Part shown: positions 1 through 51,636 of the stretch, piece after piece | Layout: every line of letters begins with the position of its first letter | Numbering within the stretch: the stretch's first letter is position 1 | Source: a virus | Taxonomy: Duplodnaviria > Caudoviricetes | Strand: one strand, 5' to 3' | Virus record (IMG/VR): IMGVR_UViG_3300025087_001438 | Span: 1 to 51,636 of that record | Length of the DNA: 51,636 nucleotides | Made by a program: the position numbers and the translations under genes | The notes under the pieces: generated by a model | Databases searched by the model: none | Told to the model about the DNA's origin: nothing | Seen by the model: only the letters and a program-made list of their open reading frames with translations

Positions 1-14
1 TAATTATTATTAGC
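1..14. repeat. 14-bp terminal direct repeat (circularisation overlap), left copy
   Basis: TAATTATTATTAGC at 1-14 is identical to 51623-51636; merging the two copies restores an open reading frame across the junction. Confidence 0.9.
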
Positions 15-404
15 CGAAGCGCCAGCCACATATAACTCATCCAGGTCGTTAAGCATTTGAAAGCGACAACTGGCTGGAGCGTCAGAAATAATGGTGGTCA
101 ATCCGCCGTTACTGTCCAAGTAGCGCAGTGTACCAGCCGTGCCATCGGAATCGTTACTGCCAACTATAATCTTGTCATTGGAGCCATAGCGGTAGACAAA
201 ACCGCCGTAGGTATCAGTACCATTGCCGACTACTGCCACCCGTTCATAGCCATCACGCCGCTTAGCCGAACCTATTTTGGCATTATAAATAGCATTTTTG
301 GTCAGTTTGACTTCGCTGCTTTTGCGTAGTAAGTGGGAGGTGCCAATTTGTAGCCCTCCCGATAAGTCCAGTTGGCGGTTAGGTCTGGGATTATTGCTGG
401 CCAT
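1..404 (-). CDS. 5' part of a tail hub/stabilisation-like protein that spans the origin (continues at 51622..50104; ~640 aa in total)
   Basis: ATG at 404 (MASNNPRPNRQLDLSGGLQ...) is open to position 1 and continues in frame as ...ANNNYLPLTNIDYTLSTSTTRNVYKA into the 50104..51594 ORF; it directly follows the adaptor gene. Confidence 0.8.
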   Translation of the reverse strand, partial: MASNNPRPNRQLDLSGGLQIGTSHLLRKSSEVKLTKNAIYNAKIGSAKRRDGYERVAVVGNGTDTYGGFVYRYGSNDKIIVGSNDSDGTAGTLRYLDSNGGLTTIISDAPASCRFQMLNDLDELYVAGASANNN

Positions 405-405
405 C

Positions 406-1611
406 TTATCTCCTGAAGGAGGTTATGGTCGAGTCTTGGGGTCGGAAACTGCGGGACGTGCCAGCATCCTTACGGTCAATGGTTTTGTAGCGGGCTTTTT
501 CACGCTCGTACAGCCCCAGATATTTAGCATCTTGGGTGATATTAGGGTCAGCTATAGCTCGTTTGCCCCAGTACATAGCTTTGCAGTAGAGCTTGTAAAT
601 ATAAGGGGAGGGAGTTTCAATGACATCACCCTCGGAGTCAATGACCGTAAAGTACTTCCAGTAGTGCAGGTAAAAGACATTAGAGCCAGTGGTTTTAGCG
701 GGGTGTGAGAAGCGGAAACGGTTAACCGAGGTATCTAAGGTCATGGCGACTGGTTTGTCATCGCTAACTGTTGTAGAACTGACAGTATTATCGGCGTACT
801 TGTTGCGGAACTCCTCCATTGGGATGACTGTGATAGTATTGGTTTCATCAATATCGGGGTCGGTAGAAGTATCTGTGAAGTTATAGTCCATGCGGTCAAA
901 CTTCCACATAGATTGTTTGCCATTAGAGTCAGTCGGGAAATTCAGATAGTTAAGGTTGATGGTTCGGGTATGGGCACTGCGGGCGTGTAAGAAAGTGTAT
1001 GGACGGGCTACATTAGCCTGTAAATCGTCATCAACATCGTTAAAGTAGCCCAGATATTCCCTACGGGTAACATGGACTTCTTGGGGGTCGCCAACCTCCT
1101 GTAATATCTCATCTATGATATTGCCGACTTGTTCCCGCCGCCAACCGGTGGCTTTAATCGGGTCTGACTGGGCGCTTTCCAAGGTTGATACGGAATGGTA
1201 GAAAGAAGTTTTGTAATAATAAGCCGAGGTGCCCTGGGTGTCGTCATAAATAGTCTGGAGGCTGAGATTGTCGACATCCATATTTTTGGTAACCAGCAAC
1301 GAGTAAGTACTGCCGCTATCGGTTGAACGGTAAAAGCGTACTTGGTCAAAGGTCATCACATAAACTGGGTCGTCGGCTGAGTGGGCGTAGAGTGTCGTGC
1401 CAACGGTCAGGGTCAGGTTGTCGGCATTGACGGCTGAAACGGTCACTATCTCAGCGGTTTCGGTGCCCATTTCACCAATCATAATCCGGTCATTGGCTGC
1501 AAAGCGGTCAGCGTTCTTGACGATTATGGAGGTGACGCCGACAGAGTAAGGATTGGCTAGGTAAGATTTTTCCCAGTGGGTAGTTTCGGCATTAAATACA
1601 TTTATCCTCAT
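406..1611 (-). CDS. Probable head-tail adaptor/connector-like virion protein with extra N-terminal beta domains
   Basis: 401 aa; helical C-terminal half (IIDEILQEVGD...YKLYCKAMYW...YEREK) resembles podovirus adaptors; lies before the tail-hub gene; preceded by the late motif. Confidence 0.55.
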   Translation of the reverse strand: MRINVFNAETTHWEKSYLANPYSVGVTSIIVKNADRFAANDRIMIGEMGTETAEIVTVSAVNADNLTLTVGTTLYAHSADDPVYVMTFDQVRFYRSTDSGSTYSLLVTKNMDVDNLSLQTIYDDTQGTSAYYYKTSFYHSVSTLESAQSDPIKATGWRREQVGNIIDEILQEVGDPQEVHVTRREYLGYFNDVDDDLQANVARPYTFLHARSAHTRTINLNYLNFPTDSNGKQSMWKFDRMDYNFTDTSTDPDIDETNTITVIPMEEFRNKYADNTVSSTTVSDDKPVAMTLDTSVNRFRFSHPAKTTGSNVFYLHYWKYFTVIDSEGDVIETPSPYIYKLYCKAMYWGKRAIADPNITQDAKYLGLYEREKARYKTIDRKDAGTSRSFRPQDSTITSFRR

Positions 1612-1641
1612 ATTTTAACTATTGCCTATCTAGTACTTTCC

Positions 1642-1656
1642 CACAATAGTCTGTTA
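1642..1656 (-). promoter_or_regulatory. Late-gene motif copy (TAACAGACTATTGTG)
   Basis: Includes the upstream TAA; 29 nt separate its TTGTGG from ATG 1611. Confidence 0.75.
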
Positions 1657-2517
1657 TCGCCATTGCCTAATAGCCCCTCGCGGGTCGGCATTGTTGATAA
1701 TAGTTTGGGGGTTGGAGTTGATGTCTATAAGCGTGGTGGAGGTGGAAGTACTAGAAGTAGATGTCGAGCTAGTCGAGGTGCTATTGGTCGTACTGGTAGA
1801 TATGGAGGTGGAGTTGGAGGTCGAGGTGCTAATCGAACTTGATGTGCTAGAGGTGGATGCGCTGGTGGTACTGGCTGAGGTACTACTGGTCGAAGTGGAA
1901 GTAGCATCACTGGCGATAAAAGTAGCTACTACGGCCGCATAAGTGTTACTACTGGGTCCAGTCCATTCAGCTTGGTACTGAGCTTGGGTAGATACGGTCT
2001 TACTTTCTATGGATAGGGGGTGGCCAGCGATATCTATTTGAGTATAGTTGGAAAAACCGCTGCCGACTCCAGTATCACCTGAATTGCCGCAAGTCACCCC
2101 GACGACCAGTTCATCGCCGTAACTGGTAACGGCTGTATAGCCGGAGGTAACAGGTGTTCCACCAGCGGTTTGACCACTTACTTTATCAAGCACTCCACTG
2201 GTCAAAAGTCCCGACCATTCTTCAACGGCAATTCCTACGCTGCTGGCTATCGAATACTCGATAGTAACGGTATGCCCCGCTCCCCCGACTATATTAGAGG
2301 CGTACCAGATTTCGGCTGTGTTGCCGCTGGCACCCGCCTGTTCCCGTGCTACGGCTCTGGTGAAAGCATTGCCTTTATTGTCGCTGACAGTGATAGTACC
2401 GCCACTGGCTGAACCTTGCCCCGCCGCTATGATTAAAGTATTACCATTAGTGGAGATGAAAGAGGCCGTAGTTTGGGGTGAGCCACCTGTTTTAGTAATA
2501 GTCTGGATAAGTGTCAT
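1654..2517 (-). CDS. Virion accessory protein: beta-rich head, Ser/Thr tract, short C-terminal peptide
   Basis: 287 aa; VSDNKGNAFT...IWYASNI beta-sandwich-like domain, then DATSTSTSS...TSTSTTLID. Confidence 0.65.
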   Translation of the reverse strand: MTLIQTITKTGGSPQTTASFISTNGNTLIIAAGQGSASGGTITVSDNKGNAFTRAVAREQAGASGNTAEIWYASNIVGGAGHTVTIEYSIASSVGIAVEEWSGLLTSGVLDKVSGQTAGGTPVTSGYTAVTSYGDELVVGVTCGNSGDTGVGSGFSNYTQIDIAGHPLSIESKTVSTQAQYQAEWTGPSSNTYAAVVATFIASDATSTSTSSTSASTTSASTSSTSSSISTSTSNSTSISTSTTNSTSTSSTSTSSTSTSTTLIDINSNPQTIINNADPRGAIRQWR

Positions 2518-3275
2518 CTGCTCACCCCTATAGTCGCATGAGGTTGGAGGTTGGTAATTATGCCACTGGTTGAGCTTGTGGAGGTGGAGTTGGAAGTTGA
2601 GCTAGTGGATTGGGAGGTCGACGAGGTTGAAATTGAGGTCGATAAGCTGGTAGACACCGAAGTGCTGGTGCTGGAAGTGGAAAGGCTGGAACTAGTTGAG
2701 GTCGTAACTGATACGGATGTGGTGGTACTGGTGGAAATTGATGATGACGTGGAGGTTGAAGTTGTGGCGTCGGTGTAATAAACAGTCATGCGGATGTGGT
2801 CGATATAGGCGGTAATCGTACCTCCTCCCGTAGGAGCCTGTTTGCGCTCAAATTCTGCGACAATACCATTTATGGTCGCTCCACTTGGAATGGTAAAACC
2901 AAAATTTGTTGCCTTTAGATAGTGGCTTATAGCTGTATCCACTCCGTCAGTCCAAACAGTTGCAATTACTACACCAAAGGTTGTGGCATTGATATCTGCG
3001 TCTGTCCAAGACATCCCCCACAGATTAGAGGAGCTACCAAAAGAAACATAAGCTTCAGTCAAGGACCAAGCAGTACTAGCGCTTTGGTCGGTACCACTGA
3101 TAGTCCCACCCTTGACAATTCTTATCGAATAATCTTTAGGGATAGCTTCAACAGAAAATACTGTGGCATAAGAGTCATCACTAGTTTGGGAATTGTTAGG
3201 ATTACTCCAAGTCTTTGTTCCAATATCAGCAGAATCAGCAGTCGTGCTCGGACTCAGTGGCCCCTGAGAAGCGAT
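2514..3275 (-). CDS. Virion accessory protein with Ser/Thr tract; probable non-canonical ATC start (ORF track starts at TTG 3062)
   Basis: Frame is open from 3290 to 2514; a GGAGG Shine-Dalgarno lies 8 nt before ATC at 3275, giving (M)ASQGPLSPSTTADSADIGTKTWSNP...; S/T tract at ~2565-2765. Confidence 0.65.
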   Translation of the reverse strand: MASQGPLSPSTTADSADIGTKTWSNPNNSQTSDDSYATVFSVEAIPKDYSIRIVKGGTISGTDQSASTAWSLTEAYVSFGSSSNLWGMSWTDADINATTFGVVIATVWTDGVDTAISHYLKATNFGFTIPSGATINGIVAEFERKQAPTGGGTITAYIDHIRMTVYYTDATTSTSTSSSISTSTTTSVSVTTSTSSSLSTSSTSTSVSTSLSTSISTSSTSQSTSSTSNSTSTSSTSGIITNLQPHATIGVSR

Positions 3276-3290
3276 GGTATTACCCTCCCC

Positions 3291-4553
3291 CTAATTATTC
3301 CAAACATTAAAAGACGGTATGGTGACTCTGGGTATGGTCATGTAATCAATTAGGGTGGTGGAGGTGCTGGAGCTTGTGGAGAGTGATGAGCTAGTCGAAC
3401 TAGTGGAGATTGATGTCGATACTGAGGTACTAGTGCTGGAAGTGCTGATTGAGCTGGAAGTTGAGCTGGTGGACAGCGAAGTCGAGCTACTGGTGCTACT
3501 GGTGCTGATAGAAGTCGACTGACTGGTAGAAATGCTGGATGACGTGGAACTGGTAGATATGGAAGTACTGGTTGAACTACTGGTACTGCTGGTACTGATT
3601 GACGTACTGATACTGGTCGAGATGCTGGAAGAAGTACTAATAGAACTAGAGGTCGAACTGGTGGAGGTACTGACAGAGGAACTGGTCGAGCTGGTAGAAA
3701 CCGAAGTGGACATTGACGTACTGGAGGTACTGATGGAGGTCGAAACAGATGAAGAAGTACTGGAAGTCGATGTGGAGATAGAGCTGGAGGTACTAGAGGT
3801 GCTTATGGAACTACTAGTACTGGAAGTGCTGATACTGGAACTAGTACTGGATGTTGAGATAGAGGTGGAAATACTACTGGAGGTGGAACTGGTGGAGATA
3901 GAAGAACTAGTAGAAATTGAGGAGCTAGTGCTAGAAGTACTAGTAGAGATTGAGCTACTTGTAGAGCTTGTGCTGATGGACGTACTAATCGAACTGGAAG
4001 TAGAGGAGGTGCTTATCGAGGTTGAGATACTGCTAGAAGTACTGCTTGTGGAAATTGAAGTGGAGGTGCTAGAAGTAGAGATTGAGCTGGATGTGGAACT
4101 AGTACTAGTAGAGATTGAACTCGACGTACTAGAAGTAGAAATGGAAGTGGAAATCGAAGAACTGGTTGACGATGTTGAGATAGAGGTGGAAATAGAGCTT
4201 GAGGTGGAAGAAGTACTTATTGAGCTACTAGTCGAGCTGGTGCTAATCGAACTGCTCGTACTGCTGGTACTGATAGAACTACTTGTGCTGGAGGTAGATG
4301 TAGAAATAGAAGAACTGGTACTGGAGGTGGAAATAGAGGTCGAGATACTCGAACTAGTTGAGCTGGTAGAAATAGACGAACTGGTACTGGAGGTGGACGT
4401 GGAAACACTGCTACTTGTCGAACTAGTGGAAATAGATGTAGAGCTACTAGTAGAAATTGATGTTGAACTTGATGTGGAGGTTGTTGTAGCATCCGCAACA
4501 TTAGCTGACCCTTGACCGAAGTATGGTTGGCCAAAATAATTTGAGCCAAACAT
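3291..4553 (-). CDS. Serine/threonine-rich repeat (mucin/SRRP-like) protein
   Basis: 420 aa; short MFGSNYFGQPYFGQG head, ~375 aa of SISTSSTSS-type repeats, C-terminal TTLIDYMTIPRVTI. Confidence 0.85.
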   Translation of the reverse strand: MFGSNYFGQPYFGQGSANVADATTTSTSSSTSISTSSSTSISTSSTSSSVSTSTSSTSSSISTSSTSSSISTSISTSSTSSSISTSTSSTSSSISTSSTSSSISTSSTSSSISTSSTSSSISTSISTSSTSSSISTSISTSSTSSSISTSTSSTSSSISTSSTSTSISTSSTSSSISTSISTSSTSSSISTSISTSSTSSSISTSTSSTSSSISTSSSISTSSTSSSISTSISTSSTSSSISTSSTSSSISTSSTSSSISTSTSSTSSSVSTSISTSSTSMSTSVSTSSTSSSVSTSTSSTSSSISTSSSISTSISTSISTSSTSSSTSTSISTSSTSSSISTSQSTSISTSSTSSSTSLSTSSTSSSISTSSTSTSVSTSISTSSTSSSLSTSSSTSTTLIDYMTIPRVTIPSFNVWNN

Positions 4554-4555
4554 GG

Positions 4556-5095
4556 CTACCTACTAGCTATGATAGAGTGTAGAGCGTTTTTATGAGCAGG
4601 GGTTAGATTAGTGCCATATGGAAGCACGCACCAGCTTAGAAATAGCTCAGTCCCGTCTTTTAGGGGAACTTTAACATTAGCGGTTGTCCCGTTACCAAAA
4701 GAGAAGTTATCTGGAAAGTCACCAATCGTTACTGGGCTGCCATCTTTTTTCTTGAGGCTTGGGCTGATATACACTTCCCTCGGTGACTGTTCTATACTCT
4801 CACTGACTATAGTTTCCTGTAGGTCTTGAGCTGTAACAGTTGTCGGGTCAAACGGTAAATGTTGGGTAGCGTGTTCATCACCAATACGCTTTTTGGCCTC
4901 AGCTAGAGTTTCTTTTTTAAGCGTCAGTCTATTAAGACCCTCTTTTTTATGTTGGATTTCTGAGCCGTATTGAGGATTGGGCAGTTGAGCGTGAGCAATA
5001 ATATCATCACGGATTTCCCCAGCGTAGCGACCCTTAGCAATTATCTTGCCTTTATCGTCCCTGATTGTTTCTTTTCCTTCAAAAATACAAAGCAT
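4556..5095 (-). CDS. Hypothetical protein
   Basis: 179 aa ORF with AAGGAG RBS, tightly packed in the operon. Confidence 0.7.
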   Translation of the reverse strand: MLCIFEGKETIRDDKGKIIAKGRYAGEIRDDIIAHAQLPNPQYGSEIQHKKEGLNRLTLKKETLAEAKKRIGDEHATQHLPFDPTTVTAQDLQETIVSESIEQSPREVYISPSLKKKDGSPVTIGDFPDNFSFGNGTTANVKVPLKDGTELFLSWCVLPYGTNLTPAHKNALHSIIASR

Positions 5096-5104
5096 AATTT
5101 CTCC

Positions 5105-5902
5105 TTAACTTACTGCAAAGGTATAAACGTGTAATTCATCAGCACCTAATGTTATAGCCCCATCTCCACTTATGGCCCTAATAATCACATCCGTGATTGT
5201 TGCACTTGGTTGGGCATCGGTTAATGTTGGGTTGCCCAATCCTGAACCAGCTGCTGCTACATTTCCTGTAGTAGCTGCGGCAACGCCCGAACCTTGGAGA
5301 TTATAATTAGCAATTCGTGGGCCTAACCAAAAGTTTGCGGAATGGGCTTCCGCTTGGTCGGTGGCAGTAGTTCTAACCAACGAAACAGAACTACCCGCCT
5401 CACCTATCACTGTAGTATTAAGTTTAACTCCAAAACCATTACTGCTTGCAGCGCCAGTTGTTCTCCTAACTGACACTAAACCAAAGATTGGAATATTTGT
5501 AGCTATGCTAAGTCCAGTAGCTGTCAATAAATCAACCGCTGTGGTGCTAGTAGTGGTAGCTTCGGTGGTATTTCCGCCGACCCGAGTTAGACCTTCGGCA
5601 TCGGTTAGAGTTTTAGCGGTAACCGTAGCCGCTATCTGGTCGCCTACTACAACTGAGCGAGCTGTAGAGCTTTCCTGCGCCCTAGTTATAGTAAAAGTAT
5701 CAGTTGAGATGGTCGTGACTCGGACTATTTCAGCATTGGTCGTTAGAGGCTGTGCCCCAGCAGGCCAGACGGTTGCATTAAAAGGCACAGTTGGAAATTT
5801 AGCGCCATCAGCGGCGGCAACTACTAATGAAGTTCCAGTAGTGGCTGGTGATGGGGCAGTAGCTACTGTTGAGTAAGCAAAGTTTTTATGCTGATCAGCC
5901 AT
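5105..5902 (-). CDS. Tail fibre/virion structural protein
   Basis: 265 aa, Thr/Ala/Gly-rich; N-terminal EIVRVT...DTFTITRAQEST is typical of fibre attachment domains. Confidence 0.6.
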   Translation of the reverse strand: MADQHKNFAYSTVATAPSPATTGTSLVVAAADGAKFPTVPFNATVWPAGAQPLTTNAEIVRVTTISTDTFTITRAQESSTARSVVVGDQIAATVTAKTLTDAEGLTRVGGNTTEATTTSTTAVDLLTATGLSIATNIPIFGLVSVRRTTGAASSNGFGVKLNTTVIGEAGSSVSLVRTTATDQAEAHSANFWLGPRIANYNLQGSGVAAATTGNVAAAGSGLGNPTLTDAQPSATITDVIIRAISGDGAITLGADELHVYTFAVS

Positions 5903-5935
5903 ATATTGTCAGTATGATATAAAAACAGAATAAAC

Positions 5936-5950
5936 CACAATAGTCTGTTA
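5936..5950 (-). promoter_or_regulatory. Late-gene motif copy (TAACAGACTATTGTG)
   Basis: Includes the upstream TAA; 32 nt to ATG 5902. Confidence 0.75.
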
Positions 5951-6898
5951 GAGGGGGGTGATGGTGTTTTCTGGCATTTTATAAATCTCACCGTCTTTGG
6001 GGCAAGTAGCAGTAAAACCGTCTTTGGTGAGCATAATCTCCTTGCACTTAGGGCATCTATAACCCCATATATCAAAGCCCTTACCCCACTTTTCATGGTT
6101 TTGGTTCCACTGCAACTCAGGTATTATTAAACTCTTTATATCTTCCTCATCTCGGACAGACTTGAACGAACTAGACCAGTGATGCCATACCCACGACCTA
6201 GTCGTACCGACACATCTATAGCCAAACATCCTTGCTCGGCAACTGTAATCATAATCTTCGCCTCCGCCTGGGTAATATCGTTCATCTAACATACCGACCT
6301 CTAAAAACTTGGCAGTATCAATTACTGAAGCGTACATCGTCACCCCGTCAATAACCGAACCTGGTTTAATGGTCAGATGTTCGTTTACATAATGTTCATC
6401 TTCAATAAGATGCCGCCAATCCTCGTCAGTATATTTATCTTTATAAGGGATGATGTCAAAGTCATCCCCTGATTCCCTGCCGACTGACCAATCCGCCAAT
6501 CTAATAGAGGCGGGGTTTACAATCATGGCGGGGGTAGTAGGAGTGGCTTCTTCAACTTTCCTGAAAGTTTCTATCACCCCATCCCACCAAGCTGGATGAA
6601 TTAGTTCCACATCGTCGTTCAGCATTAGAAAGTAAGGGGTATCGACTAATCTTATACCCAAGTTGGTTGCTTGGGCGAACCCCAAATTACCAGTGTAATG
6701 AACATCCGACTTTGGAGTTCTTATCACCATTAAATTTTTATATTGGTTTCGTAGCTTAGTAGCGTCTATACCGTTGATAGATTGGTCTATTATGTAGGTA
6801 TAGAAGATATTGTCCGTGTACTCGTACAGGGTTTGGAGCATCCGCTGTACGAGGTCTGGACGAATAATAGGACAAATTACGGTTAAAAGCTTAGCCAT
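5948..6898 (-). CDS. Glycosyltransferase family 2 (GT-A) with C-terminal Zn-ribbon-like motif
   Basis: LTVICP, NLGFAQATNLGI, LNDD, VGMLDERY..GGEDYDYS motifs; C-terminal CPKC...CPKD. Confidence 0.9.
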   Translation of the reverse strand: MAKLLTVICPIIRPDLVQRMLQTLYEYTDNIFYTYIIDQSINGIDATKLRNQYKNLMVIRTPKSDVHYTGNLGFAQATNLGIRLVDTPYFLMLNDDVELIHPAWWDGVIETFRKVEEATPTTPAMIVNPASIRLADWSVGRESGDDFDIIPYKDKYTDEDWRHLIEDEHYVNEHLTIKPGSVIDGVTMYASVIDTAKFLEVGMLDERYYPGGGEDYDYSCRARMFGYRCVGTTRSWVWHHWSSSFKSVRDEEDIKSLIIPELQWNQNHEKWGKGFDIWGYRCPKCKEIMLTKDGFTATCPKDGEIYKMPENTITPL

Positions 6899-7220
6899 TT
6901 TCGGGGGCTTTGTAGATAGCCTCCCCTTGATTGTACTTGAAAAGCTCTGCCTCTTCTACCTCTACCACATCGTCCATTATGAAACCCAGTGTATCTAGTA
7001 TTTCTGGCTTGGTAATCCACTGGCGGGTCTTGGCTACTTCGTCTATTAAATAAACCTTGTCTCCCCCTTGTTTTGTTCGGACTACTCGCTTGCCTTCCGG
7101 TAAAACTCGTGCTGGTTCAACAGTTCCTGTAACTTCTACAGTCGTACTATCTATTTCAACCCCTTCAGCAGCTAGTTTGTCTATTAGTTTATGTAATTGT
7201 TCTACGTCTTCGCGTGTCAT
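6891..7220 (-). CDS. Hypothetical protein with a VYLI-x(5)-RQWI surface-repeat-like module
   Basis: 109 aa; DKVYLIDEVAKTRQWITKPEILDTLG; overlaps both neighbouring genes. Confidence 0.6.
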   Translation of the reverse strand: MTREDVEQLHKLIDKLAAEGVEIDSTTVEVTGTVEPARVLPEGKRVVRTKQGGDKVYLIDEVAKTRQWITKPEILDTLGFIMDDVVEVEEAELFKYNQGEAIYKAPENG

Positions 7221-7699
7221 TACGAACCTCCTTTAATTATATTTAGATTGGCAAATTCGCCATGGTATTTAATTGCTGCTTTATTATATGCTCTGGCTGC
7301 CTCTTTCACATCATCAAATCTCCCTAAAAATATTGAAGAACTATTAGACCAAATACGGGCTATCCACTTATTTTGATGTCGGTATACGCCTTTGTAACCA
7401 GATTTATTATTTCGATTGGGTTTAGGTCTATTATGCTGGTTTTCGGCATGGGTACAAATACGTATTTCGGAGCGTCTATTATCTGTTCTAATGCCATGTC
7501 TATGGTCAACTTCTTCGCCTGGCTGGGCGTTCAAAAGCAAACGGTGCATTTTAATAATTTTCCGCCTGCCATTAATAATCTTATCAGTGATTGCATATCC
7601 ATCTTTATTTAGATGCCAGCCACCAATAGAGTTAACTAACTTTAAGTCCTTATCATCGACTAAAACTTTAGTCCCATTTTTGAGGACAACCTCAGTCAT
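7220..7699 (-). CDS. HNH homing endonuclease with AP2 DNA-binding domain
   Basis: VDHRHGIRTDNRRSEIR (HNH_3-type) plus SGYKGV...WIARI...LGRF...AARAYNKAA (AP2). Confidence 0.92.
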   Translation of the reverse strand: MTEVVLKNGTKVLVDDKDLKLVNSIGGWHLNKDGYAITDKIINGRRKIIKMHRLLLNAQPGEEVDHRHGIRTDNRRSEIRICTHAENQHNRPKPNRNNKSGYKGVYRHQNKWIARIWSNSSSIFLGRFDDVKEAARAYNKAAIKYHGEFANLNIIKGGS

Positions 7700-8666
7700 C
7701 TATAACCTCCTGAATTTTACTCATCATACTATCTAAAGTATACCCCCTATCTATTAAATACTGTCTATAGCTGATGGAATCATATTCTTGGCTAGTAATC
7801 TTATCTATGGCTTGGTCTATGGAATCCCATGTCAGACCGGGCCAGATATCATCAGCTCCAAAAAATCTATGGGGCACGACTTTAATACCCTTCGCCATTG
7901 CTTCAGCGATTGCATAAGAAAACCCTTCTTTCACAGAACCATGCAGAAGAAAATTTTTATCCTCTAGAAATTCGTCAACAGTTTTACCCTCTAAAAGAAT
8001 ATTAGTAAACTCTATATTTAAGTTATGATGTTCTACAAAATCATCAAAATATGCATACTCCCAGTTGGAGTCGCTTCGTTGTCCCAGCCAGTGAATCTTA
8101 TACCTTGGGTCTATTTGTTGAAGTTTCAAGATAACTTGTAAAAGTAGATGCGTTCCTTTAGAGTTCCATTTCTCAGAAACGATAGCTATATCAAAACCCG
8201 GACTACGCTTTTTAAACTTATAGCGACTTAAATCAACTCCACAGGGAATAGTATGAAACTTGGTTTTATCGGTCAATCCAGGTAGGTTAGCAATATTTGC
8301 GACCTCCCTTATATGATTGGCTATAAAAATAACATCATCCACTAAACTCCATCGAGCGGCATGTTGATGGCCTTGCCAAATCTCGATATCAATCGGTCTA
8401 ACGATAATTCTCTTATCTGATAAATCCATGTCGTACAAACTCCACGGTTTGTAATTGGCATTATCTGCCAGTAATGCTTCCCCTGGATTTGTGGCGGAAA
8501 CGATATTGTTATCAGCGGTGTCCATCCATATTAAATCTGCCCATTCATTAGCTAACTGAGGATTCCAGTATCTTTCCGTCTTAACTTCGTGTCCCTGTTT
8601 ACGCCACCAGTTAGCCATATCACTGGTAAATTTCCCGAAATATGGGTCTGTAAGAAGAATTTTCAT
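7692..8666 (-). CDS. Glycosyltransferase, GT-B/GT4-like
   Basis: IPCGVDL, KGTHLL and EGFSYAIAEAMAKG (EX7E) motifs. Confidence 0.88.
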   Translation of the reverse strand: MKILLTDPYFGKFTSDMANWWRKQGHEVKTERYWNPQLANEWADLIWMDTADNNIVSATNPGEALLADNANYKPWSLYDMDLSDKRIIVRPIDIEIWQGHQHAARWSLVDDVIFIANHIREVANIANLPGLTDKTKFHTIPCGVDLSRYKFKKRSPGFDIAIVSEKWNSKGTHLLLQVILKLQQIDPRYKIHWLGQRSDSNWEYAYFDDFVEHHNLNIEFTNILLEGKTVDEFLEDKNFLLHGSVKEGFSYAIAEAMAKGIKVVPHRFFGADDIWPGLTWDSIDQAIDKITSQEYDSISYRQYLIDRGYTLDSMMSKIQEVIDD

Positions 8667-9550
8667 AAAATCCCCTGTACTATGTTCAATAAATCTTCCA
8701 CCCGATTCTTAACCTTTAGTTCCTTTTGGGCATACTCGTAACCATGGGTGGCTAGATTTTCCCGGTCTTCGTCAGCTTCTAGCCAGTACTCAATACTTAA
8801 TAGACAGCTAGGTATATCGTAGAAATAACCAACATAGGAACGCAGAACACTACTAATCAAAGGCTGATAGCGATGGAGTACAAATCCCCCACAACACATG
8901 ATTTGGGCTGGTCTATCGCTCCAATATCCAGCCTCGATTGTATGGTCTATGGATAAGATTACTTTGGCTCTAGCGTATAGTTCTGGCAGACCTTCATCCA
9001 TTATTGGGGGGCGGACGTCTTTGAAGCCCTCCCAAGCATTAACCGAATGTATTACTAGATTAAACTTCTCATCTACGGCTTTAAGAGTTTCGTTTCTTTC
9101 AGTAGCAAAATCAAGATAACTTCCCGTAAAGAGCACATCTATGTCTTTCTCGATAGGGGTGGGATGTTTGTCTAGGAAACTAGGGGCGAAGTCTTGGCTC
9201 AGCCATTGCCAATTAGGGTATTTACTATCAGCTATACGTTTGGATAAGTAGAGGTCAGATTCTTTGACTAGGCGTTCGTGCCATTCTTGACCGTCTGCTT
9301 GGTAATCGTAACTCCAGTAGACAACTGGTATATTCAGTCCTGTGTGTAAGTCTCTTATAAGGTTCTCACCATATCCGTCCCATTGGGACATCAGAACAAA
9401 ATCATATCTTTCATTTAATATAGGTCGTTCCTCTCTCTGACATCGTACAACCTCATGCCCTAATTCCTCCAACGCATCAGAGATATGGACTTCGTCGCAG
9501 ATAGAATTATCCCAGCCTCTACCAAAGTTCCCAAAAAATACTATTTTCAT
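8663..9550 (-). CDS. Glycosyltransferase, CgeB/Glyco_trans_1_2-like
   Basis: DVLFTGS, LYARAKVIL, YWSDR...CGGFVL and R..LA..GYE motifs. Confidence 0.85.
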   Translation of the reverse strand: MKIVFFGNFGRGWDNSICDEVHISDALEELGHEVVRCQREERPILNERYDFVLMSQWDGYGENLIRDLHTGLNIPVVYWSYDYQADGQEWHERLVKESDLYLSKRIADSKYPNWQWLSQDFAPSFLDKHPTPIEKDIDVLFTGSYLDFATERNETLKAVDEKFNLVIHSVNAWEGFKDVRPPIMDEGLPELYARAKVILSIDHTIEAGYWSDRPAQIMCCGGFVLHRYQPLISSVLRSYVGYFYDIPSCLLSIEYWLEADEDRENLATHGYEYAQKELKVKNRVEDLLNIVQGIL

Positions 9551-10542
9551 GCTGTTGCCTCCCTAAAAAACTTACGCCAATTCCCTATATGATGACTCCA
9601 CTGCCAGTTTCGTAATATCTCATCTCGTCCTTTAGCTCCCATCTCTCTACGTTTGACTGGGTGGTCACGCATATACTCCAAGGCAGTTCGTAATTTATTC
9701 GTAAGTTGCTCCCCTTCGTTCTGAGGCCAGCGTTGAATATGGGGCGGGTCGGGTAATAACATAATGCCACCGCCTGCATCAGTAATATGATGGTCAATGC
9801 CTTGGTAGGTAGTAACAACAGGAATGCCGCAAGCTGCGGCTTCCAAGACAGGAAACGATAGCCCGTAAGAGTTATCTATTCTGACTAACACGTCCATTTG
9901 ATTATAAATATTAGGTAATCCAGACCAATACTTACCTCCGGCAACTACCCGTTTTTTGAACTCCATGTCTCCCAAAGGCTCTAAGTCTCCACCATTATTG
10001 ACCCAATTCTGAGGGAAAAACATCCATCTTATACCTGGCATATCATATAGGGGTTTTATACCTTCTATAATCTGTCTGCGAGGATTACCGTATGACCCCA
10101 CCACGCCGACGTGCAATAAATCGTCTTCACGTTTCATTTTAAAGGGTTGAAACAAATTAGTATCAATCCCAAATCTTACAGAGTGAAGCATTCGCCCACT
10201 AGCGTCCATAGCATCTACGACATCGGTGGCTGAGGCTAAATAGGCGGCTCTAGTCCAGTCTCCCTCCCCCGGTTCATACATAACCACAGCGACCTTGTGC
10301 TTGTACTTTTCCTTGTCCATAACCCCCCAATGAGAGGGTAATAAAGGTACTAATAAGTCGTAATCATCAGGATTGCGTGCAAATGGCGACTCTCTAGTAA
10401 GAAAGTCTTCATAAGGTGGGTAGGGAACTTGGGCTTGCTCTATAAAGAATTCATCTGAGAGGTAGCGGATTAAATACTCGTAGTGGGCTTCCATGTACCA
10501 GCCACCTTGTATCCCTGGGGGAATAAATAATATCTTTTTCAT
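9547..10542 (-). CDS. Glycosyltransferase, GT-B/GT4-like
   Basis: GIDTNLF, YNQMDVLV, PVLEAAACGIPVVTT, MGAKGR...W motifs. Confidence 0.9.
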   Translation of the reverse strand: MKKILFIPPGIQGGWYMEAHYEYLIRYLSDEFFIEQAQVPYPPYEDFLTRESPFARNPDDYDLLVPLLPSHWGVMDKEKYKHKVAVVMYEPGEGDWTRAAYLASATDVVDAMDASGRMLHSVRFGIDTNLFQPFKMKREDDLLHVGVVGSYGNPRRQIIEGIKPLYDMPGIRWMFFPQNWVNNGGDLEPLGDMEFKKRVVAGGKYWSGLPNIYNQMDVLVRIDNSYGLSFPVLEAAACGIPVVTTYQGIDHHITDAGGGIMLLPDPPHIQRWPQNEGEQLTNKLRTALEYMRDHPVKRREMGAKGRDEILRNWQWSHHIGNWRKFFREATA

Positions 10543-11133
10543 CTATTTTATCCCTCTAAATCTGAAATCATACTGGGGTTCGGCGTGTCCTAATTCACTA
10601 TCGTCCCCATGACCGAAACCGACAGGTATTTCCGTTATACTTTTAAAGCCCCGCTCTTCCAGTTTGAATCTCAGGTATTCTTTGGTATAACCGCACAGGT
10701 GATACTGCCCCTCGCCGTCGCTACCCGTAGTACCGTATAAAAGACCCATAACCCGATGCCAGGGCTGATTGTTGCCCGTAGGTGTGACGTGAACGGTTGG
10801 CATTAGGGCACAAGCCACCAAAAGGTCGGGTAATTCTATTTCCACTGTTCCGCCAGGTTTAAGGACTCGGTGGGCTTCAGCGATAGCCTGGGTGCCTTTT
10901 TCCATATCCAGGTGTTCCAAGACGTGAACCATTATTACTTCATCAAAGGTTTCGCTCTCGAAGTCTAATTTAACAGCGTCTCCATACAGCCATTTGGAGT
11001 CTTCGCTATCCACCCATTTATCGACTTCCCGCTGGTCGGTTAAGGGATTAGGAGAGCCAGGGTAGTAATACTTATCAACATTGTAGTAACCCCTGAGAGG
11101 CACGTTGCCCGCGCCCACATTGCAGCGTTTCAT
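10543..11133 (-). CDS. Class I SAM-dependent methyltransferase
   Basis: NVGAG, GDAVKLDF, HVLEH, RVLKPGG. Confidence 0.9.
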   Translation of the reverse strand: MKRCNVGAGNVPLRGYYNVDKYYYPGSPNPLTDQREVDKWVDSEDSKWLYGDAVKLDFESETFDEVIMVHVLEHLDMEKGTQAIAEAHRVLKPGGTVEIELPDLLVACALMPTVHVTPTGNNQPWHRVMGLLYGTTGSDGEGQYHLCGYTKEYLRFKLEERGFKSITEIPVGFGHGDDSELGHAEPQYDFRFRGIK

Positions 11134-11669
11134 TTAATCACCCTCACAATCTTATTACCAAAAACTTCTTTATTGTCTCCATGATATTCATCAATCCATT
11201 GTTTAGTTTCCTCGTGGTCATAATCATGATAGATAACTATCCCACCTTTTTTGACTTTAGGTATCCAGTTGAGAGCATTTTGCTTTATAGATTCGTAATC
11301 ATGATGAGGGTCTAAGAACAGTAAGTCTATTGGTATGGTCCAAAGGGCGGCAAACTCATCAGCGTCACCGTGGATAAAGAACCCTTTTTTACCAATACCA
11401 ATTAAACCATCCTTAATAGCAAACGGTCCCCTACCAATACTCTTTTCGTGTACCTGGACATCATTTATATCTATACCAATTAAATAGACACCTTCTTTAG
11501 CGTAGTGGTGGGCGACAGTCATCGACTTACCCTCATCGACACCAATTTCTAAATAGACTTGGTCGGGTTTCAGTTTACCGACTTCCTCTTTAAACACTTC
11601 CATTTCAGTACCGCCGAAGACTCCCTGAATGTTATCACTGATATATTTACTAAGCTCCCCAGGATTCAT
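11130..11669 (-). CDS. Class I SAM-dependent methyltransferase (Methyltransf_24-like)
   Basis: YLEIGVDEGKS, IDLLFLDPHHDYE, KKGGIVIYHDY; start moved to ATG 11669 (ATGA overlap with the upstream stop). Confidence 0.88.
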   Translation of the reverse strand: MNPGELSKYISDNIQGVFGGTEMEVFKEEVGKLKPDQVYLEIGVDEGKSMTVAHHYAKEGVYLIGIDINDVQVHEKSIGRGPFAIKDGLIGIGKKGFFIHGDADEFAALWTIPIDLLFLDPHHDYESIKQNALNWIPKVKKGGIVIYHDYDHEETKQWIDEYHGDNKEVFGNKIVRVIK

Positions 11670-12562
11670 TGTAATTTTTCTCTCCAACCATCTAATACAC
11701 TTATCATTGTTTCCTCCAAGCTGTAGGTCGTAGACCAATTCGTCCATTTTTTGAACTTCTCGCAAGACGGTCTTTTGAAACTGAAATCGCCTGGACGATA
11801 CAAGGCTGGATTGACTTTAGTCTTTATAGGCACTTTGGCATTTTTAATTAGTAAGTCCATCAACTCCTGCATGGTTACGGAATTATCGGAACAGATATTG
11901 TAAACGTCTGGGGGGAGGTCAATGGCTAAACGATAAGCTCGGACTATATCCCTGACGTCAGTGTAATTACGAATGGTCGTTAGATTGCCGTGTTCTACCA
12001 CCTTACGCCTGCCAAGTTCGCACTCCACGATTTGTTTGGCGAAAGCACTCTCAGCATACATCTCGCCCCGTCCGGGTCCGGCGTGGTTAAAAGCCCTGGT
12101 TATGACTACCTCTAATCCATAAGCGTTAGTGTAGACTCTCCCCAGATAATCCATCGCCATTTTTGACACGGCATAGGGGGATTTAGGTTCTGGGAGGGTT
12201 TGCTCGTCAATTACCCCCTTCCCATTCATAGCATCACCGTATTCTTCACTTGTACCACAAAGCATAATTTTGGTTTTAATTTGGAGTTGCCTGACAGCTT
12301 CTAAGATATTCATTGACCCGATAGTATTAACTTCAAATGTACGTTTTGGATTAGAAAATGATTCTGGTACGAAGGCTTGTCCTGCTAAGTGAAAAATATA
12401 GTTAGGGCGGATTGCATCCAGGGTATTGCGTACCAGCTCAAAGTTGCGGATGTCCTGTCCGTGGCGCAGATTGAACTCAAAGACCTGCATACTTTCATCT
12501 TTTAGCAGTTGGGCTAGGTGAGTGCCAACGAATCCAGCACTCCCTGAAATTAAGCAAGTCAT
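11666..12562 (-). CDS. GDP-mannose 4,6-dehydratase / GDP-4-keto-6-deoxymannose reductase (GMD/RMD-like extended SDR)
   Basis: GSAGFVG, HLAGQAFV, TSEEYG, SPYAVSK (YxxxK), RAFNHAGPGR, GNL..RNYTDVRD; start at ATG 12562 (ATGA overlap). Confidence 0.9.
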   Translation of the reverse strand: MTCLISGSAGFVGTHLAQLLKDESMQVFEFNLRHGQDIRNFELVRNTLDAIRPNYIFHLAGQAFVPESFSNPKRTFEVNTIGSMNILEAVRQLQIKTKIMLCGTSEEYGDAMNGKGVIDEQTLPEPKSPYAVSKMAMDYLGRVYTNAYGLEVVITRAFNHAGPGRGEMYAESAFAKQIVECELGRRKVVEHGNLTTIRNYTDVRDIVRAYRLAIDLPPDVYNICSDNSVTMQELMDLLIKNAKVPIKTKVNPALYRPGDFSFKRPSCEKFKKWTNWSTTYSLEETMISVLDGWREKLQ

Positions 12563-13656
12563 TGGTAGAACTCTTTCACGGTTTTTATAAGATAATCGAG
12601 GTCTTTTTGCTTGAGATACTGATGGCATGGTAACAATATTCCTTTCTCACCTATATATTTTGCGACTGGGTACTTTTTCTTCAAGTATGGCTTAGTTATC
12701 GGCTGTGAAATTAAAGGCATCATAGTACGGCTTTGTATGCCATGTTTTTCCAGGTAAATCATCAATTCATTTCTACGTTCGACATAAGCGGGGAAGAACA
12801 TAAAAGCGTGAACGAAGAAACCCGAAACTGGATACTCTATTAAATCATCAAGCTCCCACGAAAGAATAGACGCGTTTAACTGGCGCTTCTCAATCATCTC
12901 CTGCCAATTATCCAGCCCGCCCAACCCCAAAGCCGCCTCCAGCTCGGTCATGCGGTCAGAGTAGCCATGACGGGGGAAGTGAAAGCGTTTCCAGATGTGT
13001 TTGGGTTTGTCGTCTATGGTTAGGTAGGATTCATCCCGTCCGTGAAACAGCATAGAGCGCATGGTGGTCATCAGCTTCTTGTCATTGGTTAAAATGAACC
13101 CCCCCACTCCAGTTACTAGATGATGGGCGATATAGGTGGAAAAACAGGTTGTATCACCAACGTGCTGATTCACGAACATTGTTTCGCAAGAGTCAGTCAC
13201 CACACGGAATTTATGCTTCTTAGCTATCTTCATAATGGCGTCCATGTCAGCTGGTTGTCCCAACAGGTGTACGGGCATGATGGCTACAGTCTTTTTGGTG
13301 ATGGCTTCCTCGATTAGTTCGGGGTTAATGTTGGCAGTTTCTTTCTCCACATCTACCAACACTGGGACAAGGTTGTTCATCAGCACAGCGTTCATGGTAG
13401 CTACGAAGGTTACGGCTGGAATTATTACTTCTGAGCCGTCTTTCCAGCCGTATTTGTCTTTAAGGGCGTGGAGGGATATTTTTAGGGCTGCTGTACCTGA
13501 ACTGGTAAAGATAGCATATTTAGCGCCATGAATCTCGGCAAACCTTTTCTCCAGTTCACGAGTCTTATCGCCGTAGGTTAGACGTCCGCTTTTAAGAACT
13601 TCTTTTATTAGCTTCTTTTGTTTACGGGTGACTTTCCAATCAGCAAGAGCAATCAT
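12559..13656 (-). CDS. DegT/DnrJ/EryC1/StrS PLP enzyme with His in place of the catalytic Lys (ColD/E1-like sugar 3-dehydratase)
   Basis: SSGTAAL, TFVATMNA, PVHLLG, DSCE, FSTYIAHHLVTGVGG. Confidence 0.88.
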   Translation of the reverse strand: MIALADWKVTRKQKKLIKEVLKSGRLTYGDKTRELEKRFAEIHGAKYAIFTSSGTAALKISLHALKDKYGWKDGSEVIIPAVTFVATMNAVLMNNLVPVLVDVEKETANINPELIEEAITKKTVAIMPVHLLGQPADMDAIMKIAKKHKFRVVTDSCETMFVNQHVGDTTCFSTYIAHHLVTGVGGFILTNDKKLMTTMRSMLFHGRDESYLTIDDKPKHIWKRFHFPRHGYSDRMTELEAALGLGGLDNWQEMIEKRQLNASILSWELDDLIEYPVSGFFVHAFMFFPAYVERRNELMIYLEKHGIQSRTMMPLISQPITKPYLKKKYPVAKYIGEKGILLPCHQYLKQKDLDYLIKTVKEFYQ

Positions 13657-14180
13657 AATTCTCCTTTTAGTATAACAACTACTTCAGTTTGGTCTAAGAT
13701 AGTTTCTTGGGCGTCAAAATCACTTAGGTCGAAAACCGAGAAGTGTTCGCCTTGAGGTACAATTTCACGAGGTATAGCCAATACAATCTCCCTAGAAACA
13801 GACTTAATTCTTTCTAAAAACTCAAAAGGTTTATTAATATGTTCCAGAGTATGAACGACTAGGGCTAAGTCGACTTTCGGATATTCATTGATTTCATTAA
13901 AGTTAGCCAGTATAAAGTCATGGTCTGGGTTAGCTTTGTTAATAGCTTCCGAACTGAAATCCAGCCCGTAAAACTTGGTATCTTTGAAGTTGGGCTGTTT
14001 AGATAAATATTCGATTCCCTCGCCCAATCCACAGCCATAATCAGCTAGTGTTTTTACGTTGGACTTACGATGTAGATATTTATCATATAGTACCTCATAA
14101 GGGAAGACCCGCCATTCATCACCCGAGAAACGGCTATCCCACATTCCTTGAGTATTGATATTAACTTTTTGTTGCTTCAT
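13653..14180 (-). CDS. Class I SAM-dependent methyltransferase
   Basis: DYGCGLG, GLDFSSEAI, HTLEH. Confidence 0.88.
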   Translation of the reverse strand: MKQQKVNINTQGMWDSRFSGDEWRVFPYEVLYDKYLHRKSNVKTLADYGCGLGEGIEYLSKQPNFKDTKFYGLDFSSEAINKANPDHDFILANFNEINEYPKVDLALVVHTLEHINKPFEFLERIKSVSREIVLAIPREIVPQGEHFSVFDLSDFDAQETILDQTEVVVILKGEL

Positions 14181-15072
14181 AACTTTTCTCGAATAATCTT
14201 TCCCAAGCCCCGATTTTCTTTTCCCACGACCAGTCTTTACATACTAATTTACGGTTACGCTGACCCATCTCATTAATGCTGGATTTATCTAATTCCTGTA
14301 GAGACTGCCTCATACCATCAATTATCTGTGTCCTGTGAGCTTTAGTCCGCTCCTCACTCCAATGATATTCCCATTGGTCATTACCAAAGGTTGTTTCCAA
14401 GACTTCGGGTGCAATCCCCACATTCGTACTGATAATCGCTAGACCGCAACTCATAGCCTCAATCGTGGGGCGGTGGAAACCTTCTTCATAAGAAGTAACC
14501 AACAGGACATCGATAGAATTATAGTAATTGGGCATACCATAAATAGAGCGTCTATTTTGGTCAAGGTTTAGGGGTAGAAATTCAACGTCCAACCCTTGCA
14601 CGACCTTTTTAGCGATATCAAGGTTCTTAGAGTCTGGCGAACCTATCCAGCCAACCCTAATTTTATCCGATTCGACTTTTTGCAGGGGTTCCCAAAAATC
14701 AGTATCAACTCCATAGTTCACAATATGCAGATTATAATCTATACCCGGTTCCTGTTTATTAATATAATCATACAGGTACTTGCTGACCACACCCCGACCA
14801 GCAATCTCCGGCCAGCCCAAACAGCCAGTTTCGTATCTGGAATGGGCGATAATTATAACTTTCTTTCTAGGCAGGAAAGCTGGTGTTTTAGTGATATACC
14901 AAGGCACAATTAAATCGTACTGTCCGTGCAACTGTTCAGCCCTGTCCAAGTCCATTACCACGTCCATCTTAAATTTCGTCTTATCACAGTAACGGGCTAT
15001 CATCTCAGCCGCCCAGACCCAGTGTTGGGCGCCTTCGTGCCACATCGATGGAATATGTAAGACTTTAATCAT
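14161..15072 (-). CDS. Glycosyltransferase, GT-B/GT4-like
   Basis: YGVDTDFW, VGWIGS, YNSIDVLLVTS.EEGF..PTIEAMSCG. Confidence 0.9.
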   Translation of the reverse strand: MIKVLHIPSMWHEGAQHWVWAAEMIARYCDKTKFKMDVVMDLDRAEQLHGQYDLIVPWYITKTPAFLPRKKVIIIAHSRYETGCLGWPEIAGRGVVSKYLYDYINKQEPGIDYNLHIVNYGVDTDFWEPLQKVESDKIRVGWIGSPDSKNLDIAKKVVQGLDVEFLPLNLDQNRRSIYGMPNYYNSIDVLLVTSYEEGFHRPTIEAMSCGLAIISTNVGIAPEVLETTFGNDQWEYHWSEERTKAHRTQIIDGMRQSLQELDKSSINEMGQRNRKLVCKDWSWEKKIGAWERLFEKSYEATKS

Positions 15073-15746
15073 TTATGCGCCCCATAGTATTTCCGCATCA
15101 GTTCAGCGTCATAAGCCATTTCCTCATTATATATACTAGAGTCTTTACTCAGATTGTTACCGGCCATGATATGGGTGATAATGGCGTTCGTTTTATCCGT
15201 CCAGCTCAGTCCGGCCTTATCTATCCTAGAATAGTAAGCCGCTTCACCAAGCAGGTTTCTGAACCGCCCATCCCAACCACCTGATTTTTTGAAGGCTTCA
15301 CGAGTTATGGCTAACATCCCAGCGTCCCGATATCCGAAGTCAGTCAGAACTCCATCAGGCGTGTCATAAATATGCTGAACTTGCTGCCTGGATAACTCTA
15401 TCTGTTGGGGGTAAGCGATATCGAATTCTTCCAGATATTTAACCAATTTATTAATAGTCCGTTCGTGTACGAATATGTCACTCTGGGTGAAAATTAAGTA
15501 CTCGCCTTTGGCAATTTTAGCTCCTTGATTATACGAGGCGTAGCAAGTTCTGTTTCGCTTATTCTCTATTAGGGTATAGGGAGCAAGAACACCGTAATCG
15601 TCACGGAATCTGTGGGCTTGGCAGTTATCGATAATGATAATCTCGAACTCGGGGTCGGTAAACTTACGAATTGCCGCTACTGCCGCCATATCCATATGCC
15701 TCTGAGATTTCAAAGGCGAATAAGAGTTGAGAATTATAGATATCAT
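15069..15746 (-). CDS. Glycosyltransferase family 2
   Basis: ISIIL, EIIIIDN, YNQGAKIAKGEYLIFTQSD, GGWDGRF. Confidence 0.88.
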   Translation of the reverse strand: MISIILNSYSPLKSQRHMDMAAVAAIRKFTDPEFEIIIIDNCQAHRFRDDYGVLAPYTLIENKRNRTCYASYNQGAKIAKGEYLIFTQSDIFVHERTINKLVKYLEEFDIAYPQQIELSRQQVQHIYDTPDGVLTDFGYRDAGMLAITREAFKKSGGWDGRFRNLLGEAAYYSRIDKAGLSWTDKTNAIITHIMAGNNLSKDSSIYNEEMAYDAELMRKYYGAHK

Positions 15747-16222
15747 ATCCGCACCGATACCATACCCGTATTAAAACCAGGTTTCTTATACCACTTGGGC
15801 TTATTAAGCGTCTTGACGAACTTCTTAACTTCTCCGCTGTCAGCGTCATGGAAAAACACCCAACCACCCTTGACCACGAATGGTGAAAAGTTATCCCAGT
15901 CACCAGTAACTCCCTTCTTACTGTGGTCGCCATCTATGAATAAAACCTTAATAGGTAGAGTCCAGTTTTTAACAGCCTCGTTAGACTCTTTTTGGATAAA
16001 GTTAGTGCCTCGAATATCGGGGTCGTCCCTGACATCTATACCAAAAACATCCCCCTTGAAATACCTACGGGCAAAGGCTAAGGATTTTCCCTTATCGACT
16101 CCTACTTCCAGATAAACATTATTCTTGCTGGATTTTTTAAGAGCTGGATAAATACAAGCCATATCAAAGCTGGAGAAAGCTCCCAAAGGCAGTTCTAGGT
16201 CTACCTGTTCAAAGTCCGGCAT
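15743..16222 (-). CDS. Class I SAM-dependent methyltransferase (Methyltransf_24-like)
   Basis: YLEVGVDKGKS, LFIDGDH, GGWVFFHD. Confidence 0.88.
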   Translation of the reverse strand: MPDFEQVDLELPLGAFSSFDMACIYPALKKSSKNNVYLEVGVDKGKSLAFARRYFKGDVFGIDVRDDPDIRGTNFIQKESNEAVKNWTLPIKVLFIDGDHSKKGVTGDWDNFSPFVVKGGWVFFHDADSGEVKKFVKTLNKPKWYKKPGFNTGMVSVRI

Positions 16223-17021
16223 ATTTCTCCTGCTTATACTTAATCTTGGCTGGGTCGGTAGGTATCATATCCTTATTCATCCATACATCCGAGCCGAGTT
16301 CATCGCGGTCAAAGCCATGCTTGCTCTTAAAGTATTCGATGTTGTTCTGGTAATAGTCTTGGTGGGTGCCATCAAAGGTACCTGATTTATTGCTAAAGTG
16401 GTAGACTAGCACATCTCGCAGGCGCATAGGTGTAACTCCCGCTAGGTTGATGCGGGTCTGTAGGTCAGTGTCGCTATTCGATGACCAGGGGTCGAAGGCT
16501 GTATCGTAGCCACCTAGGAAGTCCCATAGGTCTTTGCGGATAAAGAACGGCAGGTTAAAGCCAGTTTCTTCTTTAATCTCATCTTCCTGATGTCGTACAA
16601 ATAGATTAACTACATCTGGCTTAAATTCCTCCACAGTCAAACCTCCATCGAGCTTCAAGAATGGGGGAGCGGACCCTGCATTATTAGTAGGCTCTACTAA
16701 GTTAGGCGAAAAGACTGGATAGTCAAATCGCAGATTCTTATCCCAACTTGGTGCGTAGTACATATCCGAGTTACTAACCATAATGTAATCGGTGTCGGGT
16801 GCGACTATCTGGACACCTATATTAGTACTTAAGCATTGTCCCTGTTTAGGGGTATGAATATGGTTGACCTTGAGATGTTTTAAATCTGGTTTATGGGAGG
16901 TGCCGTTAGTCATCACGATTATTTGTCCCTCAAACCCACTATCTCTTAAACTCTCAACACACAATCGAAGATACTCACCATCTACTTCAAAAAGGGAAGG
17001 AATAACAACTGAAACCTTCAT
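16209..17021 (-). CDS. Glycosyltransferase family 2
   Basis: VSVVIP, SNSD, LGGYDTAF, SDTDL, VYHF. Confidence 0.88.
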   Translation of the reverse strand: MKVSVVIPSLFEVDGEYLRLCVESLRDSGFEGQIIVMTNGTSHKPDLKHLKVNHIHTPKQGQCLSTNIGVQIVAPDTDYIMVSNSDMYYAPSWDKNLRFDYPVFSPNLVEPTNNAGSAPPFLKLDGGLTVEEFKPDVVNLFVRHQEDEIKEETGFNLPFFIRKDLWDFLGGYDTAFDPWSSNSDTDLQTRINLAGVTPMRLRDVLVYHFSNKSGTFDGTHQDYYQNNIEYFKSKHGFDRDELGSDVWMNKDMIPTDPAKIKYKQEKYAGL

Positions 17022-17299
17022 TTGACCTCCAATACAGTACCCAGAACATCAAAAACCGATATTAAAATAAAATCTTCATCGTTTAACTTAATTTCAGTAG
17101 CAGAGTAACTCTTATAAAGAATTATACTTTTTGGCTCAAATACTAAATCTGAGTAATCACCATTATTAATTACTTCTGCTGAGTTATCCTTCTTAACTTG
17201 GACTTTTTCTGGTAAAAGAATTCCAGATTTGGTCTTAGCTTCTTTGGGCTTTATAACCCTTGCGAATAGATAATTTTTAGATGGTTTTATGGTTTTCAT
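17018..17299 (-). CDS. groES: Co-chaperonin GroES (Cpn10)-like protein
   Basis: 93 aa; IKP start, mobile loop KTKSGILLP, YSATEIKL..EDFILI...DVLG. Confidence 0.85.
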   Translation of the reverse strand: MKTIKPSKNYLFARVIKPKEAKTKSGILLPEKVQVKKDNSAEVINNGDYSDLVFEPKSIILYKSYSATEIKLNDEDFILISVFDVLGTVLEVK

Positions 17300-17306
17300 A
17301 ATTCTC

Positions 17307-17822
17307 CTATATCTTTAACTTTACTAACACGCCAAGACTTTCAATCTCCTGCCTAAGAAGGCTGGTATCTGCCTCCGTTTTATCTTCAAACAGGCGAGTG
17401 TGGAACTCAATATCTAACAGACTTAATCGCTGGATAGTGCCTTCGTCAATCATCTTCCTAAGCACTGCGAACTCCGCCCCTTCCGCATCAAACGAACAAG
17501 CGATAGTCGCTTCAGGTAGTTTAGCTACGAAACGAGAGAAATCTATACAAGGGACAATTACTTTTCGGTCAGGGGATTTCCTAAGGCTGCTAATATGTGA
17601 AGCGTCATTCCTGTCACCGATAGCAAATTCCACTTCCCCATCCTCTGTCCAAACAGCCTTCTTCACCCAATTAACCTGAAAGGGAAATCGTTTAATAGAC
17701 TCTTCCACATTTAGTTCGGTGTTCGGTTCAAAAGCATAAACTATCCAACTTTCGTCCATTAGGGGGGCGTAGTAATCTAGGGCTTTGCCGACGTAAAAGC
17801 CACAGTCCAAGAAATATTTCAT
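17307..17822 (-). CDS. FkbM-family methyltransferase
   Basis: FLDCG, YAFEPN, KAVW, DAEGAEF.VL, IEFH. Confidence 0.85.
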   Translation of the reverse strand: MKYFLDCGFYVGKALDYYAPLMDESWIVYAFEPNTELNVEESIKRFPFQVNWVKKAVWTEDGEVEFAIGDRNDASHISSLRKSPDRKVIVPCIDFSRFVAKLPEATIACSFDAEGAEFAVLRKMIDEGTIQRLSLLDIEFHTRLFEDKTEADTSLLRQEIESLGVLVKLKI

Positions 17823-18403
17823 TGGACAACCTCACTAACGAACTTGAAGTTATCAGTCTGCTTAACTTTCTCCAATAGTTGTGGAAGGGTTTCGTCTATT
17901 CCGTTACCCATACACGACCAAGTATGACCATGCACAGAGTTTTCACCCACTTTATATACAGGTAATTCTTCGGGTCGGCGGTCATCGTTGTAGGCTTGGT
18001 CGGCCACCCAGAACTCGTTGTCGACTAGCCATTTGTATATATCGTCACTTATTTGCCAGCCGGGTGCCTTGAATCCCATAGCGAAATACACATCTAACAA
18101 CTCTTTTCTACCATCTTGATTCATCCAACCATCAAAATCGTCATAACTCATTTTCTCGCACTCGTAATTAGAACTGTGAGTAAAACCATGTTGGGCAATT
18201 TCCACCCAATCACGGTTAGTTTTAGACCACTCTAATAGTTCTATGGTAGATTCATCAGGAATAGTAAAGAGTGTAATCTTAAAAGCTGGGTTAACTTCTT
18301 TAAGTTTCAGAAGTTCCCCTCTACAATCCCGTGATTGACACATATCAGAGATAACATGCGAGCACCCGAAGTCGTCACTGTCCCAGACTTGGTAATCACT
18401 CAT
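17819..18403 (-). CDS. Polysaccharide deacetylase-like (NodB/DUF2334-type) protein
   Basis: DDF, KITLFTIP, QHGFTH, GFKAPGW. Confidence 0.75.
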   Translation of the reverse strand: MSDYQVWDSDDFGCSHVISDMCQSRDCRGELLKLKEVNPAFKITLFTIPDESTIELLEWSKTNRDWVEIAQHGFTHSSNYECEKMSYDDFDGWMNQDGRKELLDVYFAMGFKAPGWQISDDIYKWLVDNEFWVADQAYNDDRRPEELPVYKVGENSVHGHTWSCMGNGIDETLPQLLEKVKQTDNFKFVSEVVQ

Positions 18404-19091
18404 AGTTAGCCAACTTTTCTAGCCACTCATTCGGATATTGTTCGTTCAACAACTTGGCGTTTGGTACAAGGCAGTGGCCGCCAATCTTACCTTCGGGGGG
18501 GTCAAGTATGTACCTCTGCGCCCAATTCTCCCCCAGTTCGTGATAGAGCTTGTTATAATCACGGTCAAACTCTTTGAGCAATTCAAAGTCCATATCTATC
18601 TTGTCGGCTACAGACTTTTCATAGTCAGTCCATATCAAATTAATTCCATACTTAGCTATAGAGCGAATCTTTAGAAACTCAGTGAAATCGGAATTAAAAA
18701 CTTGCCTAGTATTTATATACTTATCAGTGAACAAACCCGTGAAAAAGAATCCTTCTTCATTATCATTAACACCTATCCATCTAGGCATTGTACGAATACT
18801 AAGTTCTAGTTCTGGGTGGCGACCCTCGATAGGTGAGTGAACAGCACCTAGTATCTGTTTAGTAGTACCTATTGGGACGGTGGAGTAAATGATTGTATGA
18901 CTAGGGTTAAAACGGTGCTGATAAGTAATCACATCGTCTACAAACGACTCACTAAACGGGAAACAGATATGAAGCACCTCTAGCGGACTCATAATATCCT
19001 TGGATTCTAAATCTAGGGTTTGAGCATCTTTAAAGATAGCCTTAATAGCTTGTCCAATCTCCCCCATTCCCACAATTAAATGCTTATCCAT
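18396..19091 (-). CDS. Short UDP-glucose/GDP-mannose dehydrogenase-family protein
   Basis: IVGMGEIG (Rossmann), STVPIGTT, HSP, IGGHCL (catalytic Cys); start at ATG 19091. Confidence 0.8.
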   Translation of the reverse strand: MDKHLIVGMGEIGQAIKAIFKDAQTLDLESKDIMSPLEVLHICFPFSESFVDDVITYQHRFNPSHTIIYSTVPIGTTKQILGAVHSPIEGRHPELELSIRTMPRWIGVNDNEEGFFFTGLFTDKYINTRQVFNSDFTEFLKIRSIAKYGINLIWTDYEKSVADKIDMDFELLKEFDRDYNKLYHELGENWAQRYILDPPEGKIGGHCLVPNAKLLNEQYPNEWLEKLANYE

Positions 19092-19686
19092 GCTCCACCT
19101 CCACCGAGTATAAATCATGATAAGCATCTTTTCTGGGAAGGCGTTCGTGCGTCCACTTTAAGTTTAAAGAATCTAAGAATTTCTCCCACTTGTCTTTGGC
19201 ATAAACCGCCCCATAACCATCATCACCGTCATCATTTATCTGGTCTGTGTTGCCTAATCGCCAGAAGGTGAATATAACTAGCCTCCTAGCCACTCTCAGG
19301 GCCTCGCTAACGGGTGTTTCATAGCCATTGGTGTGTTCCAGCACATCTTGCATGATAACCACGTCAAACGAGTCGTCCAGGTGTCTGAGTTTCCTAACAT
19401 CACCTATAGAGAAAATTCTCATTGGTTTAACTCGCTGGTTGGCCACTCGCACAAACCTTTCGGAATAATCCTCCCCCCTATATTTAACTGATGGCCCGAA
19501 CTCTAGGAAATGCTCAAAATTATGTCCGGGCCCACAGCCTGCGTCTAGCACCCACTCCCCACTTTTAAGATACTTGCCTATAAGGTGTCTTAGGGGTGAG
19601 CCAGGCCCCTCAGAATACGAGAGCATATAGTTAGCCGCACCTTCATCCGTCGCCATATGCTTATCCCAAAAATTTTGGCTCTTCAT
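19084..19686 (-). CDS. Class I SAM-dependent methyltransferase
   Basis: VLDAGCGPG, DSFDVV..DVLEH, EALRVAR. Confidence 0.9.
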   Translation of the reverse strand: MKSQNFWDKHMATDEGAANYMLSYSEGPGSPLRHLIGKYLKSGEWVLDAGCGPGHNFEHFLEFGPSVKYRGEDYSERFVRVANQRVKPMRIFSIGDVRKLRHLDDSFDVVIMQDVLEHTNGYETPVSEALRVARRLVIFTFWRLGNTDQINDDGDDGYGAVYAKDKWEKFLDSLNLKWTHERLPRKDAYHDLYSVEVEHG

Positions 19687-20363
19687 GAAATAACTTCTCT
19701 CTTGAACATACCAACCAAATCGCCAGCCTCAGGGTCAAACTTTCCCAAGTCATTGACATAATCCTCAGTTGTCACATAAGTAGCATTGGGATTGAGATGA
19801 ACTCTGTTACCTGATGAACCAGCCGACCAGCCCTGACCCCTGCCCCTGCGCCAAAAGCCCAAAGATATTTGGGTGGAAAAATAGACCAAGTCATTATCCC
19901 AGGAGTTATTAGGCTTCAAATTATCAAATAGGGATTGTAAGTTCGCTAGGCGTATGACTGAACCAGGGATATAAGCTATCTGAACAGCATAAGGAACTGT
20001 AGACTTCTGTTCACTATTGGGAATCACCCCCTCCGTGTAATTATCCCCCAATCTATAGCCGTAAATCTTGTTTGACCAATCATTAATAGCTGTGGCCGAG
20101 GACATCACTGCCAGTTTTCTGAAATAGGGGCTTTTTTTGAACAGTCCCATCTGAGAGGAGAAATAGCCAGAATTGACCAAACAATCAGCCTCCACCATAC
20201 AGACGAAGTTCTCGTGCCCCGTTTCTAACCCCATAACAGCATCTATCCAGTCACTAGCCACTAGTAATTCCGAATCTATGTCCTTGAGTTCCCGATGAAG
20301 GTTTTCATAGGTCAGTTTGATAACGTTCGGTTCATGTGAGTCTTTTATGATGACACTAAGCAT
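19683..20363 (-). CDS. Divergent GT-A-like protein
   Basis: MLSVII N-terminus and a VCMVEADC DxD-like motif; cluster context; start at ATG 20363. Confidence 0.5.
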   Translation of the reverse strand: MLSVIIKDSHEPNVIKLTYENLHRELKDIDSELLVASDWIDAVMGLETGHENFVCMVEADCLVNSGYFSSQMGLFKKSPYFRKLAVMSSATAINDWSNKIYGYRLGDNYTEGVIPNSEQKSTVPYAVQIAYIPGSVIRLANLQSLFDNLKPNNSWDNDLVYFSTQISLGFWRRGRGQGWSAGSSGNRVHLNPNATYVTTEDYVNDLGKFDPEAGDLVGMFKREVIS

Positions 20364-21138
20364 AATAATTCTCCACATCTTGTTTAGAGGCATACTCCAG
20401 TAACTGAACCTTATCGTCGCCTTGTTCTAAGGCGGGGTGGTAAATATCGTTGTGTCCAGTATCTTCGGGTTTGAAGTTTTCGGGGTAGCCCCACCTATCA
20501 GTATCTGGAGTGCCGAATAAGTGCAGACACCGTACTTCCGTGGCAAAGGCCGTTTTGTAACCAGCCTCCCTGAGCTTGCCGCAGACATATTTTTCTTCCT
20601 GTCCCCTGCCTGGGGCTTCACGATGCCACCCCCCCACCCTAGAAGTAACTTTAGTGTCCATTATCCGGTAACTGCCACCTGGATGGGGAAAATCGACTAT
20701 TAAGTCATTGTCGTGTCCTTCGAAGATATTACCTGTGCCTATCATCACTTGGGTGCGGGCGGCAATCGCCTTATAATCTGGGAAATACTGCATCAGTTCG
20801 TAAAGTTCTTCCAACCAGTCCTTATCACCCTTCTTGGGCATAATCAGGCAATCATTGTCTACACAGACAAAGTAATCACTACGGGTACATTCTTGTAATA
20901 ATAGATTTCTAGCCGCCTCCAACCCAAGGTTAGTCTTAATCGGGATAAATTCGTCTATCAGGCCATTATCGTGGAGAGACTCTAGGAACTCAGGGGTGTC
21001 GCCGTTTGAGCCGTTGTCTAACACTACCAAGCGGAAATTCTCTCTGTTAGTGTTGCGGTGAATAGTGCGGATAACCAGCTCGGTCATTTTGGGGCGGTTC
21101 CAGGAGACAAGGTGTAAATCCAAAGGCTTAGTCAACAT
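20356..21138 (-). CDS. Glycosyltransferase family 2
   Basis: VSWNRP, VVLDNGS, NLGLEAARN, VDND, VGGW; start at ATG 21138. Confidence 0.9.
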   Translation of the reverse strand: MLTKPLDLHLVSWNRPKMTELVIRTIHRNTNRENFRLVVLDNGSNGDTPEFLESLHDNGLIDEFIPIKTNLGLEAARNLLLQECTRSDYFVCVDNDCLIMPKKGDKDWLEELYELMQYFPDYKAIAARTQVMIGTGNIFEGHDNDLIVDFPHPGGSYRIMDTKVTSRVGGWHREAPGRGQEEKYVCGKLREAGYKTAFATEVRCLHLFGTPDTDRWGYPENFKPEDTGHNDIYHPALEQGDDKVQLLEYASKQDVENYYA

Positions 21139-22006
21139 CGTATATCTCTCCAAAGTGTTCGTAGACTTCTTCGTGCGCCCGTGGATATTGAATGTATAAA
21201 AGGGCGTCTTTACTCTCGTCAGTTGGGTGGAGTGGTAGAGAATGGTTATCACGGGTTAAAAGATAGAACTGTAAGTGGTCATCACCCCACGGATTACCTA
21301 GTGATAGCCCATGGCGGTATACTCCATCCTGAAACGCCGTTTCCGGGTTTTCAGTATAGGTGTACTCCCAGTGGTCTCTTTCGGGGTCTATCTTCATCGG
21401 GAATTTAGAGTCAGCCGCAAACTGATAGCAGTTGACTACATCAGGAATACGATACTTGGGGTCAGATGCCCACAAATCACGGCGGAAAATAAATGACCCT
21501 GCCCCGATATGTCCGCTCCTGAACCACTCGTGCCCATCACCTTCAATTTTAGGTCTGAAAGTTCTTCTAATAGCCGTATGATGGTCTGGGTAGTAAACGA
21601 TACTGCCAAAGTTAAATATCTTGTAATCGGGATAGTCTTTAATAGCCTGATTCAGTTCTCTCAAGTAATGGGAGCTGTACTCATCATCGCAGTCCAGCCA
21701 GCACAACCACTCGCCCTTAGCTTCTTCCATACCCCGATTACGGGCAATAGCTCGGTTCTGATTCTCCTGATGAATTACCTTTATCCGCTTATCGCTGTCA
21801 GCAAACTTTTGCAGTATTTCAGGGGTATTATCGGTGCAGCCATCATCCACCAATATCAGCTCCCAATCAGGGAATTGCTGGTAAATTATTGACTTGATGG
21901 CTCTTTGGACTTCTCTAGCCCGCCAATGTCTATGTTCAGCATCCGTGACACCTTCGTCTTTGGCGGAGTACACAGGAATTATGACACTAAACTTCGGTTT
22001 TAACAT
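21128..22006 (-). CDS. Glycosyltransferase family 2
   Basis: FSVIIPVY, ELILVDDGCTD, ARNRGM..AKGEWLCWLDCDD. Confidence 0.93.
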   Translation of the reverse strand: MLKPKFSVIIPVYSAKDEGVTDAEHRHWRAREVQRAIKSIIYQQFPDWELILVDDGCTDNTPEILQKFADSDKRIKVIHQENQNRAIARNRGMEEAKGEWLCWLDCDDEYSSHYLRELNQAIKDYPDYKIFNFGSIVYYPDHHTAIRRTFRPKIEGDGHEWFRSGHIGAGSFIFRRDLWASDPKYRIPDVVNCYQFAADSKFPMKIDPERDHWEYTYTENPETAFQDGVYRHGLSLGNPWGDDHLQFYLLTRDNHSLPLHPTDESKDALLYIQYPRAHEEVYEHFGEIYDVD

Positions 22007-22130
22007 TTATTGTCCTATTCATAATATATTTGGTTACTTCTTCTTTGGAATGTAGTTTGACGGGCTTTTCTCCCTCAAAGTAAACTCTGTAAATACCCGA
22101 ACGAGACCTTCTAACCTTCGGTTTCGACAT
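21987..22130 (-). CDS. Small basic hypothetical protein (47 aa, not in the ORF track)
   Basis: MSKPKVRRSRSGIYRVYFEGEKPVKLHSKEEV...; fills the gap between two GT genes and overlaps both. Confidence 0.5.
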   Translation of the reverse strand: MSKPKVRRSRSGIYRVYFEGEKPVKLHSKEEVTKYIMNRTINVKTEV

Positions 22131-23418
22131 TTTCACCCGCCTTTATAAGTGGTTCTATATATCTTCTAAACGTATAATCCGGATTACGCTTTGTCCTGAC
22201 CCACGTTTTCGCCCTGAAAACCTTATCGTTCTCCGAGTAGTATTTCAAAGCCTTTGCCATGTCCTCATAATATCCATCAATATTCTCGTAGGTGGTATTA
22301 ATCTCGCCGTTATAACCCGAAATAGCAATGTTAGCCCCGTCAAACTGCTTATAAAGGGCGTTCTTACCGTATATTTGTCTGAAAGGGGCGAAGTCCTGAT
22401 TTAGAATAACAAAATTACCCTTCAGCATCGCTTCCTGGGCAATTAAGGAATAAGTTTCACTCTTACTCGCCAGTAAAAAGACATTAGACAGAGTGAACAA
22501 ATCCAGTACTATTTCGTGGGGGATTTCCATCTGGGCGATATCGTCGAACTCAGACATAAAGGTAAGGCAATCTTCAGCATCCTGCTCTTTGGCTAGTTTC
22601 TTCAAGTCTGCCCTGTAAACTACTTTGTCGTCACCGGTGGACTGGAAGTCGCAGAATACCAGATGGGCGGTGGTACCTATACGTTTCAGGGCGGCTATCA
22701 AGCGGACATTGCCCTCGGCATACTTACCCCTGTCTAGGCGGATTGGCAGTATCATCAGTACTTCCACATTACCCAGTTTCTTTTTATCGTATAAGCGCTG
22801 GACTAAGGGGTGCATACCTTCTGTCGGGTCGGTAGAATGGGGGACTTCAACCACTTGGTCTTCTTCAAAATTGAAGTTACGGGCTACTCTGGGAATATCA
22901 TAAGCGTTAGGATAGCAGATAATCGAGTTGGCGAAGGGGGAGTTCAGGGCTTCGGCGTATTTCTCACCGTACATATTACGTTCTTGACTAACTATTGTCG
23001 GATTAGTAGCTGAGTGAATCCAGTGAAGCCAACGAATTGAGGGGCGGTCTTGAGCTAGTTTTCGGGCGGCTAAGTTCAGTACCGTGTAGTCGGGTAAGAA
23101 TATTAAATCATGGGTGATGACCACTGCCCCATCAGGTAAAATGTCGTTTAATTGCTGGTAAGCTAAATCCACAATTTCCTCGATGTTCTCAGCTTTATCA
23201 CTAGGGTCATGTAGAGCGAACGGGTAAGTTAGTTTGGTTTCTATTCCATAGTGGGGGGTGTCTTCTGGTGGCTCCCAGCCTTCGGAAGCTATTAAAACGG
23301 GCTGATAGCCAGCCCGCTGAAGCATCTTAATCTGTTCCCCTACAACTAGTATTGGGCTGAAAGAACGTAGGTAGGTGGAGAAGTTGCTGAGAATATAAAC
23401 AGTTTTATTTGTTCCCAT
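22111..23418 (-). CDS. Glycosyltransferase, GT-B/GT4-like; first gene of the glycan cluster
   Basis: 435 aa; WLHWIHS, PIRLDRGK, SNVFLLASKSETYSLIAQEA (EX7E). Confidence 0.85.
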   Translation of the reverse strand: MGTNKTVYILSNFSTYLRSFSPILVVGEQIKMLQRAGYQPVLIASEGWEPPEDTPHYGIETKLTYPFALHDPSDKAENIEEIVDLAYQQLNDILPDGAVVITHDLIFLPDYTVLNLAARKLAQDRPSIRWLHWIHSATNPTIVSQERNMYGEKYAEALNSPFANSIICYPNAYDIPRVARNFNFEEDQVVEVPHSTDPTEGMHPLVQRLYDKKKLGNVEVLMILPIRLDRGKYAEGNVRLIAALKRIGTTAHLVFCDFQSTGDDKVVYRADLKKLAKEQDAEDCLTFMSEFDDIAQMEIPHEIVLDLFTLSNVFLLASKSETYSLIAQEAMLKGNFVILNQDFAPFRQIYGKNALYKQFDGANIAISGYNGEINTTYENIDGYYEDMAKALKYYSENDKVFRAKTWVRTKRNPDYTFRRYIEPLIKAGENVETEG

Positions 23419-23438
23419 TAACCCAAGTTAAACACCAG

Positions 23439-23453
23439 CACAATAGTCTGTCA
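23439..23453 (-). promoter_or_regulatory. Late-gene motif copy (TGACAGACTATTGTG) at the head of the glycan cluster
   Basis: Intergenic; 19 nt to ATG 23418. Confidence 0.7.
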
Positions 23454-23462
23454 AGCAGATTT

Positions 23463-23684
23463 TTAGACAGATGTAGTGGTGGAGGTCGAAGTACTGGTGG
23501 AAACTGAAGTTGAACTGCTAGTGGAACTGGTCGAGATTGAAGTTGAAGAACTAGTCGAACTAGTAGAAATGGAGGTGGAACTAGAGGTTGAAGTCGTGGT
23601 ATTTCCACCATGCCCACGCAAGCGAATGGTCGAATAGCCAGCGATTACACCAAACCATTGGCTGAGGTTGGCGGGCGAGGACAT
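23463..23684 (-). CDS. Small protein: ~28-aa head plus C-terminal Ser/Thr tract
   Basis: 73 aa; GGAGG RBS; ...GGNTTTSTSSSTSIS...TSTSTTTSV. Confidence 0.75.
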   Translation of the reverse strand: MSSPANLSQWFGVIAGYSTIRLRGHGGNTTTSTSSSTSISTSSTSSSTSISTSSTSSSTSVSTSTSTSTTTSV

Positions 23685-24032
23685 CTACTCCTCCTTGTAA
23701 TTGATTTGTAAAAAGTAGTTGTTGCCATTTCCAACCGTAGAAGTCACTTTAATGACTTCATTTCTAGCACCACTTATTACTACTGGTACATAACCTGATG
23801 CAGGGGTGGCGGCTGGGAAGATAGTATGGATAGTATTGTTGGAAGTCCCGAAGTAAACTCGGATTTTACCAGAGTTTCCCTCAGTGTTGATGTAAATACC
23901 TTTAACAGCCGCTAATTTACCCGACGTAGGGGTAATAATAGTTGCAGCTGTTTGGTTAGTGTCGTATTCGTTGGTGAAAGAAGTATCGAAGTCGTGGCGA
24001 TTAGCCACACCAGTTAATGATGAAACTGCCAT
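23685..24032 (-). CDS. Small beta-rich virion (head accessory) protein
   Basis: 115 aa; AAGGAG RBS; lies downstream of the capsid genes. Confidence 0.6.
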   Translation of the reverse strand: MAVSSLTGVANRHDFDTSFTNEYDTNQTAATIITPTSGKLAAVKGIYINTEGNSGKIRVYFGTSNNTIHTIFPAATPASGYVPVVISGARNEVIKVTSTVGNGNNYFLQINYKEE

Positions 24033-24108
24033 AATAAGTTCTCCTTTAGCTTAATTAGCAAGGGCGGGAAAGGGGCCGCAGCCCCAATCCAATCCCCATA
24101 TTTTGTTT

Positions 24109-24948
24109 TTACGGCGTGGTCGTCGTAGATGTTGATGTTGAACTCGTGCTTGAGCTGGTGCTCGAAGTCGAGCTGGAAGTACTAGATGTAGAACTTGAAG
24201 TGCTGGACGTCGAGGTCGTAACCGTCGTGGTAGACGTAGAACTTGACGTAGAGCTGGTTGAAGTCGTAATCGAGTACTCAGGCACATCATTGAGCGTCGT
24301 GCCGTCTGACCAGTTATCGTAGTTGTAAGCGATGATGAGAGCCGTGGTGTTATTCGGCGTGGTTGCCGGAGTTACCAAGTTTCTCTCAACCGTGCCACTG
24401 GCTACGACAGTTGGTGCGTTTTGAAGTGTCAGAGCGCCATACGGCGTGGTACGCGAATATACCTTAACAGTGGTGTTATTCTGCCACAACCGATGGTTGA
24501 CACCTAACTTGTTGGTCGTGCCAACCGAGAAAGTAGCTGCCGTGGATAGTTGGGCGTCAATATTGACGCTAGTGACTGTCCTAAAAGCTAGGTTCCCATT
24601 GACTGCGCTCGAAGCGTCCGCCGCAAAGCGGAAAGCTTCAGAGATAGTCTTGCCTTCAACGTTAGTACCTGTAATGGTCACGACTGATTCTTGAATATCA
24701 CCAGTCGTGCCGCCGGGCGTAACGCTCAAAGCTCGTGGCACATCAGGGTCGGTTAGACCGGACGTAATCGTCTGGTCAGCGCCAACCGTAGCCGCTGTAG
24801 CCGCCAAGATTGCGGTGGACGTTCCTGCATTAACCTCATTGGAAGTATCGGTGTAAGCGAAAGTTGTACTATAGAGGTTCTTGTAGTTAAACGTACCGAA
24901 AGTGTGGCGACCCGCAATCGGCCAGGTCTTTGCTCTGTAAATTGCCAT
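24109..24948 (-). CDS. Head accessory/structural protein with C-terminal Ser/Thr tract
   Basis: 279 aa immediately after the major capsid gene; PDVPRALSVT...VTITGTN; ends ITTSTSSTSSS...TSTSTTTTP. Confidence 0.75.
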   Translation of the reverse strand: MAIYRAKTWPIAGRHTFGTFNYKNLYSTTFAYTDTSNEVNAGTSTAILAATAATVGADQTITSGLTDPDVPRALSVTPGGTTGDIQESVVTITGTNVEGKTISEAFRFAADASSAVNGNLAFRTVTSVNIDAQLSTAATFSVGTTNKLGVNHRLWQNNTTVKVYSRTTPYGALTLQNAPTVVASGTVERNLVTPATTPNNTTALIIAYNYDNWSDGTTLNDVPEYSITTSTSSTSSSTSTTTVTTSTSSTSSSTSSTSSSTSSTSSSTSSTSTSTTTTP

Positions 24949-24967
24949 ATTTTTTTCTCCTTAATCC

Positions 24968-24988
24968 CCCGGGGCGGTTGCCCGCCCC
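24968..24988 (-). promoter_or_regulatory. GC-rich hairpin after the capsid gene (pause or mRNA-stability element; no U-tract)
   Basis: GGGGCGG-TTGC-CCGCCCC between the capsid stop and the next RBS. Confidence 0.5.
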
Positions 24989-25004
24989 ATCAGGTTTAGC
25001 TTAT

Positions 25005-25937
25005 TTAGCTGTTGTCTCCTAACGACCCGTACACGCCACGCCAATCACTCCAACCGGCACGGCATCGGAAGCCGTCCTTCCATTTAGCGACATCATTGTC
25101 GAAGTCGTATTCTGGACCCTGTAGACCAGTGTCTAAACGGTTAAAGTAGATTAGTTTGTGTTCGGAACTATCGAGCAGGAACCAAGCGGTATCGCTACCA
25201 CCAGCGCCACTGCCAATGCGGTCCCAAACAATGATTCTCAGTCTTCCCTGGTAAGGGTTAATGTCGTTGTTGGCCGTACCGACTCGTAGTGTAGAGTCAA
25301 GCAAGATTTTGGCTTCTTTTTCAAGTGCCGGTGGGACTAACAAAATGTCGGGGTTTATGCCGACTAATTGTCCCTTGTCGTCAAGCGTGCCGCGCATAGC
25401 AACTAAGGCGGTTTCTAAACTGGCCTCATTGAAGTCAGTCGTAGCCCTGTTGCTAATATCGGTTCCGCCATCGGTTCGGGTGTGAGTCGCACTAACTAAC
25501 GCTCTTGCATCACCGGCTGTAAAGGTGGCTTTACCGCCACCACCGGATGTAAAGGCGAAGTTAAAGATGTCAGCACCAATTTGGTCTTTAGTACGCATCT
25601 TAGATTTGGCCAGGTCGGATGTACCGCGCTTCATTACTCCGAAACGGTCATCGTCATACATCTCCTTAGAGATGGAGATAGCTTTCGTCCATTTCTGATG
25701 CGTGTAGGTCACATCGTACCCTTGCGCTCGGTCTTCGTAGGTCACTGGTGAGTTTTCACCGGTTAAGACGAATTGGCTCAAGCCCGATGCCGAGCTTTCA
25801 ATTTCTCGGTCTTTAGAACTGTTTTCAATGTTGAAAATGTTTTGGTACTGGGTCGGGACTTGCTTCAGCTCGTCACCGTAAATCTTACGGATATTTGAGT
25901 TAAGCGTGTCTGCCCAGGCTGATTGTAATTCTGCCAT
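25005..25937 (-). CDS. Major capsid protein (HK97 fold, Mu gpT-like)
   Basis: 310 aa; ENSPVTYE, ISKEMYDDD, PDILLVPPALE, TAWFLLD, GWSDWRGVYGS; follows scaffold and decoration genes. Confidence 0.9.
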   Translation of the reverse strand: MAELQSAWADTLNSNIRKIYGDELKQVPTQYQNIFNIENSSKDREIESSASGLSQFVLTGENSPVTYEDRAQGYDVTYTHQKWTKAISISKEMYDDDRFGVMKRGTSDLAKSKMRTKDQIGADIFNFAFTSGGGGKATFTAGDARALVSATHTRTDGGTDISNRATTDFNEASLETALVAMRGTLDDKGQLVGINPDILLVPPALEKEAKILLDSTLRVGTANNDINPYQGRLRIIVWDRIGSGAGGSDTAWFLLDSSEHKLIYFNRLDTGLQGPEYDFDNDVAKWKDGFRCRAGWSDWRGVYGSLGDNS

Positions 25938-25947
25938 ATTTTACTCC

Positions 25948-26421
25948 TTAAGTCGCTACCGGGTAAAAAGCATGCTCGCGGATTTTGAAGACACCCACAG
26001 AAGTATCGGTTTCCACCGGACTAATCTGAGGGTTGTACTCCAAACAGAGCAGCTGTCCCGTGCTTGAGGAGGTAGTACTGGTGTCGACCAATTGAGCACC
26101 AGTAGCCCCTGTCAGGTCAAAATATGTCCCGACATGGGTTACACCAAAAGTAGTTCCATCATTGTCGTTATCAATCAGATAACGCATCTCTGGGTCGACA
26201 ATGACTTCAGCTTTTACCGTACTAGCCGTGTTACCGGTAGCGGTTTCATTGCAGTAGCCTATAAGTAAGGCACCAGCAATGGTAGCCGAAGTAATTTCAC
26301 CAGAGGCAAAGTAGACAAAGTCGCCTTTGGTGACGGTAACCGTATCGGTAACTATAAACTCCATAGTTGTATAGTTGGTGCCACCATCAGTACGACCAAG
26401 TAGTTGTACTTGAACTGCCAT
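25948..26421 (-). CDS. Capsid decoration/cement-like protein
   Basis: 157 aa between scaffold and capsid genes; VTKGDFV...IG pattern. Confidence 0.6.
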   Translation of the reverse strand: MAVQVQLLGRTDGGTNYTTMEFIVTDTVTVTKGDFVYFASGEITSATIAGALLIGYCNETATGNTASTVKAEVIVDPEMRYLIDNDNDGTTFGVTHVGTYFDLTGATGAQLVDTSTTSSSTGQLLCLEYNPQISPVETDTSVGVFKIREHAFYPVAT

Positions 26422-26438
26422 GATTTACTCCAATTTAA

Positions 26439-27275
26439 TTATTTAACGTAGGGTTCGAGTTCCGCCCGTATCTCAGTGTCAGTTTTACCGGCTGCCCAGG
26501 TCTGTTTAGCGATGGCAATTTCAGCGTCAGTCACTTTGGACTGTCCAGCCTTAGGTTTGGTGGCCGATACGGTCTTAGACGATGAAGCCCGGTCTTTCAG
26601 GGCATTATCTAACTTATCCTTATCATCCACTTTGTCATTTGGTTGCCAATCGAGTATGACAGCCGCCTTGGCGTATAACTCTTTGGGAGGCGCCAGGCGT
26701 TGCTCAGAGTCCATAATGGTTCTACTGAGTTGGGCGACGGTGCGCGTAAAGCGCTGATACTCAACGGGGTCGGTAACTTGGGCATAATGGGCTGAGAAGT
26801 CCGCGTAAGCGCTTTTGAGTGCCTCGTCCAGATTTTGCTTCGCCCAAAGGCGTAACGGGTCGGACAAGTCAATCTCTTCAGTTGCCTCGGTCTGGTCTGT
26901 CGTTTCGGTTTTATCCAATTCGGCTTTCAATCGTAGGGCTTCGCCCGTCGAATTGCGGTAGGCCAGTTCCAAGTTTTTGCGGTATTCCTCTTCAGTATCG
27001 CCCGCGATACCAGAGAACTCTTTGACGAACGAAGTTTCCTCATCGGAAGTTTCTTCCTCCTCGGATTCTTCGGTTGCGACTTCGTCGGTTTGTCCTTCGT
27101 CGTCACTAGTTTCGGCTAACTCTTCTTCGGGTTCTTCGGCTTCAGGCGTTTCGTCCGACTCTTTCGAGCTTTCTACTTCGTCCTTGCCGTATTTTGATTC
27201 CCGGAGTAGCTCTTCAGCGTCTACTTCTTTGTCGTCGTCGACGACCTTCGGTGCTACTTTGGCTTTTGTAGCCAT
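26439..27275 (-). CDS. Scaffolding protein
   Basis: Very acidic N-terminus, coiled-coil, short C-terminal helix; position between portal and capsid genes. Confidence 0.75.
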   Translation of the reverse strand: MATKAKVAPKVVDDDKEVDAEELLRESKYGKDEVESSKESDETPEAEEPEEELAETSDDEGQTDEVATEESEEEETSDEETSFVKEFSGIAGDTEEEYRKNLELAYRNSTGEALRLKAELDKTETTDQTEATEEIDLSDPLRLWAKQNLDEALKSAYADFSAHYAQVTDPVEYQRFTRTVAQLSRTIMDSEQRLAPPKELYAKAAVILDWQPNDKVDDKDKLDNALKDRASSSKTVSATKPKAGQSKVTDAEIAIAKQTWAAGKTDTEIRAELEPYVK

Positions 27276-27311
27276 AGTGTCCTTTCAGTTTGTCTTTCCA
27301 GGCCAGCTAAA

Positions 27312-27353
27312 GCTGGTGTCTAAGGCCCTTGCGAGAGGGGCCCTAGGCATCAG
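27312..27353 (-). promoter_or_regulatory. Long imperfect hairpin upstream of the scaffold gene
   Basis: CTGGTGTCTAAGGCCCTT...AGGGGCCCTAGGCATCAG is self-complementary. Confidence 0.5.
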
Positions 27354-27588
27354 ATTTATTAACCTGTAGGTAAATTTCACGAATTAAGTCCAAAGTAATC
27401 TTGGATTGGCGGGCGCGGCCAGCCAGAAACCTGACTGTTTCCAGGTCAGGAGCCGCCAGGGCATCTTTACCCAACCCCTGCACACTTAAACGATGCAGTT
27501 TCTTCAAAGCCGTGTAGCCTTCGGTATCATATAAAAGTGCCAGAGCTTCTTTTTCTTTGGCGGACAGTGAGTCCAGAACGCTCTTCAT
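27343..27588 (-). CDS. Hypothetical protein between portal and scaffold genes
   Basis: 81 aa helical ORF preceded by the late motif. Confidence 0.7.
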   Translation of the reverse strand: MKSVLDSLSAKEKEALALLYDTEGYTALKKLHRLSVQGLGKDALAAPDLETVRFLAGRARQSKITLDLIREIYLQVNKSDA

Positions 27589-27618
27589 AATCTAACTGTT
27601 ACAAATTTATTTTATAAA

Positions 27619-27630
27619 AACAATAGTCTA
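27619..27630 (-). promoter_or_regulatory. Late-gene motif copy (TAGACTATTGTT)
   Basis: Includes the portal TAG; 29 nt to ATG 27588. Confidence 0.6.
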
Positions 27631-29814
27631 TTCAGGGCTGGCGAAATTAGTCGGCTCTAAATCGGCTACCTGAGCTTGAGGGATACCCAATTCGGCGCTG
27701 GGGTTGGGCGGAGGTAGTCCAGGTCCGCCAAGGGGTGTTTCCATGCCAGGCATTCCTGCCGCTACCTCCGGTTTAGGCATTAAACCGTGCTGGGCCATCA
27801 AATCAGCCGCCGCTCCAGTGGCTGGATTATTATCATGTTCTTCCATAATGTGGGCCATGATTAACTGTTTAATCTCTTGGGGCAGGTACTTGAACTCCTC
27901 GGTCTGGGTGTACATTAGATGGACTATGGTGTGGTCTTCGCTGGCGTTTTGAGTTCCGGACAATGGCTGTCCGGCGGCTATGACCATGTTCTCGCTCTCG
28001 GCCAGCATCATCATGTCCTTTTTATTCTCGACATTCTTCAGCCATTTTTCCGGTTTGATGTTATTGACTGCCAGAACGTCAGCCGTAGCCGTATTGATAT
28101 CCATGACTGCCATAGTCGCTGGGTTGGATAGCAACAGCCCGAACATCTCAGTCTTTTTGGTCTGCTCGATAGCCTTGCTAATCGGGGTGAAGATATCAGC
28201 GTCCACCGAAACGTCAAAGGAACCTTGGAGATACTTGGCGTATTCTGGTTTAAGAGTCAGGGCTGAGTTGCCTTTGACGTCTTCCATTCGCAGGGATTTC
28301 TTACCATCGTCATCGACAATGGCGAACTTCTTGCCTTGTACGGAGATGGTACGGAATATCTTTTTCTCCCGCTCTTTATTGTTTTGGGTGATTTTCTCTA
28401 GTCTCGGAGTACCATAAAGCCACTGAATATTACTCCACTTCAATCTACCGATACGAATAACAGTATCCATCTCAGCGGAAACCATAATTAGGTTGACCCG
28501 TTTTAGAGAAGTTTCTTTTAAGATAGCCGCTTCGGTAGCCGTGCCGCCCATATTGACCCCTTGAATACGGTCATCTATACCATGGGCCCGGCGGATGTCT
28601 TCCAGCAGGATTTCCTCAGTACGGAAATAAGAAGCTGGGACATCGCCGTATTCCACCGGTACCAGGGCATTTTGGATTGGTTGGCCGCCGGTATCAACAG
28701 AAATCAGACCGTGCGGGCGGGAAACCAAATCTTCGTCGTCAATGTCAAAACTGGTATTATGCATGAACATTTTGTTAATCTGAAGCTTCTGACGGTCCAT
28801 GTTGAGATTTCTAATAGTCTTGCGCTCTTCGGACAGGTAGTGGATGACCTTGGGAATACCCAGACCCCAGAAGCGACCCGGAACCCTATATTGATACATG
28901 ACGGCCAGCGGCAGTTCTTTGTGTTTGGAGGGGAGAGGGCCGTCGTAGATAGTGACGTTGTTGGCTACTACCCAATAAGCGTCAATGGAGCGGTTGTAAT
29001 AGTGTAAAACTTCCACATCCTGCTCGGTGGTGTCTTTAGGTAGTTTGTAATAGGAACGGTTGGAAGTATCGCCGCCTTGGACGACGAACTCGGTGTCGAA
29101 AAAGCCGGATTTGTTCTCATAAATGCGGTGGAACTCCTCGATATTTATAATCTCCCGCTTGAACATATCGTTGGCTTCGTTGATATGCTTGGCTTTTTCG
29201 TCAATATAAATAAATTCGTTGGGTACCCACTCGGTATAATCGTCATCGAAGTCGGTAATTTCCTTGTCGGTGTACTTAATCTCACCGTCATCGTTGACTG
29301 AAGTCGGGTCTTTGACCACCCGTTTGTCCCTCCGCCAGTAATTCATCAGGAACGCAGTGCCCCTAATCGCCGCCGCCAGTTTAGCTAAGAAGTACTGATA
29401 GTCGTAATCGGTATTGTTCATGTTGTAGGTCAGCACGGCGTTGGAGAATTCGGTTATCGGCTCGTCAGACTCTTCGGTTGGGATAAGGTTGGGGCGGGAT
29501 TTGCGCTCAATCGTTTCCTGCATCTGGGCTTGGATGGCGGCAAAAGCGTCCGGGAGATGCAGGTTAGCCCGCCAGTCGTCATCGACACTCTCGCGAAACA
29601 TATTGTATTCTTTATCGGCTAGCTCCCAGTCCTGTTCGGCCTCAGTCCGCAGGGAGTCATCACGCAACCAATAAAAACGTTCATAAACCCGGCGGCGTAC
29701 TAGACGCTGGCGCTTGTTGGGCTTGTAGCGGTTGGCATCCCGTGGTTCGGGTTCCAGTTGGCCAGCTTGTTTTTGCAACCTGGCTAGTTTGGTTTCAAGT
29801 TCGGAGTCAGCCAT
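27628..29814 (-). CDS. Portal protein (P22-like)
   Basis: 728 aa after terL; FWGLGIP, TATEAAI, FDVSVD, Pro/Gly-rich tail. Confidence 0.9.
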   Translation of the reverse strand: MADSELETKLARLQKQAGQLEPEPRDANRYKPNKRQRLVRRRVYERFYWLRDDSLRTEAEQDWELADKEYNMFRESVDDDWRANLHLPDAFAAIQAQMQETIERKSRPNLIPTEESDEPITEFSNAVLTYNMNNTDYDYQYFLAKLAAAIRGTAFLMNYWRRDKRVVKDPTSVNDDGEIKYTDKEITDFDDDYTEWVPNEFIYIDEKAKHINEANDMFKREIINIEEFHRIYENKSGFFDTEFVVQGGDTSNRSYYKLPKDTTEQDVEVLHYYNRSIDAYWVVANNVTIYDGPLPSKHKELPLAVMYQYRVPGRFWGLGIPKVIHYLSEERKTIRNLNMDRQKLQINKMFMHNTSFDIDDEDLVSRPHGLISVDTGGQPIQNALVPVEYGDVPASYFRTEEILLEDIRRAHGIDDRIQGVNMGGTATEAAILKETSLKRVNLIMVSAEMDTVIRIGRLKWSNIQWLYGTPRLEKITQNNKEREKKIFRTISVQGKKFAIVDDDGKKSLRMEDVKGNSALTLKPEYAKYLQGSFDVSVDADIFTPISKAIEQTKKTEMFGLLLSNPATMAVMDINTATADVLAVNNIKPEKWLKNVENKKDMMMLAESENMVIAAGQPLSGTQNASEDHTIVHLMYTQTEEFKYLPQEIKQLIMAHIMEEHDNNPATGAAADLMAQHGLMPKPEVAAGMPGMETPLGGPGLPPPNPSAELGIPQAQVADLEPTNFASPE

Positions 29815-29845
29815 ATCTCACATTAAGATATAGCTAGGTTAAAAG

Positions 29846-29861
29846 CACAATAGTCTGTTCA
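29846..29861 (-). promoter_or_regulatory. Late-gene motif copy (TGAACAGACTATTGTG)
   Basis: Includes the terL TGA; 30 nt to the portal ATG. Confidence 0.75.
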
Positions 29862-31376
29862 ATATCCCGTAACCACCGAACGGGGTTTGACACTCATCAG
29901 GCGTTTTTTAGAGGGCTTGTCGTCACTACCCCAACCCTTAGCATTAGGTGGGGAAGCCCGCTCGGCAATAGTCGCCAAAGAATCTATCATATCATCGTGC
30001 TGGCCTCTAGGAAAATGCAGCAGCTCATACTCCAGCTCTATCAGTTCCGGACATTCTTTAATATGGTAAATGTGGCCAAATTCGTAGAATGGAGCCAACC
30101 CCCTGATACGTTCCTCTTTGGATAGTTTCTGGGAGCGAATTTCCTCCACCGGCAACCAAGTGTTACGCCGTTTCATCTCGTTGTTCAGCTCCACACCGAT
30201 AGATTTTTGGGTGGCGATGGTTTCCAGGTATATCCGCCCAATTTTAATGTCCTGGAAATCACGGTGGGTGTAGATTCTAAAGATTTCATTGATAATATCG
30301 CCATAGGTCATCTTTTGGCGGGTGATATAACGTACATAAATATCCCGCTGGAAGTCCATACCGGCCAGTACTAAAGCAGCGTAGTCTGAGTAAGTACCTT
30401 CGTAGGATGGGTCTACGCTTAAATACCAGTTTATGGGGCGGCCTTTAATTTCTTCTTGGGTCTTGTATTTAATATAGTCACGTTTAAAAACCGCCGTTTC
30501 ATCACTGACAGGACTGTTAAGATATTGACAAGAAAACAAGTAACCACCCAATGATTCTCTCTGGCTGTCAAGGAACTCTTTATCCAACCGTTCGGGGAAA
30601 AATAAAGAACCATCGTCCTTGTAAGCCCCCCTGATTAGAACATTAAAACGGCTCTGTTGGAAGTCAATAATATACTGGTAGAGGTCGGTGAAGTCCCAAT
30701 GCGTCCCCACTACCACCAATGGCTGACCGGGGTCGAGCAGAGCCAATCCCAGTTTGTAGTGTTGGATAACCTGGTCGATTTGTTCCCTATTTGTGACGTT
30801 TTTCTCGGAGTGCAGGTCATCCATAATAATTAAATCGTAGTGCATACCAGTCTTAGTAACGTCAATCCCGGCGGCTGAAATAGTCGGTTCTTTCAAGGGG
30901 CGGGTGCGACAGGGTAGTATCAGCTCAGAGTCCGTCCACAGCCGAGCCTTACTCTTCTTCTCGAAAGGATACATTCCGTGGATAGCCTTAAAAATTTCCC
31001 GGTACTTGGGGTTGCCCATCAGATGTTCGATTATCTCCCGCATAAAAGCCTTGCTCTTGGAGAAGGTTTCAGAGTCTATTAAAATCCGGGCATTCGGCTC
31101 GTTCAGGACATACTGGAGAGTCAAGCCGATAGTCACGATTGAGCTTTTGAACACACCCCGGGGTTCCAGCAGCAGCAGAAAATTCTTGGAGGGGTCAAAC
31201 CCCTCAATATTACTGATACCCGGATGGTTGGGGAGGACGGAAGTCGTGTAATCGCATAGTTCTTGGTGGACGTGGGGCACCATTAAATCGTAGCCCAGCA
31301 CCTCCCTACACAGAAAGTAAAGGTCAGTCCGGCAGCGGAGGGCTATCTTCTGGAGGGCTAAGGTTTGTAAATCCAC
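29859..31376 (-). CDS. terL: Terminase large subunit
   Basis: PRGVFKSS (Walker A variant), GMHYDLIIMDD (Walker B), VVGTHW, SVDP, KEERI, FPRGQHDDMIDSL nuclease motifs. Confidence 0.95.
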   Translation of the reverse strand: MDLQTLALQKIALRCRTDLYFLCREVLGYDLMVPHVHQELCDYTTSVLPNHPGISNIEGFDPSKNFLLLLEPRGVFKSSIVTIGLTLQYVLNEPNARILIDSETFSKSKAFMREIIEHLMGNPKYREIFKAIHGMYPFEKKSKARLWTDSELILPCRTRPLKEPTISAAGIDVTKTGMHYDLIIMDDLHSEKNVTNREQIDQVIQHYKLGLALLDPGQPLVVVGTHWDFTDLYQYIIDFQQSRFNVLIRGAYKDDGSLFFPERLDKEFLDSQRESLGGYLFSCQYLNSPVSDETAVFKRDYIKYKTQEEIKGRPINWYLSVDPSYEGTYSDYAALVLAGMDFQRDIYVRYITRQKMTYGDIINEIFRIYTHRDFQDIKIGRIYLETIATQKSIGVELNNEMKRRNTWLPVEEIRSQKLSKEERIRGLAPFYEFGHIYHIKECPELIELEYELLHFPRGQHDDMIDSLATIAERASPPNAKGWGSDDKPSKKRLMSVKPRSVVTGY

Positions 31377-31389
31377 TGATTAAAGTATA

Positions 31390-31602
31390 TCACTTCCCCC
31401 AGGATTGTTCGGGGACGCATTTCGGACTATCTAGAGGAATACTGTCACCGTAAGGACAACCAGTAGGCGTGTGAGGAATGTATTTATCAGCGCAGCGTCC
31501 GACGGTTTCAGTGCCAGTACAATCGCCATCGTACTTCTCGGCCTGAACGCTTAACGCCCACCCCAGCAAAACAATAGCCAGTATAATTAACAGTTTCTTC
31601 AT
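31390..31602 (-). CDS. Small secreted Cys-containing protein
   Basis: MKKLLIILAIVLLGWALSVQA signal peptide (VQA cleavage site); 4 Cys in the mature part. Confidence 0.7.
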   Translation of the reverse strand: MKKLLIILAIVLLGWALSVQAEKYDGDCTGTETVGRCADKYIPHTPTGCPYGDSIPLDSPKCVPEQSWGK

Positions 31603-31979
31603 TTATTGCCCTTCGTCTTTAGTCGAACAATTAAACCCAACCCATCAACATAGTGTTTTGGTGAACAATACTTTAGTAACTTGAGATGGGTCTTAAACTT
31701 CTGCTCACAATCAGGAAGGAAACAAACTCTTTCAAATACTTCCTTATCAAAATTGTAATAGTTGGGATTCCCACGACTAGTCTGCCACTCGTCAAATGCA
31801 AGGTCTGTCCGGGTTAGCTCAAAATCTAATGTCCGGGTTGATTTGTCCGGGTAATTCGGGTCATTTTGTCCGGGTTGTTCGCCTTGTTTTGTCCGCCTTC
31901 GGTAAGCTTTAGAGCACTTCTCAGAACAGTAGGTAGCTTTACCGCCTATTTCCTTATTACAGTTCAAACAGCTCTTCAT
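31599..31979 (-). CDS. Double Zn-finger-like small protein (126 aa, probably leaderless)
   Basis: CLNC...YCSEKC and C-x4-C...YCSPKH; ATG lies 7 nt after a perfect TATAAT. Confidence 0.75.
   Translation of the reverse strand: MKSCLNCNKEIGGKATYCSEKCSKAYRRRTKQGEQPGQNDPNYPDKSTRTLDFELTRTDLAFDEWQTSRGNPNYYNFDKEVFERVCFLPDCEQKFKTHLKLLKYCSPKHYVDGLGLIVRLKTKGNK
31806..31897. repeat. Iteron-like TGTCCGGGT repeats inside the Zn-finger gene
   Basis: TGTCCGGGT at 31806, 31830, 31844 and 31867; TGTCCG at 31890. Confidence 0.85.
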
Positions 31980-31986
31980 ACCCCTG

Positions 31987-32015
31987 ATTATATATGTCCA
32001 GTTGGACAATGTCAA
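31987..32015 (-). promoter_or_regulatory. Consensus sigma70 promoter with a palindromic operator in its spacer
   Basis: TTGACA (32015-32010), 17 nt, TATAAT (31992-31987); spacer contains TGTCCA-GT-TGGACA. Confidence 0.9.
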
Positions 32016-32408
32016 GTATTATTTTTTTCTACCAGACAAGGAGTTAAATATTTTCTGTCACACAAGGAGTAATGCTAATCCTACACAACAGGAGGTTGAC
32101 GCATCAGATTGGGTGGTCTATGGGGTCTGATTGGGTGGCCCGTGACCCCTGTTAGTAGTGGAGCACGCTACCCCTTAAAACACCATTAAACAGCCTATAA
32201 CCTATATATAATAATGAGTACAGTACACGCTATATGTAGTGGGGGGTGGGTGATACGCTTAGCTTACGCTACTACCCCTGTTAATGTACGACTGCCTGTT
32301 TTGTTAAAAAAAGGTATAAAGTATCAGGTCTTGCCTTTTTAACACCTTAAAAGGGCTTAGAATGGCTAGAAATTAGCTTTAACCCGTTCTATTACTCTTG
32401 CTCGTCTA

Positions 32409-32888
32409 TTATGCTTCTAATACATTACTTGTAGGGGTGGGTTTTTCAGCACTCCGTTTACCGAAAATCACACCAAGCAAGTCCGTCTCGCTGCCATGCT
32501 CTAAAGCTACGGCTATCCTACCTGAATCTACAGGGCTTAAACTTGATGGGGTGGCGCGGTCTAGTAAATCCAAGGCCATGCGTGAAGCATGAAGCCTGGT
32601 GGTATGTTCTGGTAGCTGGGTATCAAAAAAATCACCTTCCACCTGAGCGTACTTGGTAGCTTCCAGTCCGTCTTTAATGGGGGCGAGGGCTTTTTTGAGG
32701 GTTATGCCTTGTCTGTTTAACTCTCTTTGCAGCTCCGTCTGTATTTCAGCTTTTTTCAGCCGCCTGCTAACCGACACTTCACCGGCGTGGACACTCTGGT
32801 CAGGGTAGACTACTGCTGCAATCTGCTTAAGAGTCTTGCCCTTAGCCTTGTGCTTGATTATCTCAATGTCTTTGCTTCTCATAACCAT
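32409..32888 (-). CDS. terS: Terminase small subunit (probable)
   Basis: N-terminal HTH-like segment, SRRLKKAEIQ, DGLEATK...PEHTTRLHA..MALDL pattern; upstream of terL. Confidence 0.7.
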   Translation of the reverse strand: MVMRSKDIEIIKHKAKGKTLKQIAAVVYPDQSVHAGEVSVSRRLKKAEIQTELQRELNRQGITLKKALAPIKDGLEATKYAQVEGDFFDTQLPEHTTRLHASRMALDLLDRATPSSLSPVDSGRIAVALEHGSETDLLGVIFGKRSAEKPTPTSNVLEA

Positions 32889-32987
32889 ATTCTACCATTC
32901 TTTAGTTTTGGGTGGGGTGTTGTGCATACTACACTGGCTGTAACAGATAGAGGTTGTTTATAAGTCTAAGCAAATGTAACATTCTGC

Positions 32988-33016
32988 TTGACCGCCTAGT
33001 ATGTAGGTGCTATGCT
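32988..33016 (+). promoter_or_regulatory. Early sigma70-like promoter
   Basis: TTGACC, 17 nt, TATGCT with extended TGn; sits at the strand switch. Confidence 0.75.
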
Positions 33017-33236
33017 GTTGGCAGAGTTAAGCGAACATAGAGAAACTTAGCTAGTAAGTAAGAAAATATAGGGGTGAGCGAAAGTCAAGCTGGATAATCT
33101 CCGCACGCTTACCACGATTAGTTCGCCCCACAACCTTAACTAACACTTCACAATTTATCTAGGGATTGTCATTAATAAACCTAAGGTGTTACCCACGATC
33201 TAGGGGTTCGCCTTTTGTTCGCTAAATAAGGGGTTG

Positions 33237-33365
33237 ATGATGAGAAAATACACTGTTCGAAAGGTTGGACATCTTAACTGGGGCGTGTTTATCGGGGAAC
33301 ACTTGATAGAAAAGGGTTTTTTCTCGAAAATAGCAGCTCATCAATGGATTAAGCTCAACCGCTAG
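33237..33365 (+). CDS. Small hypothetical protein (42 aa) enclosed by a long RNA stem
   Basis: AAGGGG RBS; MMRKYTVRKVGHLNWGVFIGEHLIEKGFF... Confidence 0.5.
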   Translation: MMRKYTVRKVGHLNWGVFIGEHLIEKGFFSKIAAHQWIKLNR

Positions 33366-33568
33366 CAATTTATTGCTGGCAACCCCTAGATAAAAGAAGC
33401 TTAACAATTAAACGGCAGTTATGCCGGATAACAAGTAACTTTTCCTGCTCCTTTAAGGGGTGGGTGGGCGGTTTTCAATGCTCCGATGAACGGTAGCCAG
33501 TCCGTAGACAGGCGGTATTAGTCATTGTAAGCCAGCCACCCACTCCATAAGAGTAGACAAGGATAAAA

Positions 33569-33769
33569 ATGAAACGTATTACGGTAACACCACTTCAAGA
33601 AGTAAAAGAACGGATAAAACATCAGTTAGTTTACTACCAGCGAGCACAGGAAGAACTGCGAGTCGCTGAGGAGAATGTCCGCACACAAGTAAAAAAACTC
33701 ATGGAAGAAGAAAAGAAGTTGAATAAACTTTACTTCGCTAAGAGAGATTTACTGCGGAACATTAGTTAG
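33569..33769 (+). CDS. Coiled-coil hypothetical early protein
   Basis: 66 aa with AAGGA RBS. Confidence 0.65.
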   Translation: MKRITVTPLQEVKERIKHQLVYYQRAQEELRVAEENVRTQVKKLMEEEKKLNKLYFAKRDLLRNIS

Positions 33770-33911
33770 AACGTACGATTAACTAATACGCTCTTAGGGG
33801 CGGGATAAGCTACTTGTAAAACCACCTCTGTTTAATAACAGTATTATGTAGGGGTGGGCGTTCGAGCATTATGTGAGATTGCTGGAACGCTCAAACTAAG
33901 AAAGGAGTTTT

Positions 33912-34079
33912 ATGAAGAAAATTAGAATTAAGTATATGCCTGAAAAGGACGCTATTTTAGTGATACGACCTAACAAAAGGCGCAAGCACTGGGCTGACGG
34001 CCTGAGTCCAGCCCAAGAAAATAGAGTCATACAACGTCAAGAACGATATAATGAAATAATAAGGATTTGGAATGAGTAA
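33912..34079 (+). CDS. Small hypothetical early protein (55 aa)
   Basis: AAGGAG RBS; MKKIRIKYMPEKDAILVIRP... Confidence 0.6.
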   Translation: MKKIRIKYMPEKDAILVIRPNKRRKHWADGLSPAQENRVIQRQERYNEIIRIWNE

Positions 34080-34233
34080 CCTAACTAACGACATATTTTT
34101 AGAGAACGTTTATGACAAATACTGGGACAAATATTTAGTGGAGTGCAAGACTACTAAAACCCACGCCAACGCTGGTGACTTTTTGGTGTGGCTGGATGAA
34201 AAAGACTTAATCCCTGAGTACCAAGATGAATGA
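34072..34233 (+). CDS. Small hypothetical early protein (53 aa)
   Basis: MSNLTNDIFLENVYDKYW...; overlaps its neighbours. Confidence 0.55.
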   Translation: MSNLTNDIFLENVYDKYWDKYLVECKTTKTHANAGDFLVWLDEKDLIPEYQDE

Positions 34234-34417
34234 TACCGATAGAATGGCCATTGAATTGGAAATTACCGACAAGACCCAAAAGCTGCTTGACTTAGTAGAC
34301 CTCCAGACAATCCAAATAAACGATGTTTTACAGTTATGTGAGGATTATAGGCGATTGCTGGATAAAATGGCTCTCACGGCCTCTGAGAGCGTTAAGGGGC
34401 CATATGTCCGCCAATAA
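34226..34417 (+). CDS. Hypothetical early protein
   Basis: 63 aa in a chain of overlapping ORFs. Confidence 0.55.
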   Translation: MNDTDRMAIELEITDKTQKLLDLVDLQTIQINDVLQLCEDYRRLLDKMALTASESVKGPYVRQ

Positions 34418-34607
34418 CTTCCTAAGCATTGAACCGAAAGGTAATAAATGGCAGGTTTGGGTGCGAGATGATGATATTGGCGGCGGCAGCCTCCGAAAAA
34501 CCTTTAACGATAAGCTAGAGGCCATCGAATACGCCCAAGAAATACAGGATACAGAGCTTATCGAGTACGGTATAAACATTAGTAATGCAAAGGAGCAAAA
34601 TGACTAA
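34404..34607 (+). CDS. Hypothetical early protein
   Basis: MSANNFLSIEPKGNKWQVW...EYGI; AAGGGG RBS. Confidence 0.65.
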   Translation: MSANNFLSIEPKGNKWQVWVRDDDIGGGSLRKTFNDKLEAIEYAQEIQDTELIEYGINISNAKEQND

Positions 34608-34803
34608 GAAACTAACCGCCCCCACTGAGAAAATAGTAACATTTGCTCTAGTATGGGGCGACCAGCGATACTGCGTGAAGTGCCAACAACCCCTAGCCTA
34701 CACCTACCATAGATGGGGCAAAAAGCGTCAGGGTTACTGCGCTAATCCTAAATGTGCGAACTATGCTTTAGTGGCAGCAATGGCTTTGAAGGACAAATCA
34801 TGA
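34600..34803 (+). CDS. Zn-ribbon protein
   Basis: CVKC...CANPKC; AAGGAG RBS. Confidence 0.65.
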   Translation: MTKKLTAPTEKIVTFALVWGDQRYCVKCQQPLAYTYHRWGKKRQGYCANPKCANYALVAAMALKDKS

Positions 34804-35051
34804 CCCAAGAACCTACAGACCTACGCCAAGTACTTTATGAACTAGTGGGTAAGAATGGCTTGTATGGTGTTAGGGTAGAAGCCGCCCACACCAAGATAGT
34901 GGAGCTGGTTATGGATATGATTGGGGAGGACGAACAGGTAGCACCTAAAGACAAGCATTATTATCCTACCACGCCACCAATATTCAACGAGAAAGCTCAT
35001 GTTCGCAATAAATTACGCAGCCAACTAAGACAACGTATAAAGGAGTTATAG
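34800..35051 (+). CDS. Hypothetical early protein
   Basis: ATGA overlap; IGEDE...RNKLRSQLRQRI. Confidence 0.6.
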   Translation: MTQEPTDLRQVLYELVGKNGLYGVRVEAAHTKIVELVMDMIGEDEQVAPKDKHYYPTTPPIFNEKAHVRNKLRSQLRQRIKEL

Positions 35052-35317
35052 ATGTGGAAATGTTGGATATTTGGTCACAATTATTGGAAGCCACCCATTA
35101 AACCTGAGAAGATATTTACAGCTGATGTAGAAAAACGTCTAACCAAGTTAAGAAAGGTTAAATAAATGAGTAAACTATCTGCTCGTAAGAAGCCAATAAT
35201 TGAGAAGTTGAAACATAAAGAGAATTGGACACCTGAACTTCGCTATGTCCATCGCAGTCGGCTTATATTTGGGTTTACTCTGGGGATAATCTTTGGGCTT
35301 GGTTTACGAGGTTTACT

Positions 35318-35572
35318 ATGACCCCTGAAGCTAAGATAGAAGAGATTTTTCATGCTCATTTAGTTAATATCAATATGTTTTACGGTGACATGGATAAAAG
35401 CGAGCAGTGGGAAACTAATCAAGTATGTTTGGTTGACGCCATTCAAGCCCTAATTGTAGAGGCTAGGGTTGATGAGCTAGAAAATAATATATTACAGGGC
35501 AGCAATGAGATTATGATACCCACTTCTGCAATTAAAGGACGCTTGGAAGCACTTAGAAAGGGAAGCGAATGA
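35318..35572 (+). CDS. Hypothetical early protein
   Basis: 84 aa; IQALIVEARVDELE. Confidence 0.6.
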   Translation: MTPEAKIEEIFHAHLVNINMFYGDMDKSEQWETNQVCLVDAIQALIVEARVDELENNILQGSNEIMIPTSAIKGRLEALRKGSE

Positions 35573-35744
35573 GTAAAGTATGGCAACATCGTTTGAGATA
35601 CCACCACCCACGTCTTGAATGGCCAGCGACAGTTCAAGTTTTAATGTATGGGTATGAGGGATTTATTAACCATCAAACTAAACCTAGATGTACATTTGCA
35701 GAGCTTGGTAAGAATTGTCCCCTGGTTAAAGAATTGAACACCCC

Positions 35745-35999
35745 ATGAAGGCTGTAGGGGATAATAGACAAGATATTCTGAATAAGTATTGGGGGGTGTT
35801 TCTAGAATGGAGTAGGTCTGAGCCAAAAGATAGAACATCTAATATGCCTTATCTAGGTGGCTCTAGAATTGATAATTTAGGCTACCAAATAACAAAAAAC
35901 TGGGCAACAATGCCAACCAACGATAACTTCTGGCTATGGTACACAGAATATAAACTCACTCCTACAAGACCCCTTAAGAAGCAAGGAGGTAAGAAATGA
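35745..35999 (+). CDS. Hypothetical early protein
   Basis: 84 aa with ATGA overlaps. Confidence 0.55.
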   Translation: MKAVGDNRQDILNKYWGVFLEWSRSEPKDRTSNMPYLGGSRIDNLGYQITKNWATMPTNDNFWLWYTEYKLTPTRPLKKQGGKK

Positions 36000-36220
36000 G
36001 AAAAATAGGCCGTAGGGGGAGAGAGTACATAAAGTGGAGGGATGAAATAGCGATACCATATTTAGATAAAACCTCTGGGCATTCCTGTAATTGTTGTGGG
36101 GTGGGCGGGAAATTGGACGTGGCGCATAAACTTAAACGGGGGTCGCACCCCCACTTAAAAATGAGTTTAGAAAATATAGAATGGAAGTGCAGAAATTGTC
36201 ACCTGAAAGAACATTTATGA
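35996..36220 (+). CDS. Small HNH-like (NinG/McrA-type) Zn-binding nuclease
   Basis: CNCCG...LDVAH..KRG...ENIEWKCRNCH; GGAGG RBS. Confidence 0.7.
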   Translation: MRKIGRRGREYIKWRDEIAIPYLDKTSGHSCNCCGVGGKLDVAHKLKRGSHPHLKMSLENIEWKCRNCHLKEHL

Positions 36221-36405
36221 AACAAAAAGGACGGATTAAAAAAATACTATGGGTAGAGAGCCGAGGGAAAGATTTGGTAGGGGAGGCCGTACTGGAAGAT
36301 GGCACGATAGGCTCTTTTTGGGTTGGCGGGGATGTCGATGTCTTTTTTGACTCCCTCCAACATAAAATTAAACTACACGTTAAATGGCAGAAAAGTAAGG
36401 GTTGA
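36217..36405 (+). CDS. Hypothetical protein
   Basis: MKQKGRIKKILWVES...; ATGA overlap. Confidence 0.55.
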   Translation: MKQKGRIKKILWVESRGKDLVGEAVLEDGTIGSFWVGGDVDVFFDSLQHKIKLHVKWQKSKG

Positions 36406-36431
36406 CAAGGCATAGCCCTATATGCTATGCT
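36402..36431 (+). promoter_or_regulatory. Sigma70-like promoter
   Basis: TTGACA, 18 nt, TATGCT with extended TGn. Confidence 0.65.
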
Positions 36432-36448
36432 CTCTATGAGAGGGAATT

Positions 36449-36718
36449 ATGCGAGGCGTTAGGATAACTACGAAACAACGGATTATGGAGCATTTAAGAT
36501 ATAGGGGTGGGTGGATTTCAGGCGTAGAACTGGAACACTGCGCCGATACCTGGGGAGCGAAGCCGAGCATTATCTCACGCAGGGCTAGGGAACTAGAACA
36601 TGATGACGGTTTGATTGAACGCCGGATAATCAACGGTTTTGTCCAATACCGCGCCCTCCCCAGACAATTCATATCAGCTAGTGAAGCTAATTCATTTATT
36701 AAAACTTTAGGAGAATAA
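36449..36718 (+). CDS. Winged-helix DNA-binding protein (putative regulator)
   Basis: QRIMEHL...ISGVELE...SIISRRAREL...IERR...VQYR. Confidence 0.6.
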   Translation: MRGVRITTKQRIMEHLRYRGGWISGVELEHCADTWGAKPSIISRRARELEHDDGLIERRIINGFVQYRALPRQFISASEANSFIKTLGE

Positions 36719-36719
36719 A

Positions 36720-36929
36720 ATGTCAGGGACAAAATCAGGAGCCGACCTAGCCACTAAAACTATTAAGAGTTTGTATGGCAAGGATTTTTTTAAACGTATA
36801 GGTGCTTTGGGTGGTTCGACTAAGACAAACGCTACCCACTTAAGAGGTTTCGGCAGTGACCATGAACTAGCTCGTGAGGTTGGGAAAATAGGTGGCACCA
36901 TAAGCAAACGGAGGCCAAATGTTAAGTAA
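36720..36929 (+). CDS. KGG-repeat (YciG/GsiB-like) small protein
   Basis: FFKRIGALGG and ELAREVGKIGG repeats. Confidence 0.75.
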   Translation: MSGTKSGADLATKTIKSLYGKDFFKRIGALGGSTKTNATHLRGFGSDHELAREVGKIGGTISKRRPNVK

Positions 36930-37674
36930 CGACCTTTCTGTAAAACTTTATCAAAGTATCGCCGAAGAGAACAAAGAACGGGAATATAAGCATTGGCACG
37001 CTAGTGCGATTGCCATGTGTCCGAGAGCGCATTACTACGCCCGTCTAGGCATACCAGAACTGGTAAAACCGAGTGCCGCTAAGATACTCAGGTGGGGGGC
37101 GGGGCATCATTTGGAAACCGCTATCCGCCCGCACATCGAGAAACTTTACCCCGATGTAATTAGTAACAAACGTCTGACTTCTAAGAAGCTAGACTTAACC
37201 GGCGAATACGATAACTTCTCCCCCACCAGCAAAACCTTGATTGAGGTCAAGTCAGTAGATGATTATGCCTTCTACGAAAACAACGGCGTAACATCACTCA
37301 AAGAACAGATAGGGCTGTGGCCCAATGGCCAAAAGAAATGGGCAGCCAAAGACGAACCCTATCTTGGTCACCAACTGCAAAACCACGCTTATGTTCTGCT
37401 ACTGCAAGAAAACGGACAGGAAGTCGAAGAGATACACTATATTTACGTCGCTCTCAAAGGCCGCCTGGTGGCTTACAAGACCAAAGTCAACCCCGACTAC
37501 ATTGAGAATGTCGAAAACCGTCTGGCGGCTCTCAGAAACGCCTGGAGAACCAAAAAACCGCCTGTTTGTATTTGCACGCCAGAGCATGAACTGTATGATT
37601 CAGTTACACAATACTGTCCATATAGAACCGAGGAAGATTGTTGTAATATTAATCTAAGTAAAGGCATAGAATGA
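36919..37674 (+). CDS. Cas4-like PD-(D/E)XK exonuclease
   Basis: HAS....CPR, G...E, GEYD...IEVKS, QL..Y, C-terminal Cys cluster. Confidence 0.8.
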   Translation: MLSNDLSVKLYQSIAEENKEREYKHWHASAIAMCPRAHYYARLGIPELVKPSAAKILRWGAGHHLETAIRPHIEKLYPDVISNKRLTSKKLDLTGEYDNFSPTSKTLIEVKSVDDYAFYENNGVTSLKEQIGLWPNGQKKWAAKDEPYLGHQLQNHAYVLLLQENGQEVEEIHYIYVALKGRLVAYKTKVNPDYIENVENRLAALRNAWRTKKPPVCICTPEHELYDSVTQYCPYRTEEDCCNINLSKGIE

Positions 37675-38009
37675 AAGTAACTAAAATTTTAGACACCCAG
37701 TTCAAAACAGGTAAAACGGCCAAAGGCAAGCCGTGGACACTGGTTAAAATAGAGGCCGAGGGTAAAACGGCAACTGGTTTTGGGCCGGTAGTTGTAGGCG
37801 ACGAGGTAGACCTGACCTTTAATGAGCAGTACGATAACTATTCGTTCAAGGTTCTTAAGCCGAGTGTCATCCCCGACCCGCCCATTAAAGACACTAACCA
37901 GGAAATCCTGGAACTGATTTACGAGGACACTGAAGAAATATTGAAAATCTTAAAAGCCAGTGAAATACCAATCGTCGAGGACGACCCCAATGAAATCTTC
38001 CCCGATTGA
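37671..38009 (+). CDS. ssDNA-binding (OB-fold-like) protein
   Basis: Beta-rich N-terminus (GKPWTLVKI...VGDEVDL) and acidic tail ending EDDPNEIFPD. Confidence 0.55.
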   Translation: MKVTKILDTQFKTGKTAKGKPWTLVKIEAEGKTATGFGPVVVGDEVDLTFNEQYDNYSFKVLKPSVIPDPPIKDTNQEILELIYEDTEEILKILKASEIPIVEDDPNEIFPD

Positions 38010-38193
38010 GTACAGCGCCCGACAATTTCAGCTTAGCGTGGCTAAAGCTCTAGACCAAGTGGAAGCTGGGCACGAGGTGGTGATTCTGCGTTGGCCTTTG
38101 GGTGGGCCGAACTTGCCAGGAGCCGTGCCTAAGGTATATCGTATCGTTAAAGATGAAACTCAAAATCGCCGGAAGACTGCCGACCCTCAATAA
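37990..38193 (+). CDS. Phd/YefM-like antitoxin-fold protein (no adjacent toxin)
   Basis: YSARQFQLSVAKALDQVEAGHEVVILR matches the Phd N-terminal pattern. Confidence 0.6.
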   Translation: MKSSPIEYSARQFQLSVAKALDQVEAGHEVVILRWPLGGPNLPGAVPKVYRIVKDETQNRRKTADPQ

Positions 38194-38500
38194 ATACATC
38201 GAAACTGAACGGGCTAATAAGTTCGCAGCAGCTAAGATGAAAAAAGACTTCACGGAATTGGTGGCATGGGAGGCCAAGTCCTGTTCTTTAATAAAAGGAC
38301 CAGCTGATTATACCTTCACTTGGACGGTGCCCAATAAAAGAAGCGACCCGGACAATATCGCTTTTGCTTGTAAGTTTGTTTTTGACGGGCTAGTGATGGC
38401 GGGCAAACTTCCCAATGATAATTTACGCTATGTTAGAAGCATCACCCATTTTTTTGAGATTGGTGAGCCTAGGGTGCAAGTAGATATTGAAGAGGCTTGA
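38153..38500 (+). CDS. rusA: RusA-like Holliday junction resolvase
   Basis: LPTLN, RSDPDNI...KFVFDGLV.AG.LPNDN. Confidence 0.8.
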   Translation: MKLKIAGRLPTLNKYIETERANKFAAAKMKKDFTELVAWEAKSCSLIKGPADYTFTWTVPNKRSDPDNIAFACKFVFDGLVMAGKLPNDNLRYVRSITHFFEIGEPRVQVDIEEA

Positions 38501-38525
38501 CACAGCGAAAGAGAAGTAAGATAAT
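38497..38525 (+). promoter_or_regulatory. Sigma70-like promoter
   Basis: TTGACA, 17 nt, GATAAT. Confidence 0.7.
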
Positions 38526-38571
38526 CTAGGTATCTATTTGTACTTCTTGAAGAAATATAAATAGTGTTTAA

Positions 38572-38613
38572 CAAAGAGAAAACCCCGCTAGATGCGGGGC
38601 TGTACTTCTTGAT
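38572..38613 (-). ncRNA. Candidate ~40-nt antisense RNA ending in an intrinsic terminator
   Basis: Minus-strand TTGACA (38647-42), 16 nt, TAACAT; then TCAAGAAGTACA, hairpin CCCCGC/GCGGGG and a T-rich tract. Confidence 0.55.
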
Positions 38614-38960
38614 ACTCTAATGTTATCAAATTGAAACTCTTTGTCAAGCCCTACTTTTACAAACTGTAGTTCACAGCCTACTCAAAAACTGGATAGACGA
38701 TACTTGCCATGAAGGAGGCTTGATGATAGCGCTAAGTCTAGGGTGAGGATATATTAGCCCCTGTTACGTCCCCCCTAGCCAATGCGGTGTTATCAGAGTA
38801 TTAAACCTATCAAAATGTAAAAGACATCCCCTACACTCCTCGCTCGAAGGAAGGGGCTGCTGTGCTAAAATCCAAGTATGAAGCAACGTAAAATAACCTT
38901 ATTCGGCCTCCCCACGACAGCTTACGTCACCTCAGACGGCAGTTATACAATTAGCTGGGC

Positions 38961-39275
38961 TTAACGGTTTGAGTATTGGCCTTTTCTACTGAATTGGTGG
39001 TGACTATAGTGGCATCTATGACACAAAGTAGTAAGATTAGGGATGTCTTTGACTTTATCTACCCCCAAGGATTTTTTCCCGCATAATCCGTTTAAGTGAT
39101 GTACATCAAAACGCTTTTTACCATTTTTGGATAACCATATAGCGAAACACATTTGACAGGTATGGCTATCTCTAACTCTGACTAATTCTCTCACATAATC
39201 TCTACCTTGCATCCATCTAGCAGTTTCTGTGTTGATATTATGGGTTTTATAAACTCCAGTTTTATAACTTCTCAT
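38961..39275 (-). CDS. HNH endonuclease
   Basis: RDSHTCQMC...DVHH...NLTTLCHRCH; TATACT 6 nt before the ATG; inverted relative to the early operon. Confidence 0.85.
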   Translation of the reverse strand: MRSYKTGVYKTHNINTETARWMQGRDYVRELVRVRDSHTCQMCFAIWLSKNGKKRFDVHHLNGLCGKKSLGVDKVKDIPNLTTLCHRCHYSHHQFSRKGQYSNR

Positions 39276-39541
39276 GTGTTAAGTATAACACAGACATTTG
39301 AGTTTTTATACTCAGACTTGGTGTTAAAACCTGTGCATATCGCTTGACCACCCAACTAATAGGCAGAGTATACTGTATGGGTGCCGAACTGAGACCCACC
39401 CTCTCAGGAGCCTTGAAGGATTACTAACCTTCGGCACTTTAGACTCATGTAATTAAAAGGAACCAATGGCAACCTGACTGAACTGACCGCCAACCCATTA
39501 AACAAGTATTTGATAAGAATTTATTCTATATAGATAACCCA

Positions 39542-39826
39542 GTGTTGGGAGGGGCTTGTCTGACCAAAACTCAGGCTAAAGCCCGCCGTAAGATTCAGCG
39601 TGAGATGTTCCTGGAACGTGTAGAAACCTCAGAAGCTAATTTTAGGTGTTCTATGGCTAAAATGGCCAAAGGGCTGTTATATGGCTTTGTGTGGGCTGTG
39701 AGAGCTTATACGCTTATTTTCTTTTACGGGGTGATGTTTATAATCTCGGCCTACGAAAAAGCCAGGCTAAAAATACCAACATTAAGCAGACGATTATATA
39801 AATGGTTGTTAGCTCGTATTTCATAG
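39542..39826 (+). CDS. Hypothetical membrane protein (start uncertain)
   Basis: Hydrophobic LLYGFVW...LIFFYGVMFII segment. Confidence 0.5.
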   Translation: MLGGACLTKTQAKARRKIQREMFLERVETSEANFRCSMAKMAKGLLYGFVWAVRAYTLIFFYGVMFIISAYEKARLKIPTLSRRLYKWLLARIS

Positions 39827-39963
39827 TTGACCGTTTTCCAATTCGTAAATTCTAGCTTTCACCCACTCAACATATCTTTCCAAGTCAGGTAATTCTCTTT
39901 TTAGCTTATTGATTTCAGTTTCATAGGGGGCGTTATCTTCGGGAGCTGTAATATTTACTTCAC

Positions 39964-40080
39964 TCATTGCGCCGCCTGCCACACCAAGAACGCCACGATA
40001 ATAAATTGCAGGATATTGCCGACAATACCCGTAGCTGTGCGGATGCGTTCATTACGCAATCTGTTCGTTAAAAGTTTCAT
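39964..40080 (-). CDS. Small membrane peptide (38 aa)
   Basis: MKLLTNRLRNERIRTATGIVGNILQFIIVAFLVWQAAQ; ATGA overlap with the next small ORF (39821..39967). Confidence 0.45.
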   Translation of the reverse strand: MKLLTNRLRNERIRTATGIVGNILQFIIVAFLVWQAAQ

Positions 40081-40306
40081 AGTCTATGTTTAGGACACAT
40101 TCTGTCGGGATACAAAGGGCATCACCGACATCATCGTTACCCTCTTGGACGCTTTGGACAAGAATGACCGCCACTTCATCTTTGACCAGCAGATAGCCCA
40201 GGGATTTGCATAACTGGGGTAGCAATTCTTTGGCTGCTTCGAGGGTTATCCAACCCGCTTCGCTGTTGGCATCGTGCCAGGTCACCTCCACACGACTATA
40301 TTCCAT
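40052..40306 (-). CDS. Small phage-type protein of unknown function
   Basis: VEVTWHDA...GW...CKSLGYL...IP..CV pattern; AAGGA RBS. Confidence 0.7.
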   Translation of the reverse strand: MEYSRVEVTWHDANSEAGWITLEAAKELLPQLCKSLGYLLVKDEVAVILVQSVQEGNDDVGDALCIPTECVLNIDYETFNEQIA

Positions 40307-40440
40307 ATATTCCTTTCCAGGTTAATTACCTGAGAGGGAGCTGGCGATAAAGTTGAGAGACTTTTGTGAGATGGAGTTTGTTAAAGGAGCTAAATTGTGC
40401 GAGTGAGAGGCCAACTCCCTCTTAAATAATTAACGCTTGG

Positions 40441-41484
40441 TCATGCTGGCCTCCTAATATGCTCGCTTTTAATTAGAGTTTCAGATTGGACTTCACCGTT
40501 CCCAACAACTAAAAATCGTTGAGAGGCTGGTGCGGGTGCTCTTGTACCAGCTAGGGAGAAATCATCTTTACCCTTGAGAGCGCCATTCCCATAGTAGCTA
40601 CCTTCGCCTATGCTCAAAATTACAGGAACGTGAAAGTGATGAACGAGCATATCGTCAAACTCACCAACAGTCTCCCCTATGGTTTTCCATTTCATAAACT
40701 CTTTCCACATACCATAGAAAGCCAAAGACATAGAGTTCTGTTGTTTTATGGTGTCACCATGTAGGACCATGAACTTGCGCTCTTCTACATTTATAATTGT
40801 CCAGAAACTCTCAGGCGTGTGAAAGTTCAGGTTGGGTTGGTTGACTCCTTTGGCTTCCAGCATCTTGTAAAGCATATAATCCAAGGACTCAATCTGTTTG
40901 CGGTTATAAAATGGCACGCGGTACATTCTTGGATGGTTACCCGATACGCCAACAAAATTAACTTCTGGGAAGGCTTGGCAAAGTTTTTCTAACCCGCCAT
41001 ACATCATCTCGGCGCAGTCCAGGGTTTGTTCAATAGGCATAATTTCATTAGACCGGGACAGGTCGTCATGGATGTCGCCGGAAATCATATCGCCGCCGCC
41101 AATAACCCAAATAGACGAAATCTTATGTTCCTTGCCTAAACGGATGGCTTCATTAACGGTGTAGTCAAAACGTTCTCTGGCTATTTCTGGGCTGTACTCG
41201 GCCACCCCTCCAGTGCTTCTAGCCGTAACCAGTTCTCCGTAGTGGACATCACCGACATCCAAGATGCCAGCAGTCCGCAGGACACCCTTACCGAGTTTCC
41301 TTAGTCTGGCTACAGGTACTTCTGGGCGGGCGGTCACTGATTCACGGATGGCCAGAGCGATAACTGACTCTTCGGCGTCACCTCTCGCGCTGTCCCGTAA
41401 CATCTTCTCGACTAGGGATAGCCGTTTTTTGAGCCTCTCAACCTCTCCTAGCTCTTCAAAAGTTTGTTCCGGCTGTTTCTCCAT
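40441..41484 (-). CDS. Calcineurin-like metallophosphoesterase
   Basis: DVHYG, GDMISG, GNH, LHGD, HHFH. Confidence 0.88.
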   Translation of the reverse strand: MEKQPEQTFEELGEVERLKKRLSLVEKMLRDSARGDAEESVIALAIRESVTARPEVPVARLRKLGKGVLRTAGILDVGDVHYGELVTARSTGGVAEYSPEIARERFDYTVNEAIRLGKEHKISSIWVIGGGDMISGDIHDDLSRSNEIMPIEQTLDCAEMMYGGLEKLCQAFPEVNFVGVSGNHPRMYRVPFYNRKQIESLDYMLYKMLEAKGVNQPNLNFHTPESFWTIINVEERKFMVLHGDTIKQQNSMSLAFYGMWKEFMKWKTIGETVGEFDDMLVHHFHVPVILSIGEGSYYGNGALKGKDDFSLAGTRAPAPASQRFLVVGNGEVQSETLIKSEHIRRPA

Positions 41485-41960
41485 TACCCCTCCTTCGGTA
41501 TGTACAAAGTACCGTTAGGCTCTTCGTCTTTTTTTAGTTCCCAATCAATAAAAGCCTCTTCTTCTTGCTCAGAAGGCATAAAGTCCACCAACACATCTGG
41601 AGTCCAGCCAGCCTGTGACACGAAACTACCCTTCTCACGGTTGGCATGGTGCAGGTCATGGCGGCGTTTGTCAGTCAAGGTAAAACCGGCCATCCAGTCC
41701 ACCAATTCCTGTTGGCCGAAGACTCTCGTCCAGCCCTCGTTTCCTTGGTCGTCTATCCGGGTGAAGCCGACATAATCACAGTAGTCTTTTTTCCAAAACA
41801 ATTGTACGGCCAATAAGCCGATATTCTGGGCTTCCTTCTGGAAGTTTTTGCGCTTACGCAGTTCCTTACGCTGGGCCTCATTCCTGACAAGATAATGGGG
41901 GGTGTTTTGGTCACCTTCGGTAATAGAAATCTCGTAGGGCTTCCACCTCTTTTCGCTCAT
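41484..41960 (-). CDS. Hypothetical protein
   Basis: 158 aa; GGAGG RBS; overlaps neighbours. Confidence 0.7.
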   Translation of the reverse strand: MSEKRWKPYEISITEGDQNTPHYLVRNEAQRKELRKRKNFQKEAQNIGLLAVQLFWKKDYCDYVGFTRIDDQGNEGWTRVFGQQELVDWMAGFTLTDKRRHDLHHANREKGSFVSQAGWTPDVLVDFMPSEQEEEAFIDWELKKDEEPNGTLYIPKEG

Positions 41961-42232
41961 GGCCGCCTCCCCTCTAATTCACGGTGTAAGCGTTCCTGTT
42001 CAACGCAGTATTCCATAACTTCTATGGTTGGTTTGGGTGGGCCGTTGGGGTTGACCCTATGTAATTCCATCTCCACGAACCGGCACATCTCTATTTTGTT
42101 AGAAGGTAGTTTCCGATATTCCTGCTCTAAAGGAGTAGTGTACTTACTGCCTGGATAAGCAGTATGATGGCGGACGAGGTAATGTTCTTCTAGGGGACAC
42201 TCCTTTTGCCATTTTTTAGGGCACTTCTCCAC
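41957..42232 (-). CDS. Hypothetical Cys/His-rich protein (possibly a degenerate HNH)
   Basis: HH.AYP...N....CR....LH pattern. Confidence 0.55.
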   Translation of the reverse strand: MEKCPKKWQKECPLEEHYLVRHHTAYPGSKYTTPLEQEYRKLPSNKIEMCRFVEMELHRVNPNGPPKPTIEVMEYCVEQERLHRELEGRRP

Positions 42233-42243
42233 ATCAGCCCTTT

Positions 42244-42441
42244 CTAAAGCGTGTTTTTAACAAACTTGGTAGCTTTGTGGGCTAAACCAATACCAAAGAC
42301 AACTTCGAGGACGTTGACAACTTGTTGGTCATAGCCAACCCAGCCATTGTTCACGGCTATCATGTAGACCGTAAATAGGAACGCACCGGCGTAAGTTTTC
42401 TTACCGTTCAAGACGTCCCAGACTTTTTTTAGGTAGCTCAT
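42244..42441 (-). CDS. Holin-like membrane protein
   Basis: 65 aa with LNGKKTY plus two hydrophobic segments, right after the endolysin. Confidence 0.7.
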   Translation of the reverse strand: MSYLKKVWDVLNGKKTYAGAFLFTVYMIAVNNGWVGYDQQVVNVLEVVFGIGLAHKATKFVKNTL

Positions 42442-42455
42442 ATATTTCCTTTCTA

Positions 42456-43091
42456 TTAATTAACTTTGTAAATACCAGGGTTAAGAACTTCTACCACGGA
42501 ATTGTCCAGCACATACAGCGTCACGGAATAAATCAAATCTTTCCAGACGTTATCAGCTCCGGCCGCCCAGCCGTCATTGCCCGTACCGGTTGTCCAGTAG
42601 GCTATGTCATTGGCGTTAGGTTTGTGGCCGGGCCATCCCGTCCGTAGATTAAAGTTTTCTAGGTCGCCTTTGTTCGGGAACATAATATTGCCTCCTTCGC
42701 TTAAATATTTTTCTAAATCAATGTATTGGCCCTCAATTTTCAGTTCATCATGCAGGTGGGGGCCGCTGGAAAAACCGGTGTTACCCGATAAACCTATCGC
42801 TTGCCCCTCGGCAACCGTTTGGCCACTCTTAACGTCTATGCGGTTCATATGGCAGGTTTTACGCTGTTTATCGTCTTTAGTGATTACAACTTCTTTACCC
42901 CTACCAGTGCGTATGTTAGAGCTGCGGTCATAAATATTTACTCTGCCACCCATACCAGCTACTAAAGGCGTATTGGCGGGCAGCCCATAATCTGTTCCTG
43001 GGTGTCGAGAACCTGGGTAAGTAGAATAAGCGGGGTCAACAACCCCGAACTTACGGGTGACGAAGTAGCTACCGTTAAAACTTAGACGCAT
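42456..43091 (-). CDS. Endolysin, M23 peptidase
   Basis: HPGTDY (HxxxD), GNTGFSSGPHLH (HxH); start at ATG 43091. Confidence 0.9.
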   Translation of the reverse strand: MRLSFNGSYFVTRKFGVVDPAYSTYPGSRHPGTDYGLPANTPLVAGMGGRVNIYDRSSNIRTGRGKEVVITKDDKQRKTCHMNRIDVKSGQTVAEGQAIGLSGNTGFSSGPHLHDELKIEGQYIDLEKYLSEGGNIMFPNKGDLENFNLRTGWPGHKPNANDIAYWTTGTGNDGWAAGADNVWKDLIYSVTLYVLDNSVVEVLNPGIYKVN

Positions 43092-43315
43092 CAACCGCCC
43101 CATTTATTAATAGCTATCTGAGCCAAGACAACGACTATGGCTATGGCACCAGAGGCGTAAGCCAAGCGCAGATTGATTTTGGTTATCTTAGCGTCTAGGT
43201 TACTTAAAGTCGTAGGAATATGGTTAGTGACAGCTTCTTTCACATACTTCATGTCGGTTTCTAAAATAGCCAAACGTTCAATTTCTAGTTTTGTCAATTT
43301 ATACTCCTGAGACAT
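43091..43315 (-). CDS. Coiled-coil plus C-terminal TM protein (lysis-associated, XhlA/holin-like)
   Basis: ERLAILET...NH and a C-terminal hydrophobic helix; precedes the endolysin. Confidence 0.55.
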   Translation of the reverse strand: MSQEYKLTKLEIERLAILETDMKYVKEAVTNHIPTTLSNLDAKITKINLRLAYASGAIAIVVVLAQIAINKWGG

Positions 43316-43769
43316 ACTGCCATTTATATCCACCAGAGGTTAAAGTTCTGCCTGCCAGCGTATTCATTATTCCGGTTCTAGTGATGCCCGTTTCTTGACT
43401 AGCTTCTGTTATTGAATGATAGATAGATAACTGATTCCCCTTGCTGTTGAATTGAGCAACCATTCGATTTCGCCATGTAGCAGGAATACCCCTACGATTT
43501 TGAGAAATACGTTTTCTCTGTGCATCGGTAAAATCCATCTTTCGATGGCACGAAGGACACAGTTGTTTCCAATCAGATATATCTCGTTTATATTCACGAC
43601 TTAAGTTAGACCATTCAAAACGTTTACCAATGTGAATGGGGCTGTTCTCACAATAGTTAGCTTTCCCAAAGTTCTTATACAACCATTTATGAGTCGCAGC
43701 TACTCCTGGTATATATTGAGCCTTAATTTTATTCTCGGCCGTTAAATATACTAGTTTTGTCATAATCAT
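43299..43769 (-). CDS. HNH-like homing endonuclease with NUMOD1-type domain
   Basis: HKWL...EWSN..LCPSCHRKMD; YHSITEAS..TGI....I.......TSGGYKW. Confidence 0.8.
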   Translation of the reverse strand: MIMTKLVYLTAENKIKAQYIPGVAATHKWLYKNFGKANYCENSPIHIGKRFEWSNLSREYKRDISDWKQLCPSCHRKMDFTDAQRKRISQNRRGIPATWRNRMVAQFNSKGNQLSIYHSITEASQETGITRTGIMNTLAGRTLTSGGYKWQYVSGV

Positions 43770-43888
43770 TTCTTCTTTTTCTTGGGTCTTATCTTTGAAC
43801 CATATTTTTTACTCCACCGTTTAGCCAAAGTGGGTTTTTTAGCATATAGAAACCGGCGTTGTTTAGTACTACGGAATGGAGGGCTCAT
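43766..43888 (-). CDS. Small very basic protein (40 aa, not in the ORF track)
   Basis: MSPPFRSTKQRRFLYAKKPTLAKRWSKKYGSKIRPKKKKK; ATGA overlaps at both ends. Confidence 0.65.
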   Translation of the reverse strand: MSPPFRSTKQRRFLYAKKPTLAKRWSKKYGSKIRPKKKKK

Positions 43889-44178
43889 ATCATCCTTTCT
43901 CGAATTTGCTGGGCTATTTGCCCAATAGTCCGATTATAAAAATGTTCATTACAAAGCACAATACTCTGTCCATTAATAGAACGAGTCAGGTTGCCCCACT
44001 TACCACAGAAAATACACGGTTCAGAGTTAGGGGTGGGTTTGACACCTTGCTCCCCTACTACATTATCTTTCGTTAAATCTTGTAGTACGTCTTCTGGTAC
44101 ATCTTTAACACTTACTAGTCTGCCGTCTTTCAGGTAACGCTTTCCGGCTTTTCCTTGAATTAATTTGTATTCGCTCAT
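43885..44178 (-). CDS. Hypothetical protein with Zn-binding motif
   Basis: CIFCG...LCNEH; GGAGG RBS. Confidence 0.7.
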   Translation of the reverse strand: MSEYKLIQGKAGKRYLKDGRLVSVKDVPEDVLQDLTKDNVVGEQGVKPTPNSEPCIFCGKWGNLTRSINGQSIVLCNEHFYNRTIGQIAQQIRERMI

Positions 44179-44190
44179 CGTTTACCTCCT

Positions 44191-46842
44191 TTATGGTACA
44201 AGTTGTAGCTCCCTAGAACTTTTTTTAAGCCGACTTCTGATAGCTTTGACTCTAGTTCTGGGATTGATTTTACTTTCTTGATAAGTTCTTTTGAGGTCAT
44301 CTGTCGCATACTGACCGTATTGTTCACCCCATTTATCCAAAGCTTGAGCCAACTGTTCATTATAATCATCGGCTATCCTTTGGGCTTCGTCAACATTGCC
44401 CGCTTCGTAGGCTTCGTCAAACTTCTTTAACTGGTCGTCTTTGCTCGAAGAACCAACTTTCAGATTCTGGAAGAAGTTTTTGGTGGCCTTTTGCTGTCCC
44501 GTAGAAGCTCCTTGCTGCTTAAGTTTTTCAATATGCTCTGTTTGTTTATCGGAAATATTTAAGTCTTTAATGCCATAGGTTTGGACGCCTGTGCCAAAAA
44601 AGCCAGGAACTGCCATAGTGATTCCCTTTACCACGTCTTCTTCATTTTTAGCCGCATCGTAGGCTGATTGGAAGTTTAGGGGGGCGAACAGCCTAGCAAT
44701 CTCAGTATACGGATTGACTGGCTGGCCACTGCGGTCTTCCCCTCTTATAAAATGTCCAGCTGTAGCGAAAATTGGGTTTAATTTATTCTCGACCAAGTTC
44801 CCAGCGATGCTGATTCTATCAGCCCCGCCATAAGGTTTATCTTCTCCAGATAACACTGTAACTTTTCCAGTTTGGGAACTTTTATTTTCACCGGATAGTT
44901 CTCTCCAAGCAAAAACTATATTCTGTTGAAAACCACCTAGTACGTCATAACGGGTATCGCCGAACTTAGCTTTTAGAAAGTCGGCACTGCGAGGGTCGGT
45001 TTCTATCTCCGCTCCCATAGCGTTTAGAGCAGTCAGAACTGTTCCGGCAACAGCCGCGAAAGCCCCAGCCGATTGCAAGGCTTGTTTTTGGGCTGGGCCA
45101 CTCAGACGGGCATAGTAATAAGGGTTGAGCGTATTCAGGCGGGAAGCCCACAGGCGTGGAGAGAAAAGTGTGGTGGATAATAGACCAGCGTGTTTGCTTA
45201 AAAGTCCGCCAGCTTTGCCTCCTCGACCAGAAGCAGTGTTTATAAACTCACCCAAATCTTTCAGCTCTCTAGGAGTTAGGTTCTGTTTCACCCAATCTAT
45301 TCCGCCATAAGAATCAATTAGCTTTTTAGCGACATCAAATCTAAATCTGGTAGCTGTGCCATCATAAGCCCGGGCAGTCCGTCTGATACCAGGTATCTTA
45401 CCGGCTATATCAAGCGCCACAAAAGCCTCTTCACTTTGCTTAGTGATGCCAGTCAAGGCAACACCCATATCCTTGCTCATCACCTCATATTCAGGCGCTT
45501 TAGCCATTCTAACCATTTCTTTATTGAAGTAACTTTCGTTTTTCATGTATTTAACAGATTCAATATTAGCTCTCGTCCATTCTTTGGGATGACGAGAGCC
45601 AAGTACCAGTCCCTGTCTTAAACCGAATGATAAATCAAGAAAAGAAGTCATAACAGTTCTAGGTACTCCAACGAGCTGGGCTGCCAAGTTTTTCATCCGT
45701 TCAAAGATTGGTATGCTAGAACGCACGGTATCGGCCATTTCTTTGCCGAAAGCATTTTCGAGAAGTTTAATATCGCTGAAAGTCGGTACTCCGTCTTCCC
45801 CGTGGGTGGCTTTACGAAGAGCTGTCTGGGTATTGAACCTAGCTGAATTCGGTTCAAGTCCTAATCTAGTGAAAGTCTCATCTGGTAAGGACTGAACGTG
45901 TGCTCGACCTTGGGTAAATATATCTTCGGCCTTGTCTGGGCTGAATTTCTGAGCTATACCACTAAATTCCACTTTTGGCAGTTCCCCCTGAAGGGCTGAC
46001 CGTTCCGCAAAGTAACCTTCGCTTCCTTCTAATTTCTTACCAGCAGCTTTAGAGGCAGTAAATTTTTTACCTCTAGCTTGGGAGTAAAGTATTTCTTGCT
46101 CACGCCTCAACCCTTTGGCTCCTTTAACTGGAGTAACACCTTTGCTGGCCGGTGTGCCCCTGAGAAGATTAGTGATGTCTTGGGCTATGACTGGTGGTTC
46201 TGGCAGAACCTCACCTTTAATGGCTTGCGGAGGCAAAATACTGGGTGGGGTTGTTTTCCCTTTATTTAATATATTTTCAATAGCATAGCGGTCAGTAGCG
46301 ACAGCTATTTGCCGAGCCGTATCGTCATCTATCTTACCCAAGACTTTTTTAACATCTTGGGCGGTTTTGGCCTTGATTAACTTGTTAGTAACTTTGGAAC
46401 CAGGTAGGAATGGGACGTCACCAGCGGCCATTAAACTGGCAATCCCTAAAGCGGCTGGGACACCCCTACCAGCTTCTCTTTGTTGGCCGTAGGTTTCTTG
46501 ATAGGAACTAATCGGTTCATCGCCAAAAATAGCTTTGAATAATTCCTGGTTTCTAACTTCATCTGGGTTGATAGTTTCTCCACCAAATAAACTCTGACCG
46601 GTTCGAAGTACGGGACGGGTGATGTAGGTCTGGGCTACTTTTTGAGCACCACCTAAATCTCGACGGGCAGCTTCAGCTTGGCCACGTACCCCCGAAACAT
46701 TAGCTGCCCCTAGACGGGTAAGGTTATAGGGGGTAGTAGCTACTTTACCGACATCACTACCAACATCACGCAAGAAACCAAAAACCCCCCCACCAGGTTT
46801 CTCGTCGCCTCTGGCAAGTTTCTTAAGGAAATTAAAAGCCAT
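44191..46842 (-). CDS. Large internal virion/DNA ejection protein
   Basis: 883 aa, helical; DPRSADF.K...YD..GG and FFG.GVQTY motifs; last of three core-protein genes. Confidence 0.65.
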   Translation of the reverse strand: MAFNFLKKLARGDEKPGGGVFGFLRDVGSDVGKVATTPYNLTRLGAANVSGVRGQAEAARRDLGGAQKVAQTYITRPVLRTGQSLFGGETINPDEVRNQELFKAIFGDEPISSYQETYGQQREAGRGVPAALGIASLMAAGDVPFLPGSKVTNKLIKAKTAQDVKKVLGKIDDDTARQIAVATDRYAIENILNKGKTTPPSILPPQAIKGEVLPEPPVIAQDITNLLRGTPASKGVTPVKGAKGLRREQEILYSQARGKKFTASKAAGKKLEGSEGYFAERSALQGELPKVEFSGIAQKFSPDKAEDIFTQGRAHVQSLPDETFTRLGLEPNSARFNTQTALRKATHGEDGVPTFSDIKLLENAFGKEMADTVRSSIPIFERMKNLAAQLVGVPRTVMTSFLDLSFGLRQGLVLGSRHPKEWTRANIESVKYMKNESYFNKEMVRMAKAPEYEVMSKDMGVALTGITKQSEEAFVALDIAGKIPGIRRTARAYDGTATRFRFDVAKKLIDSYGGIDWVKQNLTPRELKDLGEFINTASGRGGKAGGLLSKHAGLLSTTLFSPRLWASRLNTLNPYYYARLSGPAQKQALQSAGAFAAVAGTVLTALNAMGAEIETDPRSADFLKAKFGDTRYDVLGGFQQNIVFAWRELSGENKSSQTGKVTVLSGEDKPYGGADRISIAGNLVENKLNPIFATAGHFIRGEDRSGQPVNPYTEIARLFAPLNFQSAYDAAKNEEDVVKGITMAVPGFFGTGVQTYGIKDLNISDKQTEHIEKLKQQGASTGQQKATKNFFQNLKVGSSSKDDQLKKFDEAYEAGNVDEAQRIADDYNEQLAQALDKWGEQYGQYATDDLKRTYQESKINPRTRVKAIRSRLKKSSRELQLVP

Positions 46843-46845
46843 GAG

Positions 46846-48048
46846 TCAATCCAATATACTAGAGCCACGGGCGTTTTGGCTAGGGACTTGGGCAGAACCG
46901 CCCCCAAACCCATAGGCATTATATGGTAAGTTTCCCAATACTGTCTGTGGGTCGGCAAATATCCGCCGTGAAGATGGTTGACCAATGCCAGTAGGAATTC
47001 GCAGAGGCCCAATTTTTCGTGTAGAAACTACAGGAGTTTTGGGGGTGCCTGGGAGGCCGTAATACTTATTGTAATGCTGGCGGAAGTAGTCCATTATTTT
47101 CTGGGTGAAATCATCTGGCGATGAGTTTTTAGCTAAATGTTCAGACCATAATTTTTTCAAGCCAGGGTCATTATCTACAGTTGTTTTAACGTAAGCGGCT
47201 GCCTCTTTATCGCCAGTTTCCATGTCTTGCATGGACTGAACAAACTTATTAAGACGGGTGTAGTCCGAAACGTATTGCTGGTCTTCAGGGTTATCGGAGT
47301 CCTTGACAATTTCAGTTGGTCTTGTACCTGTTCTTTGCGATACTGTCGCAACATCCACTTGGTTGCCTTGGGGGTCAATGAAGTCATAGCCGCCATTATC
47401 TTTGGGAACTTTTTTATACTTACTGAAATCGGCCATATCTTGCTCTAATTGCTGGGTTTTGGCTTCCACGTCTTTTTGGTACTTGATTTGTTCCTCTCCG
47501 ATATTAGCCAATGCCCCAGTGGCGATTTCAGATTGAGGCAGCTGAAAACTACTTCGGTAAAGATTGGCTATTTCCGGGGAAGCGTCTAAGGGCGAAGGTG
47601 GGGCTTGGATATTACGGGCACCCAATACAGCATCTCTAAGAGCTTGGACTTGGGCGGGGTCAAAACCAGCTGTCACTGAACTACCGGCACTGGGATTGTA
47701 ACTAGTGCCACCGCCTGATGAAGCGGCTGACGGGCCACCTGGATAGGGGCGATTACCCAGAGCACCGAACTTCTTACCTTGGTAAGAATTATTCTCACCC
47801 CAATCTTTATAACCTCGTTGCTGGAAACGCCTGAGAGCATCCTGGATTTGCTGTTCAGGGGTGGCAATTGAACCTCTGGGACTTTGGGACTGGAACAAAC
47901 CGTAAGAAGCGCCCCTGTCACCTACAGCTTCTGGTCGTCCGCCTGATTCACCTTGGATGACATAGAGCATTTTATCGACTTCCGAAGCCGGAAAAATGCT
48001 GGCTAAGCGAGCACGCCATTGTTCAACTGCTGGGGAGTAGGCCATCAA
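46846..48048 (-). CDS. Internal virion protein with N-terminal lytic transglycosylase-like domain
   Basis: ESGGRPEAVGD.GASYGLFQ is an SLT/lysozyme-like motif. Confidence 0.75.
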   Translation of the reverse strand: MMAYSPAVEQWRARLASIFPASEVDKMLYVIQGESGGRPEAVGDRGASYGLFQSQSPRGSIATPEQQIQDALRRFQQRGYKDWGENNSYQGKKFGALGNRPYPGGPSAASSGGGTSYNPSAGSSVTAGFDPAQVQALRDAVLGARNIQAPPSPLDASPEIANLYRSSFQLPQSEIATGALANIGEEQIKYQKDVEAKTQQLEQDMADFSKYKKVPKDNGGYDFIDPQGNQVDVATVSQRTGTRPTEIVKDSDNPEDQQYVSDYTRLNKFVQSMQDMETGDKEAAAYVKTTVDNDPGLKKLWSEHLAKNSSPDDFTQKIMDYFRQHYNKYYGLPGTPKTPVVSTRKIGPLRIPTGIGQPSSRRIFADPQTVLGNLPYNAYGFGGGSAQVPSQNARGSSILD

Positions 48049-49322
48049 AAATATCCCCCGTAGGCATTGCGAGCCTGGGACATTCGGGCTGGGTCGCTGA
48101 GGCTGGTTAGGAATTCATTAAAGACTATTTGCCTTTGCCTTTTTTCCTCGGCTAAGAAAGCGTCTTGGCGCTGTTTTTCCAGTTCGTTGCGTCTGGCTTC
48201 TTCAGTAACCGACCTTGGGCCGCCGGTTTCACCATGCACTGCGTAGTAAGAATCAATATCGAATTTGGCCTGGGCTTTGGTCTGCTTAGAAGCCAGAGCC
48301 GCTGCTTCTTTTCTCTGGGCAGCCGTGGTTTTGGTACCGACTTCCTCTTGGCCTTTTTTAGTTTTAGCCAACTCACCGCTACGAGCTAGGTCTTCCTGTT
48401 TTTGTTTGGCTTCCAAGTTTATCTGGGACTCTTCCTGGCCTTTCTTGGTCGTGGCCAGTTCCCCACCTCGTACTAGGTCGCCAAGGGTGCGGGACTGGAA
48501 TAGCTTTTGCTCGGTGCGGGCTTGGCCAAAAGCCTCTTCTTGACGGCCTTCAGCAGTAACCTGGGCTTCTTGACTGCGTTCACGAGCTTGACCTCCTAGC
48601 CCGCCACTTAACCCCCTGGTAGCCAGTTCACGGGCTAGGGCAATTCTTTGCTCATCGGCTTGGGTACCGGTATCAGTCTGGAAAACATCGGCTTGTTGGT
48701 TGATGTTAGCTACGTTCGTACCGACATCTTCAATCGTCCGGCCCTTGGTGATGTCAAATCCAGCCAAGGTGTCAGTTAAGTTTTTCTCCAGTTGCCCGAC
48801 ACTCAGACCTCTGGTTTGTTCAAGCTGTTGGCCAGTAGCCGTGTAAGCCGCCAAGGTATCCATTAAGTTCTTCTCCAAATCAGCTAGTTTTATAGTTAAG
48901 TCTTCATCGGTCTGTTTGCCTATAAGCTTATTAGACTCCTCTGCTTGTTCATTAGTTAAGTTGAAAGCCTGTTCACGCAGTGAGCGGTCTATACCCTCTT
49001 GTTTAAGAAAAGTATCCAGTAACTTGGTGTAGTAGGGATTAACGGCACCTTCAGCGGCTTGACGGGCTTTGGCTTGATTGGCGGCAATATCGTATGAAGG
49101 GATTGGCGGCGGAGGGGGAGTGAAGTATTGGGTAGAAGTCTGTCGTGGGGGAGTGCTGTAACCGCTGTTTCTTAGAATTGGCGATGAAACCGGAGCTGGC
49201 TTAGGCGGTTGATAGATTGGAATTGAAATAGGCCCCAGTCGATTGACCGATAGAGTTCCACCACTAGCAGGAGGTATCCTGGCATTTTGGAGGAGTTGGG
49301 TGATATTAGGAAAAAGTGCCAT
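48045..49322 (-). CDS. Internal virion/ejection protein (coiled-coil, internal repeats)
   Basis: Q/E/A-rich; repeats LEKNL.DTLA and DL.R.GELA.TKKGQEE. Confidence 0.6.
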   Translation of the reverse strand: MALFPNITQLLQNARIPPASGGTLSVNRLGPISIPIYQPPKPAPVSSPILRNSGYSTPPRQTSTQYFTPPPPPIPSYDIAANQAKARQAAEGAVNPYYTKLLDTFLKQEGIDRSLREQAFNLTNEQAEESNKLIGKQTDEDLTIKLADLEKNLMDTLAAYTATGQQLEQTRGLSVGQLEKNLTDTLAGFDITKGRTIEDVGTNVANINQQADVFQTDTGTQADEQRIALARELATRGLSGGLGGQARERSQEAQVTAEGRQEEAFGQARTEQKLFQSRTLGDLVRGGELATTKKGQEESQINLEAKQKQEDLARSGELAKTKKGQEEVGTKTTAAQRKEAAALASKQTKAQAKFDIDSYYAVHGETGGPRSVTEEARRNELEKQRQDAFLAEEKRQRQIVFNEFLTSLSDPARMSQARNAYGGYF

Positions 49323-49355
49323 ACTGTTTTATTAATAGGATACTGGTAGTTAATC

Positions 49356-49370
49356 CACAATAGTCTGTTA
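49356..49370 (-). promoter_or_regulatory. Late-gene motif copy (TAACAGACTATTGTG)
   Basis: Includes the upstream TAA; 32 nt to ATG 49322. Confidence 0.75.
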
Positions 49371-50111
49371 GTTGGCCGACTCTTGTAAAAGGAAAATCTT
49401 GATAGTCTTAGTACCCGTGCTGGCTGTCCCCCCAGTCGCCACGCAGGAACTTAGCAAATAGATGTTTGAAGCATCAGCATCCACTGAGTAAGTTATCCAG
49501 TTACAGACCGTGCCTGAAACATTAGTATAGGTTGTCCAGGGCAAAGAACGGAAACGGTTGGGTGTGTAGTCGGTGTCCTGGATGAAGGCCAAGACCGTTG
49601 GGATAAAGTTTAGCCCGTGGGCAATGCTGACAGTCGTTGAACCACTGGCGAATGAACCAGCGGCGGCCGTAGCTGTGGCGTCGGTAGTAGTGGCCGTAAC
49701 ACTGTCCACAATTTTGAATATATTTTGGTCACTGTTGAAGACTAGTTGGTCAAGTAATGCCGAAGTGACATCATAACCAGACTTGGCTATTTTCAAAGCC
49801 GTTGAACCATCAGTAAATCTGCCGAACTGGGCGATATTTACGCCACTGGTATCCAGTATCCTAAGACCGAACGCCCCATCATCCAGCTGGCCTTGGGTTA
49901 TAACTGCGTTGCCGTCATCATCAAAGTAAGTTTGTTTGCCAACTCTGCCTTCCATTAAGATATTTCTCATTCGGAAAGCATCACCAATAGCACCGCTAAT
50001 TTGGGCGCTGTCAAAACGTATCTGGCTGGAAGGCACAGTCGTTAGTTTGTCTACTGAGCGGCTTAAGAACTTATCTAAGCCCGAATCTTCGTAACTATAT
50101 TCATTATCCAT
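49368..50111 (-). CDS. Tail-associated structural protein
   Basis: 247 aa; LKIAKSGYDV...LVFNSD and IAHGLNFIP patterns are typical of tail proteins. Confidence 0.65.
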   Translation of the reverse strand: MDNEYSYEDSGLDKFLSRSVDKLTTVPSSQIRFDSAQISGAIGDAFRMRNILMEGRVGKQTYFDDDGNAVITQGQLDDGAFGLRILDTSGVNIAQFGRFTDGSTALKIAKSGYDVTSALLDQLVFNSDQNIFKIVDSVTATTTDATATAAAGSFASGSTTVSIAHGLNFIPTVLAFIQDTDYTPNRFRSLPWTTYTNVSGTVCNWITYSVDADASNIYLLSSCVATGGTASTGTKTIKIFLLQESAN

Positions 50112-51636
50112 TGACCGTTACCTCAGCTAACGTCCACCAAGTCGTTATCCCGTTCCAGACCCCTGGGTCGCCGACCTCATTATGGACAAACTTAAAGTCA
50201 ATATCCCGCCCCTCGATAATTTCCCCGCCAGTTGGGAACAATAATTTCTCCACGTTCTTATTTACTTGGCCTAGAGTCCTGAAAGCTCCCCCATCAATGG
50301 AGTATTGTAATTGAGCGCCTCTGGCATTTTCCGAGTCGACCAAGACTGACAAGTAGCGTTTGGTCTGGTCGGTACCAAAATTATTCCTGCCTAGCTGAAC
50401 TTCCATCGGTATGGGGTCGACATGGTCGCGGTTAGTCGTTTCATCACGAAACAGATTGCCTAGCTCATCAGTGAAGTACGGTTTGGTGTAGCCATGCATA
50501 GTGTGGTTGAACTGGAAACGGAACTCCCGCTTATGTTCCTCAGTCCACCAGGCGTTAAGGTCAAAGTCGTAACACAAGCGGTAGACTTTTTTGGCTGAAA
50601 CGGCAGTTGTAGTGGATGTGGAGGTACTGGAAGTCGAAGATGAAGTCGTGCTGACTGAGGTGGAACTAGTCGAGGTAGTTATGGTCGTAAACGAACTAGT
50701 ACTAGTAGAAGTGCTGGAAGTCGAAGTGCTGGAGGTCGAGCTGGATGTAGAGCTGGTGCTAGTAGACGAAGTGGAGGTGGAGGTTGTTACGCTTTCTAAG
50801 GGTAACAATTCGCCCACCGCCACTTTATACACCCGACCAACTGCGACAGCTGAAGCTTTAGGGAAATTGGTCTGGTTAATAGCTCTGATGTAGGGGTCGA
50901 TGGCTCTTGACAGTAATTGGAGTTGGCCAGTATTGTCGTTATAGGCCCAGACACCAGTGGTATGTAGCCAGATAGTCCAGGAGCCGATATTTTGGATGGT
51001 TTCGTGCGATACACAGCCGATTGTTTCGGAAACGGTAATCAGATTAGCCCCGTCCCATTTTAAGAAAGAGTTTTTAGTGAACAGGAACAGCCGGTTGTTG
51101 TTCTTACCCCAACCAGTAAACTCCGGTTTGGCTTCACGGCCTGGTGGTACTCGTTCCCAGTCAGCCGTTTCGGGAGTCTTGTAATCGGTGTTCCAAAAGC
51201 GTGACAGCTTGCCTTTAGTGTCGGTCAGCCAGATTTCATCGTTGTCTTTGACATTCAGGGTGGCCATCTCAAAGCTGAAGCGGTTGTTCTTTTTATCAAC
51301 AGCTACGACGCTCAAGCCGGTAACCAATCGGGCTTCGGTGCCACTTGAGTAAATATCCAGCTGCATACCGGCTTTGATGTAGCGTACCGAATCAACCCGT
51401 ATATTTTGTAGTAGTCCCGCCTGGTCGGTCTGGACTTGGGTGATAAAACCCAGCGGTGGTGAGGACTTATAAAACCGGTCAAAGTAATACTTACCATTGA
51501 CATAGCAGTTGATAGCGTACAGTTCCCCATTATACTCAGTGATGAACTTGGAGGCTGGAGCTTTATAAACGTTGCGGGTGGTAGAAGTACTCAAGGTGTA
51601 GTCAATGTTGGTCAGGGGCAGATAATTATTATTAGC
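50104..51636 (-). CDS. 3' part of the tail hub/stabilisation-like (P22 gp10-like) protein, with an internal Ser/Thr tract
   Basis: Beta-propeller-like repeats (LFLFTKNS, IGCVSHETI, GVWAYN); S/T tract at ~50605-50787; N-terminus lies across the origin at 404. Confidence 0.7.
   Translation of the reverse strand, partial: ANNNYLPLTNIDYTLSTSTTRNVYKAPASKFITEYNGELYAINCYVNGKYYFDRFYKSSPPLGFITQVQTDQAGLLQNIRVDSVRYIKAGMQLDIYSSGTEARLVTGLSVVAVDKKNNRFSFEMATLNVKDNDEIWLTDTKGKLSRFWNTDYKTPETADWERVPPGREAKPEFTGWGKNNNRLFLFTKNSFLKWDGANLITVSETIGCVSHETIQNIGSWTIWLHTTGVWAYNDNTGQLQLLSRAIDPYIRAINQTNFPKASAVAVGRVYKVAVGELLPLESVTTSTSTSSTSTSSTSSSTSSTSTSSTSTSTSSFTTITTSTSSTSVSTTSSSTSSTSTSTTTAVSAKKVYRLCYDFDLNAWWTEEHKREFRFQFNHTMHGYTKPYFTDELGNLFRDETTNRDHVDPIPMEVQLGRNNFGTDQTKRYLSVLVDSENARGAQLQYSIDGGAFRTLGQVNKNVEKLLFPTGGEIIEGRDIDFKFVHNEVGDPGVWNGITTWWTLAEVTVNG
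51623..51636. repeat. 14-bp terminal direct repeat, right copy
   Basis: Identical to 1-14. Confidence 0.9.

What the first reader, a model, noticed from the sequence alone, without database searches (positions are those of the whole stretch)
1654..24948. Candidate phage virion O-glycosylation system: a portable Ser/Thr tag on six structural proteins plus a 17.5-kb glycan-biosynthesis cluster
Seen in sequence: six otherwise unrelated ORFs carry similar proline-free S/T tracts (1732-1902, ~2565-2765, ~3354-4487, ~23466-23600, ~24115-24270, ~50605-50787). Most tracts open with TTSTS and close with STSTT. They lie on both sides of a same-strand, tightly overlapping block (5948-23418) of ~11 soluble GTs, 6 SAM methyltransferases and three nucleotide-sugar enzymes. 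That block is about a third of the genome and sits between capsid and tail genes. Established: streptococcal serine-rich repeat proteins (Fap1/GspB) are O-glycosylated by co-encoded GtfA/B plus extending GTs, and some mycobacteriophages glycosylate capsid and tail-tube proteins with their own GTs. Inference: this phage grafts one acceptor tag onto head-accessory, fibre-like and tail-hub proteins and builds a complex, methylated glycan coat for shielding, host-surface mimicry or adhesion. I do not know of a multi-protein tag with a pathway this large having been described.
Basis: partly seen in the sequence, partly recalled or inferred. Interest (0 to 1): 0.93.

Follow-up and report, generated by a model that had tools for sequence, protein, structure and literature searches.

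The report
Phage Ser/Thr tags with sugar-enzyme block
An uncultured 52-kb phage carries pure serine/threonine tags on six particle-module proteins and gives a third of its genome to sugar-adding enzymes; related phages that lack the enzymes lack every tag, so it probably sugar-coats its own particle, though no sugar has been measured.

Summary
Exactly six minus-strand ORFs carry 48-384-aa tracts that are almost pure Ser/Thr. They flank a 17.5-kb, 24-gene block with 9-11 glycosyltransferases, 6 methyltransferases and a GDP-sugar reductase plus a DegT-type enzyme.

Four whole relatives that lack the block (47-49 kb, 97-100% complete) have no tract anywhere. Their capsid-adjacent protein stops exactly where the tag begins, and their tail-hub protein lacks the loop insert. 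On a portal tree this is only one evolutionary event.

Wider support comes from the first enzyme of the block. It is a GT-B with no match in 50,697 phage records. In 71 of 87 loci that encode a relative of it, a tract lies within about 10 kb. In 54 of 87 the tract ORF lies directly upstream.

Best reading, at 0.7: phage-encoded cytoplasmic O-glycosylation of virion proteins. No glycan has been shown. The closest published case is mycobacteriophage virion glycosylation, so I class this as a new variant of a known kind. This scan has noted the same theme before on other phage DNA.

The parts
24109..24948 (-). Protein directly downstream of the major capsid gene: a beta-sandwich domain (residues 13-213) plus a 57-aa C-terminal Ser/Thr tag ending STSTSTTTTP. 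Likely a capsid cement or decoration protein.
   Evidence: Tract. AlphaFold: pLDDT 77.7, tail 220-279 below 50. The tag is kept in 11 of 16 capsid-anchored relatives; four of the five others have contigs that end first. Homologues in block-less relatives end at ..NP.YG(V/L/F), just where the tag starts. Cement-like role is a lead only: Atlas TM 0.56 to a Phage_cement cluster; VIA Z at most 7.2 to jellyrolls.
23463..23684 (-). 73-aa protein: a 25-aa head plus a 48-aa Ser/Thr tail. It is the smallest tagged protein and lies directly upstream of the first GT.
   Evidence: In 54 of 87 loci with a relative of that GT, a tract ORF on the same strand ends within 2.5 kb upstream.
23685..24032 (-). Conserved 115-aa protein between the two tagged proteins. 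Function unknown.
   Evidence: Homologues in G003, G005 and G010 and in loci L004, L008, L012, L016 and L134. Only a weak Pfam hit to the PRD1 P5 spike N-terminus (E 0.014, below cut-off).
22111..23418 (-). 'GT435': 435-aa retaining-type GT-B, the first gene of the block. My candidate for the enzyme that puts the first sugar on the tag.
   Evidence: pLDDT 87.9, two Rossmann-like halves. Foldseek top hits are GT4/GT5/GT20 enzymes at E about 1e-14. VIA Z 14-16.4, tied among BshA, TarM, MshA, PimA and SdgB. E321 and E329 are invariant in 30 of 30 sequences. 126 relatives in IMG/VR, none in 50,697 phage records, and 7 MAG contigs among GTDB species genomes.
5948..22006 (-). Rest of the block, 23 ORFs. 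GT2-type: 21128, 20356, 16209, 15069, and 5948 (weak). GT1-type: 14161, 9547, 8663, 7692. Methyltransferases: 19084, 17307, 15743, 13653, 11130, 10543. GDP-6-deoxyhexose reductase-like: 11666. DegT-type: 12559. Also Cpn10 (17018), HNH-AP2 endonuclease (7220), a weak DUF2334-like ORF (17819), and unknowns 19683, 18396 and 6891.
   Evidence: Pfam, NCBIfam, PDB. No transmembrane segment. Core genes kept in G001-G005: 22111, 21128, 20356, 19683, 19084, 17819, 16209, 8663, 7692, 6891, 5948. The stretch 9547-15746 is variable.
23440..23449 (-). Copy of the 10-mer AGACTATTGT just upstream of GT435.
   Evidence: Six exact copies, all on the minus strand and all intergenic. The others precede the portal, the gene after the portal, the tail-fibre-like gene, the adaptor and gene 48045-49322. 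This fits one late expression programme, which is an inference.
5937..5946 (-). Copy of the same 10-mer just after the last block gene and upstream of the tail-fibre-like gene.
5105..5902 (-). Tail-fibre-like protein, matched over its N-terminal part only. No tract.
   Evidence: phrog_8469 'tail fiber protein', E 1.4e-11, residues 5-114.
3291..4553 (-). Stalk protein: a 21-aa head, a 384-aa Ser/Thr tract and a 17-20-aa C-terminal peptide (LIDYMTIPRVTIPSF..).
   Evidence: Relatives carry 1-4 such proteins with different heads and a similar end peptide.
2514..3062 (-). Stalk protein: a 96-aa head, a 73-aa tract and a short C-terminal peptide.
1654..2517 (-). Stalk protein: a 202-aa head, a 64-aa tract and the C-terminal peptide LIDINSNPQTIINNAD...
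   Evidence: Head homologue without a tract in block-less locus L141 (37% identity).
406..1611 (-). Head-to-tail adaptor. No tract.
   Evidence: Pfam SU10_adaptor, E 2e-9, 38.6 bits against a cut-off of 27.
50104..51636 (-). C-terminal 510 aa of the tail hub or nozzle-like protein, with a 71-aa Ser/Thr loop insert.
   Evidence: The alignment shows the insert between '..VGEL' and '..K.VR..YDFD' in all six block-bearing genomes and in none of the four block-less ones. Atlas feature score 0.95 to a Phage_stabilise (P22 gp10-type) cluster, a lead only.
3..404 (-). N-terminal 134 aa of the same hub gene. The record is cut inside this gene and its two ends overlap.
   Evidence: The N-piece ends ..GASANNN and the C-piece begins ANNNYLPL. 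The intact homologue in G005 is a 643-aa frame.
25005..25937 (-). Major capsid protein. No tract. Used as an anchor for finding relatives.
   Evidence: Pfam Phage_capsid_4 E 7e-20 and Mu-like gpT E 9e-15. Sixteen related loci.

Best explanation
This is a phage-encoded, cytoplasmic protein O-glycosylation system for the virion.

Late in infection the phage makes several particle-module proteins that carry a proline-free, uncharged Ser/Thr tag. These are a capsid-adjacent beta-sandwich protein, a 73-aa mini-protein, three stalk proteins and the tail hub. The tag is disordered and typically ends in ..STSTTT followed by a hydrophobic residue.

The soluble enzymes of the adjacent 24-gene block build sugars on the Ser/Thr hydroxyls. 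The retaining GT-B 'GT435' is my candidate for attaching the first sugar. The other 8-10 GTs extend the chain. Six methyltransferases cap or decorate the sugars. The GDP-6-deoxyhexose enzymes supply an unusual sugar. The result would be a mucin-like, methylated glycan brush on head, fibres and tail tip.

Shown here: the tags, the enzyme families, their gene order, their joint conservation and their joint loss. Inferred: that the tags are the acceptors, which enzyme starts the chain, what the glycan is, and what the coat is for.
For: (1) Joint presence and joint loss. All seven block-bearing records (G000-G005, G010) have tracts. Four whole block-less relatives have none, and they lack every block gene except a 26-29% identical homologue of 19683 (three of the four).

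(2) The loss is precise at separate loci. The capsid-adjacent homologue ends where the tag begins. The hub lacks only the 70-95-aa insert. The stalk genes are gone.

(3) Association outside this phage family. 62 of 76 IMG/VR loci with a GT435 relative (down to 25% identity, contigs up to 277 kb) have a tract in the locus, that is, within about 10 kb of the enzyme gene. So do 5 of 7 MAG contigs. On the GT435 tree, 71 of 87 rows have a tract and 54 of 87 have one directly upstream.

(4) The tags look like one kind of signal. 116 distinct tracts are 96% Ser/Thr, 0.2% Pro and 0.25% charged. 86 of 116 end in TT, against 17% at internal positions. 77 of 116 lie at a C-terminus.

(5) The block lies inside the virion operon, bracketed by two of six exact copies of a late-gene motif. 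It has no membrane protein.

(6) GT435 has a confident GT-B fold with both acidic residues invariant. The tie group of its structural matches includes SdgB, which glycosylates serine repeats.

(7) Precedent: phage-encoded GTs glycosylate the C-termini of mycobacteriophage capsid and tail-tube subunits. I know this only from passages in PMC12619734 and PMC13313380, both citing Freeman et al. 2023.
Against: No chemistry: no mass shift, lectin or glycoproteomic data exist for this phage or any relative.

On the portal tree the six tract-less, block-less rows form one clade (SH-aLRT 98). Tract state changes once. Of 4 independent pairs that differ in GT435, tracts go the same way in 1 and do not differ in 3, so nothing reaches significance.

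Exceptions. L134 keeps the tagged capsid-adjacent protein with no GT in the 5 kb that follow. L145 has three tagged mini-proteins with no GT435 in the 5 kb left on its contig. G010 has a GT block but no GT435 in its 25-kb fragment. All three are fragments.

16 of 87 GT435 rows have no tract in the locus. Ten of these fall in two clean clades of 7 and 3 rows, so the enzyme family is not bound to tracts everywhere.

Peripheral GTs that act on lipid-linked sugars also lack transmembrane helices, so 'soluble' does not prove a protein acceptor.

The virion roles of the tagged proteins rest on position and weak leads.
Confidence: 0.7

Rival explanations
1. The Ser/Thr tracts are unmodified flexible spacers or 'bristles' on virion proteins. 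The GT block acts on another acceptor, such as a host envelope polysaccharide, a lipid-linked precursor or a small molecule. This could serve superinfection exclusion or release from the cell.
For: Structural neighbours of GT435 include enzymes for small molecules and wall polymers (BshA, MshA, TarM, PimA). Sixteen of 87 GT435 rows have no tract nearby. L134 keeps a tag with no GT in view. Peripheral GTs need no transmembrane helix.
Against: Tags at three or more separate loci vanish together with the block. Tagged mini-proteins sit directly upstream of GT435 across distant lineages. There is no priming polyprenyl-phosphate transferase, flippase, polymerase or other membrane protein in the block. 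The block lies inside the late structural operon.
Confidence: 0.15
2. The tags are glycosylated by the block, but the products are not a virion coat. The 73-aa protein and the stalk proteins would be free carriers or decoys, for example a primer for a phage-made polysaccharide or a released mucin-like material.
For: The 73-aa protein has almost no folded part. The stalk proteins have no known virion family. No proteome exists.
Against: The same tag sits inside the conserved hub protein and on the capsid-adjacent protein, both syntenic structural-module genes. The stalk proteins share a conserved C-terminal peptide and lie between the fibre-like gene and the adaptor gene.
Confidence: 0.08
3. 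The GTs modify phage DNA, by glycosylating hypermodified bases, to evade restriction.
For: Phage GTs are best known for this. PMC12619734 says so in the passage I read.
Against: No hydroxymethylase-type or other base-modifying enzyme turned up among the 56 ORFs translated, nor in the family scans that covered 55 of them. Ten GTs, six methyltransferases and GDP-sugar enzymes do not fit known DNA systems. A DNA role does not explain the joint loss of the tags.
Confidence: 0.03

Closest known systems
Mycobacteriophage virion glycosylation (Che8, Corndog, Myrna; Freeman et al. 2023, Cell Host Microbe). The paper is not held; I know it from citing passages and from recall.
   Same: Phage-encoded soluble GTs, sometimes with a methyltransferase, modify the phage's own virion proteins at C-terminal extensions.
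   Different: Here the major capsid protein has no tag. The acceptors would be long, pure Ser/Thr tracts on accessory proteins, fibres and a hub loop. The enzyme set is far larger, at 24 genes and 34% of the genome. GT435 has no tblastn match in 50,697 phage records, a collection that should include those phages. The hosts are unknown and uncultured.
Serine-rich repeat adhesins of Gram-positive cocci with GtfA/GtfB, and staphylococcal SD-repeat proteins with SdgA/SdgB (recalled; SdgB appears).
   Same: A retaining GT4-type GT-B starts O-glycosylation of long Ser-rich repeats in the cytoplasm, and further GTs extend the chain. SdgB (7vfm, Z 15.0) lies in the tie group of GT435's structural matches.
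   Different: No family matching a GtfB-type partner and no SecA2/SecY2 export genes appeared in the Pfam scans of the block. The repeats here are Ser/Thr only, not SASA or SD dipeptides. GT435 lacks the extra domain of TarM, SdgB and GtfA: it has 435 aa against about 490-500 aa for the TarM and SdgB chains listed. The product would be a virus particle, not a cell-wall adhesin.
Virus-encoded glycan machinery of giant viruses: chlorovirus PBCV-1 capsid glycans and mimivirus fibril clusters (recalled, not read here).
   Same: A virus carries its own multi-GT, methyltransferase and nucleotide-sugar genes. It glycosylates its capsid or fibrils in the cytoplasm with methylated and rare sugars.
   Different: Those are eukaryotic viruses. 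The PBCV-1 glycans are N-linked at non-canonical sites. No Ser/Thr homopolymer tag is involved. No sequence relation was tested here.
Bacterial flagellin O-glycosylation islands (Pseudomonas, Campylobacter; recalled).
   Same: Gene islands combine GTs, methyltransferases, DegT-type enzymes and sugar dehydratases or reductases, and modify Ser/Thr of a surface filament protein before assembly.
   Different: The acceptors there are scattered surface Ser/Thr on a folded protein, not a tag. The enzymes are host-encoded, not phage-encoded.

Membership tests
Mycobacteriophage-type virion glycosylation | The phage encodes its own glycosyltransferases among or near virion genes. | tested here: met
   Eight ORFs pass Pfam GT cut-offs and GT435 folds as a GT-B. 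All lie between the capsid and tail genes.
Mycobacteriophage-type virion glycosylation | The acceptor is the C-terminus of the major capsid and tail-tube subunits. | tested here: not met
   The major capsid protein (25005-25937) has no tract. No tail-tube gene was found; the tail module looks podovirus-like (SU10 adaptor). The tags sit on other proteins.
Mycobacteriophage-type virion glycosylation | The GTs are homologous to the mycobacteriophage enzymes. | tested here: not met
   GT435: no tblastn match at E 1e-3 in 50,697 phage records. GT2 21128: 87 records match, none over 80% or more of the query, and Mycobacterium is not among the listed organism names. The other GTs were not searched.
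Mycobacteriophage-type virion glycosylation | Glycans are shown on virion proteins by mass spectrometry. | not testable with these tools
   Uncultured phage; no proteome.
SRRP GtfA/GtfB system | A retaining GT4-type GT-B is the initiating enzyme. | tested here: inconclusive
   The GT-B fold and the invariant E321/E329 pair fit. GT435 is tied among many GT4, GT5 and GT20 enzymes. GtfA is not among the rows shown, which does not exclude it.
SRRP GtfA/GtfB system | A GtfB-type partner and an accessory Sec export system. | tested here: not met
   No such Pfam family among the 24 block ORFs or the flanking ORFs scanned. No membrane protein in the block.
CAZy GT4 (retaining GT-B) | GT-B fold with two conserved acidic residues eight positions apart in the C-terminal half (the EX7E motif, recalled). 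| tested here: met
   Model pLDDT 87.9. E321 and E329 invariant in 30 of 30 sequences. The profile hits GT4 enzymes in the PDB at E 6e-7 to 5e-5.
CAZy GT4 (retaining GT-B) | Sequence-level family membership. | tested here: inconclusive
   Pfam Glycos_transf_1 scores 18.2 bits, below the cut-off of 26.4. No NCBIfam match.
Phage seroconversion GTs (GtrABC type) | A membrane flippase and membrane-bound GTs. | tested here: not met
   No 19-aa window in any block ORF reaches a hydropathy above 1.62. No Gtr family in the Pfam scans.
Phage DNA glycosylation | An enzyme that makes a modified base as the sugar acceptor. | tested here: inconclusive
   None among the ORFs scanned. Many small early ORFs at 33-40 kb were not scanned.

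The most novel reading that the evidence does not exclude
The Ser/Thr tract with its ..STSTTT-hydrophobic end, together with the phage-only GT435 family, is a portable 'tag and writer' module. It is ancient and widespread in uncultured phages, from about 40-kb podovirus-like genomes to contigs over 200 kb. It lets a phage graft a mucin-like, methylated glycan brush onto any virion protein by adding a tag to a terminus or a loop. GT435 would be a new class of polypeptide O-glycosyltransferase that reads the tag. The variable middle of the block would diversify the glycan much as O-antigen loci do.
Probability: 0.4. Interest if true: 0.85.

Novelty: new variant of a known kind. Interest (0 to 1): 0.72.

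Why it matters
Virion glycosylation by phage enzymes has been shown experimentally only in actinobacteriophages, as far as my searches and recall reach.

If the reading is right, a large group of environmental phages invest up to a third of their genome in coating head, fibres and tail tip with a complex methylated glycan. This would affect how such particles stick to cells and particles, resist proteases and grazers, and are recognised.

It would also explain many unannotated 'auxiliary' GT genes in viromes. It would give a compact tag-plus-enzyme pair that could be tested as an orthogonal glyco-tagging tool in bacteria.

The natural clade that lost enzymes and tags together offers a ready comparison set.

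Tried and rejected
PDB sequence searches. GT435 alone gave nothing. The 9-sequence profile gave only chance-level hits. Only the 30-sequence profile reached GT4 enzymes.

Capsid-adjacent protein. Foldseek against the PDB gave no match at E 0.001 or better. VIA over 48,161 chains gave only middling jellyroll matches, Z at most 7.2, including a Bordetella phage cement protein at Z 6.0. BFVD gave only unnamed uncultured-phage proteins. I therefore treat 'cement protein' as a lead, not a result.

PHROGs gave nothing for 9 of the 10 structural-module proteins.

19683-20393: the profile gave one GT at E 0.24, so it stays unassigned. Three of the four block-less relatives keep it. 18396-19127: two alignment attempts failed on stop codons in my references. 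A single-sequence PDB search gave nothing useful.

The independent-contrast test on the portal tree was not significant: 4 pairs, 1 concordant, 3 without a difference.

Literature. Six full-text searches found no paper describing Ser/Thr-tract tags with GT clusters in phages. One search failed on term syntax. Freeman et al. 2023 is not held. I read only passages of PMC12619734, PMC12801897, PMC12014285 and PMC13313380. Supplementary files were not consulted.

Not run: complex prediction (an enzyme with a low-complexity substrate is a poor case for it), the look-up of sequencing runs and read laying, the search for homologous proteins, and the search of protein representatives. Host identity was not pursued. 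The seven GTDB hits are MAG contigs of mixed phyla and may be binned phage DNA.

Considered and rejected: that the tracts are antisense artefacts. Only minus-strand frames pass the threshold, and synteny supports that strand.

Full report
WHAT THE WINDOW IS. The window is a whole IMG/VR virus record of 51,636 bp with an estimated completeness of 99%. It is cut inside one gene. The minus-strand ORF 3-404 and the open frame 50104-51636 are the two parts of one hub protein of about 640 aa, and the ends overlap: the N-piece ends ..GASANNN and the C-piece begins ANNNYLPL. Minus-strand genes run terminase (29859-31376), portal (27628-29814), an acidic scaffold-like protein, a 157-aa protein and a Mu gpT-type major capsid protein (25005-25937). 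Then come the finding's region, an SU10-type adaptor (406-1611), the hub, and three large proteins, one with a weak transglycosylase match. This layout suggests a podovirus-like particle. No isolated phage is close: the best capsid identity is 33%.

Five of six tracts open with TTSTS and five of six close with STSTT (read). The non-tract parts are unrelated to each other. All ten Ser/Thr codons are used in the tracts, and Tandem Repeats Finder sees only short, weak arrays. So the repeats are kept at the protein level.

The block 5948-23418 is 33.8% of the genome and holds 24 same-strand ORFs. Neighbours overlap or lie within 7 nt, apart from one 104-nt gap. Eight ORFs pass Pfam glycosyltransferase (GT) cut-offs. 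22111-23418 ('GT435') is below the cut-off but folds confidently as a GT-B. 5948 is a weak GT2 hit. 19683 is unassigned. All six methyltransferases pass their cut-offs. Two nucleotide-sugar enzymes are supported, not three. 11666-12628 is closest to GDP-6-deoxy-D-lyxo-4-hexulose reductase. 12559-13656 is a DegT-type enzyme. By my reading and a recalled motif, it has His where aminotransferases have the PLP lysine. The block also holds a Cpn10 and an HNH-AP2 endonuclease. No block ORF has a transmembrane-like segment.

RELATIVES WITH THE BLOCK. A capsid search gave 16 IMG/VR loci. In 11 of them the gene after the capsid gene ends in a 50-61-aa Ser/Thr tail that closes ..STSTSTTT(T/A/L/V)P. Four of the other five loci end before or inside that gene. 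The fifth (31% capsid identity) has no tract. GT435 and the next GT2 genes follow in synteny in 10 of those 11 loci; the contig of the eleventh ends first. Whole records G001-G005 each carry 3-6 tracts. All have the capsid-adjacent tail and the hub insert at the same position. They have 1-4 stalk proteins with different heads and a similar C-terminal peptide. The block has a conserved core (22111, 21128, 20356, 19683, 19084, 17819, 16209, 8663, 7692, 6891, 5948). Its middle, which holds the GDP-sugar enzymes and several methyltransferases and GTs, is variable.

RELATIVES WITHOUT THE BLOCK. A portal profile gave 63 loci. Four whole relatives (G006-G009; 47-49 kb; 97-100% complete; three with terminal repeats; capsid identity 43-50%) have none of the block genes, except that three of them keep a 26-29% identical homologue of 19683. 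They have no tract anywhere in the genome. Their capsid-adjacent protein (three of the four have one) is 225-238 aa and ends ..NP(T/V)N(D/A)(N/Q)P.YG(V/L/F), exactly where the tag begins in the others. Their hub proteins align through the whole length but lack the 70-95-aa Ser/Thr insert.

The limit is that on a portal tree of 21 loci (those with at least 7 kb downstream of the portal gene) the six block-less rows form one clade. Tract state changes once. With the midpoint root this is most simply a single loss, because the outer lineages carry tracts. The independent-pair test has no power. What makes that one event informative is that it removed sequence at several separate loci together.

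BEYOND THIS FAMILY. A GT435 profile found 126 relatives in IMG/VR, of which the best 80 were fetched. Of 76 loci scanned, 62 have a tract in the locus, that is, within about 10 kb of the enzyme gene. These include enzymes only 25-30% identical, on contigs of 40 to 224 kb. Typically one to three small proteins, each a head of about 50 aa plus a Ser/Thr tail, lie directly upstream of the enzyme, often right after the capsid gene.

On a tree of 87 enzyme sequences, 71 have a tract in the locus and 54 have one on the same strand within 2.5 kb upstream. The 16 without fall into two clean clades (7 and 3 rows), three short or cut loci, and three others. In the larger tract-less clade the enzyme still sits by head-morphogenesis genes.

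The enzyme has no match in 50,697 phage records. It has only seven matches in GTDB species genomes, all MAG contigs, and five of those carry tracts. Twenty records without the enzyme (359,648 bp) have no tract of 30 aa or more. These control records are relatives by portal or capsid, not a random sample.

Across 116 distinct tracts the make-up is 96% Ser/Thr, 0.2% Pro and 0.25% charged. 86 of 116 end in TT, against 17% at internal positions. 77 of 116 are C-terminal.

THE ENZYME AND THE TAGGED PROTEINS. GT435 models at pLDDT 87.9 as a GT-B. Its neighbours are retaining GT4, GT5 and GT20 enzymes. By VIA the top rows are tied at Z 14-16.4. They include BshA, TarM, MshA and PimA, and also SdgB, the staphylococcal enzyme that glycosylates serine repeats. 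So the fold allows a protein-serine acceptor but does not single one out. E321 and E329 are invariant in 30 of 30 sequences.

The capsid-adjacent protein is a beta-sandwich with a disordered tail. A cement or decoration role is only a lead. The hub's likeness to P22 gp10-type proteins is also only a lead. Six exact copies of AGACTATTGT lie in minus-strand intergenic spots. One is just before GT435 and one just after the last block gene. I read this as one late expression programme; that is an inference.

MECHANISM AND RIVALS. The best reading (0.7) is cytoplasmic O-glycosylation of the tags by the block during late infection. GT435 is the likely initiator, the other GTs extend the chain, the methyltransferases decorate it, and the GDP-6-deoxyhexose enzymes supply a rare sugar.

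The main rival (0.15) keeps the tracts as bare spacers and sends the GTs to another acceptor. It is weakened by the joint loss at separate loci and by the tight adjacency of tag genes and GT435 in distant phages. It is kept alive by the tract-less GT435 clades and by fragments such as L134. A non-virion glycoprotein product (0.08) and DNA modification (0.03) are less likely.

COMPARISON AND NOVELTY. It works like mycobacteriophage virion glycosylation and like serine-rich-repeat glycosylation in Gram-positive cocci. It is a member of neither. The capsid subunit itself is untagged. GT435 has no match among the 50,697 phage records searched. No GtfB-type or accessory-Sec genes are present.

My six literature searches found no description of this tag-plus-cluster arrangement in phages. 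The key precedent paper could be read only through citing passages. This scan has noted the same theme repeatedly on other phage DNA, with several different GT families. I class it as a new variant of a known kind, interest 0.72.

Noticed in passing
window 17018-17299 (-): A Cpn10/GroES-like co-chaperonin gene sits in the middle of the GT block (Pfam E 3e-11). Among the ten related records compared, only the closest one (G005) has it.
   Followed up: partly
window 7220-7699 (-): An HNH-AP2 homing-endonuclease-like gene lies inside the block. Its homologues sit at other places in relatives: before GT435 in L014, and between the 19683 and 19084 homologues in L007. It therefore looks mobile.
   Followed up: partly
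G006-G009 hub proteins (alignment): The block-less relatives lack the Ser/Thr insert in the hub. They carry a different insert of about 90 aa at another site (TTTDVITV..GTPI..YYVI..TIKLA..), which is absent from all block-bearing hubs.
   Followed up: no
L047, L048, L050, L051, L053, L055, L073: In a clade of GT435 relatives without nearby tracts, the enzyme follows a Mu F-like minor head protein and a conserved 130-140-aa protein ending ..LKNQG.V.C.L.T..GG.RLDPGE..WLNK... This may be a different acceptor for the same enzyme family.
   Followed up: no
window 11666-13656 (-): The SDR is closest to GDP-6-deoxy-D-lyxo-4-hexulose reductase (2pk3, E 5e-62). The DegT-type neighbour reads ..STYIAHH.. 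where aminotransferases have the PLP lysine (my reading plus a recalled motif). Its PDB matches include ColD and E1-type 3-dehydrases at E 1e-29 to 1e-32, behind aminotransferases at 1e-37 to 1e-44. No GDP-mannose 4,6-dehydratase is evident in the phage.
   Followed up: partly
window 1643-1652, 5937-5946, 23440-23449, 27620-27629, 29847-29856, 49357-49366 (-): There are six exact copies of AGACTATTGT, all on the minus strand and all between a stop codon and the next start codon. By a rough count, about 0.1 exact copies would be expected by chance. This is a candidate late promoter or processing signal.
   Followed up: partly
window 19683-20393 (-) and L130:16223-16816, L135:16189-16791, L140:16145-16747: This is the only block gene kept by the block-less relatives (three of the four whole genomes; 26-29% identity). 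It has no family. Its profile gives one GT at E 0.24. It may not belong to the glycosylation pathway.
   Followed up: partly
window 1-14 and 51623-51636 (approximate): The two ends of the record overlap inside the hub gene..ANNN appears at the end of one piece and at the start of the other. That fits a circularly permuted or circular assembly, although the record is labelled linear.
   Followed up: no

Follow-up and report, generated by a model that had tools for sequence, protein, structure and literature searches.

The window analysed here, a stretch of 51,636 nucleotides covering a whole virus record, comes from an uncultured phage that is podovirus-like, has its genes in a T7-like order and encodes an adaptor of the SU10 type. 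We focused on three adjacent, co-directional genes (P1, P2 and P3) upstream of the adaptor gene and on their neighbours. The features, with Ser/Thr-rich tracts abbreviated as S/T tracts, are as follows:

3..404, minus strand: nozzle-like protein, N-terminal 134 aa, downstream of the adaptor
406..1611, minus strand: head-to-tail adaptor, 401 aa, directly downstream of P1
1654..2517, minus strand: P1, 287 aa; head aa 1-202 (two predicted beta-sandwich halves); S/T tract aa 203-262 = 1732-1911 (60 aa, 87% S+T); C-terminal peptide LIDINSNPQTIINNADPRGAIRQWR, aa 263-287 = 1657-1731
2514..3275, minus strand: P2, probably 253 aa with an ATC start at 3275; head ~168 aa; S/T tract ~2565-2774 (70 aa, 84% S+T); C-terminal peptide GIITNLQPHATIGVSR, 2517-2564
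3291..4553, minus strand: P3, 420 aa; 22-aa aromatic/Gly head beginning MFGSNYFGQPYFGQ (4488-4553); S/T tract aa 23-400 = 3354-4487 (378 aa, 88% S+T); C-terminal peptide LIDYMTIPRVTIPSFNVWNN, aa 401-420 = 3294-3353
5105..5902, minus strand: tail-fibre-like protein, 265 aa, between the island and P3; phrog_8469 match (E 1.4e-11) covering its N-terminal part only
5948..6898, minus strand: GT-A-like enzyme, Cys4 ribbon at its C-terminus; of all island genes, the closest to the fibre genes
5948..23418, minus strand: glycosylation island, 17 kb
23463..23684, minus strand: P5, 73-aa ORF; 28-aa head and C-terminal S/T tract, no tail peptide
24109..24948, minus strand: P4, 279 aa, neighbour of the major capsid gene; globular part followed by a free C-terminal S/T tract (aa 226-278), no tail peptide
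50104..51636, minus strand: nozzle-like protein, C-terminal 510 aa, with an internal S/T insert at ~50590-50802

P1, P2 and P3 share a common plan of a head, an S/T tract and a short C-terminal peptide (the tail), just as an earlier note on this DNA had described. The tracts measured 60, 70 and 378 aa, close to the roughly 55, 65 and 375 residues given there. The gene call of P2 needed correction: it had been read as a 182-aa protein with a 98-aa head, the product that the first canonical start, a TTG at 3062, would give. Its reading frame is instead open from 3290, the protein aligns from residue 1 with that of a relative whose TTG start corresponds to the window ATC at 3275-3273, and a GGGGAGGG Shine-Dalgarno sequence precedes this ATC. 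The 170-aa head including the 71 added residues was predicted by AF2 with a pLDDT of 97.3. The open frame, the relative's start, the Shine-Dalgarno sequence and the fold together indicate that P2 is probably 253 aa long with a head of ~168 aa, and that the apparent gap at 3063-3290 is coding. The stop of P2 and the start of P1 overlap. The tripeptide DAT, reported to precede each tract, was found at all three junctions in the window but at 0 of 17 junctions in relatives, which read VGAT, SAPT, AGTT, SATT and the like. A function of DAT as a processing or recognition motif was rejected on account of this absence, and its spread by DNA-level gene conversion on account of the different codons of the three copies.

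The composition of the tracts was examined at both the DNA and the protein level. All six Ser codons are used, TRF detected weak repeats at most, and the 21 STSSTSSSI peptide copies of P3 are encoded by 21 different DNA versions (mean nucleotide identity 0.57), indicating that the tracts are not a product of DNA slippage. The non-S/T residues of the P3 tract are spaced at 9 (21 times) or 4 (13 times) positions, and the P3 peptide repeat is under protein-level selection. In related loci, tracts range from 16 to 1270 aa. The tracts are stereotyped, starting TT(T)STS and finishing STSTT, and the same form occurs in P4, P5 and the nozzle-like protein, three further S/T proteins of the window that the earlier note had not listed. 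The P4 homologues, located through the capsid gene, end in STSTTT[LATV]P(V) in 4/4 records searched and 9 further loci, while two relatives have no tract; a pattern search of viral contigs for the P4 head retrieved nothing. The S/T insert of the nozzle-like protein is present in 11/11 aligned homologues and absent from G007, a complete relative. The plus strand does carry long E/V/L-rich mirror ORFs over the tracts, as would be expected if the S/T frames were unreal or shadows of the opposite strand. However, the chance of such a low-complexity artefact is practically negligible: two heads fold at pLDDT 91 and 97, relatives at 42-95% adaptor identity preserve the ORFs, the tract ends and the tails, and the peptide repeats are kept while their codons are scrambled.

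Among related loci whose sequence extends at least 1.3 kb upstream of the adaptor, the same plan precedes the adaptor in 15/15; it was also seen in one partial locus. As L015 equals L006, and L020 and L012 are near-duplicates of L008 and L005, respectively, these loci represent about 12 distinct phages, and they carry 19 distinct tails. The architecture and its conservation are thus evident from the sequences themselves. For the window itself, tblastn with the adaptor gave 0 matches in 50,697 phage records and none in 80 capsid loci, Megablast of positions 1-12000 against phage records gave no match, and identity of the capsid protein to those of cultured phages does not exceed 33%.

The heads proved unrelated to each other, as had been claimed, P1 and P2 being all-beta in AF2 predictions and P3 having only its 22-aa peptide. 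The P1 head (pLDDT 91.4) belongs to a family of 16 proteins at E<=1e-3. The P2 head has 161 homologues, mostly free-standing viral proteins of ~170-190 aa, and was also detected in 55 MAG loci whose taxa are highly diverse (22 assigned to Patescibacteria, 7 to archaea); many of these may be mis-binned viral contigs, so no host is drawn from them. Across related loci the heads are unrelated and range from 8 to ~890 aa. The NYFGQPYFGQ head of P3 recurs in L010. The identical 20-aa tail of P3 is carried by a 318-aa head in L005 and L012 (95% adaptor identity), and this 318-aa head is in turn 37% identical (E 2e-63) to a head of G005, a member of a distant clade with a different tail. Heads and tails therefore assort independently in these loci, and the 15/15 loci, one tail on 22- and 318-aa heads and one head with two tails lend strong support to the proposal that S/T stalks bear interchangeable heads.

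The structures of the P1 and P2 heads yielded no Foldseek match at E<=1e-3, and Pfam contained no carbohydrate-binding module (CBM) or lectin match. In VIA comparisons, the P1 head reached Z 8.1-7.0 (protease C-domain, Tuc2009 RBP head, TNF-like lectin) and the P2 head Z up to 5.9 (mostly CBM32, discoidin and fucolectin modules), both at background level, and these predicted structural neighbours serve as leads only.

The tails are 16-55 aa long and, in related loci, share a core [LI][LIM]D-x3-[IHKL]P[RK]xT[IS] followed by a basic/aromatic end. In their alignment the Pro is invariant and R/K follows in most rows; typical ends are WRLS, RQWR and RRRLR, with basic clusters such as RIKRIKLRIR and KRFKLRIK. 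Two neighbouring G005 proteins share an end of their own, GSIYR[LI]PR. With a leave-out profile made from 15 tails, all from other loci and none from the window, the tails of P3 (E 3.2e-6) and P1 (E 1.3e-3) ranked 1 and 2 of 815 window frames. The tail of P2 was absent at E<=100 and reached E 0.57 with a self-trained profile, so the earlier claim of three similar tails held for P1 and P3, while P2 is not detectably a family member. By eye, the P2 tail resembles the family (II-x3-QPHATI). Among 4303 frames of all loci, the self-trained profile matched at E<0.01 the C-termini of S/T proteins only. A 40-position tail profile searched against 1.84 billion representatives returned two matches at E<=1e-3. 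One (P0137) was repeat junk; the other (P0138) is a real new member of 1235 aa with a P1-like N-terminus, a ~600-aa S/T tract and a tail running from TTLIDINMHPRVHI to RRRLR. Such a short profile cannot map the range of the family, and two matches do not mean rarity.

The earlier note had proposed that the tails dock at one virion site and had named a lack of conservation in homologues as one ground for refuting this; the tails are conserved, and the proposal passes that check. P1-P3 depart from the canonical fibre layout of a conserved N-terminus and a variable C-terminus, as their N-termini are unrelated and the C-terminal peptide is conserved. Because the tail is the sole conserved part outside the S/T tract and tracks the phage lineage, it is the expected anchor and would fasten these proteins to one site on the virion. 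Complex predictions of a tail with the adaptor and with residues 1-410 of the nozzle-like protein scored 0.00 and 0.01 (mark 0.32) and are uninformative for docking. The tails contain no LPXTG and, on inspection, no hydrophobic helix. The NCBIfam sorting-signal models (PEP-CTERM, LPXTG etc.) matched none of 10 family proteins, in a type of search (hmmscan) that easily misses short signals.

Several observations count against a tail anchor: the P2 tail went undetected, the tracts of P4, P5 and the nozzle-like protein lack a tail, and free-standing P2-head proteins must attach, if they attach, without one. The tail-less tracts imply that, in the same phage, attachment can be through a globular part at the N-terminus or inside the protein. 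P1-P3 might accordingly point the other way, with the N-terminal head on the particle and a glycosylated stalk and cationic/aromatic peptide exposed as a sticky end for anionic envelopes. We consider this rather unlikely. Phage fibres are usually anchored by their N-terminus, P4 and P5 have a globular N-terminal part and leave their C-terminal S/T tract free, most members of the P2-head family stand alone and the tails end in basic clusters, all of which would suit such an orientation. However, close relatives keep the tail on unrelated heads of 22 versus 318 aa, head sizes extend from 8 to ~890 aa, and one head is joined to two tails in two lineages. Heads so varied are unlikely to fit one fixed site on the particle, and the conserved, lineage-tracking module remains the expected anchor.

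The glycosylation island contains 10 glycosyltransferase (GT)-like ORFs (2 of them weak), 6 methyltransferases, a GDP-mannose-4,6-dehydratase/epimerase-family enzyme, a DegT-type aminotransferase and an HNH-AP2 endonuclease. All 10 GT-like ORFs lie within 20 kb of the S/T genes on the same strand. Homologues of the GT-A-like enzyme at 5948..6898 (56-73% identity) occupy the same position in 9/9 loci reaching that far and directly adjoin the first S/T gene in 5 of these 9. Against PDB sequences, this enzyme gave noise only (KRas, E ~0.1), and NCBIfam returned sub-threshold rows. We compared 48 capsid-gene neighbourhoods, 12 with and 36 without an S/T-tract ORF, scoring GTs by Pfam at E<=1e-5. 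A GT was present in 9/12 S/T-positive versus 1/36 S/T-negative neighbourhoods (Fisher p = 1.2e-6, for loci that are not phylogenetically independent). Two further S/T-positive neighbourhoods contain a homologue of a 435-aa GT-B-like ORF. G007 has 0 GT2 and 0 GT1 matches, no S/T tail on its P4 homologue, no nozzle S/T insert and no S/T fibre; its pre-adaptor protein carries a stalk of 13-aa peptide repeats instead. These results indicate that, in the neighbourhoods sampled, S/T tracts co-occur with the GT island. The glycosylated stalks of the earlier note thus gain indirect support from this co-occurrence and from G007, which lacks both, while glycosylation itself is what we infer from it.

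Tail, S/T tract and GT island are inherited together, G007 lacking all three, and the tail could therefore serve the glycosylation step. It might act as a recognition ('follower') peptide that recruits a priming glycosyltransferase or an assembly chaperone rather than as a structural anchor, which we judge distinctly improbable. The joint presence or absence of the three elements and the conserved GT-A-like gene (5948-6898) at the fibre-proximal end of the island in 9/9 loci agree with such a role. Against this, P4, P5 and the nozzle-like protein carry the same tracts without the tail, so that a tail is not needed to mark a tract, and a follower peptide would leave P1-P3 without an attachment module.

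P1-P3 might also lie outside the virion, being released at lysis or working inside infected cells, perhaps as glycoproteins that serve as decoys or coatings. This possibility seems very remote, given that the genes lie within the structural module between the tail-fibre genes and the adaptor, co-directional and with the P2/P1 overlap, and that the same tract type occurs in nozzle-like and capsid-adjacent proteins. The N-termini MTLIQTITKTGG (P1), (I)ASQGPLSPS (P2) and MFGSNYFGQ (P3) have no hydrophobic core or signal sequence. A role outside the virion would accord with the lack of family annotation: P1-P3 and nine relatives have no family in Pfam, PHROGs or NCBIfam (for P1-P3, none in NCBIfam at E<=0.01 and no PHROG or Pfam fibre family). 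Full-text literature searches turned up no account of fibre genes with S/T stalks, nor of this group of phages.

At about even chances, we favour the reading that P1-P3 are phage-glycosylated, mucin-like appendages anchored by their C-terminal peptide, in the manner of bacterial and fungal adhesins. Cytoplasmic glycosyltransferases of the adjacent island would O-glycosylate the Ser/Thr stalk, yielding a stiff, protease-resistant, mucin-like rod. The C-terminal peptide would attach the protein to some conserved component of the structure; the position of the genes, between those for the tail fibres and the adaptor, makes the neck/tail region the probable place. Stalk length would set the distance from the particle of an exchangeable N-terminal head, either a beta-sandwich of a general kind known from CBMs and receptor-binding heads or, in P3, the 22-aa aromatic/glycine peptide, and through this head the phage would make its first adhesive contact with glycans of the host or the environment. 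In a bolder version, held tentatively and at somewhat less than even chances, this lineage would have reached the adhesin-on-glycan-stalk design of Gram-positive and fungal cell walls independently. Its 17-kb pathway would place a custom, partly methylated glycan of amino-deoxy-sugars on the S/T tracts of at least 6 structural proteins, and reverse-polarity fibres would be plugged in C-terminally, with heads (20-890 aa, the smallest an aromatic peptide and the largest a lectin-like multi-domain array) swapped by recombination in the codon-scrambled stalk.

Serine-rich repeat adhesins of Gram-positive bacteria (Fap1, GspB, SraP type) combine a variable binding region, a Ser-rich stalk, adjacent dedicated cytoplasmic glycosyltransferases and a short C-terminal anchor motif. 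P1-P3 resemble them in their tracts of 84-88% S+T with glycosyltransferase genes nearby. Unlike these adhesins, P1-P3 have no signal peptide, accessory Sec genes or LPXTG, their repeat is STSSTSSS[IV] rather than SASx-type dipeptides, and the proposed carrier is the phage particle, not the cell wall. Fungal adhesins (Als, Flo, Epa type) likewise have an N-terminal lectin-like head, an O-glycosylated Ser/Thr stalk and a C-terminal anchoring signal; P1-P3 share this three-part logic with no sequence relation, whereas the fungal proteins are eukaryotic secretory-pathway glycoproteins with a GPI anchor. T7-type tail fibres dock at the adaptor-nozzle junction through a conserved N-terminal anchor, with a trimeric coiled/beta structure and a variable C-terminal receptor-binding part. 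As in T7, genes for putative side appendages here lie beside adaptor and nozzle genes and one end is conserved while the other varies; unlike in T7, conservation is confined to a short peptide at the C-terminus, and a low-complexity S/T tract forms the shaft.

Mimivirus decorates its surface fibres through a virus-encoded sugar-nucleotide pathway that includes an aminotransferase and methylation. A virus-borne sugar pathway with both elements is likewise predicted from the genes of the window phage, whereas Mimivirus, a giant virus of eukaryotes, builds its fibres from other proteins and lacks modular genes of the head-stalk-tail type. A review (PMC9614988) concerns glycosylated fibrils of giant viruses such as Mimivirus. 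Glycosylation of phage particles has been recognised only recently and, as far as we found, just for a few enzymes acting on capsid and tail-tube proteins. A 2023 study by Freeman et al. in Cell Host Microbe reportedly describes a few enzymes that modify capsid and tail-tube subunits of siphoviruses. The window phage resembles these actinobacteriophage systems in encoding glycosyltransferases in the genome of the putative substrate structural proteins, and differs in having ~18 sugar-pathway genes, dedicated mucin-like stalk proteins, an insert in the nozzle-like protein, an S/T tail on a capsid-adjacent protein and a podovirus-like genome. Passages of PMC12582341 and PMC13313380 that cite Freeman et al. 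2023 take it that actinobacteriophages glycosylate their own structural proteins with glycosyltransferases and methyltransferases that they encode.

Here the substrate can be read from sequence, since the S/T tracts are stereotyped and occur in three protein contexts, genes for the enzymes are adjacent, and relatives without both enzymes and tracts provide natural controls, so that the purpose and targeting of phage glycans become directly testable by co-expression. The head-stalk-tail genes further suggest a portable rule by which arbitrary binding domains could be hung on the particle via a 20-aa peptide, of interest for host-range evolution and for phage display or engineering in the laboratory.

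Two minor observations concern the neighbouring structural genes. The nozzle-like gene spans the record ends, which overlap by 14 nt, and its L005 homologue is one 640-aa ORF. Residues 162-382 of the adaptor form the SU10-type domain PF24175 (E 2e-9, 38.6 bits versus a cut-off of 27), preceded by ~160 extra N-terminal residues; the adaptor of the GT-less G007 is also long (390 aa), which argues against the extra N-terminus going with the tailed fibres.

All the features that the earlier note had quoted for P1, P2 and P3, three adjacent minus-strand genes each encoding a head, a Ser/Thr (S/T) tract and a short C-terminal peptide (the tail), were found in the sequence. Three further window proteins carried the same kind of S/T tract, namely P4 and P5, encoded beside the major capsid gene, and the nozzle-like protein. 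Nearly all structural genes were minus-strand, and their order was T7-like. The CheckV completeness of the 51,636-bp record was 99%, and 14 nt were common to both ends (1-14, 51623-51636), with the nozzle-like gene divided between them. The overlap of the ends implies a circular or circularly permuted genome, across whose record ends the nozzle-like gene is whole (its homologue in the related locus L005 has 640 aa). The features were as follows.

3-404 + 50104-51636, minus: nozzle-like gene across the record ends
~50590-50802, minus: S/T insert of the nozzle-like protein, ~70 aa, flanked by ..VGELLPLESV and KKVYRLCYDFDLNAWW
406-1611, minus: SU10-type adaptor (PF24175, 38.6 bits)
1654-2517, minus: P1, 287 aa; all-beta head of ~202 aa, 60-aa tract (87% S+T), 25-aa tail
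2514-3275, minus: P2, most likely 253 aa; 70-aa tract, 16-aa tail
3291-4553, minus: P3, 420 aa; 22-aa head (MFGSNYFGQPYFGQ...), 378-aa tract (88% S+T), 20-aa tail
Between P1-P3 and the tail-fibre-like gene: 179-aa ORF
5105-5902, minus: tail-fibre-like gene, 265 aa
5948-23418, minus: 17-kb sugar-gene block (the island), with 10 glycosyltransferase-like ORFs (2 weak), 6 methyltransferases, a GDP-mannose-4,6-dehydratase/epimerase-family enzyme and a DegT aminotransferase
23463-23684, minus: P5, 73-aa ORF; S/T tract at the very C-terminus, tail peptide absent
24109-24948, minus: P4, capsid-adjacent; S/T tract at the very C-terminus, tail peptide absent
25005-25937: major capsid protein (phrog_371)
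Between major capsid and portal: scaffold-like acidic protein
27628-29814: portal
29859-31376: terminase

The earlier gene model of P2 needed correction, as the open frame extends to 3290. An ATC codon at 3275-3273 (minus strand), 7 nt after a strong Shine-Dalgarno sequence (GGGGAGGG), aligned exactly with the TTG start of the orthologue in loci L005 and L012, and the nine residues directly after the start were identical in the window and L005. The 170-aa head including its N-terminal extension gave a predicted fold with a pLDDT of 97.3, and the computed chance of 72 unconstrained codons staying open was about 3%. The open frame, the start match, the head fold and the low chance of openness together make 253 aa the probable length, and the former "gap" at 3063-3290 is therefore P2 coding sequence. 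P2 appears to start at ATC, which would be either a non-canonical start codon or the result of a recent change at this codon.

Homologues of the adaptor, 42-95% identical, were collected from 7 viral and 15 metagenome contigs. At 15/15 loci with at least 1.3 kb upstream of the adaptor, plus one partial locus, one or more genes preceding it showed the same plan; each genome had one to four head-tract-tail genes, and an ordinary collar-domain tail fibre sometimes intervened. Since some loci were copies of one phage (L015 = L006, L020 ~ L008, L012 ~ L005), about a dozen distinct phages were sampled. Heads ranged from 8 to ~890 aa, tracts from 16 to 1270 aa and C-terminal peptides from 16 to 61 aa. 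No cultured relative was found, the window adaptor matching 0 of 50,697 phage records, and the identity of the capsid protein to any phage record was at most 33%.

The 18-19 distinct tails aligned on the core TT-[LI][LIM]D-x3-[IHKL]-P-[RK]-x-T-[IS], in which Pro was invariant, often followed by a second PRGxIR unit and closed by a basic or aromatic end (WRLS, RQWR, RRRLR, KLRIK). A leave-out profile, trained on 15 tails from other loci only and run on 815 window frames, ranked the P3 tail first (E 3.2e-6) and the P1 tail second (E 1.3e-3) and did not retrieve the P2 tail; the claim of similar tails in all three genes thus held for P3 and P1, with the P2 tail undetected. A 40-position tail profile, which is too weak for mapping the extent of the family, returned a single new genuine member, besides one false match, from 1.84 billion representatives.

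The tripeptide DAT, noted before each tract, was real in all three window genes, with different codons in each copy, and was absent from the junctions of relatives (17/17), which instead read VGAT, SAPT, AGTT, SATT, AATT and others. The family-wide stereotyped element was the tract itself, with TT(T)STS at its start and STSTT at its end. The orthologous junctions of P1 (aa 203-206) and P2 read D-A-T in the window and V-G-A-T in L005/L012 (L005 8577-9440, 7831-8580), a parallel difference at two paralogous positions with different codons. The S/T tracts are protein-level features. Their origin by DNA slippage was ruled out, as all six Ser codons were in use, TRF detected weak repeats only, and no two of the 21 STSSTSSSI copies in P3 shared a DNA version (21 versions, mean identity 0.57). 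Non-S/T residues in the P3 tract were spaced by 9 residues 21 times and by 4 residues 13 times. Selection acts on the stalk to keep a periodic S/T peptide.

Heads and tails assort INDEPENDENTLY, and the comparison strongly supported the proposal of interchangeable heads. The L005/L012 adaptor was 95% identical to that of the window, with DNA identity of ~84-85% in P1 and the adaptor, and in these loci the identical 20-aa P3 tail ended a 615-aa protein with a different, 318-aa head. That head matched (37% identity, E 2e-63) its counterpart in an S/T protein of 610 aa with a different C-terminal peptide, encoded by G005, a complete genome from a distant clade (capsid 39% and adaptor 24% identical); two neighbouring G005 proteins shared the end GSIYR[LI]PR. 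When window 1-7300 was compared with L005, the stretch from the last glycosyltransferase (GT) to the P3 stalk proved to be replaced (265-aa fibre-like gene, 179-aa ORF and 22-aa head versus 318-aa head). The YFGQ-repeat peptide of the P3 head, NYFGQPYFGQ (window 4488-4553, minus strand), recurred in locus L010 (7312-8655), on long S/T stalks in both, and L008 (212-847) had a similar Gly/Tyr-rich short head (MLGGFYLGGYYPG). This peptide may act as a small sticky head or as another docking peptide.

The P1 head family comprised 16 bacterial and metagenomic proteins at E<=1e-3, with the domain single or in tandem and in some cases accompanied by He_PIG or fn3 domains. The P2 head family was large and unannotated (161 proteins at E<=1e-3, mostly ~180 aa), and its look-alike clusters were 88-100% viral. 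Structure searches gave no clear fold for either head: for P1 the neighbours at Z ~8 were generic jelly rolls, among them a lactococcal RBP head and TNF-like lectins, and for P2 the CBM32, discoidin and fucolectin modules that dominated scored at background (Z <=5.9). The strongly conserved segment SHYLKATNFGFTIPxGATIxGIxVExER lay late in the window P2 head (2766-3275) and early in the L005 head (7831-8343); both arrangements occurred across the family, as though a beta hairpin had been circularly permuted. Hint/intein-type domain fusions occurred in four family members (P0019, P0040, P0055, P0063). The P2 head domain was also found in 55 MAG loci (L027-L081), of which 22 carried a Patescibacteria label and 7 an archaeal one (Micrarchaeota, Iainarchaeum, Woesearchaeota, Nanoarchaeota and others); in some cases a viral contig may have been placed in a cellular bin, and the labels are possible hints at the hosts of the carriers.

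We surveyed the 80 best relatives of the capsid gene, 48 of which had at least 2.9 kb downstream. An S/T-tract ORF directly followed the capsid gene in 12/48 loci; nine of these 12 had a Pfam GT at E<=1e-5, two more had a homologue of a 435-aa GT-B-like ORF, and in L098 no GT was seen within the stretch covered. Among the 36 tract-negative loci, one had a GT (L124), and another, L116, had a sulfotransferase and an epimerase. The tract-GT association was strong (Fisher p = 1.2e-6), and since the loci are related it amounts to few independent events; exceptions inside the clade are more telling than this count. P4 homologues, which otherwise terminate in STSTTT[LATV]P(V), stopped exactly where the S/T tract of the others begins in L095 (capsid 56% identical; ..NDNPAYGV) and L106 (45%; ..NDNPNYGF), with no GT within 6 kb of either. 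L106 is part of G007, whose complete genome carries terminal repeats and gave, across the whole record, 0 GT2 and 0 GT1 matches, versus 5-6 GT2 and 1-2 GT1 matches in three S/T-positive complete genomes. The nozzle insert, kept in 11/11 aligned homologues, was absent from G007. In the G007 pre-adaptor protein (L168 = G007:C1:7000-19600, reverse ORF 6698-8266), about twenty 13-aa TRTITGNARI repeats replaced the S/T stalk as a shaft in the same position between a head and an unrelated C-terminus, which the tail profile did not match. Loss of GTs together with loss of S/T tracts was seen in L095 and L106/G007. The enzymes therefore come and go with the tracts, in all three protein contexts. In a more distant clade, L101 and L103-L105 encoded 100-160-aa proteins of the same design as P4 and P5.

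On the simplest reading, the island enzymes would O-glycosylate the S/T tracts into extended mucin-like rods. In the preferred model, the C-terminal peptide would moreover attach each protein to some conserved structural component of the particle, with the exchanged head as displayed cargo. P1-P3 had no signal peptides, and their genes are located in the tail module; in evolution, the stalk depends on a cytoplasmic glycosylation pathway. At about 0.25 nm per residue of a glycosylated tract, the fibres would be thin and roughly 15-100 nm long. Glycosylation of the tracts by the island is probable, and we hold it more confidently than the role of the tail as an anchor to the particle, for which the chances are about even. 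The C-terminal peptide was the sole conserved, lineage-tracking part outside the stalk and the heads were exchanged, the pattern expected of a putative anchor. Tail and enzymes are, however, passed on as a unit, which counts against this reading, since the tail might act in glycosylation instead. A predicted complex of the tail with the adaptor and the N-terminal half of the nozzle-like protein scored 0.00 and 0.01 against a threshold of 0.32 and carries no weight for or against docking there. The full combination of glycosylated stalk, C-terminal putative anchor and displayed head is evenly balanced between right and wrong; against it stand P4, P5 and the nozzle-like protein, which bear tracts without tails, and the P2 tail, for which membership of the tail family is not demonstrable.

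Serine-rich repeat adhesins and fungal wall adhesins follow the logic proposed here for P1-P3, with a displayed head, a stalk and a C-terminal anchor, whereas ordinary phage fibres have the polarity opposite to that proposed here. Full-text literature searches returned no description of such head-stalk-tail genes. The closest published phenomenon is actinobacteriophage virion glycosylation, as cited in passages of PMC12582341 and PMC13313380. The interest of the system is that substrate and enzymes are both readable from sequence and that natural negative controls are available. HNH-AP2-type homing-endonuclease-like ORFs occupied different insertion sites, in the sugar island of the window (7220-7699, minus strand) and between P1 and the adaptor in L005 (9459-9944).
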